In this document: one piece after another, positions 1 through 25,943 of the stretch
How the letters are laid out: every line of letters begins with the position of its first letter
How positions within the stretch are numbered: position 1 is the first letter of the stretch
Origin: a virus
Lineage: Duplodnaviria; Heunggongvirae; Uroviricota; Caudoviricetes
Length of the DNA: 25,943 nt
Virus record (IMG/VR): IMGVR_UViG_3300049596_000323
Span: 64,001 to 89,943 of that record
Direction: 5' to 3' (one strand)
Made by a program: the position numbers and the translations under genes
Notes under the pieces: model-generated
The model's database searches: none
Told to the model about the DNA's origin: nothing
The model's input: the letters and a program-made list of their open reading frames with translations, nothing else

Positions 1-243
1 GCTTTCCATTTCTAAGTCTGTACTAGGTAAATCAAAGGGAAGAGATGCTGTTTTATTATAAACTACTCTTTCTAAATTATCAATACGTGTCTTGTCTACA
101 TTAGATTGAGCCATCAACATCTTTACATCAGACTTGATTTCATTAACATCATTCCAGATTAGAAGACTAACTATTGATACTAAGCTTGGAAATATCCAAA
201 CTTTAAATGTTGCAATAGAAGAATTTTCTTGTTTTGTTGTCAT
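1..243 (-). CDS. Small membrane protein, 3'-truncated at window edge (single TM helix plus coiled coil; possibly holin/XhlA-like)
   Basis: Manual translation from ATG at 243 is open to position 1: MTTKQENSSIATFKVWIFPSLVSIVSLLIWNDVNEIKSDVKMLMAQSNVDKTRIDNLERVVYNK...; hydrophobic VWIFPSLVSIVSLLIW followed by heptad-like segment. Absent from the ORF track because no stop lies in the window. Function is a guess. Confidence 0.6.
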   Translation of the reverse strand, partial: MTTKQENSSIATFKVWIFPSLVSIVSLLIWNDVNEIKSDVKMLMAQSNVDKTRIDNLERVVYNKTASLPFDLPSTDLEMES

Positions 244-259
244 TTTTTAAAAATAGAAA

Positions 260-300
260 ATAGAATGCCTGTCCCCCTATTTGGGAGAAGATCATTCTAT
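260..300 (-). terminator. Stem-loop, possible weak intrinsic terminator between DUF2061 gene and the small membrane protein gene
   Basis: ATAGAATG (260-267) pairs with CATTCTAT (293-300) with a C/G-rich imperfect inner stem; on the minus strand it is followed by TTTCTATTTTT. Confidence 0.4.
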
Positions 301-319
301 GTAGTTTATAAATAAAATT

Positions 320-526
320 TTATTTCTTCAATCCGTACTTAATCCACTTGTACCAGAAACGTTCGTGAAGATAGTATTGAACAGGCTTGTAGATAAGCTC
401 AGCTACCCCAAAGGCAGCCCCCACCTTGATAGAATCACTGATCCACCACATTATTAGGAAACCTATTACGGTGCTGATTATTCTATAGCTAATAGTCTTA
501 GCTATGTGTCTCTTTACCAATGGCAT
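320..526 (-). CDS. DUF2061-family small membrane protein
   Basis: RHIAKTISYRIIST...KPVQYYLHERFWYK matches the DUF2061 pattern (RSxxKxxSxR ... YYxHERxW). ATG at 526 preferred over the track's TTG at 538, which lies inside the predicted -7 promoter box. Confidence 0.75.
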   Translation of the reverse strand: MPLVKRHIAKTISYRIISTVIGFLIMWWISDSIKVGAAFGVAELIYKPVQYYLHERFWYKWIKYGLKK

Positions 527-535
527 ATGTATGAG

Positions 536-567
536 CAAAACTATGTAAAAGATTTGATATAACCAAA
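536..567 (-). promoter_or_regulatory. Bacteroidota primary-sigma-type promoter (TTTG-N20-TAGTTTTG) for the DUF2061 gene
   Basis: Minus strand reads TTTG (567-564), 20-nt spacer, TAGTTTTG (543-536): exact match to the TTTG-N19-21-TAnnTTTG consensus. Confidence 0.6.
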
Positions 568-573
568 TCTTTT
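547..573. terminator. 10-bp hairpin flanked by A/T tracts downstream of DUF6165 gene
   Basis: AAAAGATTTG-ATATAAC-CAAATCTTTT perfect inverted repeat immediately after the 575 stop codon. Confidence 0.5.
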
Positions 574-574
574 T

Positions 575-943
575 TTAGTAAGGGTTGTATGATTTCTCCT
601 CTACAAACTCAGAGAAGTACTTGATATTAATTTCTTTTTTAATATGTGCTCTTTTATCATTCAATTTGTACACTGACCTAGCCAGATCAACAAATTCTGG
701 GCCAAAACTACCAGCTCTTTCAAAGTCTCTGAGCAAGTCTTCCACATCCCAAAGAGCTTTGTTTGTCTTAAGTAGATCATCTACTAGTGGATCGTGTAGA
801 ATTTCAGGGTCAATCACTGTATTTAAGTAGTTTTTCTCAACAAAAACGTTCTTAAGTTTGTCTTTGTCTGTAATGTTCAAAGCCTTGATGGAAAGGATGG
901 TCCATTTGTCCACAACTTCCCCAATACTTACTTCTATTTGCAT
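575..943 (-). CDS. DUF6165-family protein
   Basis: MQIEVSIGEVVDKWTILSIK...NKALWDVED...FVDLARSVYKLNDKRAHIKKEIN...EEKSY matches the characteristic DUF6165 pattern (GExxDKxTIL / LWxxED / LARxVYxxNDxR / EEKSY). Confidence 0.8.
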   Translation of the reverse strand: MQIEVSIGEVVDKWTILSIKALNITDKDKLKNVFVEKNYLNTVIDPEILHDPLVDDLLKTNKALWDVEDLLRDFERAGSFGPEFVDLARSVYKLNDKRAHIKKEINIKYFSEFVEEKSYNPY

Positions 944-949
944 AAAAAT

Positions 950-984
950 TTTGTTGTTTATTTACAACAAATATACTAATTTTG
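950..984. promoter_or_regulatory. Back-to-back divergent Bacteroidota-type promoters with an 8-bp inverted repeat
   Basis: Plus: TTG (954-956)-N20-TAATTTTG (977-984). Minus: TATATTTG (975-968), with no clear -33 at canonical spacing. Inverted repeat TTTGTTGT (950-957)/ACAACAAA (964-971). Confidence 0.55.
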
Positions 985-1002
985 TTCAAAATAACCAGCA
1001 TT

Positions 1003-4000
1003 ATGCCAAATAGTTATACTTTTTACAAACCTGAGATTAAGAAATACTTTGAACATCATGTTCCTACACATAAAAAGATATTAGATGTTGGTCCTGGACA
1101 GGGTACTTATGCTAAGCTTTTAGAAGATATTGGTTATGATATAGATGCTGTTGAAGCTTGGGCCCCTTACATTGAAGAATTCAAACTGAAAGATTGGTAC
1201 GGAACAGTACACAATGCAGACATCCGTGAGTTTGACTGGTCAGAATATGACTACATCATCCTAGGAGATATACTAGAACATCTTACAGCTGAAGAAGGTC
1301 AGAAGCTTATTACAGATATAACAGATGCAGGCAAAGAATGTTTAGTGGCTGTACCATATATGATGGCTCAAGATGGTGAAGAGTATGGTAATACATACGA
1401 AACCCATCTCCAGGAAGACCTAACTCACAGGGTAATGAAGACTAGATACCCCCAGCTAGTTGAACTTTACAGTAATCATTTGTATGGGTATTATACGAAT
1501 AAGCATATAAAAGCTGAAAAAGCGTACGTTTTATATGCAAATGCATCTTATGTTCCTACCGTTAAAGCTTGTGTAGCTTCTATAAGAAGATATAGCGAGC
1601 TTCCCATCTACGTATATTTATTAGATACTATTGCAGATATTCCTGGTGCTACAACAATTATGTGGAAGTCTAATCTACCAAAGCTTTCTATCAACAAATA
1701 CATTGATAGAAGTGATAAGAATGTTTATAGACTGTTGATAGAACGTCCAATGATTGTTAAAGATGCTCTATTAAACTGTGCTCATACAGTAGCTTATATA
1801 GACTCTGATAGTGTAGCCACAGAATATGTTGATAGCATCTTTGATATGTATCCTAAAATGAACTATCCCTATTTTGTAGAGGGTATTTATGACTATCTAC
1901 ACATCAATGGTAGAGGTGGGGCTGATACTAGAGAAGATATGTCTACAACATTAGAAGCACCAGCATGTGAATTGTTTGGTGTCAATCAATATGTTAGACA
2001 GAGATATAGACAAACAGGTTATTTTGTAGCCAACCATTACTGCTTTGATTTCTTAGATGAGTGGTACTGGATGTGTACTCATCCTAAAGTGATGGCTAAC
2101 CATGAGTGGTATGCTCCATACCATGAAGAAACAATAGCTAACGTGTTATTGTGGAAGTGGGGAGTGTTAGATGGCCTACCTTACATCTACACCAATGCTA
2201 GCCTAGATAGAATAGAAGACATCTACGATAAGCTTGAGTGGGGGAAGCACCACGGAAGCTGGTCAAGATTACCAGATAATAAACATAAGTTATTATTCTT
2301 ACATGGAGAGAAAGATCCAAAGGTGATGAATAAGATGATACAAACTCTAGAGAGTGCAGAGAAACAACTAAGTGTATTGTTCTTAGCTCCTCACTTATCT
2401 ACAGGTGGTATGCCTGGTTTCCTCCTAAAAAGAGTGCAAGAACTACAACATTTCGTACGAATTTATGTAGTGGAGTACTCTGACTTCAGTCCTGTGTATG
2501 TTGTACAGAAGAATGAAATCAAAAAGCTATTGCCTGAAAACAGGATGTTTACACTAGGAGAAAACAAGATGGAGCTCATTGACATCATCAAAAAGAATAG
2601 CATTGATGTTGTACATGTAGAAGAAATGTTAGAAGGGTTTGAGAGTTTTAATCAAATAAGCCCTCAGTTATTAGATGCATTGTATGCTCCTGATAGAACC
2701 TGGAGAATAGTTGAGACATGTCATAACGTTTGGTTTAATCCTGACGAACTTAAGAAGTATGAACCAGAAGCTTATGCTTTCTGTACACCATATCATTATA
2801 AGACATTTGCTAACATGAAGGCTTATAAAGATGTAATTGAATTCCCTATAGAAGATAAGAGACCAAGTATTGTACATAAAGTGGATGCTAAAGATGAGTT
2901 AGGATTTAATCTGAACAGACCTAATGTTGTAAACGTAGGACTGTGGACTCCAGGAAAGAATCAGAAAGAAGGAATAGAGATAGCTAGAAAATATCCTAGT
3001 ATGGACTTCCATTTTGTAGGTAATCAAGCCCCCAACTTTAAAGACTACTGGGAACCGTTGATGGAAAACTTACCAAAGAATGTAAAGATATGGGGAGAGA
3101 GAAATGATGTAGATATATTCTTAAAAGCTGCAGACATATTCATGTTTAACAGCACATGGGAATGTAATCCTCTTGTACTTAGAGAAGCGATCAGCTATGC
3201 ACTTCCTGTAGTAGCTAGAAATCTTCCTCAGTATGAAGATATGTTTACTAGATACATCCTACCTATAGATAGTGATTTAGATGAAGTGAATGAAAAATAT
3301 CCTGTTGGTGTTGTTTTTCATGACATACCAGATAACAGATTTGCACAAAATCATTTACACTTGTATAACAAAACACTTGATATACCCATTGTTCCTAGAA
3401 AAAAGAAGAAAACAAAGGTGAATATATCTTTGTTATTTGTAGAGAGTCCCACCTTAGAAATTACAGGAAACAGTGATAGTAACTTCTTAATCAAATTCTT
3501 TGATGAGAAAGGGGTTTGCCATTATGAAAATACAATTACTAGCAACCGTTGGGTTAAGTTAAATAGACAATGGTTTACCAAGTGGACAGCTATGGTATGG
3601 GAAGATGGAGAACTCATCTTTGAAGAAACGTTAAACTATGAAGGTAAGCGTGTATACATCTGTATAGATAGTCAATCATTAGGTGATACTATTGCCTGGA
3701 TACCGTATTGCAATGAATTCAGAAAGAAACACAACTGTCATGTTGTAGTGAGCACATATAAGAATTTCTTGTTTGAGAAAGCGTATCCAGAGCTTGAGTT
3801 TATCACTCCAGGAAGTGTAGTGGGTAATATTCATGGTCAGTACATTGTTGGCTGGAGATACGGTAAAGATAAAGAACCTGTGTTGTGTAACACTATTCCT
3901 TTACAGAAAGCAGCTACTAACATACTAGGATTAGAATGGAAAGAGATTAGACCTAGATTTGCTTATGAACCAGTTAAATTTAGTGGTAAAGATACATTTG

Positions 4001-4479
4001 TAACTATTGCTACAAACAGTACATCAGGATGTAAGTTCTGGACCAAGCAAGGTTGGCAGGCTTTGATTAACTATCTAGTTGATCATGGATACAAGGTGTA
4101 CAATGTATCTAAAGAAAAAAATCCATTTGATAACTGTACACAGATAGAAGATACTTCTATGGATAACACTATCAATATGATCTGGAATAGTAAGTTCTTT
4201 ATAGGATTAAGCTCAGGACTGAGCTGGTTAGCTTGGATGATGGGTAAGCAAACTGTAATGATTAGTAACTTTACAGAAGCAGATCATGAGTTTCAATCTA
4301 ATTGTTTAAGAATTACAGATACAAACTTATGTCATGGTTGTTGGAACAATCCTAACTTTAAGTTTGACAAAGGTGATTGGGATTGGTGTCCTGTACATAA
4401 AGGAACTGACAGACAATTTGAATGTCATAAAGGTATATCTGCAGAAACAGTAATTAATAAAATAAAACACTTACTATGA
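1003..4479 (+). CDS. Four-domain glycan-modifying enzyme: SAM methyltransferase + GT-A-like glycosyltransferase + GT4 (GT-B) + Aah/TibC-type autotransporter O-heptosyltransferase domain
   Basis: ILDVGPGQG and LGDILEHL (class I MTase, ~1003-1490); YIDSD DxD at 1801-1809; GT4 EX7E motif ECNPLVLRE at 3160-3186; SLGDTIAWIPY (Asp 3685-3687), GLSSGLSWLAW and CHGC...WCP...QFEC four-Cys motif (4330-4425) as in TibC/Aah. ATG at 1003 preferred over TTG at 982. Confidence 0.85.
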   Translation: MPNSYTFYKPEIKKYFEHHVPTHKKILDVGPGQGTYAKLLEDIGYDIDAVEAWAPYIEEFKLKDWYGTVHNADIREFDWSEYDYIILGDILEHLTAEEGQKLITDITDAGKECLVAVPYMMAQDGEEYGNTYETHLQEDLTHRVMKTRYPQLVELYSNHLYGYYTNKHIKAEKAYVLYANASYVPTVKACVASIRRYSELPIYVYLLDTIADIPGATTIMWKSNLPKLSINKYIDRSDKNVYRLLIERPMIVKDALLNCAHTVAYIDSDSVATEYVDSIFDMYPKMNYPYFVEGIYDYLHINGRGGADTREDMSTTLEAPACELFGVNQYVRQRYRQTGYFVANHYCFDFLDEWYWMCTHPKVMANHEWYAPYHEETIANVLLWKWGVLDGLPYIYTNASLDRIEDIYDKLEWGKHHGSWSRLPDNKHKLLFLHGEKDPKVMNKMIQTLESAEKQLSVLFLAPHLSTGGMPGFLLKRVQELQHFVRIYVVEYSDFSPVYVVQKNEIKKLLPENRMFTLGENKMELIDIIKKNSIDVVHVEEMLEGFESFNQISPQLLDALYAPDRTWRIVETCHNVWFNPDELKKYEPEAYAFCTPYHYKTFANMKAYKDVIEFPIEDKRPSIVHKVDAKDELGFNLNRPNVVNVGLWTPGKNQKEGIEIARKYPSMDFHFVGNQAPNFKDYWEPLMENLPKNVKIWGERNDVDIFLKAADIFMFNSTWECNPLVLREAISYALPVVARNLPQYEDMFTRYILPIDSDLDEVNEKYPVGVVFHDIPDNRFAQNHLHLYNKTLDIPIVPRKKKKTKVNISLLFVESPTLEITGNSDSNFLIKFFDEKGVCHYENTITSNRWVKLNRQWFTKWTAMVWEDGELIFEETLNYEGKRVYICIDSQSLGDTIAWIPYCNEFRKKHNCHVVVSTYKNFLFEKAYPELEFITPGSVVGNIHGQYIVGWRYGKDKEPVLCNTIPLQKAATNILGLEWKEIRPRFAYEPVKFSGKDTFVTIATNSTSGCKFWTKQGWQALINYLVDHGYKVYNVSKEKNPFDNCTQIEDTSMDNTINMIWNSKFFIGLSSGLSWLAWMMGKQTVMISNFTEADHEFQSNCLRITDTNLCHGCWNNPNFKFDKGDWDWCPVHKGTDRQFECHKGISAETVINKIKHLL

Positions 4480-4913
4480 TAATAGTATTATTTGGTCAAC
4501 CTGCATCAGGTAAAACAACCCTTGCTAAAAAATTTATAGCAGAGGGATTTCATCACATAGATGGTGATGAATTAAGAGATATGTTTAAGAATAAAGACTA
4601 CAGTAGAGAAGGTAGGATTAAGAACTTAAACAGAGCCAGTGATATAGCACACTATTTAAATAAAGCTAAAAACTATAACATAGTGTTATCACTAGTGTAT
4701 CCTTATGAAGAAGCTAGAGAACATCTTAATAAACTAACTAGAGATGTCAAATGGATATATCTCATCTATGAAGAAGATAGAGGTAGAGATGACTTTAAAG
4801 TGAAAGACTTTGAAGTTCCTCACATGGATAATGTAGATTTAATTATTAACACTTCTAACACTTCTATTGAAGACAGTTTAGATAAAATCAAGCGTATATG
4901 CAGAATATTTTAG
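4476..4913 (+). CDS. cysC: Adenylyl-sulfate (APS) kinase, compact form
   Basis: P-loop GQPASGKTT, IDGDELR, DYSREGRIKN, SLVYPY..AR, FEVP..VDLIINT..SIE: all CysC hallmarks. ATGA overlap with the upstream gene. Confidence 0.8.
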   Translation: MIIVLFGQPASGKTTLAKKFIAEGFHHIDGDELRDMFKNKDYSREGRIKNLNRASDIAHYLNKAKNYNIVLSLVYPYEEAREHLNKLTRDVKWIYLIYEEDRGRDDFKVKDFEVPHMDNVDLIINTSNTSIEDSLDKIKRICRIF

Positions 4914-5284
4914 CTGAGGGAAACCGTAAGACGGATGGGTATGCAATGTTCATAGGAAGATGGCAACCATGGCACGCTGGTCACAGATGGTTAATTGATC
5001 AACAATTGAACCAGGGAAAGAAGGTGTTGCTATGTGTAAGAGATGTTAAAGAGGATGAAAAGAATCCATGGTCTGCGTATCAAATCATGATGAACTTAGC
5101 AGAAGCATTAAATGATTTAATTGAAGAAGGTAAGGTGAGACTTATAATTATCCCTGATATTGAGTCTATAAACTTTGGAAGAGGGGTGGGTTATGATGTC
5201 GTTGAACATGTACCACCACAAGAGATACATGATATATCTGCTACACAAATTAGAGAACAAATGAAAAAAGAAGGTAAACTATGA
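4898..5284 (+). CDS. HIGH-motif (cytidylyltransferase-like) nucleotidyltransferase
   Basis: MFIGRWQPWHAGH (HxGH at 4973-4984) and C-terminal ISATQIR; start overlaps the cysC stop by 16 nt. Confidence 0.8.
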   Translation: MQNILAEGNRKTDGYAMFIGRWQPWHAGHRWLIDQQLNQGKKVLLCVRDVKEDEKNPWSAYQIMMNLAEALNDLIEEGKVRLIIIPDIESINFGRGVGYDVVEHVPPQEIHDISATQIREQMKKEGKL

Positions 5285-6147
5285 ATATAATATTTCAAAT
5301 TAATGGTGGTATAGGCAAGGTGATTGCCTCCACAGCTGTGTGTGCTTCAATAAAAACTAAGTACCCTGATTGTAAACTGATTGTTGTCTCTGGTTATCCA
5401 GATGTATTTTTAGGTAATCCTAATGTGGATAGAGCTTATGGCTTTGGTCAACAAGCTTATTTCTATAAGGAGTACATTGAGAATCAAGAGATTATATTGT
5501 TTGCACATGATCCTTATCTAGAAACAAAGCACATCAAACAAGAAGAACATCTTATTGAAACTTGGTGTAAGCTATATGACTTACCTGTAACTAAAACTGT
5601 TGGAGAATTATTTCTTACAAAAAGAGAAATAGATTTCTTTAGTAAGAAGTTCATATCTGATAAACCTATTTTGCTACTACAAACAAATGGTGGGACTGAA
5701 TCTGATGTTAAATACTCATGGGCTAGAGATATTCCTAGTTATGTGGTGGAGAATGTTATACATGAATTTAAAGAACAGTATAATATTGTTCACATAAGAA
5801 GAGAAGATCAAATAAATTATGAAGGTACATTTCCTGTAACTGATACATTCAGAGCACTTCTTGTACTTATAAGTATAAGTGATAAAAGATTAATGATGGA
5901 TAGCTTTGGTCAACATGCTGCAGCTGCTTTGAATAAACCATCCACTGTACTATGGGTTGTAAATGTTCCTAATGTATTTGGATATGATATTCATACAAAC
6001 ATTACAGCTAATCCAGAAACAAGTTCCTCTGAACTAAGAAACTCTTATTTGAACAAATATAATATATCAGGTGAGCTTATAGAGTTTCCTTACAATAATG
6101 AGTCTGAAATGTTTAATATAAACAATGTAATTAAATCTTTAAAATAA
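5281..6147 (+). CDS. GT9-like (GT-B fold) glycosyltransferase
   Basis: N-terminal IIFQINGGIGKVIAST..ASIKTKYPDCKLIV and C-terminal LMMDSFGQHAAAALNKPSTVLW resemble GT9 heptosyltransferase motifs (xGD...; IGxDSGxxHxAAAxxxPxxxLF). ATGA overlap. Confidence 0.65.
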   Translation: MNIIFQINGGIGKVIASTAVCASIKTKYPDCKLIVVSGYPDVFLGNPNVDRAYGFGQQAYFYKEYIENQEIILFAHDPYLETKHIKQEEHLIETWCKLYDLPVTKTVGELFLTKREIDFFSKKFISDKPILLLQTNGGTESDVKYSWARDIPSYVVENVIHEFKEQYNIVHIRREDQINYEGTFPVTDTFRALLVLISISDKRLMMDSFGQHAAAALNKPSTVLWVVNVPNVFGYDIHTNITANPETSSSELRNSYLNKYNISGELIEFPYNNESEMFNINNVIKSLK

Positions 6148-6968
6148 TGGAAAAAATATTCTATCAAAGTTCTTTACCTAGGTCAGGATCTACATTGTTA
6201 CAAAACATTCTTGCACAGAACCCTGATATATATGCTACACCTACGTCTGGTGTACTTGAATTAATATTTGGAGCACGTGCTAATTACACTAACTCTACTG
6301 AGTTTAAAGCTCAAGATGCTGAACTTATGAAAAAAGGATGGCAAGCATTTGCTAAATCTGGTATGGATGCTTTCTACAATGCTATTACAGATAAGAAATA
6401 TGTTATAGATAAAAGCAGAGGTTGGGGCATACACTATGATTTCTTACAGTTTGTACACAATGAAGAACCAAAAATCATTTGTATGGTGAGAGACTTACGT
6501 GATGTATTTGCATCTATGGAAGGTAACTTTAGAAAACATCCAGAGAAGCAATCTGATATTTTAGATTGGGCTAAAGGACAAGGAACCACTGTACCTAAGC
6601 GTATAGACATATGGGCATCACAACCTCCTGTAGGACTTGCTCTTGAAAGACTTAGTGAGATATTTAGAACAGGAATTAATAACAAAATGTTATTTGTAAA
6701 GTTTGAAGACTTATGTTTATATCCAGATACTACAATGATTAAGATATATGAATATCTAGGATTAACATATTATCAACATGACTTTGATCACATTGAGCAA
6801 GTAACTAAAGAAGATGATGAAGTGTACGGTGCATTTGGTGATCACGTTATTCGTACAAAACTTGAACCTGTAAGAAGTAAAGCCAAAGAGTTATTAGGTA
6901 AGGACGTAACAGATTGGATCTATACCAATTACAAATGGTTCTATGACACATTTAGATATAGTAAATAA
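6147..6968 (+). CDS. PAPS-dependent sulfotransferase (Sulfotransfer_3-like)
   Basis: 5'-PSB loop SLPRSGSTLLQNIL, IDKSRGW, 3'-PB motif MVRDLRDVFASM, VKFEDL..PDTTMIKIYEYLGL. TAATG overlap with the upstream gene. Confidence 0.85.
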   Translation: MEKIFYQSSLPRSGSTLLQNILAQNPDIYATPTSGVLELIFGARANYTNSTEFKAQDAELMKKGWQAFAKSGMDAFYNAITDKKYVIDKSRGWGIHYDFLQFVHNEEPKIICMVRDLRDVFASMEGNFRKHPEKQSDILDWAKGQGTTVPKRIDIWASQPPVGLALERLSEIFRTGINNKMLFVKFEDLCLYPDTTMIKIYEYLGLTYYQHDFDHIEQVTKEDDEVYGAFGDHVIRTKLEPVRSKAKELLGKDVTDWIYTNYKWFYDTFRYSK

Positions 6969-6974
6969 TAAAAC

Positions 6975-7005
6975 AAAAAAGCCCAGAATTAACTGGGCTT
7001 TTTTT
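6975..7005. terminator. Bidirectional rho-independent terminator
   Basis: AAAAAA-GCCCAG-AATTAA-CTGGGC-TTTTTTT between convergent genes (stops at 6968 and 7028). Confidence 0.9.
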
Positions 7006-7027
7006 ATTACTTCACCTTAAATTAATA

Positions 7028-7372
7028 TTACAATACATTAAGGTTATTGCTAACTTCTTTGAACTCCACTACAGATGTTCCTAATTTAGCTGCAACAATT
7101 TGAAACAACTCTTCATCGTTTGTACCCCAGTTAGCTACTTCTGCAGCAGTTAACACAAGTTGTGTACGTTGAGGAGCTCTCTGTAAATAATCTACATCAT
7201 TTACATTTTTGATGTTGCCATAAACAACTACAAACTCATGTTTTTCATTTCCTGGAATATAGTTTACACCAATCACTCCTAAGTGATCAAATGATGCAAC
7301 TGTTGCAGAACTGAATGGGTTCTCATCTTTTTCAGAGAAAGATGCACTTGGACTAATTTTAGCTACTAACAT
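7028..7372 (-). CDS. Hypothetical protein, probably tail-fibre associated
   Basis: Clean 114-aa ORF with A-rich leader, last gene of the minus-strand structural unit, directly after the S74-containing fibre; C-terminal WGTNDEELFQIVAAKLG. Function inferred from position only. Confidence 0.6.
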   Translation of the reverse strand: MLVAKISPSASFSEKDENPFSSATVASFDHLGVIGVNYIPGNEKHEFVVVYGNIKNVNDVDYLQRAPQRTQLVLTAAEVANWGTNDEELFQIVAAKLGTSVVEFKEVSNNLNVL

Positions 7373-7401
7373 AACTTTATTTTTTATTTTTGTTTTTTAA
7401 A

Positions 7402-10400
7402 TTATTTATTTCTTAATTCTTCTAACTGTAAAGTTAATGAATCTACACAAGATATCAAAATTTGCACACCCTTGGTTAAAATAGGTATTAGTTTTGATGA
7501 ATCAAATGAGTAGTATCCACTAAAGGTCATTTTTACTGATTCAGGTACTACGTCTTTAACTTGTTGAGCAATGAATCCTACTTGTTTTCCTTCTCCATTA
7601 GCTTTATTAGCACTATTGAATTCATAGAATGAAGGAACTAATTTGCTAACATCACAAAGCTGATATCCAACAGGTTGAATGCAACACTTTAATCTAGCAT
7701 CAGATGTATTTAAAACAATCATTCCAGTAGCATTTGCACAAATTGCACCTCCTGGATTTAAATTAGCAGCCTTGAAACAACTAGCATGATTTACAAATGA
7801 GTCTGTTGACATTATCTGACATCCACTTACAACACTTCCTATTCCCATACTCATGTTGAAACAACCACCAGTAACAGCAGAAGCTGCAGCCATTGCGTTG
7901 TTAGATTGTCCAGCAAGAATACCACTCATTTCTGAACTTACATAGTTTTGATATCCAGCAAGAATACCTGACTTCATACTACTACTAAACATATTACCTC
8001 CAGCTATAGTATTGTTACTACCACCTCCAATGAAACCCCAACCACCATAATTACAATTGGTTTGTCCACCTCCAATGAAACCATAACTAGGGAAGCTAGC
8101 ATAATATGCACTGCTAGTCGTGTTACCAGAACCTCCTACAATAACTGAACAATTACCACCTGCATTATTCATAGTACCTCCTATAATAGCAGAACTACAT
8201 GCACTAGCCATATTCATTTCACCACCACCAACAAAAGAACGGCAGCTCATAGCGTTATTATAAAAACCACTAGCAACTGCAGCACCTTCAGCAAATGCTC
8301 CATTGGATCGTCCACCACCAATAAAGGTAAAGTAAGCTGAAGCACTGTTAGAATATCCACCACTAACTGTTGAATAATCTCCATTTGCATTATTAAGCTT
8401 TCCACCACCAATAGTAGAAAACCCTGAACTTCCTGAAGCTCCAATAGTATTACAACATCCTCCACCTATTGTTCCATAACTAACGCACACTTTATTATTA
8501 ACACCACCACCAATTGTCATCCCAATATTATTAAAAGGATAACTACTAGCCGTAAAATTATTAAATCCACCTCCAATAAATGAACAAGCTGCACTATTGT
8601 TATTTGCTTCACCACCAGCAATTACTGACGAACTTCCACCTGCATTGTTAAAGAAACCACTTAACGCTCCAGAGTTAGTACCTCCTGTCGTGTTAAAGTT
8701 ACCACATCTTTCTGTAGAACCAGCTCCCATTCCTAGTACCATAATGCTTGATCCACCACCACCACCAGCAGTTAAACATAATTTACCAAAGCCATCAAAG
8801 CTTATACTACAACCCATTCCAACGTATGGAGCAAATGAAGTGATTGCTAAATCATTAACCATGTGTGTACATGCTAATGAATTCATTAAACCACATCCAG
8901 ATACAGTTGAATAGTTTGCAGTAGCAAAATTACCCTGTCCTCCAGTTATAGTTGCACCAGTTACATATCCACTAATAGTATTCATGCTTCCTCCAGATAT
9001 AGTACCACTAGTACCATTACTGCCAATGTTATTCATAAATCCTCCAGATATAACATTGTTACCTGAGTAATTACCAATATTATGAAAAGTACCACCAGCA
9101 ATTACACCATGTGTTGAACCTGTTCCAATCATGTTGATATCACCGCCTCCAATTACATTACAGCTGGCATAACTACTAACAGTGTTAGACTTACCACCAG
9201 CAATTAAATTACCAGCAGAATTAGTACAAATAATATTACATGCACCACCACTAATTGTAGAACAGTTTGTACTTGATAATATTTTGTTAAATACACCACC
9301 AGATATTGTTGAACTAGATGAACAAACACAGTTGTTATTACCACCACTAATAACTGAACAGCTTGCAGAAATTACATTGTTAAAGAAACCTCCTCCAATG
9401 AATGAATACATTCCAGAGTTACTGTTGAATCCACCACCAGTAATAACTGATCCGTTGCTAGAACTAGCATTGGTAGTACCACTTAAAGCACTAGAACAAT
9501 ATCCACTTGCTGTGTTAGAAAATCCATTACCTTGAATTGAACCAGGAGCACTACCAGCAACCATTACACCACCTCCACTTGAAGCAGTGTAAGCAATAAG
9601 CTCACCCAAAGGTCCTGCACATACAGCACATCCACCTATCATTGCATTACTTAAATTAGGTTGTACAAAGCAGTTAGCCATGAATGAACATGATAAACTG
9701 TTTGATAAACCACATCCAAATACACCAGAATATGCTCCCATTGCAGTATTACCACAACCTCCTAATACTGCTGAAAATGATCCATTAGCAGAGTTATTTT
9801 GACCACCAACTACCACACCAGATGTTCCATTAGCTCCATTAAAAGTTCCACTTCCAACAAATGAACATTGTCCAGCAGCACTATTACCAAAACCATTTCC
9901 TATAAAAGCATAATCTCCACTTGCAGTGTTAGATGCTCCATTTACAACTGTATTATATTGTGTACCTGAGGCTACGTTATTTAATCCATTACCTATAAAA
10001 TTATAATTTGCATTAGTACAGTTACCTTGTCCATTAACAATAGTTCCATGGAAGTTACCTGAAGCATGGTTTTGACAACCACCACCAATAAATGAATATG
10101 CAAAATCACCTGTGTTACCAGCACCACCTAATACAGAACTACAATTTCCTGAAGCAGTGTTTGAAGCACCACATCTAACAGATGAAGCAGTCCCTGTACC
10201 AGCAATAATAACAGCACTAGAACCAACATTCACACCACTAGATCCAGAAGATCCAGATGTACCATTAGTTCCAGGAGCTCCTGGAGATCCTGCAGCTCCT
10301 GATGTACCACTAGTACCAGTTGTACCAGCAGTTCCAGATGTACCATTAATACCACTTGATCCACTTGTTCCAGAGGTACCAGTAGTACCGCTTGTGCCAG

Positions 10401-13400
10401 TGGTACCTGATGTACCATTAATACCTGATGTACCAGCAGTGCCAGAAGAACCGCTAGTTCCTGTAGTTCCAGAAGTACCATTTGATCCATTAACACCAGA
10501 AGTGCCAGAGGTACCAGTTGTACCTGATGTACCGTTTATTCCACTAGTTCCACTTGTTCCTGTTGTGCCAGATGTACCGTTTATACCAGATGTGCCTGAG
10601 GTTCCAGTTGTTCCAGAAGTTCCTCCTGTACCATTAGTTCCAGATGTACCACCTGTACCATTAGTACCTGAAGAGCCTGAAGAGCCTGATGTTCCAGTAG
10701 TACCTGAAGTACCGCCAGTTCCATTAGTAGCTGAAGTTCCTGAAGTTGCTGACGTACCACTAGTTCCATTACTACCACTAACACCAGAAGATCCTGATGT
10801 TCCTGTGGTACCTGATGTACCACTTGTTGCACTAGTTCCACTAGTACCTGTTGTACCACTGGTTCCAGTTGTGCCACTTGTTCCACTTGTACCACCAGTT
10901 CCATTAGTACCACTAGAACCTGAAGTTCCACTTGTACCAGAGGTACCTCCAGTTCCATTAGTTCCTGAACTTCCTGATGTACCAGTGGTACCAGAAGTTG
11001 CAGATGAACCAGATGTACCAGAAGAGCCAGATGTACCTGTTGTACCAGAGCTTCCACTTGTACCAGTTGAACCTGAAGTACCAGTGGTACCGCTTGTTCC
11101 TGATGTACCAGAAGTTCCTGAAGATCCATCAGTTCCACTTGTTCCAGTGGTACCTGATGTTCCTGAAGGAGCATTGAATGTTGTTTGAGCGTATGAGTAG
11201 TTACTCGTACCCTCTGTATAAAAAGTTATATTATGATTAGCACCACCACCAGTAAATTCAACATAAATTTGACAATAAAGTCTATCTGTTGCATTTAATG
11301 TGGTTTGTGGCAAAAATAAATCTGTAAAAAATTCTTTAATAACACCATTGCTCATTGATTCTGTATCAATGTTTGTAGTTCCTAAAAGAGTAGAAACACC
11401 ACCAGTTGTATACTTGTATAATTCTACATCTACTGCAACATTTCTATTTGTATCAATTGAAAGGTGTGTTACGAAAGCCCAAAGACCTGAAGGTATATTT
11501 GTTATATTTGGTACACCACTATCAGTTGCAAAAGTTGCAATTAATGTTCTTGTGTCTGCCGCTATATTTGTAACTACAGTTTGTTCTGCACCACCTGTAG
11601 CAGTTGATGAAAATTGTTTATAAGTAGGAGTACCAAAAGCCGTATTTGTATTTAATGATTGATTTAGATAGTATACAAGTCCTCCAGATATACCATTTAT
11701 ACCTGATGTACCAGCCGTACCTGAAGTACCACTTGTTCCACTTGTTCCGCTAGATCCACTAGTTCCTGTTGTACCAGACGTACCACTAGTTCCTGTAGAA
11801 CCACTTGTACCAGTTGTTCCACTTGTACCTGAGCTTCCTGAAGTTCCAGTTGTACCGCTAGATCCTGATGTACCACTAGTTCCACCAGTTCCATTAGTTC
11901 CACTAGAACCACTTGTTCCTGTTGTACCTGAAGTGCCACCAGTTCCATTAGTTCCACTAGATCCAGAACTACCACTTGTACCAGATGATCCACTTGTACC
12001 AGTAGTTCCACTAGAGCCTGAAGTACCTGTAGATCCACTAGTTCCACTAGTTCCACCAGTACCATTAGTACCGCTAGTTCCACTAGTACCACTTGTACCA
12101 GTTGTTCCACTAGTACCACTTGTGCCATCAATAGCACTTGTACCAGAAGTTCCACTTGTACCTGAGGTACCACTTGTTCCGTCTACACCAGATGTTCCAC
12201 TTGTGCCAGACGTACCTGTTGACCCACTAGTACCACTAGTACCAGTTGTGCCAGAAGTTCCGTTAGTACCATCTATACCAGTTGTACCTGAGGTACCTGA
12301 AGTACCACCACTACCTGACGTACCAGTGGTACCAGATGTTCCACTTGTTCCATCTATTGCAGAAGTTCCTGAGGTACCAGTAGTACCAGCAGTTCCTGAA
12401 GAGCCGCTTGTTCCACTAGTTCCAGATGTACCTGTTGAACCAGATGTTCCACTAGTTGCAGAAGAACCTGAGGTTCCACTTGTTCCTGTAGTTCCACTAG
12501 ATCCACTTGTACCATCAATTCCTGATGTGCCACTTGTTCCACTTGATCCACTAGTACCACCTGTACCATTGGTAGCAGATGTTCCACTTGAACCAGATGT
12601 ACCGCTTGTACCTGTTGTGCCACTAGTTCCTGAGGTTCCAGTTGTACCAGATGTTCCATCAATAGCTGATGTTCCACTTGTACCAGCTGTTCCACTAGTT
12701 CCAGTTGTGCCACTTGTACCGCTAGTTCCATCAATTGCAGATGTACCACTAGAACCACTTGTTCCAGTCGTGCCACTTGTACCACTGGTTCCTGTTGTTC
12801 CAGCAGTTCCAGAAGAACCACTAGTCCCAGAAGATCCTGAAGTTCCAGTAGTGCCAGATGTTCCAGAAGAACCATCTCCTCCAGAAGCACCGTCTAAGTT
12901 AACTATCCAGCTTGTATATGTACCACTACCAACTGTTCTAGTTGGAGTGCCAAAAATTAATCCACCAGTAGCTGGGTTATAAGATACCACTTCACATTCT
13001 TGGAAGTTGTTTATATCATAAGCTATTACAATAGATTGAGCTACTGTATATGCAAGTTGTGTTCCTACAACAATGGCTCCATTACTACCTAATGTAAACG
13101 ATGTAGTAGAAGTTGTTGCAAATTGGTCACCTGTTTCTCCAGAAGTACCTGATGAACCAGATGTACCATTACTACCATCAGCACCACTGGTTCCACTAGT
13201 TCCACTAGTTCCAGATGTGCCATCTATTGCTGATGTTCCAGATGAGCCTGAAGACCCACTAGTTCCTGAAGTACCGTCTGTTGCACTTGTTCCACTTGAA
13301 CCTGATGTTCCACTTGTACCAGATGTACCTCCACTACCACCAGCACCATCAATACCTGAACTACCACTAGTTCCAGATGTACCAGCAGTACCTGACGTGC

Positions 13401-13647
13401 CTGAAGTACCTGCACTTCCAGATGTACCATCTTCACCAGCAGAACCAGAGGCAATTACTTCCCAAAGGTTGTAACTACCACTACCTACAGCTTTAGTTGG
13501 TGTAAAAACCAACTCTCCTGTAGCAGGATTGTAAGAAACAACCTGACCAAAAATATAGTCAGTACTATCTGCTATTAGCTGGATAAATTGTCCAGTGATA
13601 AAAGATAGACCTGTTTGAGTGGTTATTGTTATGTTAGAATAAGCCAT
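7402..13647 (-). CDS. Giant trimeric tail/virion fibre: G-T-S triplet stalks, internal beta modules, Cys-rich beta-roll head, C-terminal Peptidase_S74 intramolecular chaperone
   Basis: Three Gly-X-Y blocks; ~14-15-aa repeats of type NxASGxYSxIGGGxxN (YadA-head-like); TSDARLK...GFIAQQVKDVVPESV...KLIPILTKGVQIL is the S74 chaperone signature. Confidence 0.85.
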   Translation of the reverse strand: MAYSNITITTQTGLSFITGQFIQLIADSTDYIFGQVVSYNPATGELVFTPTKAVGSGSYNLWEVIASGSAGEDGTSGSAGTSGTSGTAGTSGTSGSSGIDGAGGSGGTSGTSGTSGSSGTSATDGTSGTSGSSGSSGTSAIDGTSGTSGTSGTSGADGSNGTSGSSGTSGETGDQFATTSTTSFTLGSNGAIVVGTQLAYTVAQSIVIAYDINNFQECEVVSYNPATGGLIFGTPTRTVGSGTYTSWIVNLDGASGGDGSSGTSGTTGTSGSSGTSGSSGTAGTTGTSGTSGTTGTSGSSGTSAIDGTSGTSGTTGTSGTAGTSGTSAIDGTSGTTGTSGTSGTTGTSGTSGSSGTSATNGTGGTSGSSGTSGTSGIDGTSGSSGTTGTSGTSGSSATSGTSGSTGTSGTSGTSGSSGTAGTTGTSGTSAIDGTSGTSGTTGTSGSGGTSGTSGTTGIDGTNGTSGTTGTSGTSGSTGTSGTSGTSGVDGTSGTSGTSGTSGTSAIDGTSGTSGTTGTSGTSGTSGTNGTGGTSGTSGSTGTSGSSGTTGTSGSSGTSGSSGSSGTNGTGGTSGTTGTSGSSGTNGTGGTSGTSGSSGTTGTSGSSGTSGTTGTSGSTGTSGTSGTTGTSGSSGTSGTSGTSGTAGTSGINGISGGLVYYLNQSLNTNTAFGTPTYKQFSSTATGGAEQTVVTNIAADTRTLIATFATDSGVPNITNIPSGLWAFVTHLSIDTNRNVAVDVELYKYTTGGVSTLLGTTNIDTESMSNGVIKEFFTDLFLPQTTLNATDRLYCQIYVEFTGGGANHNITFYTEGTSNYSYAQTTFNAPSGTSGTTGTSGTDGSSGTSGTSGTSGTTGTSGSTGTSGSSGTTGTSGSSGTSGSSATSGTTGTSGSSGTNGTGGTSGTSGTSGSSGTNGTGGTSGTSGTTGTSGTTGTSGTSATSGTSGTTGTSGSSGVSGSNGTSGTSATSGTSATNGTGGTSGTTGTSGSSGSSGTNGTGGTSGTNGTGGTSGTTGTSGTSGINGTSGTTGTSGTSGINGTSGTTGTSGTSGVNGSNGTSGTTGTSGSSGTAGTSGINGTSGTTGTSGTTGTSGTSGSSGINGTSGTAGTTGTSGTSGAAGSPGAPGTNGTSGSSGSSGVNVGSSAVIIAGTGTASSVRCGASNTASGNCSSVLGGAGNTGDFAYSFIGGGCQNHASGNFHGTIVNGQGNCTNANYNFIGNGLNNVASGTQYNTVVNGASNTASGDYAFIGNGFGNSAAGQCSFVGSGTFNGANGTSGVVVGGQNNSANGSFSAVLGGCGNTAMGAYSGVFGCGLSNSLSCSFMANCFVQPNLSNAMIGGCAVCAGPLGELIAYTASSGGGVMVAGSAPGSIQGNGFSNTASGYCSSALSGTTNASSSNGSVITGGGFNSNSGMYSFIGGGFFNNVISASCSVISGGNNNCVCSSSSTISGGVFNKILSSTNCSTISGGACNIICTNSAGNLIAGGKSNTVSSYASCNVIGGGDINMIGTGSTHGVIAGGTFHNIGNYSGNNVISGGFMNNIGSNGTSGTISGGSMNTISGYVTGATITGGQGNFATANYSTVSGCGLMNSLACTHMVNDLAITSFAPYVGMGCSISFDGFGKLCLTAGGGGGSSIMVLGMGAGSTERCGNFNTTGGTNSGALSGFFNNAGGSSSVIAGGEANNNSAACSFIGGGFNNFTASSYPFNNIGMTIGGGVNNKVCVSYGTIGGGCCNTIGASGSSGFSTIGGGKLNNANGDYSTVSGGYSNSASAYFTFIGGGRSNGAFAEGAAVASGFYNNAMSCRSFVGGGEMNMASACSSAIIGGTMNNAGGNCSVIVGGSGNTTSSAYYASFPSYGFIGGGQTNCNYGGWGFIGGGSNNTIAGGNMFSSSMKSGILAGYQNYVSSEMSGILAGQSNNAMAAASAVTGGCFNMSMGIGSVVSGCQIMSTDSFVNHASCFKAANLNPGGAICANATGMIVLNTSDARLKCCIQPVGYQLCDVSKLVPSFYEFNSANKANGEGKQVGFIAQQVKDVVPESVKMTFSGYYSFDSSKLIPILTKGVQILISCVDSLTLQLEELRNK
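10235..11170 (-). repeat. Gly-X-Y (mainly GTS/GTT/GSS/GTN) coding repeat, block 3 of fibre 1 (boundaries approximate)
   Basis: 9-nt periodic degenerate repeat; Gly (occasionally Ala) at every third residue. Confidence 0.9.
11690..12890 (-). repeat. Gly-X-Y coding repeat, block 2 of fibre 1 (~400 aa, boundaries approximate)
   Basis: Register [18 protein letters not shown] ... AID GTS is held throughout the part I checked. Confidence 0.9.
13135..13440 (-). repeat. Gly-X-Y coding repeat, block 1 of fibre 1 (boundaries approximate)
   Basis: GTS triplets between the two N-terminal beta modules. Confidence 0.9.
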
Positions 13648-13673
13648 TTATATTGATTTTATATTTTATAATT

Positions 13674-16600
13674 TTAACAAGGTACACAACTACCTGCTTG
13701 AGTTAACAATGTTGAACCACCACCTGCAGAAGTAAATGGTCTAGTATTGGTTCCATCAGAAACATAATAGGTTCCTGCACTCAATGATGTAGCATTAGCT
13801 GCATTTAAAGCACCACATCCACAAAGAGTTGCTGTACCTGTGTATGCATATGTTGGAAGGCTAGTAGCTGTACCTGCACAAGCCATTGAACTAATAGAAT
13901 CTACATATAATGTTGGAGAACTTGGAGTTGTACATGAACCACTCACTTGAACTAATCCATATATGTTTACAGCATACCAATTAGTTCCATCAGAATAATA
14001 TCCTGAACTAACTGAATTTGTAAGTGCTGTATCATAATATAAAAATGTGACAGTTGCTGTAATAGTAGTACCAAATTCATAATAAATTGGAACTAATAAT
14101 GAAGGATTATCTGCATTACCACATGCTACAATAGGCCCTACATTACTTGGATAACTAGGATCAGCAAACGCTAAATTTATAGTATTATAGACAGGTGCTG
14201 TTGTAGTTGTTGTTGTTGTAGTTATACAACTTTCTATACTTGTTATTATACCAGATTCAGCAATTCCAAATGGATCACCATCAAGACCTATATAATATGT
14301 GCCTGGAGGATTTGAAAATGTAAAAGGATCTGTTAAATATTGATCATCATACAATTGTGTTCCTACTTGAATAGGTAATGATTCTACATATAATGGAGCA
14401 AGAATACCACCACTACAAGGACTAAAAGGACCAAAAAGACTTGGGCTAACACCACTAGCCGTAACTTCAATACCATTTTGATTTAAAGGAAAAGATATTG
14501 TATTAGAACTTGTACCATATAATAATGTAGAGCTACCAGAGGTTCCTGACGTTCCACTGGTACCAGAAGTACCACTAGTTCCACTTGTGCCACTAGTGCC
14601 TGATGTACCTGAGGTTCCACTAGTACCATCTATTGCACTTGTTCCAGATGTGCCAGATGAACCAGCTGTACCACTTGAGCCTGATGTACCGTCTATACCA
14701 GACGTTCCTGTTGTTCCAGAAGACCCACTAGTACCTGATGTTCCGTCTACACCTGTAGTTCCAGATGTTCCATCAGTTCCACTTGTACCTGATGTGCCAG
14801 TAGTTCCTGAAGAACCAGAAGTTCCTGAGGTGCCACTAGTTGCTGAGGTACCACTTGTTCCTGTTGTACCACTAGTACCAGATGAACCTGAAGTGCCAGA
14901 AGTTCCGTCAATTCCAGATGTTCCATCTGTACCACTTGTACCATCAGTACCACTAGTTCCGTCAACTCCACTTGTTCCTGAAGTTCCATCTATGCCAGAA
15001 GTACCGTCAGTACCAGATGTTCCATCAGTACCTGATGTTCCGTCTGTACCAGAAGTACCACTTGAACCAGAAGTTCCTGAAGTGCCATCAATACCACTAG
15101 AGCCTGATGTACCACTTGTGCCTGAAGTACCAGTGCTTCCACTTGTACCACTTGTTCCGTTTGTACCATCAATGCCAGAAGTTCCAGAAGTTCCACTAGA
15201 ACCACTAGTTCCAGTTGTTCCACTAGATCCTGATGTACCGCTTGTTCCAGAAGTTCCAGTTGTACCTGATGAGCCATCATTACCAGAAGTACCAGATGTG
15301 CCTGTAGTTCCAGAAGTGCCAGAAGTGCCATCTATTCCAGATGTACCACTTGTACCTGAGCTACCATCACCACCTGATGCACCATCAAGGTTTACTATCC
15401 AACTTGTATATGTGCCTGAACCCACTGTTCTAAAAGGGGCACCAAAACTTAATTCACCTGTTGATGGATTATAAGCTGTAACCTCACACTCTTGGAAGTT
15501 ATTAGCGTCATAAACCACAATTATTGATTGAGCCACTGAGTATGCTAAACCTGTAGCAACTGTTAATGTACCAGAGTTACCTAATGTAAAGCTATCAGTA
15601 GATGTAGTTCTATATTTATCACCTTGTGCTCCAGAAGTACCACTTGTACCACTGGTGCCATCTATTCCAGATGACCCTGAAGTTCCTGCAGATCCTGATG
15701 TTCCATGGCTACCGTCTGTACCACTTGTTCCACTAGTTCCAGAAGTACCAGTAGTACCACTAGATCCTGATTCACCACTAGTACCACTTGTTCCAGTAGT
15801 TCCAGAAGTTCCGTTACTACCATCACTTCCTGAGGTTCCTGAACTACCACTTGTGCCTGTAGTACCACTAGTACCACTTGTTCCATCAACTCCAGAAGAC
15901 CCACTAGTTCCAGAAGATCCACTTGTTGCAGATGTACCGCTTGTACCATGTGTTCCACTGGTTCCAGATGTACCAGTCGTACCTGAAGTTCCTGATTCAC
16001 CACTAGTTCCACTAGTACCGTCAGACCCTGATGTACCAGATGTTCCATCAACACCACTTGTTCCAGTGGTACCAGATGATCCAGATGTACCTGTTGTTCC
16101 TGAAGTACCGCTTGTACCTGTAGATCCACTTGTACCTGATGTACCACTTGTTGCAGATGTTCCAGACGTACCACTTGTTCCATCTACTCCACTTGTACCA
16201 GAGGTACCATCTTCACCTGAAGATCCACTTGTTCCAGCAGTTCCACTAGTTGCAGAAGTTCCACTAGTTCCATCTACACCTGAAGTGCCACTGGTTCCTG
16301 TAGTGCCTGATGTTCCTGATGTACCATCTATACCTGAAGTACCACTGGTTCCAGAGGTTCCACTAGTTGCAGATGAACCACTAGTTCCACTTGTACCATC
16401 AGTTCCACTTGTACCATCAATACCAGATGTGCCTGAGCTTCCAGCAGTTCCTGAAGAACCTGCTGATCCATTTACACCATTTGTTCCATTAATACCTGAC
16501 GTACCAGAGGTACCACGTGTTCCTGATGTACCACTAGTACCTGTAGTTCCACTTGTTCCAGTTGTTCCACTTGATCCTGAGACACCAGAAGTACCAGAAG

Positions 16601-16949
16601 TACCACGTGTACCAGACGTACCATCTACACCACTTGTACCTGAAGTACCAGTTAAACCACTAGTACCTGATGTACCACGTGTTCCTGAGGTTCCAGAAAC
16701 CCCACTTGTACCAGAGGTTCCATTGATACCATTTGTACCATCAATACCAGAGGTTCCACTAGTACCTGAAGTACCAGCTGAACCACTACCACCTCCTCCA
16801 TTACCAATAGCTTCATCAATTTTTTGTAAAGCTGTCTGAATGGAATCATTAGTGTTGATACCTGTATAAACAAGATTAGCACCCTCGTAAAATACGCAGG
16901 TGCTGTTAAGTATGACTGGGCAAGGAGTTGCAGAACATGTAACGTTCAT
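13674..16949 (-). CDS. Second G-T-S triplet fibre protein with Cys-containing N-terminal anchor and three Cys-bracketed C-terminal modules
   Basis: N-term [19 protein letters not shown]...[12 protein letters not shown]; two Gly-X-Y blocks split by a module shared with fibre 1; C-terminal modules joined by TTTTTTT and TTPSSP linkers. Confidence 0.8.
14530..15375 (-). repeat. Gly-X-Y coding repeat, block B of fibre 2 (boundaries approximate)
   Basis: GTS/GTD/GID triplets, 9-nt degenerate periodicity. Confidence 0.9.
15620..16800 (-). repeat. Gly-X-Y coding repeat, block A of fibre 2 (boundaries approximate)
   Basis: GTS triplets with interspersed GTR, GES, GVD, GTH. Confidence 0.9.
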
Positions 16950-16986
16950 AGTAAAGTTGTATTATGTGTAATCTATTGATATACAA

Positions 16987-17020
16987 ATAGGCACATAGCT
17001 TTGAAATAGCTTGTGCCTAT
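16987..17020. promoter_or_regulatory. Stem-loop in the predicted 5' leader of the fibre operon
   Basis: ATAGGCACA-(T bulge)-AGCT-TTGAAAT-AGCT-TGTGCCTAT, 13 bp stem. Confidence 0.55.
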
Positions 17021-17025
17021 AGGTA

Positions 17026-17054
17026 CAAAAATAGCTAAAATTATTTAATTTCAA
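17026..17054 (-). promoter_or_regulatory. Bacteroidota-type promoter (TTG-N18-TATTTTTG) upstream of fibre 2
   Basis: Minus strand TTG (17054-17052), 18-nt spacer, TATTTTTG (17033-17026). AT-rich context makes chance matches possible. Confidence 0.45.
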
Positions 17055-17070
17055 TGAGTTGTAAAAAACT

Positions 17071-17089
17071 ATGCTATATAATATAGCAT
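17071..17089. promoter_or_regulatory. 19-bp perfect palindrome directly after the cargo-gene stop (operator or weak terminator)
   Basis: ATGCTATAT-A-ATATAGCAT; followed on the minus strand by AGTTTTTT. Confidence 0.45.
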
Positions 17090-20000
17090 TTATCTTACGG
17101 TATTTTTAGGTTGAACAGTGATGTCAAATTCTTTAGCCCAGTCTTCACTAAGGACGGCTCCAAAGGTTAATACAGTTTTACCTCCTGGAACAAAACTCTT
17201 TAAGAAATCCTTAACTGGCATAGCATCTTTTCTAACCTGTTCACGAGTTCTATCCTTCTTACCTGAAATAGGCATACCTGTAATTTGTTCAGATAAATGG
17301 GTGAAGAATTTTAAAGCATCAGTAACCACAGCAATTGCTGGGAAGATACCACCTGCTGCTAAGTTTCTAATTTCATTAGGATTATAGAAGAATGTAATCT
17401 CATCTTTAATCTTATCTAGTGTTCTTAAGTAATATCTATGTCTGTTCTTAGTAGCTTTATCTTCATCATCATCTGGAGCAAACATACCTAAAGCAAACGC
17501 AGCAGCTGTTAAAGCTATTATGTAACTAATCTCCTTAAGAGAGCTTTGGACGTTTTGTCTAATCATGTCTTTGAAGTCATCTTTGTTCATGTTTAGTTTC
17601 TGTCCAGTCTTTTTATAGTATTGTTGAGTATAATACTCATATAAATCATCTAGTTTTTTAACACCAGATTCATTTACTTGTAATATATTTTTAATGTTTA
17701 ATTGTCCCTCTTTAATTGAATCATACATTAATCCAAGGAATAAATTAGCTCTACCTAAATCATATTGCTCTCCTTCTAAGGTTCCGCTACTATCAATTGT
17801 TATATCAAAGTCATCAGCTCCTAATTTATGTATACCAGAGAAACGTGTTTCAAGCAATGGATAAATCCACTTCTTAAATACCATCATGCTTTTAGTCCAA
17901 ATAGACATGTCCATCTTGGTAATACTTTCTTGTGATACGCTACCTATAGCTCTGTTGGTAGTATTCTTAGTCAATCTACTTAGTCTATCTAACTCTTTTT
18001 TGTTATTTAAATCAAGACCAGGGATAACTAACTTACCATTCTCAAGTTTCATAGTGTTTGTGATAGAACGAGTCTTCTTCAATTGTTCAATCTCAGCATC
18101 TATTTTACCTTTTGACTTTTCCCAATTTCCAGAACTATCATAACGATCATTATATTTAGCCTTAACGAACTTTCTAATGTTAACTATTTTTCCATTCTCT
18201 ATCATTGAATTGTCTAACAATGTTAAAAAGATAGACTTCTCAACCAATTGTTCTGGTTTTCTAAAAGCAATCATTAAGAAATCACCAATGTTATTTCCAT
18301 TTAAAAGCATTCCTCCTTTAACTACACTTGACTTCTTAAACTTTTCATAAGAAGGGTCTTCTTTCATTGGAACAAAAGCATTGATTAATTGAGCAAACAT
18401 TTCTCTGTCATCCTTAGACTTAAACAATCTATGTCCTAATAATATACCTTCATTCTTAAGAACCTCTCTTGCAGTGAAGTAGTTTCCAGACTGTGCAGAG
18501 ATTTGAAATTGAGAACCTAATAAGTTCACAACACCAGGTAATGGATCTAATGATAATGTCTTTAACACAAAAGCTCTGTTGGCAGCATCCATTAGTTTAA
18601 CTAATGATGTAGGTCTGTCATCTCCTTCGTTAATAGATACAATTTCTTTACCAGCAACCTTGTTAATTAGTTTCTTAATGTTAACTACAGCTTTGTTTAT
18701 ACCCACAGGAGTATCAACATCTGACATTACATACTTTTGTTCATAGAATAATGATCTTGTAAACAAGTCAAAGTCTTTAATAATGTCTTCATTACCTCTA
18801 ACCAACTTAGGTTGATTATTCTCCATGATGATATTACCAGCTCTACCTGTAGCAATGTGGTGTGTCTTGAACTCTTCTACGGTTCTTAACATACTAATCT
18901 GATCTTCAATCTCAGTTAAATACTTATACTTCTCAACCTCTTGCGTATACAAGATTAAGTTAGCAAACAAATCAAAGCTTACATCAGAGTAATCATTAGG
19001 ACCATCTGCTTTTCTAGTAAAGTCGTATGTATAGTATTTAGGAATAGCGTTCACTAGTTTACCAGTGATTTCATCAAACTTACCATACCCTACATCATCT
19101 GGATTCATTTGAAGACTGTTGTAGAAATTTTGAACAGGGGCAAATACATTACCCTCAATCACCTTTTCAGCAACTGACTTTCTTACAAATGGTAAGAAGC
19201 TATCCATTATTCTCTTCTCAATAAATCCTACAGCCCCTGCTTCTTGGTTTAATTGTTCTACATATTCATATAGTTCTTTTAATTCTGGGTCAGCTAGGAC
19301 AGCTTTATATTCTTGTGAGTACCATTTAGCTTGAGGATACTTCTGTAACAAATAGTTTTGTTTCCAACCATTGAACTCAGGATTATCTACATCCCAAATA
19401 CGCTCAACTCTTAAAATAGCATTCTCTTTTTTCTCTTCATCATTTTTATAAAAGTTCTCAATACGAGCAATCTTTCTATTTAAAATTGGTTCAGATTCTT
19501 TTCTAACTCTATCAAGATCAATGTTTTCTTCTAACCATTTTTTGTTTTCAGAAGCAGCATTATCTCTAAATGCTTCTCTAAATGCAGGGTCATACTTATT
19601 AACTAACTTGTTAACTGTATCACCTTTTTGATCTTTCTTAAATATCTTTTTTATAATTTGCTCTGTATCACCTCTAGCTACCAGTCTTTTTCTAATGTTC
19701 ATCAACTTATCAACCCCTGCTTCAGCAGCAGCTTTAGCAGCTGTTCTAGCAGTTGTATTAAGTTTAGCCATAATGTTAATTGATCTAACACCAAAATTTA
19801 CAGCTTCTTTAAATCCTGCAGCAAGTCCTTTAGGAATAGCTTCTGGTTCAGTTAACCCAAGCACTAAGTTTCTTTCTCCAATATGCTTATCAGCAAACTC
19901 TAATATAATCTTCTTAATTTCAGTTTTAGCTAAATAGATTTCACCAGATTGTTTAGTTAAGTCAGACAATACATCTCTTAACTCTTGAAGATATGCTTGT

Positions 20001-22189
20001 CCTTCCTCATCATCTTCTTCTATATCTTCTGCTAATTCATCTGAATAGATACGATCACCAAGTTGCACTTCAATTCTATCAAACATGTCTGCAGCATCTA
20101 TGTACTCTCTCATTTGTCTAGAGAATTCAGATAGCTCTTTATTTGTAGAATCTTCGCTATCTGCAGGTCTATCTTTATAGATTGCATTATAATCATCTAA
20201 GATTCTAGCTCCTTGGTTTCTTAATGTTTGAATAACATCAATAATACCAGACAGGTTATTCTGTCCTTGAATAAGTCTAACTGCTTTTCTAATTACATTA
20301 AGTCTTTCTACTTTAAGTTCATAGTTTTCTTCATCACTATTCTCATCGCTAATACGTTCAGCAAGACTGTTTAATTTAGCAATCTGTTCATCAACTACAG
20401 CATCTCCAGTAGATTCTGTTTGCTCAGAAATAGGAGTTAGTAGAAGACTAGTAATTTTGGTAGGGTCTGCAGAACCAATATTAATACCAGTTAGTTTGTG
20501 TGCAACACTACCATCCCTCTTATTTTGAGATTTAATTCTAAGAAGAATAGGAATAGCTTTTAGTTCACGGAACTTTGTAACTCCGTATATATTACTAAGC
20601 ATGCTTTTATATTGTCCCAATTGAACATTATATGCATCTTGCTTATACCATGCAATATCTTCAGCATCTTTACTTACAGTACCAAACTTCCAGTCAAGGA
20701 TGCTGGTTGTACCATCAGGTTCAATAGCAATTAAGTCAGTTGTACCTGCAGTGTCTGTAGTAGGATCGTATAGTTTCTTCTCTGCTAAAAAGATTGTACC
20801 CTCAGGGAATCTATCAGTCTTTTCTACAAAGTATGTTTCTAATTTAATATAAACCTCTTCTTCTTCTTTGCTTGTAAATTCAGGACGTGATAAAGGTGCT
20901 GTTCTTTTTACACCATTCTCATCATAGTATCTACCATGGATATCTTCAAACACTTGGTGTTTGTCAATACCTACATCTCTTTTAAAAGCATTATAGTTTC
21001 TTTCTTCTGTAGTGAGGTTCTCTTCATCAAAGCCTTTATCTTTAGATCTTTGTCTAACAATATCCGTAACCCTGTTAGCTACATCTTTCTTTCCTTCACC
21101 AGTAGTTCTTACATAGATTTGCTTGATGATTTCTTTACCTTTACTGTCTACAGACTTTCTGTCCACCTTAGTTAAAGATTCATCATCTACACTAATCTTA
21201 TTTGCAATAGCTGCTTGAGCAGGAGTATATTGACTAATACTACTTTGATTTTGTTGCAACACTTCTTCTCCTGGAGCAAATAATGAATCATATTTAGGAA
21301 TCTTAATCTTACTTTCATTATTTGCAATTAAGTCAACTAAATCTCCAATAGTAGCATTCTCATCTAAGTTCTCTACATACACCCCATCAACTCCAAGTAA
21401 ACTTTTTAAGAATTCTTTTATTTCATTAAGTAGTTTTTGCAATGACGCTATCAATCCTTGATCTTTTTTACCATCAAGTTTATCAGCAGTTTGCATACCT
21501 AACAATTCTACAATAGCTTCTTCTTGTTGATCTTCTAAATCATATCCACTATCTTCACCATATGATTCTTTGATTCTATTTAATACTTCTTTTCCTGTAC
21601 CACTATTTAATTCTTTAAGAAGGTTCTTGTATAATGTAGGGTTAGTAGTTCTAATTGCTCTAATAACAGGATGTGCAATAATTTCATGCACAGGTGTATC
21701 TAATGTAGCATAAGCTAAGTTAACTACAGCAACATTGTCTGTAAGTTTACCTTTAAAATCTTGAGACTCATCAAAAATAATCTTAACAGGTACACCTATT
21801 CTATTAGAAAGTTTACTAGATAAATATCTAAGAGTCTTTTCAGAAGCTAGTATACCTTCTTTAGATTGCTTTTGAAATTGAGTTTCTTTTTCTTCCTGTT
21901 CATATAAAGCTCTATCATCATTAAAGAATGACAAGTCTCTTTCAAACTCTGCCTCAGCTTTTTGTTGTCTGTCAAATTCTCTATCAACAGCTTCTTGTAA
22001 TCTAGAAGTAATCACCATGTAACTACCCCTACCTGTACTTTGTGCAATAGTAGCAATACTACCCCATAGTTTATTTAATGATACTGCAATAGCTCTTGCT
22101 GACTTTTCAGAAAATCCCTGAAAGTTGTTATCTGTTTTAACAGCGATACTATTATCAATTGTTTTTCTAATCTCTATTTTACAAGGCAT
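17090..22189 (-). CDS. Large virion cargo/ejection protein with zincin-like metallopeptidase motif and PD-(D/E)xK nuclease-like domain
   Basis: DTPVHEIIAHP (21671-21688); GIDKHQVFED...AGTTDLIAIEPDGTTSILDWKFG...YNVQLGQYKSML (~20620-20990); hydrophobic ISYIIALTAAAFALGMFAP near C-terminus; coupled (TAATATG) to the RNAP gene as in crAss-like cargo gene blocks. Confidence 0.7.
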   Translation of the reverse strand: MPCKIEIRKTIDNSIAVKTDNNFQGFSEKSARAIAVSLNKLWGSIATIAQSTGRGSYMVITSRLQEAVDREFDRQQKAEAEFERDLSFFNDDRALYEQEEKETQFQKQSKEGILASEKTLRYLSSKLSNRIGVPVKIIFDESQDFKGKLTDNVAVVNLAYATLDTPVHEIIAHPVIRAIRTTNPTLYKNLLKELNSGTGKEVLNRIKESYGEDSGYDLEDQQEEAIVELLGMQTADKLDGKKDQGLIASLQKLLNEIKEFLKSLLGVDGVYVENLDENATIGDLVDLIANNESKIKIPKYDSLFAPGEEVLQQNQSSISQYTPAQAAIANKISVDDESLTKVDRKSVDSKGKEIIKQIYVRTTGEGKKDVANRVTDIVRQRSKDKGFDEENLTTEERNYNAFKRDVGIDKHQVFEDIHGRYYDENGVKRTAPLSRPEFTSKEEEEVYIKLETYFVEKTDRFPEGTIFLAEKKLYDPTTDTAGTTDLIAIEPDGTTSILDWKFGTVSKDAEDIAWYKQDAYNVQLGQYKSMLSNIYGVTKFRELKAIPILLRIKSQNKRDGSVAHKLTGINIGSADPTKITSLLLTPISEQTESTGDAVVDEQIAKLNSLAERISDENSDEENYELKVERLNVIRKAVRLIQGQNNLSGIIDVIQTLRNQGARILDDYNAIYKDRPADSEDSTNKELSEFSRQMREYIDAADMFDRIEVQLGDRIYSDELAEDIEEDDEEGQAYLQELRDVLSDLTKQSGEIYLAKTEIKKIILEFADKHIGERNLVLGLTEPEAIPKGLAAGFKEAVNFGVRSINIMAKLNTTARTAAKAAAEAGVDKLMNIRKRLVARGDTEQIIKKIFKKDQKGDTVNKLVNKYDPAFREAFRDNAASENKKWLEENIDLDRVRKESEPILNRKIARIENFYKNDEEKKENAILRVERIWDVDNPEFNGWKQNYLLQKYPQAKWYSQEYKAVLADPELKELYEYVEQLNQEAGAVGFIEKRIMDSFLPFVRKSVAEKVIEGNVFAPVQNFYNSLQMNPDDVGYGKFDEITGKLVNAIPKYYTYDFTRKADGPNDYSDVSFDLFANLILYTQEVEKYKYLTEIEDQISMLRTVEEFKTHHIATGRAGNIIMENNQPKLVRGNEDIIKDFDLFTRSLFYEQKYVMSDVDTPVGINKAVVNIKKLINKVAGKEIVSINEGDDRPTSLVKLMDAANRAFVLKTLSLDPLPGVVNLLGSQFQISAQSGNYFTAREVLKNEGILLGHRLFKSKDDREMFAQLINAFVPMKEDPSYEKFKKSSVVKGGMLLNGNNIGDFLMIAFRKPEQLVEKSIFLTLLDNSMIENGKIVNIRKFVKAKYNDRYDSSGNWEKSKGKIDAEIEQLKKTRSITNTMKLENGKLVIPGLDLNNKKELDRLSRLTKNTTNRAIGSVSQESITKMDMSIWTKSMMVFKKWIYPLLETRFSGIHKLGADDFDITIDSSGTLEGEQYDLGRANLFLGLMYDSIKEGQLNIKNILQVNESGVKKLDDLYEYYTQQYYKKTGQKLNMNKDDFKDMIRQNVQSSLKEISYIIALTAAAFALGMFAPDDDEDKATKNRHRYYLRTLDKIKDEITFFYNPNEIRNLAAGGIFPAIAVVTDALKFFTHLSEQITGMPISGKKDRTREQVRKDAMPVKDFLKSFVPGGKTVLTFGAVLSEDWAKEFDITVQPKNTVR

Positions 22190-22190
22190 A

Positions 22191-25100
22191 TTAACAGGTT
22201 TTCTTATATTTAACAGCTTTATCTAAAATCATTTTTTTAATTTCTTCTGACAACTTAGCCTCTTGACCTAATGTAGCTTTTGCACTAGATACAATCTTAT
22301 TGTCTGAAAGAACAAAATAGTTAGCATCACCGTATGTAGTGATCTTAATCTTACCAGATTGAATTTCTTTTCTAACAGCATATATCTCCATAACTCTTTG
22401 GTTCTTAACCAGTTCATTATTCTTATATAAGTTGTCACCTCTTTCTGTATAAGCCTGACCATTAATAACAATCTTCCTCTCTTCAAGTTTCTTCTCAGCA
22501 ACTTTTACTGGAGCAGCCACTCTAAAGAAATCGTCTGGTGTAGCATATCTATCAACATAAGTTTTAGCAGCTTCTAAACGTTTGATGGTAGAACTAATTA
22601 CATCATTTAATTCATTTCTAATATCTTGGTCATCAATTTTAGATTGTAATGTTTCATCTAAACCTTCCCAAATAGAATGAGCCACCTCACTAATTGAAGG
22701 ACCATCTTTAGTTACAAAATCTCTAAGTGTAGATTCTTGTTTAGTTTGTTTACCTGGAACAAGTCTACTATCACGTTTAGCAGTAACTTCTTTATATAAA
22801 GATTCTTCTCCAATCTTACCACCACCAGCAATATATCTAAGAGCTAATCCAGTTGCATCTGTAGCATCATCCATTCTATTTACTAATTTGTAGATAGCTT
22901 GTGGAGTCATGTCAGACGTTTGAACTCCTTGCGAAGGTACAATTTCTTCTGGAATTTCCTCTTCATATGTAAAGTTATCTTCATCTTCCATTAAACTATT
23001 TTCAAAGTTAGCTTGTAACTCTTCCTCTGTAGGGTCAGTTTGATAACCTTGTCTAATCTCCTTTTGGATTTTGTCTTCATTGATATATCCTGCAATCTCG
23101 TAATCAGCCTTCTCAAACTCCACTGGATCAAATCCGTTGTTAATTTGAGACACTCTAGCATGATCATAGAACTCATTAGCTCTTTGACCATCACCCCAAG
23201 CATTGATTTGTTTATATATAAAGTTCTTAGCCTTACCATATCTTAAAGGAACACTAGGACTAGCTTGCTCATCATAAACCTTTTTGAACAATCCTTTCTT
23301 AATATAAGAGAAATCTCCTGCCTCCTTTAACTTTTGTTTCTCTTCTGCTGTACCAACTTCCCAAGTGTAAACAAGAAAGTCTTTTCTTGCTGCTCTATCT
23401 TTTACAGGAATGTTAAGCATTTGAGGAAACTCACCTCTTTCCATAGCAGCTTGTAGCTCTTCATGTTGTATAGTGATTGTACCTTTTAGGTCACTGAATG
23501 CAAACCCATCTTCGTTATACACCATCTTAGGTCTCTTGAAACTAACCACATCAGGATTGTTCCAGTTGTTTCTTTCAAACGCATCAACTTCTGCAAACTT
23601 TCCAATAGTTGTAGTGTTTAATCTTGACATTGGTTCAGAATATCTCTCTCTAAAATCTTCATAAGGAATGAACCCTGTGAAAGATATAGCTGAGTTATTC
23701 AATCCTGATTGTACAATAGATAATGTAATCAACCCTTTGTACAAGTCATAATTATTATTTGCTTTTAAATAATCTTTTAATTGAGCAAATGCATATATGA
23801 TTTGGTTTTGATCATAAGTCTTATTGTCTTTACCTGTAAGCTTAATTGAATCAGCTCCACCTTCAAGTTGAGATGGTTGATATTGGAAAGAGTTGATAAT
23901 CAAGTTGTTATGTAAGTCATGGTTTTCATTATCTCTAACTTGTTTAACAAATTCAGCAATTTGTTTAGCTGTATTATTTACATTTACTAATGAATCACCA
24001 ATAGCCATATTGTATTCATCTAATGTTTGAACAGAGAAATCAAATATGTTATTAACAATTCTTCTAGCAAGCTTAGAGAACTTTCTATCTCCTAACCTCT
24101 TGTATCTATTAAACAATAACTCTTGTATAGCTTGTGCATTTTCTTTCTTTTCAGATACAATAGCTTGAGCATATACGTCTTTAATACCACTATACTTATT
24201 GCGTAAATCTCCAATGAAAGAATTTTCTAATATGTTTCCTGTAGCTGAACCAATTAAGTTAGTGCTATATTCACTAGGTGAGTTTGTTATGATAGCATCA
24301 TCCATTCTATATATAGTGTATGGGTTGTTTATATTAGCAGTGTCAAACTTAGTAGCTTGTGTCACTCTAAATAAATGTTCCGCCATCTTAGAGTATTTCA
24401 AGAATTCATTTAACATGAATGCTTGTTGTAACTTTTCTTTATCATTAAGTGCATTTTTACCAACTAGTGCAGATAATTCTTTACCAGAAGGAATTGTACC
24501 ATCTTTAATTGTATAACCAGAATCACCCACTCTATATTTAGCATTAATCCTCACCTTATTAAATGCTTCTCTTGAGAACAAGAATGCAGAACCTAAATTT
24601 TGTAACTCTTTTAAGTAGTCAATAATAATAGGTTGGTTCATAAAGTTAGCCACCTCTTCAATAGGTACACCTATCTTAACTAAAAATAACCAAGTAGGAG
24701 CCACTGTAGGATTAGCCCCCAACTCCATAATCCACGGACCCTTTGCAATATCCACATAACCACCAATAAACATAGCAATAATATCAGAGATGTCATGCTC
24801 ATTGTTTGCATCCTTCACTCTAGATAATAATGGGAATACATCATTACCAATTTTAAATTTATTATACTTACTAAATTTAACTTTCTTATCACCTAACCAA
24901 GAAGCATCTTCAGGAATAACATATTTTCTATGATCTACAATAACAACATCACGTTGGTTAAGAGCATGGTTAGTTTGTGCTTGAGCTGCAATACCAATTG
25001 CATACTTACCACGTACAAACGCATCTCTAATTGTAGACATGAATGTTTGGTTTAGTAAGTTAGATGTACTAACATAATCAAACTCTTTACCAAACTTCTT

Positions 25101-25943
25101 AATCACAATCTTCTTGGATAGATCTTTTAACAACTGTACTGAGTTAGGTTTAATCAATCTAGCAAAGTTTTGTTCACTAGAAATTAAATCTTCCATTGAA
25201 GCAATGTATTCATTCTCAATAGACTTAGAATAGAACTTATCTACGTCAGAACCATAGAACTCTTCGTCTTCATCAACATCTTCACCAACTTCAACAGTAC
25301 CTATTTTAGATAACTTGTTGGCAATCAAGAACTTACTAATAGCTCTTTTAGCTTCAGCTTCATTCTTACCAAAATAAGGGATATACCTAGGCATACCATC
25401 TTTATCAATATATACATTCTTTAAATAGATGGATAGCTTATCTATATCAAAGTCAGATCCAGCCTTCTCAACTAATGCTGAAGGTACTACAATAGAGTCA
25501 CCAAACTCTTGTGGAAGGAACTTAGCCACCACAAATCTATCAATAGAGTTTTGTTTTTCAGTTGGGATACGGAAACCTACACCAGATAAAAGTTTCTTAC
25601 CTTCATCTGTAGTGTTTAAATATTTCAACAATGCCTCATCAGACATGTTGGTCTTAAACCATTTACGTATCATCACTTCACACACACGCTCACCCTCTGC
25701 ATTTCTATAGAACTTTAATACACTAGATGCATATGTTTTTTTACCATTAATCTCTTTAACCTCAGCTCTAACTGATTCCAACATAGCAGAGCTAATTTGC
25801 ACCTTCATACCACCTGTCATCTTAGGAGATGCAAATGTGTTCTGTGCAATAGAGTATAATGTATTTACAATTTGTTGATATGCTGGAGTTGCTTCAATGT
25901 CTTGATTACCAGCTATTAAGCTATCAACAGCTTTTAATATATT
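22191..25943 (-). CDS. crAss-like virion-packaged DNA-dependent RNA polymerase (C-terminal part; 5'-truncated by the window)
   Basis: GFRIPTEKQNS...GDSIVVP...AGSDFDIDKL (DFDID at 25440-25454) and GKYAIGIAA match the phi14:2 gp66-type two-barrel RNAP. The frame stays open from the track start (25820) to the window end (NILKAVDSLIAG...SPKMTGG). Confidence 0.85.
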   Translation of the reverse strand, partial: NILKAVDSLIAGNQDIEATPAYQQIVNTLYSIAQNTFASPKMTGGMKVQISSAMLESVRAEVKEINGKKTYASSVLKFYRNAEGERVCEVMIRKWFKTNMSDEALLKYLNTTDEGKKLLSGVGFRIPTEKQNSIDRFVVAKFLPQEFGDSIVVPSALVEKAGSDFDIDKLSIYLKNVYIDKDGMPRYIPYFGKNEAEAKRAISKFLIANKLSKIGTVEVGEDVDEDEEFYGSDVDKFYSKSIENEYIASMEDLISSEQNFARLIKPNSVQLLKDLSKKIVIKKFGKEFDYVSTSNLLNQTFMSTIRDAFVRGKYAIGIAAQAQTNHALNQRDVVIVDHRKYVIPEDASWLGDKKVKFSKYNKFKIGNDVFPLLSRVKDANNEHDISDIIAMFIGGYVDIAKGPWIMELGANPTVAPTWLFLVKIGVPIEEVANFMNQPIIIDYLKELQNLGSAFLFSREAFNKVRINAKYRVGDSGYTIKDGTIPSGKELSALVGKNALNDKEKLQQAFMLNEFLKYSKMAEHLFRVTQATKFDTANINNPYTIYRMDDAIITNSPSEYSTNLIGSATGNILENSFIGDLRNKYSGIKDVYAQAIVSEKKENAQAIQELLFNRYKRLGDRKFSKLARRIVNNIFDFSVQTLDEYNMAIGDSLVNVNNTAKQIAEFVKQVRDNENHDLHNNLIINSFQYQPSQLEGGADSIKLTGKDNKTYDQNQIIYAFAQLKDYLKANNNYDLYKGLITLSIVQSGLNNSAISFTGFIPYEDFRERYSEPMSRLNTTTIGKFAEVDAFERNNWNNPDVVSFKRPKMVYNEDGFAFSDLKGTITIQHEELQAAMERGEFPQMLNIPVKDRAARKDFLVYTWEVGTAEEKQKLKEAGDFSYIKKGLFKKVYDEQASPSVPLRYGKAKNFIYKQINAWGDGQRANEFYDHARVSQINNGFDPVEFEKADYEIAGYINEDKIQKEIRQGYQTDPTEEELQANFENSLMEDEDNFTYEEEIPEEIVPSQGVQTSDMTPQAIYKLVNRMDDATDATGLALRYIAGGGKIGEESLYKEVTAKRDSRLVPGKQTKQESTLRDFVTKDGPSISEVAHSIWEGLDETLQSKIDDQDIRNELNDVISSTIKRLEAAKTYVDRYATPDDFFRVAAPVKVAEKKLEERKIVINGQAYTERGDNLYKNNELVKNQRVMEIYAVRKEIQSGKIKITTYGDANYFVLSDNKIVSSAKATLGQEAKLSEEIKKMILDKAVKYKKTC

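Follow-up and report, generated by a model that had tools for sequence, protein, structure and literature searches.

Two separable enzyme cassettes at a phage tail fiber locus follow different fiber domains

In a viral record of about 90 kb (IMG/VR IMGVR_UViG_3300049596_000323), a run of overlapping enzyme genes faces two very long fiber genes, which raises the question of what these enzymes modify. A sequence-only reading had answered with one pathway that builds a methylated and sulfated O-glycan on the Gly-Thr-Ser arrays of the fibers. We followed this up in the window, that is, the whole stretch of 25,943 nt analyzed here, and in related loci. The "operon" is in fact two separable cassettes, A and B, with different fiber-domain links.

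Layout of the locus and its relatives

All five enzyme genes are present on the + strand, each overlapping the next (by 4, 16, 4 and 1 nt in turn), and converge on two collagen-like fiber genes on the - strand, as the sequence-only reading described. The enzyme genes do not adjoin the fibers directly, since a gene for a 114-aa protein and a two-way terminator hairpin intervene. For the first enzyme gene, the ATG at 1003 is a likelier start than the TTG at 982. The features are as follows.

575-943, - strand: DUF6165 gene, transcribed away from the enzyme operon (Pfam DUF6165, E 2e-10)
1003-4479 (982-4479 from the TTG), + strand: P0001, cassette A enzyme with four domains
1027-1326, + strand: SAM methyltransferase domain of P0001, residues 16-115 (Pfam Methyltransf_23/11)
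1492-2391, + strand: GT-A-like region of P0001, residues 171-470 (invariant D-x-D, GT8-like atlas neighbors)
about 2419-3291, + strand: GT4 domain of P0001 (Pfam Glycos_transf_1, E 1e-12)
3481-4470, + strand: predicted TibC/Aah-type O-heptosyltransferase domain of P0001, residues 834-1163 (TIGR04414 hepto_Aah_TibC)
4476-4913, + strand: short APS-kinase-like P-loop kinase, 145 aa, cassette B accessory (Pfam APS_kinase)
4898-5284, + strand: P0003, 128-aa HxGH / ISxT nucleotidyltransferase (CTP_transf_like, 23.6 bits vs 21)
5281-6147, + strand: P0004, GT9-fold protein, core of cassette B (predicted model, fold search)
6147-6968, + strand: P0005, PAPS-type sulfotransferase, core of cassette B (Sulfotransfer_3, E 5e-17)
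6975-7004, both strands: two-way terminator hairpin with a 12-bp stem and T runs on both strands, separating the converging enzyme and fiber operons
7028-7372, - strand: gene of the 114-aa protein, between enzyme genes and fiber genes
7402-13647, - strand: fiber P0006, 2081 aa (Pfam Collagen; UspA1-head-like body; S74)
7531-7704, - strand: S74 intramolecular chaperone of P0006
7738-10170, - strand: UspA1/YadA-head-like 15-residue repeats of P0006, an 810-aa body
11503-13446 and 10153-11010, - strand: Ser/Thr collagen-like arrays of P0006 (Gly-X-Y runs)
13674-16949, - strand: fiber P0007, 1091 aa (Pfam Collagen)
15555-16796 and 14460-15272, - strand: Ser/Thr collagen-like arrays of P0007, followed by a Cys-rich C-terminal domain

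Searches of Pfam, PHROG and NCBIfam gave zero matches for the 114-aa protein, whose homologs occupy the same location, between the fiber gene and cassette B, in three related loci (L110, L116 and L118). DUF6165 homologs adjoin the fusion gene in many loci, and a glycosyltransferase in cyanophage S-SRM01. Similarity of the operon DNA to known phages is limited to two short patches. The portal matches 140 phage records, most of them from crAss-like or Bacteroidota phages, with an identity of about 25-29% to the best matches listed and 25-27% to Crassvirales, and the sole match of the capsid protein is Leptolyngbya phage Lbo-JY46 (25%). The label "crAss-like" therefore holds only as a distant relationship, the nearest isolate being a Leptolyngbya phage.

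Both fibers match Pfam Collagen (PF01391), P0006 with E values of about 1e-87 to 9e-87 and P0007 with about 1e-89 to 1e-88. Counted strictly, within runs of at least 8 triplets, they hold 741 and 651 Gly-X-Y residues, so that the roughly 1500 residues of Gly-Thr-Ser triplets first reported become 1,392 residues of collagen type. Ser and Thr fill 86% of the X/Y positions in P0006 and 82% in P0007; Pro occurs twice in the 928 X/Y positions of the two fibers together, and the helix-stabilizing Pro/Hyp or charged residues of collagen were not found to characterize these arrays. The description as giant Ser/Thr fibers fits the arrays but leaves out the 810-aa body and the S74 chaperone of P0006. 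This body matches the UspA1 head (3pr7/3ntn, E 2e-11), and like the heads of the trimeric autotransporter adhesins UspA1 and YadA it is built of a Gly/Asn/Ser-rich repeat of about 15 residues, here with a recurrent aromatic-Ser pair. Unlike these adhesins, P0006 has no membrane anchor, ends in the S74 chaperone and is fused to collagen-like stalks.

The fusion enzyme and the Ser/Thr collagen-like arrays

The methyltransferase and GT4 calls in P0001 are backed by Pfam matches, as are those of the APS kinase, nucleotidyltransferase and sulfotransferase downstream. The second glycosyltransferase proposed in the fusion, at residues 171-470, is only a lead: its invariant D-x-D and GT8-like neighbors hint at a GT-A-like enzyme, but the call is not firm. 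The C-terminal domain, read from the outset as an Aah/TibC heptosyltransferase, scores 246.4 bits against the TIGR04414 equivalog cut-off of 200 (NCBIfam) and matches TibC (4rap) with E 2e-45. D902, the equivalent of the TibC catalytic base Asp-110, is invariant in all 58 phage homologs, as are the iron-finger residues C1117, C1120, C1136 and C1148 and the equivalents of TibC T226, K230 and W305. Judged by its sequence, the domain is a member of the BAHT (TibC/Aah-type) protein O-heptosyltransferase family.

P0001 shares with TibC, Aah and BimC (TIGR04414; PDB 4RAP, 4RB4; PMC4358343) a GT9-type GT-B domain that retains the catalytic Asp, the iron finger with its four Cys and all but one of the four sugar-binding residues, and it is likewise encoded beside a long, repetitive, Ser-rich surface fiber or adhesin, the putative target of hyper-glycosylation in the cytoplasm. 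Unlike them, it is phage-encoded and fused to GT4, GT-A-like and methyltransferase domains, and its partner is a collagen-like Gly-X-Y array rather than an autotransporter beta-helix, the window holding no autotransporter. The position of the sugar-binding Arg-286 of TibC is Thr in P0001 and in 51 of the 58 phage copies, which leaves room for a donor other than ADP-heptose; that of Pro-300 is Ser, as in Aah. The 90-kb record yielded no GmhA, PfkB-type heptose kinase or other gene of the ADP-heptose pathway. To our knowledge, the substrates described for BAHT enzymes are beta-helices rather than collagen.

The associations that link the fusion gene to the arrays are gene neighborhoods in metagenomic contigs, many of them fragmentary. 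Of the 39 loci whose flank extends for 6 kb or more, 31 have a convergent Ser/Thr collagen gene, at a distance of 0-5.7 kb downstream of the fusion gene. Among 55 dereplicated clusters, Ser/Thr collagen arrays occur in 38/44 with the fusion and in 0/11 without it (Fisher 1e-7, a test that overstates independence because relatives share ancestry). The pair is the sole thing held in common with unrelated backbones, including 321-kb phages, and it is also present in the isolated Microcystis phage Mel-JY01. The BAHT family, found 4 times among 50,697 phage records, is carried by 16 of 44 records chosen by a (GTS)5 DNA pattern alone, against 2 of 40 chosen by a head-repeat pattern. Of nine GTS-selected records that are near-complete, four lack a BAHT gene, and such arrays can therefore exist without it. 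Fusion locus L030 has no Ser/Thr-rich gene within reach, and L095/L107 are exceptional in that a stand-alone heptosyltransferase lies near a protein of 44-47% Ser/Thr.

The sulfotransferase cassette and the head-like repeats

P0005 scores 63 bits (PF13469 / PF00685), well over the gathering score of 27, and its 5'-PSB and 3'-PB motifs for PAPS (P11, R12, G14 and S15, with R115, D116, R118 and S123) are invariant in 32 homologs. Structure searches with its model (pLDDT 86.7) are dominated by sulfotransferase folds; the nearest are human TPST1/2 (E 2e-8, TM about 0.5-0.56), ahead of carbohydrate enzymes, whereas the best NCBIfam match is NoeE, a carbohydrate sulfotransferase. Matches to PDB sequences are all weak and comprise TPST1 (E 0.017) and one polyketide-synthase chain. 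With protein-tyrosine sulfotransferases as the nearest folds, the sulfated glycan of the initial proposal is only one option.

P0004 was placed by fold search alone: it has no Pfam match (PF01075 included), reaches only E 0.003-0.008 in NCBIfam, and its profile found nothing among PDB sequences. Its model (pLDDT 91.7) has WaaF (E 2e-12), GT9 3tov, WaaC and TibC as top Foldseek matches, in agreement with the earlier "GT9-like" label. In an hhalign alignment of only 15.6% probability, its invariant Lys-13 aligns with the BAHT/GT9 catalytic Asp and the GT9 donor-site motifs seem retained; by this alignment P0004 appears to have a Lys instead of the GT9 catalytic Asp. The P0004 gene lies immediately upstream of the sulfotransferase in 19 of 24 head-repeat-selected Sulfotransfer_3 records. 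A predicted complex of P0004 with P0005 scores 0.49 (best control 0.01), with at least 94% of contacts common to the runs and a partner pLDDT of at least 83. The mark applied was reached by 58/80 solved complexes and 2/110 mismatched pairs; at scores of 0.60 or lower, only 7 of the 80 solved complexes passed together with both passing mismatches, so that a pass in this range will be wrong more often than it is right, and we grade this interaction as weak.

PAPS supply from within the operon, as first suggested, was found in part: an APS-kinase-like gene is there, but APS kinase occurs in 10 of 24 sulfotransferase-positive records and is therefore accessory, not core. Cyanophages S-SKS1 and S-SRM01 have no kinase or nucleotidyltransferase homolog adjoining their sulfotransferase. 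In the 145-aa protein the P-loop and DGD substrate motif are visible, Pfam APS_kinase (PF01583) scores 39.3 bits, where the gathering score is 21.1, and the closest solved relatives are APS kinases (2yvu, E 1.6e-6); against NCBIfam cut-offs of at least 127 it reaches 44 bits, in a match that spans residues 1-98 only. P0003 is closest to archaeal NMN adenylyltransferases (E 2e-8, N-terminal half only), and phrog_10255 is a fusion of a P0003-type nucleotidyltransferase domain with a kinase domain. With its 128 aa, P0003 could be a minimal ATP sulfurylase, but neither ATP sulfurylase (PF01747) nor CysD (PF01507) has a match anywhere in the 90-kb record, P0003 included. With no match to these, to GmhA or to the PfkB-type kinase in the record, the phage cannot be shown to encode either a full sulfate-activation pathway or one for ADP-heptose. 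As in the PAPS-dependent sulfation systems of rhizobia (NodPQ/NodH and NoeE) and of TPST1/2, a sulfotransferase with canonical PAPS-binding motifs, P0005, goes together with an APS-kinase-like protein of its own. Unlike in those systems, there is no canonical ATP sulfurylase, the partner is a GT9-fold protein and the cassette is tied to a phage fiber domain.

This domain is the head-like repeat, present in 23/24 clusters with cassette B and 0/31 without it (1e-14, over the 55 dereplicated clusters and with kinship ignored). None of 19 whole records with cassette A only has a sulfotransferase or head repeats (positive control 5/5), and Sulfotransfer_3 is found in 24/40 head-repeat-selected vs 4/44 GTS-selected records (6e-7); records sampled only by substrate-type DNA pattern thus give the same split between A and B. 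As a query for related loci the head-repeat body retrieved near relatives only, and tblastn against the 50,697 phages gave no match, probably on account of the low-complexity filter; a degenerate DNA pattern was used instead. Cassette B is also seen in complete or near-complete phages that carry neither heptosyltransferase nor Ser/Thr collagen. One complete 63.7-kb phage shares with this genome only the head-repeat fiber, the 114-aa gene, and the GT9-fold, sulfotransferase, kinase and nucleotidyltransferase genes. Co-occurrence with Ser/Thr-repeat fibers, which the sequence-only reading expected of the whole operon, is therefore borne out for the heptosyltransferase half, from the enzyme and the fiber side, while the sulfation half occurs independently of such proteins. 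Since the sulfation genes follow head-like repeats, another domain, and occur in complete genomes without BAHT or Ser/Thr collagen, we reject a single pathway for a sulfated, methylated O-glycan on the arrays.

Possible roles on the virion and competing readings

We favor two independent kits with which the phage would modify its own tail fibers during assembly in the host cytoplasm, a reading that we hold to be probable though by no means secure. Its basis is genomic throughout: the enzyme identities, the conserved catalytic residues and the two associations between enzymes and fiber domains. From these we infer the fibers as acceptors, the identity of the sugar, the order of the steps and the placement of sulfate on a sugar or directly on the protein.

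In cassette A, the TibC/Aah-type domain would add the first sugar, by homology a heptose from host ADP-heptose, to Ser/Thr hydroxyls of the Gly-Thr-Ser arrays of P0006 and P0007. The GT4 and GT-A-like domains joined to it may then lengthen the glycan and the methyltransferase cap it, and such a dense glycan could hydrate and stabilize a proline-free triple helix and shield the long stalk. In cassette B, the GT9-fold protein and the sulfotransferase would act on the head-like beta-roll repeats near the tip of P0006, so that sulfate ends up on the fiber. The APS kinase would convert host APS to PAPS where the host supplies none, and P0003, as an accessory, could make APS or an ADP-linked donor. 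A more specific form of this proposal, which we would sooner doubt than believe, has two orthogonal systems serve one fiber: BAHT glycosylation, required for the proline-free Ser/Thr collagen stalk to fold and stiffen, and a GT9-fold adaptor with a TPST-like sulfotransferase that uses phage-made PAPS to sulfate an adhesin-like tip.

Cassette B might instead place sulfate straight onto the fiber protein, at Tyr or Ser residues in the head-like repeats, with no sulfated sugar. The GT9-fold protein would then have lost glycosyltransfer and serve as substrate-binding partner of a TPST-like enzyme. The TPST-like folds and weak TPST1 sequence match of P0005 point this way, as do the invariant Lys of P0004, the adjacency of the two genes, the predicted complex and the aromatic-Ser pair that recurs in the P0006 repeat. 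We judge it unlikely, however: fold neighbors at such TM values do not fix the acceptor, NoeE argues for a carbohydrate, the low-probability alignment that places the Lys also seems to keep the donor-site motifs, and the complex itself is a weak prediction.

The enzymes could also remodel the host envelope (LPS core, capsule or exopolysaccharide), which would block superinfection or keep progeny from sticking to debris. Phage-encoded glycosyltransferases that modify the host envelope are well known, GT9 and GT4 enzymes normally make LPS and polysaccharides, the nearest folds of P0004 include WaaF and WaaC, and NoeE works on a lipo-oligosaccharide. This seems to us quite improbable, because the C-terminal domain of P0001 passes the equivalog cut-off of a family whose acceptors are proteins and not lipids, and because in both sampling directions each cassette follows one fiber domain type and not the backbone or host group. 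Nor were membrane segments or export signals apparent in the enzymes. A role in DNA modification was set aside, the key domain belonging to a protein-glycosylating family and both cassettes following fiber domains. Against the two-kit reading it can also be said that fiber regions recombine often and could gather hitch-hiking cargo; in aquatic phages they are known to form variable islands (PMC10202952). The enzymes would then act on small molecules, DNA or other virion proteins, and the fragmentary contigs and shared ancestry behind the Fisher tests leave room for this. Hitch-hiking fails, however, to predict the double dissociation, in which each enzyme set is tied to its own fiber domain and anti-correlated with the other, or the constant gene order and spacing across unrelated backbones; even the stand-alone heptosyltransferase of L095/L107 sits near a Ser/Thr-rich protein. 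We regard it as very improbable.

Modification of the phage's own fibers has parallels. The collagen-like regions of Bacillus BclA and C. difficile BclA3 are glycosylated, which is thought to aid hydration, and BclA/BclA3 with SgtA likewise combine a Thr-rich collagen-like filament with a dedicated nearby enzyme (PMC8968730, PMC7157674). Unlike their Gly-Pro-Thr-like repeats, the arrays described here have almost no Pro, the glycosyltransferases are of other families and the filament is a virion fiber. Searches of the literature for BAHT enzymes of phages, for glycosylation of their collagen-like fibers and for sulfation of phage fibers returned no paper. In mycobacteriophages Che8, Corndog and Myrna, phage glycosyltransferases encoded near structural genes are said, in 2023 work by Freeman et al., to O-glycosylate the phage's own virion proteins. 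The targets in such phages are capsid and tail-tube extensions, and, unlike this locus, those systems are not known to have a BAHT enzyme, collagen-like substrate or sulfation.

If the two-kit reading is true, P0006 would be the first example of a sulfated virion protein in a phage, the arrays a new substrate class for the virulence-associated TibC/Aah autotransporter heptosyltransferase family, and their glycan a natural answer to the problem of a collagen helix without proline. Each cassette is compact and has its substrate next door, which makes the proposal directly testable. The range of bacteria open to a phage is set by its tail fibers. Were these densely coated with sugars and sulfate, the host range, particle stability and recognition by immune systems or grazers of many abundant aquatic phages would rest on chemistry invisible in their sequences, and with such kits viruses would be dressing their own particles in a way that is little known.

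Gene layout around the enzymes and fibres

The window covers the terminal 26 kb of an IMG/VR phage record (G000; 90 kb, ~78% complete). The sequence-only reading called this phage crAss-like, a label that holds only in a distant sense: the portal protein matched 140 phage records, mostly of crAss-like and Bacteroidota phages; the best matches listed are ~25-29% identical, and Leptolyngbya phage Lbo-JY46 is the nearest isolate by portal and by capsid protein alike. The relevant features are:

575-943, minus strand: DUF6165 gene, adjoining the fusion gene P0001
982/1003-6968, plus strand: five mutually overlapping enzyme genes, namely P0001 (cassette A) and the GT9-fold protein P0004 and sulfotransferase P0005 with accessory P0002 and P0003 (cassette B)
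6975-7004: two-way terminator hairpin, 12 bp, where the enzyme operon ends
7028-7372, minus strand: 114-aa gene without a family match
17090-22189 and 22191-25943, minus strand: giant genes (1699 aa and more than 1250 aa) with no Pfam match

The 114-aa gene, the fibre genes P0006 (2081 aa) and P0007 (1091 aa) and the two giant genes converge on the hairpin from the minus strand. In unrelated phages the 114-aa protein is kept, at 27-36% identity, between cassette B and a fibre gene with head repeats like those of P0006; a role in fibre assembly is conceivable, as is membership of that cassette. The DUF6165 gene was found again alongside these cassettes in many loci, and in cyanophage S-SRM01 it adjoins a glycosyltransferase and a sugar epimerase; given those neighbours, it may be an unrecognised additional part of phage glycosylation clusters. 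The 1699-aa protein is conserved beside the fibres in related loci and faintly similar to a protein of crAss-like phage cr108_1 (E 6e-7). Outside the window, a third collagen-like tail-fibre gene (620 aa; 5757-7619 of the record, minus strand; L002) belongs to the structural block at the opposite record end, distant from the enzyme cassettes. Plus-strand ORFs of 100-390 aa at 8597-16839, opposite the collagen arrays, are artefacts of the Gly-Thr-Ser codon repeats and not genes. The same opposite-strand effect may be the reason why arrays of Microcystis phage Mel-JY01 read as collagen opposite annotated genes (L008, 1-2300).

Domains of the enzymes and their candidate substrates

P0001 combines a class I methyltransferase domain, a GT4 domain and, between the two, a stretch of 300 residues in which a D-x-D is invariant. 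The nearest protein-atlas clusters of this stretch include GT8-like viral glycosyltransferases, which is a lead rather than proof that it is a glycosyltransferase. The C-terminal 330 residues reach 246 bits with NCBIfam TIGR04414 (autotransporter O-heptosyltransferases Aah/TibC; curated cut-off 200) and match TibC structures with an E-value of 2e-45. Among the functional residues defined in TibC (PMC4358343), 58 phage homologues all keep the catalytic Asp, the four Cys of the iron finger and three of the four residues that bind the sugar. The position of Arg-286 is occupied by Thr in 51 of the 58, and the stereoselectivity residue is the Ser seen in Aah.

P0002 is a short APS-kinase-like P-loop protein that scores over the Pfam threshold and under the NCBIfam cut-offs; among solved structures, APS kinases are its best relatives. 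P0003 (128 aa) has HxGH and ISxT motifs that are invariant, falls into a cluster made up of viral proteins only, and is nearest to archaeal NMN adenylyltransferases. Since one PHROG family fuses a P0003-type domain behind a P0002-type kinase domain, both probably serve a single pathway. P0004 has no Pfam match; its structure model (pLDDT 91.7) matches WaaF, WaaC and TibC, and a low-confidence profile alignment places an invariant Lys at the catalytic-Asp position of those GT9-type enzymes. In P0005, both PAPS-binding motifs are invariant. Its model is closest to human tyrosylprotein sulfotransferases, followed by the curacin sulfotransferase domain and heparan-sulfate enzymes, and its top NCBIfam match is NoeE, a carbohydrate enzyme.

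P0006 and P0007 are both collagen-like (Pfam Collagen, E ~1e-87), with 741 and 651 Gly-X-Y residues in runs of at least 8 triplets. Ser or Thr fills 86% and 82% of their X/Y positions, and their runs together hold 2 prolines. P0006 is a mosaic in which collagen stalks are followed by an 810-residue body of ~15-residue repeats, similar to the head of the trimeric adhesin UspA1 (E 2e-11), and then by an S74 self-cleaving chaperone domain.

Two cassettes, each with its own fibre domain

We retrieved 74 IMG/VR loci via the heptosyltransferase domain and 43 via the sulfotransferase, scored each for every enzyme and fibre feature, and dereplicated them into 55 clusters of at least 14 kb each. The evidence is homology and gene neighbourhood in metagenomic contigs, and locus and cluster counts ignore shared ancestry. 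Of the 39 loci with sufficient flank, 31 have a Ser/Thr collagen-like gene that converges on the fusion gene from 0 to 5.7 kb downstream. Across the 55 clusters, with shared ancestry not removed, Ser/Thr collagen arrays occur in 38/44 with the fusion versus 0/11 without it, and UspA1-like repeats in 23/24 with sulfation genes versus 0/31 without them. Among the exceptions, the fibre gene of L015 extends beyond the locus end, L095 and L107 carry a stand-alone heptosyltransferase and no collagen arrays, and L030 has nothing suitable as a substrate gene within reach of the fusion. L095 (14790-15872) and L107 (14795-15796) also encode a 334-361-aa protein with 44-47% Ser/Thr, a possible non-collagen substrate.

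Whole records separate in the same way. The 19 records that carry only the fusion, eight of which reach 90% completeness or more, gave neither a sulfotransferase nor head repeats (the head-repeat query recovered 5/5 positive controls). Conversely, no heptosyltransferase was found in 21 records with sulfation genes alone. One of these is a complete phage of 63.7 kb that has terminal repeats, and another is a relative of this genome at 91% completeness. Collagen matches exceed the Pfam cut-off in 3 of these 21, with ordinary composition in the 91%-complete relative and Ser/Thr-rich in the records of L088 and L099. The sequence-only reading had proposed one pathway placing a methylated and sulfated O-glycan on the Gly-Thr-Ser repeats. 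Its link to those repeats stands for the fusion; the sulfation genes follow the head repeats instead, and the single pathway is not supported.

To avoid picking records through enzymes alone, we also sampled from the fibre side with degenerate DNA patterns for five Gly-Thr-Ser triplets, (GTS)5, or one head-repeat unit.

Enzyme domains over cut-off in records selected by fibre pattern
(GTS)5, n=44: heptosyltransferase 16; Sulfotransfer_3 4
Head repeat, n=40: heptosyltransferase 2; Sulfotransfer_3 24

The two sets differ for both domains (Fisher, 4e-4 for heptosyltransferase and 6e-7 for Sulfotransfer_3, shared ancestry not removed). Heptosyltransferase was absent from 4 of 9 near-complete (GTS)5-selected records. 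The domain occurs in 4 of 50,697 deposited phage genomes, among them Mel-JY01, where Gly-Thr-Ser arrays lie a few kb from the fusion gene. Of the 24 sulfotransferase-positive head-repeat records, 19 have a GT9-fold gene immediately upstream of the sulfotransferase and only 10 have an APS kinase, so the GT9-fold/sulfotransferase pair is the core of cassette B, with kinase and nucleotidyltransferase as accessories. The complete 304-kb jumbo phage record of L322 (G119) has two separate pairs of adjacent GT9-fold and sulfotransferase genes, at ~180-182 kb and ~190-192 kb, and also an APS kinase.

Over 20 kb, the 63.7-kb phage has only the head-repeat fibre and the four cassette B enzymes in common with this genome; its sister loci L110, L116 and L118 additionally carry the 114-aa gene. 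What L025 (150-kb contig) and L066 (43 kb) have in common with this genome is limited to the fusion and a collagen fibre, and 321-kb contigs carry near-identical copies of the L025 fusion. That distant phages share only cassette and fibre indicates that each cassette travels between backbones with its own fibre domain type.

Proposed activities and alternatives

The most likely activity of cassette A is cytoplasmic O-glycosylation of the Ser/Thr collagen-like stalks. The TibC-type domain would attach an initial sugar, the GT4 and GT-A-like domains fused to it would lengthen the glycan, and the methyltransferase would provide a cap. A proline-free collagen helix is expected to be only marginally stable. 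In glycosylated Thr-rich bacterial collagens such as BclA, sugars are thought to give hydration (PMC8968730). On both grounds, helix stabilisation would be a reasonable role for the stalk glycans.

Cassette B most likely sulfates the adhesin-like tip. The acceptor could be a sugar attached by the GT9-fold protein or the fibre protein itself, with the GT9-fold partner as an adaptor. We lean slightly towards direct protein sulfation, given the Lys in place of the catalytic Asp in P0004, the TPST-like fold of P0005 and a weak complex prediction for the two (0.49 vs 0.01 for controls). The 90-kb record holds no ATP sulfurylase or ADP-heptose pathway genes. Donors would be host-supplied or, in the case of APS, possibly made by P0003.

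The enzymes might instead modify the host envelope, or their linkage to fibres might reflect hitch-hiking, fibre regions being recombination hot spots; neither possibility predicts the double dissociation of cassettes and fibre domains.

Virion glycosylation is already known for mycobacteriophages (PMC10527164), as are BAHT enzymes (the TibC/Aah family) from autotransporters (PMC4358343) and glycosylated collagen-like filaments from spores (PMC7157674). In our literature search, no publication turned up on phage BAHT enzymes, on glycosylation of collagen-like phage fibres or on phage-fibre-linked sulfation. The present analysis adds the pairing of GT9-fold/sulfotransferase genes with UspA1-like head repeats and the two-cassette split, each cassette with its own fibre domain, seen whether records are sampled through the enzymes or through the fibres.

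What the first reader, a model, noticed from the sequence alone, without database searches (positions are those of the whole stretch)
3412..4479. Intact Aah/TibC-type iron-binding protein heptosyltransferase domain in a phage
Seen: N-terminal beta-rich segment ending FEETLNYEGKRVYI, SLGD (candidate catalytic Asp), GLSSGLSWLAW and all four Cys of the CHGC/WCP/FEC motif. Established: in enterobacterial TibC/Aah these Cys bind Fe3+ and the enzyme forms a dodecamer that modifies autotransporter adhesins. Here there is no autotransporter, so the phage fibre is the obvious alternative substrate (inference).
Basis: partly seen in the sequence, partly recalled or inferred. Interest (0 to 1): 0.8.

Follow-up and report, generated by a model that had tools for sequence, protein, structure and literature searches.

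The report
Phage TibC-like enzyme beside collagen-like fibres
A marine phage encodes a true relative of the bacterial enzymes TibC/Aah, which put sugars on adhesins, as the last part of a four-enzyme protein, and comparison across phages suggests that it sugar-coats the phage's own proline-free Gly-Thr-Ser fibres; no experiment has tested this.

Summary
Window 3412-4479 is the C-terminal 355 residues of one 1158/1165-aa gene (1003/982-4479, + strand). It scores 250 bits against TIGR04414 (cut-off 200) and E 2e-45 against TibC. An AlphaFold model superposes on TibC at TM 0.91.

The catalytic Asp, the phosphate-binding Thr/Lys, the sugar-contact Trp and four Cys with TibC's exact spacing are all conserved.

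Two features that TibC needs are missing in this phage branch:
- the beta-hairpin thumb that builds the dodecamer, which is 10 residues shorter here;
- the adenine-contact Arg-286, which is Thr here.

No ADP-heptose pathway genes occur in 25 such phage records. So "heptosyl", "dodecamer" and "Fe3+" remain unproven.

The fibre link is well supported:
- 39 of 47 phage loci carry a convergent G-[ST]-[ST] collagen-like gene just downstream.
- All 6 near-complete phages sampled by (G[ST][ST])7 alone carry the domain.
- Within this phage's own lineage, 7 of 7 genomes with the domain have such fibres and 0 of 8 without it do.
- Five of five independent switches go together.

The whole enzyme module co-varies, so which domain starts the glycan is open.

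This scan has already noted the same pairing in at least 53 other genomes. I found no paper on it. Verdict: a new variant of a known kind.

The parts
1003..4479 (+). Four-domain gene: SAM methyltransferase, GT-A glycosyltransferase, GT4 (GT-B) glycosyltransferase and a TibC/Aah-like domain. The ORF is open from TTG 982; the first ATG is at 1003.
   Evidence: The same ~1155-1162-aa architecture recurs in many metagenome samples. The Atlas record starts at residue 8.
1027..1326 (+). SAM-dependent methyltransferase domain (residues 16-115)
   Evidence: Pfam Methyltransf_23/11/25; phrog_27380
1513..2361 (+). GT-A-fold glycosyltransferase domain with an invariant DxD (Asp codons at 1801-1803 and 1807-1809)
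   Evidence: No Pfam hit. AF2 pLDDT 84.5. Foldseek matches GT6 and UGGT catalytic domains at TM ~0.5, E 1e-7. Invariant D110/D112 in alignment A2.
2389..3408 (+). GT4 (Glycos_transf_1) GT-B glycosyltransferase domain
   Evidence: PF00534 E 4e-14, PF13692
3412..4479 (+). TibC/Aah-like (BAHT) domain: N-terminal beta-barrel, GT-B-like catalytic core and Cys4 finger. This is the finding.
3685..3687 (+). Asp92 of the domain, equivalent to the TibC catalytic base Asp-110 (SLGD)
   Evidence: Aligned. Invariant in 41/41 and 77/77 phage copies. Role taken from PMC4358343.
4021..4035 (+). Thr204 and Lys208, equivalent to the TibC beta-phosphate contacts Thr-226 and Lys-230
4114..4158 (+). Site of the shortened beta-hairpin thumb: 10 residues fewer than TibC, and no hairpin in the model
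   Evidence: Gaps in the alignment. DSSP. Segment length is 40 aa in 76/77 phage copies against 50 aa in 52/79 cellular ones.
4168..4170 (+). Thr253 at the position of the TibC adenine-contact Arg-286
   Evidence: alignment. Thr in 76/77 phage copies; Arg in 59/79 cellular ones.
4210..4227 (+). Ser267 (TibC Pro-300, Aah Ser-294) and Trp272 (TibC Trp-305, heptose O4 contact)
4330..4425 (+). Cys4 finger: C307-x2-C310-x15-C326-x11-C338, the same spacing as TibC C339/342/358/370
4476..4913 (+). APS-kinase-like P-loop kinase (module neighbour)
   Evidence: PF01583 E 9e-10; conserved beside the enzyme in L007/L008
4898..5284 (+). Small HIGH-type nucleotidyltransferase (module neighbour)
   Evidence: PF01467, TIGR00125; phrog_10255 spans this gene and the kinase
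5281..6147 (+). 288-aa protein with a faint GT9-like N-terminus (module neighbour)
   Evidence: below any cut-off; conserved in L007/L008
6147..6968 (+). Sulfotransferase (module neighbour)
   Evidence: PF13469 E 5e-17; also near the enzyme in L007, L008 and L010
7402..13647 (-). 2081-aa fibre and candidate acceptor: 828 aa of proline-poor Gly-Thr-Ser triplets in three blocks, a UspA1-head-like beta-roll region, and a C-terminal S74 chaperone
13674..16949 (-). 1091-aa fibre and candidate acceptor: 678 aa of Gly-Thr-Ser triplets with no proline in the blocks

Best explanation
Window 3412-4479 encodes the C-terminal domain of a four-domain phage enzyme. The domain is a genuine member of the TibC/Aah (BAHT) protein O-glycosyltransferase family. 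It keeps the catalytic Asp, the NDP-phosphate contacts, the sugar-contact Trp and a Cys4 metal finger. It belongs to a distinct branch that has lost the dodecamer-forming beta-hairpin thumb and the adenine-contact Arg.

The most likely function (inferred, not shown) is that it acts in the infected cell on Ser/Thr hydroxyls of the phage's own proline-free (Gly-Thr-Ser)n collagen-like fibres, which are encoded convergently just downstream. It would use a host-supplied nucleotide sugar, either ADP-heptose or another. The fused GT-A, GT4 and methyltransferase domains, together with the adjacent PAPS-supply and sulfotransferase genes, would extend and decorate the glycan.

What is shown: family membership, fold, conserved residues, and co-occurrence and synteny with the fibres. 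What is inferred: the acceptor, the order in which the domains act, the donor sugar, the metal and the oligomeric state.
For: Family and fold: TIGR04414 250.5 bits against a cut-off of 200; TibC E 1.9e-45; model against 4rap TM 0.91 and rmsd 2.2 A, with the next-best hits WaaF/WaaC at only TM ~0.5.

Residues: D92, K208, W272 and the four Cys are invariant, and T204 is at least 90% conserved, in 41 diverse homologues and in 77/77 phage copies. Their roles in TibC come from PMC4358343.

Fibre link, five lines of evidence:
1. Of 47 IMG/VR loci with at least 5 kb downstream, 39 have a G-[ST]-[ST] collagen-like ORF downstream. It is always on the opposite strand, with a median gap of 726 bp. Only 2 of 67 have one upstream.
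2. Viral contigs sampled only by a (G[ST][ST])7 coding run carry the domain in 21 of 48 records, and in 6 of 6 records that are at least 90% complete (66-548 kb). The rate in GenBank phages is 4 of 50,697.
3. Within this phage's own lineage (TerL 83-99% identical), all 7 near-complete genomes with the domain have such runs and none of the 8 without it do (Fisher p 1.6e-4). The TerL tree needs at least 5 changes, and 5 of 5 independent pairs switch together.
4. In cellular genomes, short- or mid-thumb copies have such ORFs nearby in 12 of 25 loci, against 1 of 54 for long-thumb copies (p 1e-6).
5. The thumb classes cluster on a tree built without the thumb columns.

Acceptor: the two fibres hold 1506 aa of triplets, with Thr/Ser at X and Ser/Thr at Y and almost no Pro.
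Against: No biochemical data exist for any phage member. The co-varying unit is a whole cassette: the GT4 genes appear and disappear together with the BAHT domain, and the fibre genes lie next to the enzyme. Co-inheritance could therefore partly reflect physical linkage, and it cannot show which domain touches the protein.

Some phages with the domain have no strict (G[ST][ST])7 run (Mel-JY01 and LR756504), and 8 of 47 loci with enough flank lack a nearby fibre of this kind.

TibC mutants that lack the thumb contact or Arg-286 are inactive on TibA. The phage branch must therefore work differently, or on a different donor, or it could in principle be catalytically impaired.

The sign test over independent pairs cannot go below p 0.0625 with 5 pairs.
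Confidence: 0.65

Rival explanations
1. The BAHT-like domain is not the protein-directed (initiating) transferase. The fused GT4 domain starts the glycan on Ser/Thr, as the GT4 enzymes GtfA and SdgA/SdgB do on Ser-rich repeats (my own knowledge). The BAHT-like domain then adds a later sugar to the growing glycan.
For: GT4 is fused to, or lies next to, the BAHT domain in essentially all relatives. It co-varies with the fibres just as the BAHT domain does: GT4 is present in G068, G069 and G071 and absent in G070 and G073. There is a faint SdgA match (19 bits, far below cut-off). The loss of the thumb and Arg-286 shows that the domain no longer works exactly like TibC.
Against: The only experimentally characterised activity of this family is direct O-glycosylation of protein Ser (PMC4358343). 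The acceptor-activating Asp is invariant. The BAHT domain also occurs as a stand-alone 357-369-aa gene in lineage members that still carry the fibres.
Confidence: 0.15
2. The acceptor is the beta-roll part of the 2081-aa fibre, which resembles the head of a trimeric autotransporter, rather than the Gly-Thr-Ser triple helix. That would match the beta-helical passenger domains that TibC/Aah modify.
For: Fibre residues ~1150-2081 match the UspA1 head (3pr7 E 2e-11; 3ntn E 7e-5). TibC recognises a beta-helix through its iron finger, and the finger is fully conserved here.
Against: Homologues of this beta-roll region co-vary less well with the enzyme. They are absent at E<=1e-5 from four genomes with the domain (G063, G071, G065, G083) and present in one without it (G074). 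The (G[ST][ST])n runs match 9 of 9 against 1 of 12, the one exception being a contig that ends inside the fibre gene. Divergent beta-rolls could have been missed.
Confidence: 0.12
3. The enzyme modifies host molecules (LPS core, host autotransporters or other envelope proteins) during infection, for example to block superinfection. Its position beside the fibre genes would then be incidental.
For: GT9-type enzymes and BAHTs normally act on envelope components. Phage glycosyltransferases that change host surface antigens are known (text of PMC12619734).
Against: The module is gained and lost together with one specific fibre type at least five times within a single phage lineage. It accompanies such fibres in phages from 66 to 548 kb. 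It is oriented convergently with them in 39 of 47 loci. The contig has no autotransporter domain.
Confidence: 0.06

Closest known systems
TibC (ETEC) and Aah (DAEC), bacterial autotransporter heptosyltransferases (BAHT family; TIGR04414; PDB 4RAP/4RB4; PMC4358343)
   Same: The HMM score is above the curated cut-off. The three-part fold is the same (beta-barrel, GT-B-like core, Cys4 finger) at TM 0.91. Conserved residues are the catalytic Asp-110, Thr-226, Lys-230 and Trp-305, and four Cys with identical spacing. Residue 300 is Ser, as in Aah.
   Different: The domain is the C-terminal part of a 1165-aa four-enzyme fusion in a phage. The beta-hairpin thumb (tip Phe-265/Val-266, needed for the dodecamer and for activity) is cut by 10 residues. 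The adenine-contact Arg-286 is Thr. There is no partner autotransporter; instead there are convergent (Gly-Thr-Ser)n collagen-like fibres. The donor sugar is unknown, and the phage encodes no heptose pathway.
Mycobacteriophage virion glycosylation (Freeman et al. 2023, PMC10527164, as summarised in PMC12619734)
   Same: In both cases, phage-encoded glycosyltransferases are proposed or shown to decorate the phage's own structural proteins.
   Different: There the glycans sit on the C-termini of capsid and tail-tube subunits and are made by other glycosyltransferase families. Here the candidate acceptors are kilo-residue collagen-like fibre repeats and the enzyme is of BAHT type.
O-glycosylated bacterial collagen-like proteins such as BclA of the Bacillus anthracis exosporium (GPT repeats), and Ser-rich-repeat glycosylation by the GT4 enzymes GtfA and SdgA/SdgB (my own knowledge, not tested here)
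   Same: Repetitive Thr/Ser-rich surface filaments are densely O-glycosylated by dedicated cytoplasmic glycosyltransferases. A GT4 domain is fused here.
   Different: None of those systems is phage virion-borne or combined with methyltransferase and sulfotransferase genes.
LPS heptosyltransferases WaaC/WaaF (GT9; PDB 2H1H, 1PSW)
   Same: GT-B-like catalytic core. There is a weak Pfam Glyco_transf_9 match (24 bits) and Foldseek E ~1e-9.
   Different: TM is only ~0.5. These enzymes have no N-terminal beta-barrel and no Cys4 finger, and their acceptor is a lipid-linked sugar.

Membership tests
BAHT (TibC/Aah; TIGR04414) | Whole-protein HMM score above NCBIfam's curated cut-off (200 bits) | tested here: met
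   250.5 bits for the domain and 246.4 bits for the full protein; 249.8 bits in the six-frame genome search
BAHT (TibC/Aah; TIGR04414) | Protomer fold: flattened N-terminal beta-barrel, GT-B-like catalytic domain and Cys4 finger insertion | tested here: met
   AF2 pLDDT 94.1 and pTM 0.91. Foldseek against 4rap gives TM 0.91/0.85 and rmsd 2.2 A over 370 columns.
BAHT (TibC/Aah; TIGR04414) | Catalytic base Asp-110 | tested here: met
   D92 (SLGD) aligns with Asp-110. It is invariant in 41/41 and 77/77 copies.
BAHT (TibC/Aah; TIGR04414) | Donor contacts Thr-226, Lys-230 (beta-phosphate) and Trp-305 (heptose O4) | tested here: met
   T204, K208 and W272 are conserved in 77/77 phage copies
BAHT (TibC/Aah; TIGR04414) | Adenine-contact Arg-286 (highly conserved in BAHTs; R286A abolishes activity) | tested here: not met
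   Thr253 is at this position. It is Thr in 76/77 phage copies, while Arg is present in 59/79 cellular homologues.
BAHT (TibC/Aah; TIGR04414) | Four Cys coordinating one Fe3+ (iron finger) | tested here: inconclusive
   The four Cys are invariant with TibC's exact spacing (x2, x15, x11). The identity of the metal cannot be read from sequence.
   There is a 10-residue deletion at the thumb, and the model has no hairpin at residues 232-249. The segment is 40 aa in 76/77 phage copies against 50 aa in TibC and in 52/79 cellular copies.
BAHT (TibC/Aah; TIGR04414) | Ring-shaped dodecamer | not testable with these tools
   This needs SEC-MALS or cryo-EM. Loss of the thumb argues against a TibC-type ring (inference).
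BAHT (TibC/Aah; TIGR04414) | Partner autotransporter encoded next to the enzyme | tested here: not met
   There is no PF03797 match in the 89.9-kb contig. The neighbours are collagen-like fibres. The distal part of one fibre resembles the UspA1 head.
BAHT (TibC/Aah; TIGR04414) | Uses ADP-heptose and transfers heptose to Ser | not testable with these tools
   No GmhA (0/25) and no HldE adenylyltransferase above cut-off (0/25) were found in phage records carrying the domain, nor in this contig. The host is unknown.
Phage virion glycosylation systems (mycobacteriophage type) | Phage-encoded glycosyltransferases that modify the phage's own structural proteins | not testable with these tools
   Support here is only genomic co-occurrence. 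No glycan has been observed.

The most novel reading that the evidence does not exclude
A coherent, thumbless BAHT branch that does not form a dodecamer has been re-targeted from autotransporters to proline-free (Gly-Ser/Thr-Ser/Thr)n collagen-like repeats. It uses a donor other than ADP-heptose. Together with fused GT-A, GT4 and methyltransferase domains and a PAPS/sulfotransferase set, it builds a methylated, sulfated O-glycan coat on phage fibres. That coat is needed for the triple helix to fold, or to shield the fibre. This would be a widespread but undescribed virion glyco-sulfation system of aquatic phages.
Probability: 0.3. Interest if true: 0.8.

Novelty: new variant of a known kind. 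Interest (0 to 1): 0.62.

Why it matters
BAHT enzymes are known only as virulence-associated modifiers of enterobacterial autotransporters. Here a distinct branch is common in aquatic phages: more than 3000 90%-identity clusters and 1417 50%-identity clusters.

This branch travels with kilo-residue, proline-free collagen-like fibres. That gives a concrete, testable candidate for how such fibres fold or are protected, since glycosylated Thr could stand in for hydroxyproline.

It would also be a second example, much larger in scale, of phage virion glycosylation. And it offers a protein O-glycosyltransferase with a simple repeat acceptor that could be useful for glyco-engineering.

The finding also warns that the automatic annotation 'autotransporter O-heptosyltransferase' on thousands of phage proteins probably mis-states both the acceptor and, possibly, the sugar.

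Tried and rejected
- Megablast of the gene against GenBank phages gave no match.
- Pfam on residues 165-480 and on the fibre's beta-roll region gave nothing, even at E<=5. The first was resolved by folding (GT-A). The second was resolved by a PDB sequence search (UspA1 head).
- The homodimer prediction for the domain (2 copies, alignment A1) returned 'no answer' with a score of 0.00. It says nothing either way about oligomerisation.
- Literature searches for phage TibC/BAHT, O-heptosyltransferase in viruses, and glycosylated collagen-like phage fibres found no relevant paper.
- ADP-heptose pathway genes (GmhA, HldE domain II) were sought in this contig and in 25 phage records carrying the domain. 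None was found above cut-off, so I dropped the idea that the small nucleotidyltransferase at 4898-5284 is an HldE-type heptose-1-P adenylyltransferase.
- I tested the beta-roll as the co-varying acceptor. It tracks the enzyme less well than the triplet repeats.
- I tried to single out the BAHT domain from GT4 by co-variation. This failed because both come and go together.
- Not every phage with the domain has strict (G[ST][ST])7 runs: only 1 of 3 GenBank records does.
Full report
**What is at the coordinates**

Window 3412-4479 (+ strand) is not a separate gene. It is the last 355 residues of one open frame, 982-4479 (1165 codons from a TTG; the first ATG is at 1003, giving 1158 aa).

The stretch scores 250.5 bits against NCBIfam TIGR04414 'autotransporter strand-loop-strand O-heptosyltransferase' (curated cut-off 200; E 2.5e-74). 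It scores E 1.9e-45 against the TibC crystal-structure sequences 4rap/4rb4. Pfam sees only a weak Glyco_transf_9 match.

An AlphaFold2 model built on 41 diverse homologues has pLDDT 94.1 and pTM 0.91. It superposes on TibC with TM 0.91, rmsd 2.2 A and E 4e-33. The next-best folds, WaaF and WaaC, reach only TM ~0.5.

**Context**

The window is the last 26 kb of an 89.9-kb IMG/VR virus contig, estimated 78% complete. A nearly identical 117.7-kb complete genome exists (G049).

The contig encodes a portal, large terminase, major head protein, DNA polymerase, RIIA/RIIB and ribonucleotide reductase. Its terminase is nearest to Leptolyngbya phage Lbo-JY46 (40%), Cellulophaga phages phi17:2 and phi4:1 (33%) and crAss-like phages (~27%). 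The host is unknown.

The rest of the protein consists of three domains:
- a SAM methyltransferase (residues 16-115);
- a domain with no Pfam match that folds as a GT-A glycosyltransferase with an invariant DxD;
- a GT4 Glycos_transf_1 domain.

Downstream on the same strand lie an APS-kinase-like gene, a small HIGH-type nucleotidyltransferase, a 288-aa protein with a faint GT9-like N-terminus, and a sulfotransferase.

Converging on this operon from the other strand are two fibre genes:
- The first (7402-13647, 2081 aa) has 828 residues of Gly-X-Y triplets. X is Thr or Ser in 247 of 276 triplets and Y is Ser or Thr in 215 of 276, with only three prolines. It ends in a Peptidase_S74 chaperone.
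- The second (13674-16949, 1091 aa) has 678 such residues and no proline in the blocks.

**Comparison with TibC, residue by residue**

TibC's functional residues are taken from Yao et al. 2014 (PMC4358343).

Conserved:
- Catalytic base Asp-110 = D92.
- Beta-phosphate contacts Thr-226 and Lys-230 = T204 and K208.
- Heptose O4 contact Trp-305 = W272.
- Iron ligands Cys-339/342/358/370 = C307/310/326/338, with identical spacing.
- All of these are present in 77 of 77 phage copies.
- Residue 300, the stereoselectivity determinant, is Ser, as in Aah.

Not conserved:
[quoted passage not shown] It is Thr here and in 76 of 77 phage copies. By contrast, 59 of 79 cellular homologues keep Arg.
Mutating the tip reduces TibC to inactive dimers. 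Here the thumb is shortened by 10 residues, and the model shows no hairpin. The segment is 40 aa in 76 of 77 phage copies, against 50 aa in TibC and in 52 of 79 cellular copies.

On a tree built without the thumb columns, the thumb classes cluster strongly: 4 changes against a shuffled mean of 53. This is therefore a distinct branch of the family, not a scatter of degenerate copies.

**Which sugar?**

Neither this contig nor 25 other phage records that carry the domain (17 of them at least 90% complete) encode GmhA or an HldE-type adenylyltransferase above cut-off. Combined with the loss of the adenine-contact Arg, this leaves the donor open. I put ADP-heptose from the host at roughly one in three. 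The name 'heptosyltransferase' should be treated as a family label, not as a shown activity.

**What does it act on?**

Five independent lines tie the enzyme to G-[ST]-[ST] collagen-like fibres.

1. Synteny. Among 80 IMG/VR loci found with the domain, 47 have at least 5 kb downstream. Of these, 39 carry such an ORF downstream, always convergent, with a median gap of 726 bp. Only 2 of 67 have one upstream.
2. Reverse sampling. Viral contigs were picked solely for a (G[ST][ST])7 coding run. The domain is present in 21 of 48 records and in all 6 that are at least 90% complete. Those six span 66 to 548 kb, which points to several lineages. In GenBank phages the domain occurs in 4 of 50,697 records.
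3. A natural experiment within this phage's own lineage (terminase 83-99% identical). Of 15 genomes at least 90% complete, 7 have the domain and all 7 have the repeat runs; 8 lack it and none has them (Fisher p 1.6e-4). The one discordant incomplete contig ends inside its fibre gene.
4. Independent switches. The terminase tree needs at least five changes of state, and 5 of 5 independent pairs switch both traits together. The sign test gives p 0.0625, the floor for five pairs.
5. Cellular genomes. Short- or mid-thumb copies have such ORFs nearby in 12 of 25 loci, against 1 of 54 for long-thumb, TibC-like copies (p 1e-6).

**Limits of this evidence**

The fibre and enzyme genes are adjacent, so they may move as one cassette. 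GT4 genes come and go with the BAHT domain, so co-variation cannot say which domain touches the protein.

Family precedent and the invariant catalytic Asp favour the BAHT domain as the protein-directed step. In some lineage members it is a stand-alone 357-369-aa gene. GT4 enzymes also initiate glycans on Ser-rich repeats in other systems (my own knowledge), so I keep that as a rival.

However, the distal 900 residues of the 2081-aa fibre match the head of the trimeric autotransporter UspA1 (E 2e-11), so a passenger-like beta-roll is available as an alternative acceptor. Homologues of that region track the enzyme less well than the triplet repeats do. They are absent from four genomes with the domain and present in one without it.

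**Novelty**

The family is large. There are more than 3000 90%-identity clusters, almost all multi-domain fusions from marine and freshwater metagenomes. JGI labels many of them 'autotransporter ... O-heptosyltransferase'. At 50% identity there are 1417 clusters.

I found no paper describing a phage BAHT or its link to collagen-like fibres. The nearest published analogy for function is mycobacteriophage virion glycosylation (cited).

This scan has already reported the same pairing in at least 53 other genomes. My tests here were run independently and agree with those reports.

What this window adds:
- the four-enzyme fusion with an adjacent sulfation gene set;
- the clean presence/absence contrast within one lineage;
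- the explicit finding that two TibC-essential features (thumb and Arg-286) are missing from the phage branch.

**Verdict**

This is a new variant of a known kind. Family membership is near certain. The fibre as target is about 0.65. Heptose, iron and the dodecamer are unproven.

Noticed in passing
window 4476-4913 and 4898-5284: An APS-kinase-like gene overlaps a 128-aa HIGH-type nucleotidyltransferase by 16 nt. One PHROG family (phrog_10255, 230 aa) covers both, so they are fused elsewhere. The pair is conserved as two genes beside the enzyme in L007/L008. With the sulfotransferase at 6147-6968, this suggests a phage PAPS supply, but no ATP sulfurylase was identified.
   Followed up: partly
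window 5281-6147: A 288-aa protein with only a faint match to LPS heptosyltransferases at its N-terminus (E 0.003-0.008). It is conserved next to the sulfotransferase in L007/L008. Related genomes G069 and G071 show a second weak TIGR04414 hit (31-36 bits) in a ~315-aa ORF a few kb from the main one, which is probably its homologue.
   Followed up: no
window 7402-13647 (-), protein residues ~1150-2081: The distal part of the 2081-aa fibre matches the head domain of the Moraxella trimeric autotransporter UspA1 (3pr7 E 2e-11; 3ntn E 7e-5) and ends in a Peptidase_S74 intramolecular chaperone. The protein thus combines a collagen-like stalk, a trimeric-autotransporter-type head and a phage chaperone.
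   Followed up: partly
window 320-943 (-): DUF2061 and DUF6165 genes are transcribed divergently from the enzyme gene. The same pair sits in the same place in L007 and L008.
   Followed up: no
window 17090-22189 and 22191-25820 (-): Two very large ORFs (1699 and 1209 aa) have no Pfam match. The first has only a weak exonuclease-PHROG hit over residues 405-541.
   Followed up: no
L010:18210-21335: In a 200-kb phage contig, five tandem 2OG-Fe(II) oxygenase genes lie a few kb from the BAHT fusion and a sulfotransferase. These could be hydroxylases of the same modification system.
   Followed up: no
L007:12216-13711: In the 80%-identical relative, the module also contains an FkbM methyltransferase and a fatty-acid-hydroxylase-family gene, and the kinase/nucleotidyltransferase pair is inverted relative to this window. 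The accessory set is therefore variable.
   Followed up: no
G000:C1:5757-7619 (outside the window): A third, 620-aa collagen-like tail-fibre gene lies near the head and packaging genes of the same contig.
   Followed up: no
lineage genomes G049-G083 (loci L220-L296): Within a phage lineage with 83-99% identical terminases, the fibre-plus-glycosylation cassette is present or absent in a patchwork that needs at least five changes on the terminase tree. This indicates frequent cassette exchange of the host-recognition region.
   Followed up: partly
LR756501.1 (735-kb phage), about 103-106 kb and 587.5 kb: This huge phage carries the BAHT domain at ~580 kb and about 1000 overlapping (G[ST][ST])7 pattern matches, most of them in a region far from the enzyme gene. 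Adjacency is therefore not obligatory.
   Followed up: no

Follow-up and report, generated by a model that had tools for sequence, protein, structure and literature searches.

A five-gene cassette in a marine crAss-like phage

The window is a stretch of 25,943 nucleotides (positions 64,001 to 89,943 of IMG/VR record IMGVR_UViG_3300049596_000323) from a marine, crAss-like phage, whose scanned record spans 89.9 kb and is estimated to be 78% complete. A translationally coupled cassette of five genes in the window holds a small kinase and a nucleotidyltransferase (NTase) and ends with a sulfotransferase gene followed by a terminator:

982..4479, plus strand: 1165-aa fusion of a methyltransferase, a GT1 glycosyltransferase and a weak GT9-like C-terminal domain, cassette gene 1 (ORF, Pfam)
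4476..4913, plus strand: 145-aa APS-kinase-like P-loop kinase, CysC-like (Pfam PF01583, PDB match, alignment)
4898..5284, plus strand: 128-aa HIGH-motif NTase, candidate minimal ATP sulfurylase (motifs, profile, AF2 model)
5281..6147, plus strand: 288-aa GT9-like (heptosyltransferase-like) protein (weak NCBIfam matches, phrog_8954)
6147..6968, plus strand: 273-aa sulfotransferase (Pfam Sulfotransfer_3 and Sulfotransfer_1, phrog_27463)
6975..7004, no strand assigned: bidirectional intrinsic-terminator-like hairpin with a 12-bp stem and T-runs on both sides (sequence scan)

The stop of the first gene overlaps the kinase start (4476) in an ATGA, and the NTase stop is overlapped by the start of the GT9-like gene. 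Between them, the NTase frame overlaps the kinase stop by 16 nt (4898–4913), in agreement with a preliminary description of this DNA that had reported such an overlap for an HxGH nucleotidyltransferase with a C-terminal ISATQIR. The hairpin lies between convergent genes and closes the cassette. As judged from sequence, the kinase/NTase pair is co-transcribed with the sulfotransferase in the window. A scan for sigma-70 promoters returned fewer sites than in shuffled sequence, as expected of a Bacteroidota-type phage, and Flavobacteriales are the likely host group.

In the product of the first gene, Pfam recognises Methyltransf_23 (3.9e-6) and Glycos_transf_1 (1.1e-12), with Glyco_transf_9 (3.9e-4) under its cut-off. 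A Pfam search with the 288-aa protein gave zero matches; its assignment comes from weak NCBIfam matches to RfaQ/heptosyltransferase III N-terminal models (E 0.003–0.008) and from phrog_8954 (5.3e-10). The sulfotransferase matches Sulfotransfer_3 (PF13469; 5.2e-17, 63.3 bits, cut-off 27), Sulfotransfer_1 (PF00685; 5.9e-12, 46 bits, cut-off 22) and phrog_27463 (9e-43), as well as an NCBIfam NoeE model under its cut-off (1.9e-9); a PDB search found no sequence relative at E ≤ 0.01. Its segments LPRSGSTLL and VRDLRDVFAS resemble the PAPS-binding motifs 5'-PSB and 3'-PB, and the enzyme is presumed to be the consumer of PAPS.

The kinase matches APS_kinase (PF01583) with 39.3 bits (8.6e-10, cut-off 21.1), over profile positions 4–105 of 152 only, and the equivalog-level APS kinase models (TIGR00455, PRK; NCBIfam) with 35–44 bits, under cut-offs of 127–244. 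Its best PDB matches are APS kinases, with 2yvu at 1.6e-6. Aligned with canonical APS kinases, it retains the P-loop, DGDxLR, the Arg/Asn pair R47/N50 and S-x-V-x-P-Y, and shares with them the invariant positions G7, G12, K13, T15, D29, R34, R47, N50, P76, R81 and R102. The lid is shorter by about 14 residues, and Y-P-Y stands in place of S-P-Y. On these matches, the kinase is best described as a cut-down, divergent relative of APS kinase. The preliminary description had also remarked on the lack of CysD and of a full-length Sat. This holds for the whole 89.9-kb record at its 78% completeness, where PF01507 (CysD/CysH) has zero matches and the sole PF01747 (Sat) match is the NTase itself (9.5 bits, E 0.026).

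Kinship of the nucleotidyltransferase

The NTase carries the motifs GRWQPWHAGH, VRD...DEKNP, PDIESINFGRGVGY and ISATQIR, with HxGH at residues 26–29 (WHAGH at 25–29) and ISATQIR at 113–119. In an alignment of 40 diverse family members, conservation of H26, H29, S114, T116 and R119 is complete or reaches at least 90%. HxxH and ISxTxxR are common to the whole superfamily and thus not specific to Sat; Arg48 and Gly94-Arg95 are near-invariant residues of the family's own. The N-terminal extension from ATG 4898 is kept in aligned homologues of 128–132 aa, supporting this codon as the start, and the AF2 model has a pLDDT of 89.9. Family members are about 110–130 residues long. A near-length search returned 6148 homologues at E ≤ 1e-3; apart from that search, 1098 cluster representatives were obtained, and the overlapping kinase and NTase genes recur on other phage contigs. 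Together, these thousands of homologues and the recurring overlap indicate that the two genes are no chance pair of ORFs. JGI annotation calls many of the homologues NMN adenylyltransferase; a protein atlas labels their clusters only "hypothetical" or "cytidylyltransferase-like". No publication on the family came up in literature searches on alternative or novel ATP sulfurylases and on phage APS kinases and sulfotransferases.

Among solved structures, the NTase is closest to archaeal NMN adenylyltransferases of the NadM type (M. jannaschii MJ0541, 1f9a; M. thermautotrophicum, 1ej2 and 1m8g), in line with the earlier remark that GRxQPxH is NadM-like. The NTase profile matches 1f9a at E 1.6e-12, and the folds agree with a Foldseek TM of 0.67 and a VIA-align Z of 10.7 (rmsd 2.9 over 110 residues). 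Shared motifs are GRxQPxHxGH, NP(F/W)T and S-x-T-x-x-R. The NTase is nevertheless shorter, at 128 aa against 168–181 aa for NadM, and the family as a whole falls short of NadM by about 40–50 residues. Its profile covers residues 4–76 and 110–138 of 1f9a only, so that it lacks the equivalent of a NadM segment of about 33 residues (1f9a 77–109) and of the last 30 residues at the NadM C-terminus, and the family has R-D at the site of NadM G-S. The best NCBIfam matches are likewise NMNAT models, aligned over residues 16–92 only and scoring far under their cut-offs (NF002243, 37 bits against 127; TIGR01527, 32.5 bits against 181).

The similarity to Sat is more distant. Both share the HIGH superfamily fold (Z 8.0 for ATP sulfurylase of T. 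thermophilus, 1v47; compare also yeast 1j70), H-x-x-H and a late I-S-x-T-x-x-R, and the G-R in the intervening loop of the NTase recalls the GRD loop of Sat. In contrast to Sat, the NTase lacks a PUA-like N-domain, its catalytic domain is half as large, and GRWQP replaces QxRNP. PF01747 is matched at 13.6 bits (E 0.045, Pfam cut-off 24.3). When the 40-member alignment was compared with ten Sat domains by hhalign, the probability was 32% over 60 columns round HxxH only, and the VGRDHAG loop of Sat and the GR loop of the NTase remained unaligned. A truncated Sat was rejected, as the hhalign hit covers only the generic HxxH region. Thus, the initial view of a shrunken Sat-type enzyme gives way, on profile, fold and hhalign evidence, to a truncated NadM-like NTase. 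As the NTase family probably derives from NadM and not from Sat, an ATP sulfurylase activity would be an independent recruitment. Foldseek and VIA-align establish a common HIGH fold only, and the fold therefore does not tell the substrate.

The two GT9-like domains that flank the pair could point to another role. GT9 enzymes normally use ADP-heptose, and by the logic of HldE/HldC (kinase, then nucleotidyltransferase) the pair might make an ADP- or NDP-activated sugar for the GT9-like enzymes of the cassette; HIGH NTases of similar size include HldC and the TagD-type enzymes, and HldC 5x9q matches the NTase with a Z of 5.8. We regard this role as quite unlikely. That Z is well under those of NadM, PPAT and Sat; HldC, TagD and CCT all score lower than NadM against the NTase fold; the GT9 assignments are themselves weak; and the kinase is a P-loop relative of APS kinase, not a PfkB sugar kinase. 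The NTase family, moreover, keeps its ties to APS kinase, CysH and Sir in the absence of GT9 genes.

Gene fusions, neighbourhoods and pathway holes

Nine of ten longer NTase homologues scanned contain an APS_kinase domain (PF01583), placed either before or after the NTase; the matches cover the full profile and reach an E-value of 9.5e-69. A locus search with an eight-sequence alignment was run in GTDB species genomes. Among the 80 best bacterial and archaeal loci, 42 are fusions (27 kinase-NTase, 15 NTase-kinase), 16 have the NTase adjoining an APS kinase, and in 22 it is alone. The preliminary description had proposed to check for linkage to cysC and sulfotransferases. The kinase/NTase/sulfotransferase trio of the window occurs on another phage contig (L003) as well, and in an Acidobacteriota locus NTase-APSK is linked to fusions of sulfotransferase and GT. 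In a Nitrospiraceae MAG, the NTase is the last gene of an operon in which it follows genes for Rrf2, a sulfite reductase (NIR_SIR and TusA) and a PAPS reductase (PAPS_reduct, CysH), in this order. Against a phage collection that may lack close relatives, blastn with the cassette gave one match of 125 bases, and tblastn only distant fused forms (Xylella, Xanthomonas and Stenotrophomonas phages) and true NadM-Nudix genes. In the Xylella and Stenotrophomonas phages, the fused form is among early genes and stands beside a NADAR-domain gene, as in Xylella phage Sano; the sole sulfotransferase-like neighbour there scores under threshold.

Three complete chromosomes (G002–G004) each encode one 200-aa APS kinase, the NTase, and one CysH beside a permease of the PHO4/PiT family, to which Bacillus subtilis CysP belongs; neither Sat nor CysD was found in these chromosomes. 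Among 120 genomes of their phylum (Dadabacteria-type), 78 have the NTase, 18 Sat and 15 CysD, with no overlaps, and APS kinase is present in 74 of the 78. This exclusivity probably follows clades, which makes its statistic weak; it is the pathway hole that carries the argument. In an independent lineage, a Flavobacteriales sample (n = 151), CysD occurs in none of the five NTase genomes and in 101 of the 146 others (hypergeometric p = 0.0035, uncorrected for kinship), and none of the five has Sat above cut-off. The NTase is also present without Sat and CysD in a 4.0-Mb Acetobacteraceae chromosome, a 5.7-Mb Planctomycetota MAG, a Marinimicrobia SAG, a Methanosarcinales MAG and a Pyrinomonadaceae MAG. 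The Planctomycetota sample, with the NTase in 2 of 151 genomes, holds too few for a test of complementarity.

Six NTase genomes also have a canonical ATP sulfurylase or a CysD-like match: G001 has Sat-APSK, G005 has CysDN directly beside NTase-APSK, G124 and G431 have CysD, and G428 and G429 have CysD-like matches under cut-off. Such genomes would suit an NTase that partners APS kinase in a non-catalytic or regulatory way, with APS supplied by the host; CysD is present in most Flavobacteriales, the likely host group. The arrangement would mirror that of fungal ATP sulfurylase, which has an APS-kinase-like allosteric domain. We consider it extremely unlikely, given that HxGH, ISxTxxR and several arginines vary little or not at all among the 40 diverse members and that a stand-alone NTase persists in 78 genomes without Sat or CysD.

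The kinship with NadM allows a further reading, in which the NTase is a small NadM-like NMN/NaMN adenylyltransferase and the kinase is of the nucleoside/ribosylnicotinamide type, together forming a NadR-like NAD salvage pair with which the phage would maintain or restore NAD. The fold and profile matches to 1f9a, the NMNAT models and JGI names, and the NADAR-domain neighbour in phage Sano are all in its favour. It is nonetheless very unlikely. The NMNAT models are missed by a wide margin, and parts of NadM are absent from the NTase. The fused partner is an APS kinase (to E 1e-69, full length), not an NR kinase. The family has its links with APS kinase, CysH and sulfotransferase instead, and no NAD genes were found near the NTase, either in the window or at the loci that were inspected. 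NadD and CoaD, searched as controls, are present in five NTase genomes (NadD above cut-off in four of the five), so that the NTase is not the cell's NMNAT/NaMNAT or PPAT and is unneeded for NAD or CoA. Finally, the complementarity with Sat and CysD has no NAD explanation. The NMNAT and ADP-heptose synthase roles kept open in the preliminary description both fit the context worse than sulfate activation.

The divergence of the window kinase, with its shortened lid, and the methyltransferase domains in the cassette would be compatible with a different 3'-phosphorylated donor, resembling PAPS, for which the NTase activates an anion other than sulfate. The model is Campylobacter Cj1415–Cj1418, in which Cj1415 is an APS kinase homologue. 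We judge this highly unlikely, because the operon contains a PF13469/PF00685 sulfotransferase whose motifs are of the PAPS type, canonical APS kinases are numerous among the fusion partners, and the family occurs with CysH and Sir and replaces Sat/CysD where sulfate assimilation genes are present. In the Campylobacter pathway, which sets the precedent, an NTase and a kinase produce CDP-phosphoramidate 3'-phosphate for modification of a capsule glycan (PMC11800397); both the nucleotide and the transferred group differ from those proposed for the cassette, and the pathway has no sulfotransferase.

Proposed sulfate activation and its implications

We consider it likely, from sequence and genome context, that the kinase and NTase are the miniaturised, separately encoded halves of a PAPS synthase, with the NTase as a candidate ATP sulfurylase. 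The two-gene PAPS synthase put forward in the preliminary description thus gains support from APS kinase fusions in both orders, the Sir-CysH-NTase operon and the pathway holes. Weighing against it are the better sequence and fold match to NMN adenylyltransferases, the six genomes with a canonical enzyme or a CysD-like match, the early-gene setting in the Xylella and Stenotrophomonas phages, the incomplete lid of the window kinase and the GT9-like genes of the cassette. With slightly less confidence, we favour the view that the NTase family is a third, independently evolved, NadM-derived and smallest class of ATP sulfurylase. It would be the sole sulfate activator in Dadabacteria-type bacteria and in scattered Flavobacteriales, Marinimicrobia, Planctomycetota, Acidobacteriota and archaea, and on marine phages it would be half of a portable PAPS synthase feeding phage sulfotransferases.

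The arrangement of the genes, their motifs, the NTase fold, the families to which kinase and sulfotransferase belong, and the patterns of fusion, operons and phyletic distribution in the NTase family are observed. What the NTase acts on, in which sequence the steps run and what is sulfated we infer as follows. First, the NTase would adenylylate sulfate (ATP + sulfate -> APS + PPi), using HxGH and ISxTxxR like other HIGH-family nucleotidyltransferases. The 145-aa kinase would then phosphorylate the 3'-OH of APS to yield PAPS, so pulling the unfavourable first step forward. Finally, the sulfotransferase encoded two genes downstream would spend PAPS to sulfate a glycan made by the glycosyltransferases of the cassette; the target may be a polysaccharide on the host surface or the collagen-like, Ser/Thr-rich fibres of the phage itself.

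To our knowledge, two types of enzyme, Sat and CysDN, are known to start sulfate assimilation and sulfation. In genome-based metabolic models, an organism in which both are missing is called unable to use sulfate. If the proposal is correct, many such calls would be wrong, for example in 78 of 120 genomes of one phylum and in several marine lineages, and the database names "cytidyltransferase-like" and "NMN adenylyltransferase" would need correcting. Phages would then bring with them, in portable form, all the steps that lead from sulfate to sulfated glycans, and surveys of viral sulfur genes leave this auxiliary function uncounted. For the enzymatic regeneration of PAPS, an ATP sulfurylase of 110 residues would offer a useful minimal component.

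The heterodimeric, GTP-driven CysDN would share the proposed reaction and its place in the pathway. Its fold is unrelated to that of the NTase (a PAPS-reductase-like ATP pyrophosphatase and an EF-Tu-like GTPase), and the two are mutually exclusive in most genomes tested, although CysDN co-occurs with NTase-APSK in some. Frequent fusion to APS kinase is a trait of Sat as well as of the NTase family. Human PAPSS1/2 (1x6v) and Aquifex Sat-CysC (2gks) likewise combine a HIGH NTase with a P-loop APS kinase for two steps, and both domain orders occur in PAPS synthases as in the NTase family. These enzymes contain a full Sat domain, whereas in the window both halves are miniaturised and encoded by separate, overlapping genes.

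Cassette and phage

Five ORFs lie in series on the + strand of the window (982-6968), with their ends touching or overlapping.

Features of the cassette and the adjoining fibre genes
982-4479, +: gene 1, 1165 aa; methyltransferase, GT1 and weak GT9-like domain fusion (Pfam)
4476-4913, +: gene 2, kinase, 145 aa; Pfam APS_kinase
4898-5284, +: gene 3, HxGH nucleotidyltransferase (NTase), 128 aa; weak CTP_transf_like match
5281-6147, +: gene 4, 288 aa; GT9-like by weak matches only
6147-6968, +: gene 5, 273 aa; clear sulfotransferase (PF13469, 5e-17; PF00685, 6e-12)
6975-7004: hairpin with 12-bp stem, T-runs either side, between cassette and convergent fibre genes
7402-13647, -: fibre gene 1, 2081 aa; mostly Gly-Thr-Ser collagen triple-helix repeats, C-terminal Peptidase_S74 intramolecular chaperone domain
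13674-16949, -: fibre gene 2, 1091 aa; mostly Gly-Thr-Ser collagen triple-helix repeats

The overlap of the kinase and NTase ORFs noted in the preliminary description was borne out (16 nt). The kinase passes the Pfam APS_kinase model (39.3 bits against a cut-off of 21.1), covering only profile positions 4-105 of 152, and falls below the requirements of equivalog-level APS kinase models. Its closest solved relatives are APS kinases (2yvu, 1.6e-6, then 8a8h, 2gks and the PAPSS1 kinase domain). Alignment with APS kinases revealed intermediate forms connecting it to the canonical enzymes; the P-loop, the DGDxLR motif, the Arg/Asn pair R47/N50, the S-x-V-x-P-Y motif, R81 and R102 are kept, and the lid is shorter by ~14 residues. 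Judged by its sequence, we read this product as a cut-down APS kinase.

The gene 4 product, encoded between the NTase and the sulfotransferase, shows weak, N-terminal-only similarity to heptosyltransferases; it has no Pfam match and matches phrog_8954, a PHROG without assigned function. A 122-aa DUF6165 protein (575-943, -; Pfam 1e-9), divergent from the cassette start, may belong to the kinase and NTase system. Both giant fibre proteins match Pfam Collagen (~1e-87); their genes directly follow the glycosylation/sulfation cassette, and the fibres are rich in potential O-glycosylation sites. The ORFs at 17090-22189 (-, 1699 aa) and 22191-25820 (-, 1209 aa) gave no matches in a Pfam scan.

The virus record (89.9 kb, ~78% complete, GC 34.7%) encodes a large terminase similar to that of crAss-like phages of Cellulophaga, Flavobacterium and Bacteroides, which points to a host that is probably a marine member of Bacteroidota. 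In line with the preliminary description, which noted no CysD and no full-length Sat in the window, the whole record contains no CysD or CysH match, and the Sat model picks up the NTase alone (9.5 bits). Outside the window, G000:C1:56157-57722 holds four tandem small paralogues (100-165 aa), all starting MATVKK or MATAKK.

Sequence, fold and origin of the nucleotidyltransferase

The NTase gave sub-threshold matches to NadM-type NMNAT models, and to the ATP-sulfurylase model at E 0.045. Near-length homologues numbered 6148 at E<=1e-3, chiefly from marine metagenomes, and an exhaustive search for relatives yielded 1098 representatives at 50% identity; automatic database names for them are "cytidylyltransferase-like" or "NMN adenylyltransferase". 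Alignment of 40 diverse members (A1) defined four motifs, F-I-G-R-W-Q-P-F-H-x-G-H, V-R-D...D-E-K-N-P, I-P-D-I-E-S-V-N-Y-G-R-x-V-G-Y and I-S-A-T-x-I-R, with G20, H26, G94 and R119 invariant and R21, H29, R48, D87 and R95 at least 90% conserved.

AlphaFold modelled the NTase with confidence (pLDDT 89.9); the model most resembles the NadM NMNAT 1f9a (Z 10.7; Foldseek TM 0.67 to 1m8g), followed by PPAT 4nah (10.4), NadR (8.7-8.8), Thermus thermophilus ATP sulfurylase 1v47 (8.0) and HldC 5x9q (5.8). NadM NMNATs also topped the PDB search with the A1 profile (E 1.6e-12), the alignment to 1f9a being restricted to residues 4-76 and 110-138; the missing central segment of NadM presumably contributes to the nicotinamide pocket. 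Comparison of A1 with a profile of ten Sat catalytic domains drawn from genomes aligned only 60 columns around HxxH, at a probability of 32%, which rules out a shrunken Sat. The earlier likening to Sat stands for the HxGH and ISxTxxR-type motifs and fails for family membership. Taken together, the partial NadM match and the weak Sat alignment mark the family as a truncated branch of the NadM-like enzymes, not Sat-derived.

Linkage to APS kinase and sulfur genes

PHROG 10255 (230 positions, "kinase") spans both window proteins, pointing to a fused phage form. PF01583 precedes or follows the NTase domain in 9/10 longer homologues scanned, several matches being full-length (1e-50 to 1e-69). GTDB, scanned with a single genome for each species, yielded at least 572 NTase relatives. 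Among the best 80 loci, 27 encode kinase-NTase fusions, 15 NTase-kinase fusions, 16 an adjoining same-strand APS kinase and 22 the NTase alone. Linkage to sulfotransferases was seen in cassette gene 5, in phage contig L003 (two genes upstream of the kinase) and in an Acidobacteriota MAG, where an NTase-APS kinase fusion is flanked by cysD-cysN and by an ABC exporter with two sulfotransferase-glycosyltransferase fusions.

In marine T4-like phage contigs, a 147-aa kinase and a 128-aa NTase of the same kind overlap. A small DUF2061 gene follows the pair or fusion within two genes at three loci (L003, 8587-8814; L005, 8384-8599; L010, 11034-11261); unlike these contigs, the window has none, and our literature search found no informative paper on DUF2061.

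Xylella phage Sano (L001, 4588-6357) has a trio of early genes ending in a fused kinase-NTase (gp35); before it come the NADAR-domain gp34 (6e-26) and gp33, whose Sulfotransfer_4 match stays under the cut-off (E 4e-4; 20.7 bits vs 22.8). The NADAR neighbour, like the top NadM matches, would suit a pair serving as NMNAT in NAD salvage. However, NadD and CoaD, searched as controls, were found in five NTase genomes, so the family does not fill the NAD or CoA adenylyltransferase step, and we regard this reading as quite improbable. In fusions from alphaproteobacteria and from Xylella/Stenotrophomonas phages the kinase half has diverged much further (E 1e-6 to 1e-11), and these branches may use another substrate.

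A Nitrospiraceae MAG carries, in order, Rrf2, a sulfite reductase-TusA fusion, CysH and a stand-alone NTase. At this locus (L019, 6647-12266) the reductase has a HEPN domain besides TusA, and after the NTase come a Glycos_transf_3 (TrpD/thymidine-phosphorylase-like) gene and a DUF420 membrane protein.

Most NTase-alone loci come from genomes labelled Dadabacteria/Thermodesulfobacteriota. In each of three complete chromosomes (G002-G004) the NTase is accompanied by one 200-aa APS kinase and one 240-aa PAPS_reduct gene adjoining a PHO4/PiT-family permease, with no PF01747 match and no CysD. Across 120 genomes of their phylum, NTase occurs in 78 (74 with APS kinase), Sat in 18 and CysD in 15, with no genome in two classes, a count not usable as a probability because the classes probably follow clades. 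What carries weight in this case is the hole: these genomes have sulfate-uptake-like, kinase and reductase genes and no known sulfate-activating enzyme. One clade of ~1-Mb genomes (G107, G109-G122) has CysD and no APS kinase at E<=1e-30, and may use APS directly. Flavobacteriales are a second, patchier lineage: CysD occurs in 101/151 sampled genomes and in 0/5 NTase genomes (hypergeometric p = 0.0035), all five of which lack Sat above cut-off. Further NTase genomes without Sat or CysD are a 4.0-Mb Acetobacteraceae chromosome, a 5.7-Mb Planctomycetota MAG, a Marinimicrobia SAG, a Methanosarcinales MAG and a Pyrinomonadaceae MAG.

Sat or CysD does accompany the NTase in six genomes (G001, G005, G124, G431, G428 and G429), as a Sat-APS kinase fusion elsewhere in G001 and as CysD-like genes under the model cut-off in two alphaproteobacterial isolates (G428, G429). 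These cases weaken the ATP-sulfurylase reading but do not refute it, since paired systems, one for assimilation and one for sulfation, are known, such as NodPQ beside CysDN.

Proposed activity

APS kinase fusions in both orders, the Sir-CysH-NTase operon and the Sat/CysD holes support the earlier proposal, and we consider it rather likely that kinase and NTase form a two-gene PAPS synthase with the NTase as putative ATP sulfurylase. None of the rival explanations, NAD salvage included, accounts jointly for the Sat/CysD pattern and the operon. Synthesis of an ADP-sugar for the GT9-like enzymes of the cassette is improbable; production of a donor that resembles PAPS with a different group attached, on the model of Campylobacter Cj1415-Cj1418 (PMC11800397), is very unlikely; and an NTase acting as non-catalytic partner of the kinase is the least credible. 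Our literature search found no paper on such an enzyme. The reaction and superfamily are already known; new would be the family, its size and its NadM-like origin.

In HIGH nucleotidyltransferases, an oxyanion attacks the alpha-phosphate of an NTP and pyrophosphate is released; ATP sulfurylase uses this chemistry with sulfate as the attacking oxyanion. In the proposed mechanism, ATP would be bound via HxGH and ISxTxxR, and sulfate in the space vacated by the lost NadM segment, perhaps contacting the family-specific Arg48 and Gly94-Arg95. With the equilibrium strongly on the side of ATP, turnover depends on APS or PPi being taken away; the near-obligatory kinase partner would give this pull, and the sulfotransferase would then consume PAPS. 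The acceptor could be glycans on the virion, sulfated in this way, given the great length and the Gly-Thr-Ser collagen-like make-up of the neighbouring fibre proteins, or else a host surface glycan.

What the first reader, a model, noticed from the sequence alone, without database searches (positions are those of the whole stretch)
7402..16949. Proline-free Gly-Thr-Ser collagen-like stalks that may need glycosylation to fold
Seen: strict three-residue register with Gly (sometimes Ala) first and nearly all X/Y being Thr/Ser, in five blocks of roughly 100-400 aa. The S74 chaperone indicates a trimer. Established: glycosylated Thr in the Y position stabilises collagen triple helices (vent-worm cuticle collagen peptides), and BclA collagen-like repeats are O-glycosylated. 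Inference: a sugar-stabilised triple helix. At about 0.29 nm per residue, fibre 1 stalks would total roughly 230 nm. The Gly-to-Ala swaps argue for caution: a polyglycine-II bundle or disordered mucin-like tether is also possible.
Basis: partly seen in the sequence, partly recalled or inferred. Interest (0 to 1): 0.75.

Follow-up and report, generated by a model that had tools for sequence, protein, structure and literature searches.

The report
Sugar-linked proline-free collagen-like phage fibres
Two tail-fibre genes of an uncultured crAss-related phage encode very long collagen-like stalks made almost only of Gly-Thr-Ser, and gene comparisons across many phages tie these stalks to a TibC-type enzyme that puts sugar on serine, so the stalks are probably a sugar-coated kind of collagen that has never been tested at the bench.

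Summary
Observation confirmed. Two adjacent minus-strand genes (2081 and 1091 aa) hold five uninterrupted Gly-X-Y blocks of 108, 405, 315, 393 and 285 aa. That is 502 triplets, 51% of them exactly GTS. X is Thr in 72%, Y is Ser in 66%. There are 3 Pro, no Lys-Gly-Glu/Asp clamps, and Ala replaces Gly in 3.8%.

They are fibre stalks of a ~110-kb crAss-related phage. A conserved 77-aa knob punctuates them, and fibre 1 ends in a Gly/Ser/Asn repeat region plus an S74 chaperone.

The glycosylation idea gains strong comparative support:
- The last domain of the neighbouring 1165-aa enzyme is a TibC/Aah-type protein O-glycosyltransferase (BAHT), which is Ser-specific in E. coli.
- Among 16 near-complete relatives it is present in all 12 with GTS stalks and absent from all 4 without (two independent changes).
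- 32 of 38 distinct phage BAHT loci have a GTS gene tail-to-tail within a few kb.
- 27 of 72 GTS-pattern viral records carry it, against 4 of 50,697 GenBank phages.

The sulfotransferase does not track the stalks. Whether sugar is needed for folding is untested. The likely acceptor is Ser in Y, not Thr.

The scan has reported this enzyme-fibre pairing before, on this genome and at least 45 others.

The parts
7402..13647 (-). Fibre gene 1 (P0001, 2081 aa). Order: knob-like N-terminus, GTS block, knob, GTS block, 168-aa beta-rich domain, GTS block, Gly/Ser/Asn repeat region, S74 chaperone.
   Evidence: ORF and translation; Pfam Collagen and Peptidase_S74; PHROG tail-fibre hits on the C-terminal part.
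13447..13647 (-). P0001 aa 1-67: N-terminal paralogue of the knob domain. It has no Cys-rich adaptor.
   Evidence: BLASTP against the internal knob: 47% identity, E 1e-14.
13123..13446 (-). GTS block 1 of fibre 1 (aa 68-175, 36 triplets).
   Evidence: Period-3 scan.
12892..13122 (-). Knob domain (aa 176-252): a conserved 77-aa module always flanked by GTS repeats. Proposed trimer and register node.
   Evidence: Found 1-4 times per fibre in dozens of viral loci at 37-97% identity, 20 invariant columns. No Pfam or PHROG family.
11677..12891 (-). GTS block 2 of fibre 1 (aa 253-657, 135 triplets).
11173..11676 (-). Mid domain (aa 658-825), beta-rich, no known family.
   Evidence: AF2 single-sequence model is all-beta but poor, pLDDT 53.7. 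Homologues at the same place in relatives.
10228..11172 (-). GTS block 3 of fibre 1 (aa 826-1140, 105 triplets). It ends with the only Pro-containing triplets.
7705..10227 (-). Gly/Ser/Asn-rich repeat region (aa 1141-1981), probably a beta-solenoid shaft or receptor-binding part.
   Evidence: Sequence. Homologues in nearly all relatives, including a relative without BAHT and without GTS blocks.
7405..7704 (-). C-terminal intramolecular chaperone (Peptidase_S74) with an S-D-x-x-x-K motif.
   Evidence: Pfam PF13884, E 1e-9, aa 1982-2039; motif read.
13674..16949 (-). Fibre gene 2 (P0002, 1091 aa). Order: Cys-rich adaptor, GTS block, knob, GTS block, variable 284-aa tip with a poly-Thr linker.
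   Evidence: The adaptor is shared with the third fibre P0003. The tip is poorly conserved even in the closest relatives.
15615..16793 (-). GTS block 1 of fibre 2 (aa 53-445, 131 triplets).
15384..15614 (-). Knob domain of fibre 2 (aa 446-522).
14529..15383 (-). GTS block 2 of fibre 2 (aa 523-807, 95 triplets).
   Evidence: Purifying selection in the orthologue comparison.
982..4479 (+). 1165-aa multi-enzyme protein (methyltransferase, glycosyltransferase folds, BAHT domain), convergent with the fibre genes.
   Evidence: Pfam and NCBIfam.
3481..4470 (+). TibC/Aah-type protein O-glycosyltransferase (BAHT) domain, the proposed modifier of the GTS stalks.
   Evidence: TIGR04414, 246 bits (cut-off 200). 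PDB TibC 4RAP, E 2e-45. Catalytic Asp, Thr, Lys, Trp and the four iron-binding Cys are invariant in 58 phage homologues.

Best explanation
The five blocks are the shafts of two trimeric tail fibres.

Fold: each block most likely forms a collagen-like triple helix with Gly inside, Thr in X and Ser in Y. It has none of the usual stabilisers: no proline and no Lys-Glu/Asp clamps.

Folding: it is probably started by the trimeric non-collagen parts. These are the S74-chaperoned C-terminal region in fibre 1 and the recurrent knob domains. The helix would then zip from C to N.

Modification: the Y-position serines (177 in fibre 1 and 156 in fibre 2, per chain) are O-glycosylated in the cytoplasm by the phage's TibC/Aah-type domain. 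The other transferase and methyltransferase domains of the same protein may extend the glycan.

Role of the sugar: the sugar sheath is an integral part of the stalk. It supplies stability and stiffness that the bare sequence lacks, and protection.

What is shown: the sequence pattern, selection on it, the identity of the enzyme family, and its tight co-occurrence and adjacency with GTS genes.

What is inferred: the triple helix, the sugar on Ser, and the dependence of the stalk on the sugar.

My sub-odds: triple helix about 0.65; glycosylated by the BAHT domain about 0.75; helix stability actually dependent on the sugar about 0.5 given both.
For: 1. Strict Gly period over up to 135 triplets, far beyond chance. 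Pfam Collagen E 1e-87.
2. Purifying selection on the pattern with a fixed X=Thr/Y=Ser asymmetry. A disordered Ser/Thr linker would not need this.
3. Trimer context: an S74 chaperone on fibre 1 and on the third fibre, and a conserved knob between blocks.
4. No known stabiliser: 3 Pro, no KGE/KGD. By contrast, viral collagens are rich in KGD, and Ac-(Gly-Pro-Thr)10 is unfolded unless its Thr is galactosylated (PMC11923368).
5. The neighbouring enzyme is a true BAHT with an intact catalytic and iron-finger set. TibC glycosylates Ser, not Thr, at N-S-G and T-S-A sites (PMC4358343). These resemble the T-S-G and T-S-A of the blocks.
6. Co-variation in 16 relatives at least 90% complete. BAHT-positive (12) have 3-37 Pfam Collagen matches. 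BAHT-negative (4) have 0-2, and those lie in a short Pro-containing ORF. The portal tree shows two separate lineages for the joint absence. Relatives without BAHT still have homologous adaptors or the repeat region, but no GXY block.
7. Adjacency: 32 of 38 BAHT clusters with at least 3 kb of flank have a GTS ORF convergent within about 0-6 kb. This includes phages that lack this clade's portal: 66-kb, 299-kb and 321-kb complete genomes.
8. The reverse test: 27 of 72 viral records found by a (G[ST][ST])x10 DNA pattern carry BAHT, including all 6 complete ones with true blocks. Only 4 of 50,697 GenBank phage records do.
9. Known glycosylated collagens carry their sugar in Y (established knowledge; PMC11923368, PMC8968730).
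Against: - No structure, circular dichroism or mass spectrometry exists for any GTS block.
- Ala replaces Gly in 3.8% of triplets here and up to 14% in relatives. This locally loosens a collagen helix.
- Thr in X and Ser in Y are poor triple-helix formers in host-guest peptide scales (from memory: Persikov et al. 2000).
- For TibA, sugar raises stability but is reported not to alter the final conformation (PMC3835316), so dependence of folding on sugar is not a family rule.
- The Arg that binds heptose in TibC (Arg-286) is Thr in 57 of 58 phage homologues, so the donor sugar is unknown.
- One 84%-complete record with a 261-aa GTS block shows no BAHT or GT9 gene.
- Lake phages work at low temperature, where even a weak helix might hold without sugar.
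Confidence: 0.4

Rival explanations
1. The stalks are glycosylated triple helices, but the sugar is not needed for folding or thermal stability. The helix is held by its length, its trimeric nodes and a Ser/Thr hydration network. The glycan has a surface role: shielding from proteases, masking, or sticking to host polysaccharide.
For: - TibA reaches its final conformation without sugar (PMC3835316).
- Thr/Gln-rich bacterial collagens are thought to rely on hydration networks (PMC8968730).
- The blocks are very long and clamped by knobs and a C-terminal trimer.
- The phages come from cold waters, so little thermal stability is needed.
Against: - There is perfect co-occurrence of BAHT and GTS stalks in complete genomes. 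A merely useful coat should sometimes be lost.
- Even the Pro-containing (Gly-Pro-Thr)10 does not fold without sugar (PMC11923368).
Confidence: 0.25
2. The blocks are not triple helices. They are extended, heavily glycosylated mucin-like (polyproline-II-like) bottle-brush tethers. Three chains are joined only at the knob, mid and C-terminal domains.
For: - No Pro and no charge pairs.
- Ala at Gly positions reaches 14% in relatives.
- Dense O-glycosylation alone can stiffen Ser/Thr-rich chains. Lubricin's mucin domain is reported to have strong polyproline-II character (title of 10.1101/2025.06.15.659778, listed).
Against: - A mucin-like tether needs neither Gly at every third residue for 135 triplets nor a fixed Thr-X/Ser-Y order, yet both are conserved under purifying selection across unrelated phages.
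- The only non-synonymous change at position 1 in the orthologue comparisons was a single one out of 14.
Confidence: 0.2
3. The BAHT domain acts on something else, such as the Gly/Ser/Asn repeat region of the fibre, another virion protein or a host protein. The GTS blocks stay unmodified.
For: - The natural BAHT substrates are beta-helical repeats with Ser in short loops (PMC4358343).
- The fibre's C-terminal region has many N-x-A-S-G motifs.
- The enzyme cluster always lies next to a fibre with that region.
Against: - A relative keeps a fibre of at least 2334 aa with that repeat region but has neither BAHT nor any GXY block.
- BAHT tracks the GTS blocks in the clade and in unrelated phages whose fibres differ otherwise.
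Confidence: 0.1
4. The blocks fold into polyglycine-II-type bundles (snow-flea antifreeze or phage gp38-like sandwiches), not a three-chain supercoil.
Against: Such bundles need a turn every 10-13 residues or so. Here the blocks run up to 405 residues without interruption, and the non-Ser/Thr triplets are irregularly spaced, with gaps of 1 to 48 triplets.
Confidence: 0.03

Closest known systems
BclA of Bacillus anthracis/cereus exosporium (glycosylated collagen-like filament)
   Same: A microbial Gly-X-Y filament without hydroxyproline, rich in hydroxy amino acids and O-glycosylated. It is trimerised by a C-terminal domain, and repeat number varies between strains (PMC8968730, PMC11923368).
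   Different: BclA is mostly Gly-Pro-Thr: Pro in X, with Thr in Y as the acceptor. Here there is no Pro, Thr is in X and Ser in Y, and the linked enzyme belongs to a different family (BAHT). The blocks are up to several times longer.
Riftia pachyptila cuticle collagen and the Ac-(Gly-Pro-Thr(beta-Gal))10 model peptide
   Same: This is the precedent that a sugar on a Y-position hydroxy amino acid can replace hydroxyproline as the helix stabiliser (PMC11923368 and its refs 28, 103).
   Different: The acceptor there is Thr, with Pro in X. Nothing shows that a sugar on Ser, or on a Pro-free chain, does the same.
Bucl3 and related Burkholderia collagen-like proteins
   Same: Proline-free collagen-like regions dominated by GTS and GSS triplets, 38-63 repeats, variable in number (PMC4565658). 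The GTS sequence class has therefore been described.
   Different: These are bacterial surface proteins with other flanking domains and far fewer repeats. No link to a glycosyltransferase is reported there, and no biophysics either.
TibC-TibA and Aah-AIDA-I of E. coli (bacterial autotransporter heptosyltransferases)
   Same: The enzyme domain is a scored member of this family, with the catalytic Asp and iron finger conserved. The enzyme and its hyper-glycosylated Ser-rich repetitive substrate are encoded together. Sugar raises substrate stability (PMC4358343, PMC3835316).
   Different: The substrate here would be a Gly-X-Y repeat, not a 19-residue beta-helix repeat. The heptose-binding Arg-286 is Thr in the phage branch. 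The enzyme is fused to other transferases. The setting is a phage virion, not a secreted adhesin.
Phage fibres and spikes with a C-terminal Peptidase_S74 intramolecular chaperone (K1F endosialidase type), and collagen-like phage tail fibres in general
   Same: A trimeric fibre with an S74 domain bearing the S-D-x-x-x-K motif. Collagen-like segments are common in phage tail fibres (PHROG tail-fibre families hit by the third fibre; PMC3368898).
   Different: The usual phage collagen segments are short and contain Pro and charged residues. Here the stalks total 828 and 678 residues of nearly pure Gly-Thr-Ser.

Membership tests
Collagen-like proteins (Pfam PF01391, collagen triple-helix repeat) | Uninterrupted Gly-X-Y repeats (at least 6 triplets) scoring above the Pfam threshold | tested here: met
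   Five blocks of 36-135 triplets. Pfam E 9e-87 and 1e-88 against a cut-off of 27.2 bits.
Collagen-like proteins (Pfam PF01391, collagen triple-helix repeat) | Sequence stabilisers seen in bacterial and viral collagens shown to fold: Pro in X (19-31%) and/or Lys-Gly-Glu/Asp salt-bridge triplets | tested here: not met
   3 Pro in 1004 X/Y positions, 1 Lys, no KGE or KGD. Reference values come from PMC8968730 and PMC11923368.
Collagen-like proteins (Pfam PF01391, collagen triple-helix repeat) | Adjacent trimerisation domain | tested here: met
   An S74 chaperone on fibre 1 and on the third fibre. A recurrent knob lies between blocks, but its trimer state is not shown. Fibre 2 has no recognised trimer domain.
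Collagen-like proteins (Pfam PF01391, collagen triple-helix repeat) | Triple-helical conformation (CD maximum near 225 nm, cooperative melting, rods in EM) | not testable with these tools
Glycosylated collagens of the BclA/Riftia type | Thr in the Y position as sugar acceptor | tested here: not met
   Y is Ser in 66% and Thr in 11%. Thr is in X in 72%.
Glycosylated collagens of the BclA/Riftia type | Sugar demonstrated on the collagen-like region | not testable with these tools
   Only gene linkage to a protein glycosyltransferase is available.
BAHT enzymes (TIGR04414, Aah/TibC) - for the neighbouring enzyme domain | Score above the curated cut-off; catalytic Asp-110, Thr-226, Lys-230, Trp-305 and the four iron-finger Cys | tested here: met
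   246 bits against a cut-off of 200. 4RAP E 2e-45. All these residues are invariant in 58 phage homologues.
BAHT enzymes (TIGR04414, Aah/TibC) - for the neighbouring enzyme domain | Heptose-binding Arg-286 | tested here: not met
   It is Thr in the window and in 57 of 58 phage homologues. The donor sugar may differ.
BAHT substrates (AIDA-I/TibA-type passengers) | Beta-helix of about 19-residue repeats with acceptor Ser in a short loop between strands | tested here: not met
   The GTS blocks have a 3-residue period. They share with TibA only the Ser acceptor and its local context, T/N-S-G/A (PMC4358343).
BAHT substrates (AIDA-I/TibA-type passengers) | Encoded next to its cognate BAHT gene | tested here: met
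   Here the genes are convergent, 2.9 kb apart. 32 of 38 phage BAHT clusters have a GTS ORF within a few kb.
Peptidase_S74 intramolecular-chaperone fibres | C-terminal S74 domain above threshold with the Ser-Lys (S-D-x-x-x-K) motif | tested here: met
   PF13884, 39 bits against a cut-off of 22. The motif is read. The dyad spacing is recalled from memory of the endosialidase work.
Polyglycine-II bundle proteins (snow-flea antifreeze type) | Short PGII strands (about 10-13 residues) joined by regular turns | tested here: not met
   Blocks run up to 405 residues uninterrupted. Non-Ser/Thr triplets are irregularly spaced.
Burkholderia Bucl3-type GTS collagen-like proteins | Collagen-like region dominated by GTS/GSS triplets | tested here: met
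   GTS 51% and GSS 12% of triplets, compared with PMC4565658. This is a shared sequence class only. Homology of the flanking domains was not tested.

The most novel reading that the evidence does not exclude
These stalks represent a separate kind of collagen: a proline-free, charge-free triple helix that exists only as a glycoprotein. Its stability comes wholly from sugars put on the Y-position serines by a ring-shaped TibC-type enzyme. The enzyme and its Gly-Thr/Ser-Ser substrate travel together as a two-gene module between unrelated phages, from 66 kb to over 500 kb. Unglycosylated chains would stay unfolded.
Probability: 0.25. Interest if true: 0.85.

Novelty: new variant of a known kind. 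Interest (0 to 1): 0.7.

Why it matters
If the stalks are sugar-dependent triple helices, they add a third way of stabilising collagen, beside hydroxyproline and salt bridges. The acceptor would be serine and the enzyme family one known so far only from E. coli adhesins.

This would be directly usable. E. coli makes ADP-heptose, so co-expressing a GTS block with the phage enzyme could give a designable glyco-collagen without prolyl hydroxylase.

For phage biology, it would mean that a large and widespread group of aquatic phages carries glycosylated fibres that could reach about 200 nm or more. This bears on host finding, protection from proteases and host range.

There is also a practical annotation point. 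GTS repeats leave long open frames on both strands. In the one cultured phage with this pair (Microcystis phage Mel-JY01), the collagen-like frame is annotated on the opposite strand.

Tried and rejected
1. Trimer prediction of P0001 aa 100-300 (GTS-knob-GTS, 3 copies, alignment A1). I did not try to fold that chain by any other tool.
2. AF2 of the mid domain from a single sequence gave pLDDT 53.7. That is too poor for a fold search, so none was run.
3. The ESM Atlas look-alike search for the fibre-2 tip scored 0.81 or less, which is uninformative. A second call failed on a length limit.
4. Megablast of the downstream 8.7 kb against GenBank phages found no match.
5. PHROGs and Pfam found no family for the knob, the mid domain, the adaptor or the fibre-2 tip.
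6. A literature search for a phage BAHT or a heptosylated collagen-like protein found nothing relevant. Nothing was found on Mel-JY01 either.
7. The BAHT query in bacterial genome contigs returned only two close relatives, on short MAG contigs. I did not test the bacterial distribution.
8. I first thought the sulfotransferase/PAPS-like cassette might act on the stalks. I rejected it as a stalk-specific partner, because its distribution is independent of GTS blocks.
9. I considered the beta-solenoid-like C-terminal region as the BAHT target. I rejected it as the main target because a relative keeps that region without BAHT.
10. A search for a GT9-like gene in GTS-bearing records without BAHT found none, but those records are incomplete.

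Full report
**What is there.** The window is the last 25.9 kb of an 89.9-kb IMG/VR virus record, 78% complete. Its portal and major head protein place it among distant crAss-like phages of Bacteroidota, at 25-29% identity to crAss, Flavobacterium and Cellulophaga phage portals. Complete relatives are about 110-118 kb. The finding covers two adjacent minus-strand genes, 7402-13647 (2081 aa) and 13674-16949 (1091 aa).

A period-3 scan finds five blocks of 108, 405, 315, 393 and 285 residues.
- Of 502 triplets, 256 are GTS, 58 GSS and 48 GTT.
- Position 1 is Gly 483 and Ala 19.
- X is Thr 72%, Ser 16% and Ile/Val 8%. Y is Ser 66%, Thr 11%, Asp 9% and Asn 6%.
- There are 3 Pro, 1 Lys and no KGE/KGD.
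- Runs of 135 and 131 triplets compare with at most 10 in shuffled proteins.
- Pfam Collagen scores E 1e-87. An S74 chaperone closes fibre 1.
- At 0.286 nm per residue the stalks would measure 237 and 194 nm.
- A third fibre of the same kind (620 aa, S74-like end) lies outside the window at 5757-7619 of the record.

**The pattern is selected, not a slippage artefact.** GTS is written with 36 different 9-mers and both serine codon families. Between orthologues, one 285-codon block shows 64 synonymous and 14 non-synonymous codon differences, only one of them at the Gly position. Thr in X with Ser in Y recurs in every related gene in dozens of viral contigs. Block lengths differ by whole triplets between the closest relatives: 405, 360 and 399; 315, 273 and 318.

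**Architecture.**
- Fibre 1 runs knob-like N-terminus, GTS, knob, GTS, 168-aa beta-rich domain, GTS, about 840 aa of Gly/Ser/Asn repeats, then S74.
- Fibre 2 runs Cys-rich adaptor (shared with the third fibre), GTS, knob, GTS, then a variable tip.
- The 77-aa knob recurs one to four times per fibre, always between GTS blocks, and has no known family.
- Fibre 1 starts with a knob paralogue. In several relatives one ORF carries the adaptor, GTS, knob, repeat region and S74 together.
- Collagen helices nucleate at the C-terminus and zip towards the N-terminus (PMC11923368). I therefore infer that the S74-chaperoned end and the knobs act as nucleation and register nodes.

**The stalks lack both known stabilisers.** Bacterial collagens have 19-31% Pro in X and Thr mainly in Y (PMC8968730). 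Viral ones are rich in KGD clamps, and Ac-(Gly-Pro-Thr)10 is a random coil unless its Thr is galactosylated (PMC11923368). The blocks here have neither Pro nor clamps. GTS/GSS collagen-like regions as such have been described in Burkholderia Bucl3, without biophysics (PMC4565658).

**The enzyme next door.** The neighbouring plus-strand operon, convergent with the fibre genes, encodes five proteins:
- a 1165-aa multi-enzyme protein;
- an APS-kinase-like protein;
- a small HxGH nucleotidyltransferase;
- a 288-aa unknown protein;
- a sulfotransferase.

Residues 834-1163 score 246 bits on TIGR04414 (cut-off 200) and E 2e-45 on TibC 4RAP. The catalytic Asp-110, Thr-226, Lys-230, Trp-305 and the four iron-finger Cys are invariant in 58 phage homologues. 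The heptose-binding Arg-286 is Thr in 57 of them. TibC heptosylates Ser and not Thr, at N-S-G and T-S-A sites (PMC4358343). The blocks offer hundreds of T-S-G and some T-S-A sites, all in Y, the position that carries sugar in every known glycosylated collagen.

**Comparative tests.**
1. Portal-defined relatives. Among 16 records at least 90% complete, the 12 with BAHT have 3-37 Pfam Collagen matches. The 4 without have 0-2, and those lie in a short Pro-containing ORF that is not GTS-type. On a portal tree the joint absence falls in two separate lineages. Relatives without BAHT still have the adaptor or the Gly/Ser/Asn repeat fibre (at least 2334 aa), but no GXY block.
2. Starting from BAHT. 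The search gave 80 viral loci in 47 clusters at 90% identity. Of 38 clusters with at least 3 kb of downstream flank, 32 have a GTS-type ORF on the opposite strand, usually within 0-3 kb. In the window's own lineage the PAPS/sulfotransferase genes sit between the two.
3. Independence from the clade. BAHT plus GTS also occurs in complete phages without this portal (66 kb, 170 kb, 299 kb and 321 kb). The two genes are 3-5 kb apart, or adjacent across the record ends, in three of them. The pair also occurs in the cultured Microcystis phage Mel-JY01.
4. Starting from the fibre. 27 of the 72 records searched carry BAHT although most are small fragments, and all six complete ones with true blocks do. 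In GenBank phages BAHT occurs in 4 of 50,697 records.
5. The sulfotransferase does not track. One BAHT-negative, GTS-negative relative has it, and four BAHT-positive, GTS-positive relatives lack it.

**Reading.** The stalk and the BAHT-type enzyme behave as a functional pair, so glycosylation of the stalk is the best-supported inference (about 0.75). A collagen-like triple helix is the most economical fold for a strictly periodic, selected, trimer-anchored Gly-X-Y array (about 0.65). It remains unproven, and Ala at Gly positions (3.8% here, up to 14% in relatives) argues for caution. Whether sugar is required for folding is open. In favour are the absence of other stabilisers and the unbroken co-occurrence in complete genomes. 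Against is that TibA, the family's prototype substrate, is merely less stable without sugar (PMC3835316). One 84%-complete record has a GTS block and no BAHT.

**Limits.**
- No trimer model could be obtained.
- Collagen match counts are a proxy for stalk content.
- Most metagenomic records are fragments.
- The two independent changes in the clade are few. The cross-lineage adjacency carries most of the weight.

**Standing in the scan.** The enzyme-fibre pairing has been noted repeatedly by this scan, on this genome and on at least 45 others. I found no paper describing it.

Noticed in passing
window 4476-6968 (+): An APS-kinase-like P-loop protein (145 aa), a 128-aa HxGH nucleotidyltransferase, a 288-aa unknown (phrog_8954) and a sulfotransferase form a conserved block next to the fibre genes in 43 related loci. 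The block occurs with or without BAHT and GTS stalks, so its target is unknown. It may be a PAPS supply plus a sulfation step.
   Followed up: partly
window 3481-4470 (+) and loci L136-L215: The residue matching TibC Arg-286 (heptose binding) is Thr in 57 of 58 distinct phage BAHT sequences, while all other catalytic and iron-finger residues are invariant. The stereo-selectivity position is Ser, as in Aah. The donor sugar of the phage branch may not be ADP-heptose.
   Followed up: partly
L343 (PP395634.1, Microcystis phage Mel-JY01) 2-3052 (+) and 4750-8430 (+): This cultured cyanophage has a 1016-aa open frame with 612 aa of G[TS]S repeats, 1.7 kb upstream of a 1226-aa 'methyltransferase FkbM' CDS that ends in a BAHT domain. 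GenBank annotates most of the collagen-like stretch as CDSs on the opposite strand. It is a possible bench system.
   Followed up: partly
G000:C1:5757-7619 (-), outside the window (locus L009): A third GTS fibre (620 aa; blocks of 180 and 81 aa, followed by further Gly/Ser/Thr-rich irregular repeats). It shares the Cys-rich adaptor with fibre 2 and has an S74-like end. It lies in the main structural module.
   Followed up: partly
window 17090-22189 (-) and 22191-25820 (-): Two very large ORFs (1699 and 1209 aa) have no Pfam family. The first is conserved directly upstream of the fibre genes in relatives at 27-48% identity. They are probably tail or virion proteins of the crAss-like type.
   Followed up: no
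window 13447-13647 (-): Fibre 1 begins with a knob paralogue and lacks the adaptor carried by fibres 2 and 3. In relatives, the adaptor, stalk, repeat region and S74 are in one ORF. How fibre 1 docks (on fibre 2's tip or elsewhere) is unexplained.
   Followed up: no
window 8597-16839 (+): Long plus-strand ORFs (up to 394 aa) run antisense to the GTS blocks. They are by-products of the repeat's codon pattern and an annotation trap.
   Followed up: partly
L179, L181, L182, L184 (about 11040-13109, -): In one group of phages the gene right next to BAHT is a second collagen class (X = Ala/Pro, Y = Thr/Gln, 260-490 aa), followed by the GTS gene. Two collagen types sit beside one enzyme.
   Followed up: no
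L206-L211: A distant BAHT branch (36% identity) in viral contigs has no GTS ORF within the available flanks. Its substrate is unknown.
   Followed up: no
L346, L347: Close BAHT relatives (61-66% identity) lie on short contigs binned into Sediminibacterium and Lutibacter MAGs. This is a weak hint that the hosts are Bacteroidota.
   Followed up: no
window 575-943 (-): A DUF6165 gene marks the far end of the enzyme cluster and is conserved there in relatives at 48-99% identity.
   Followed up: no
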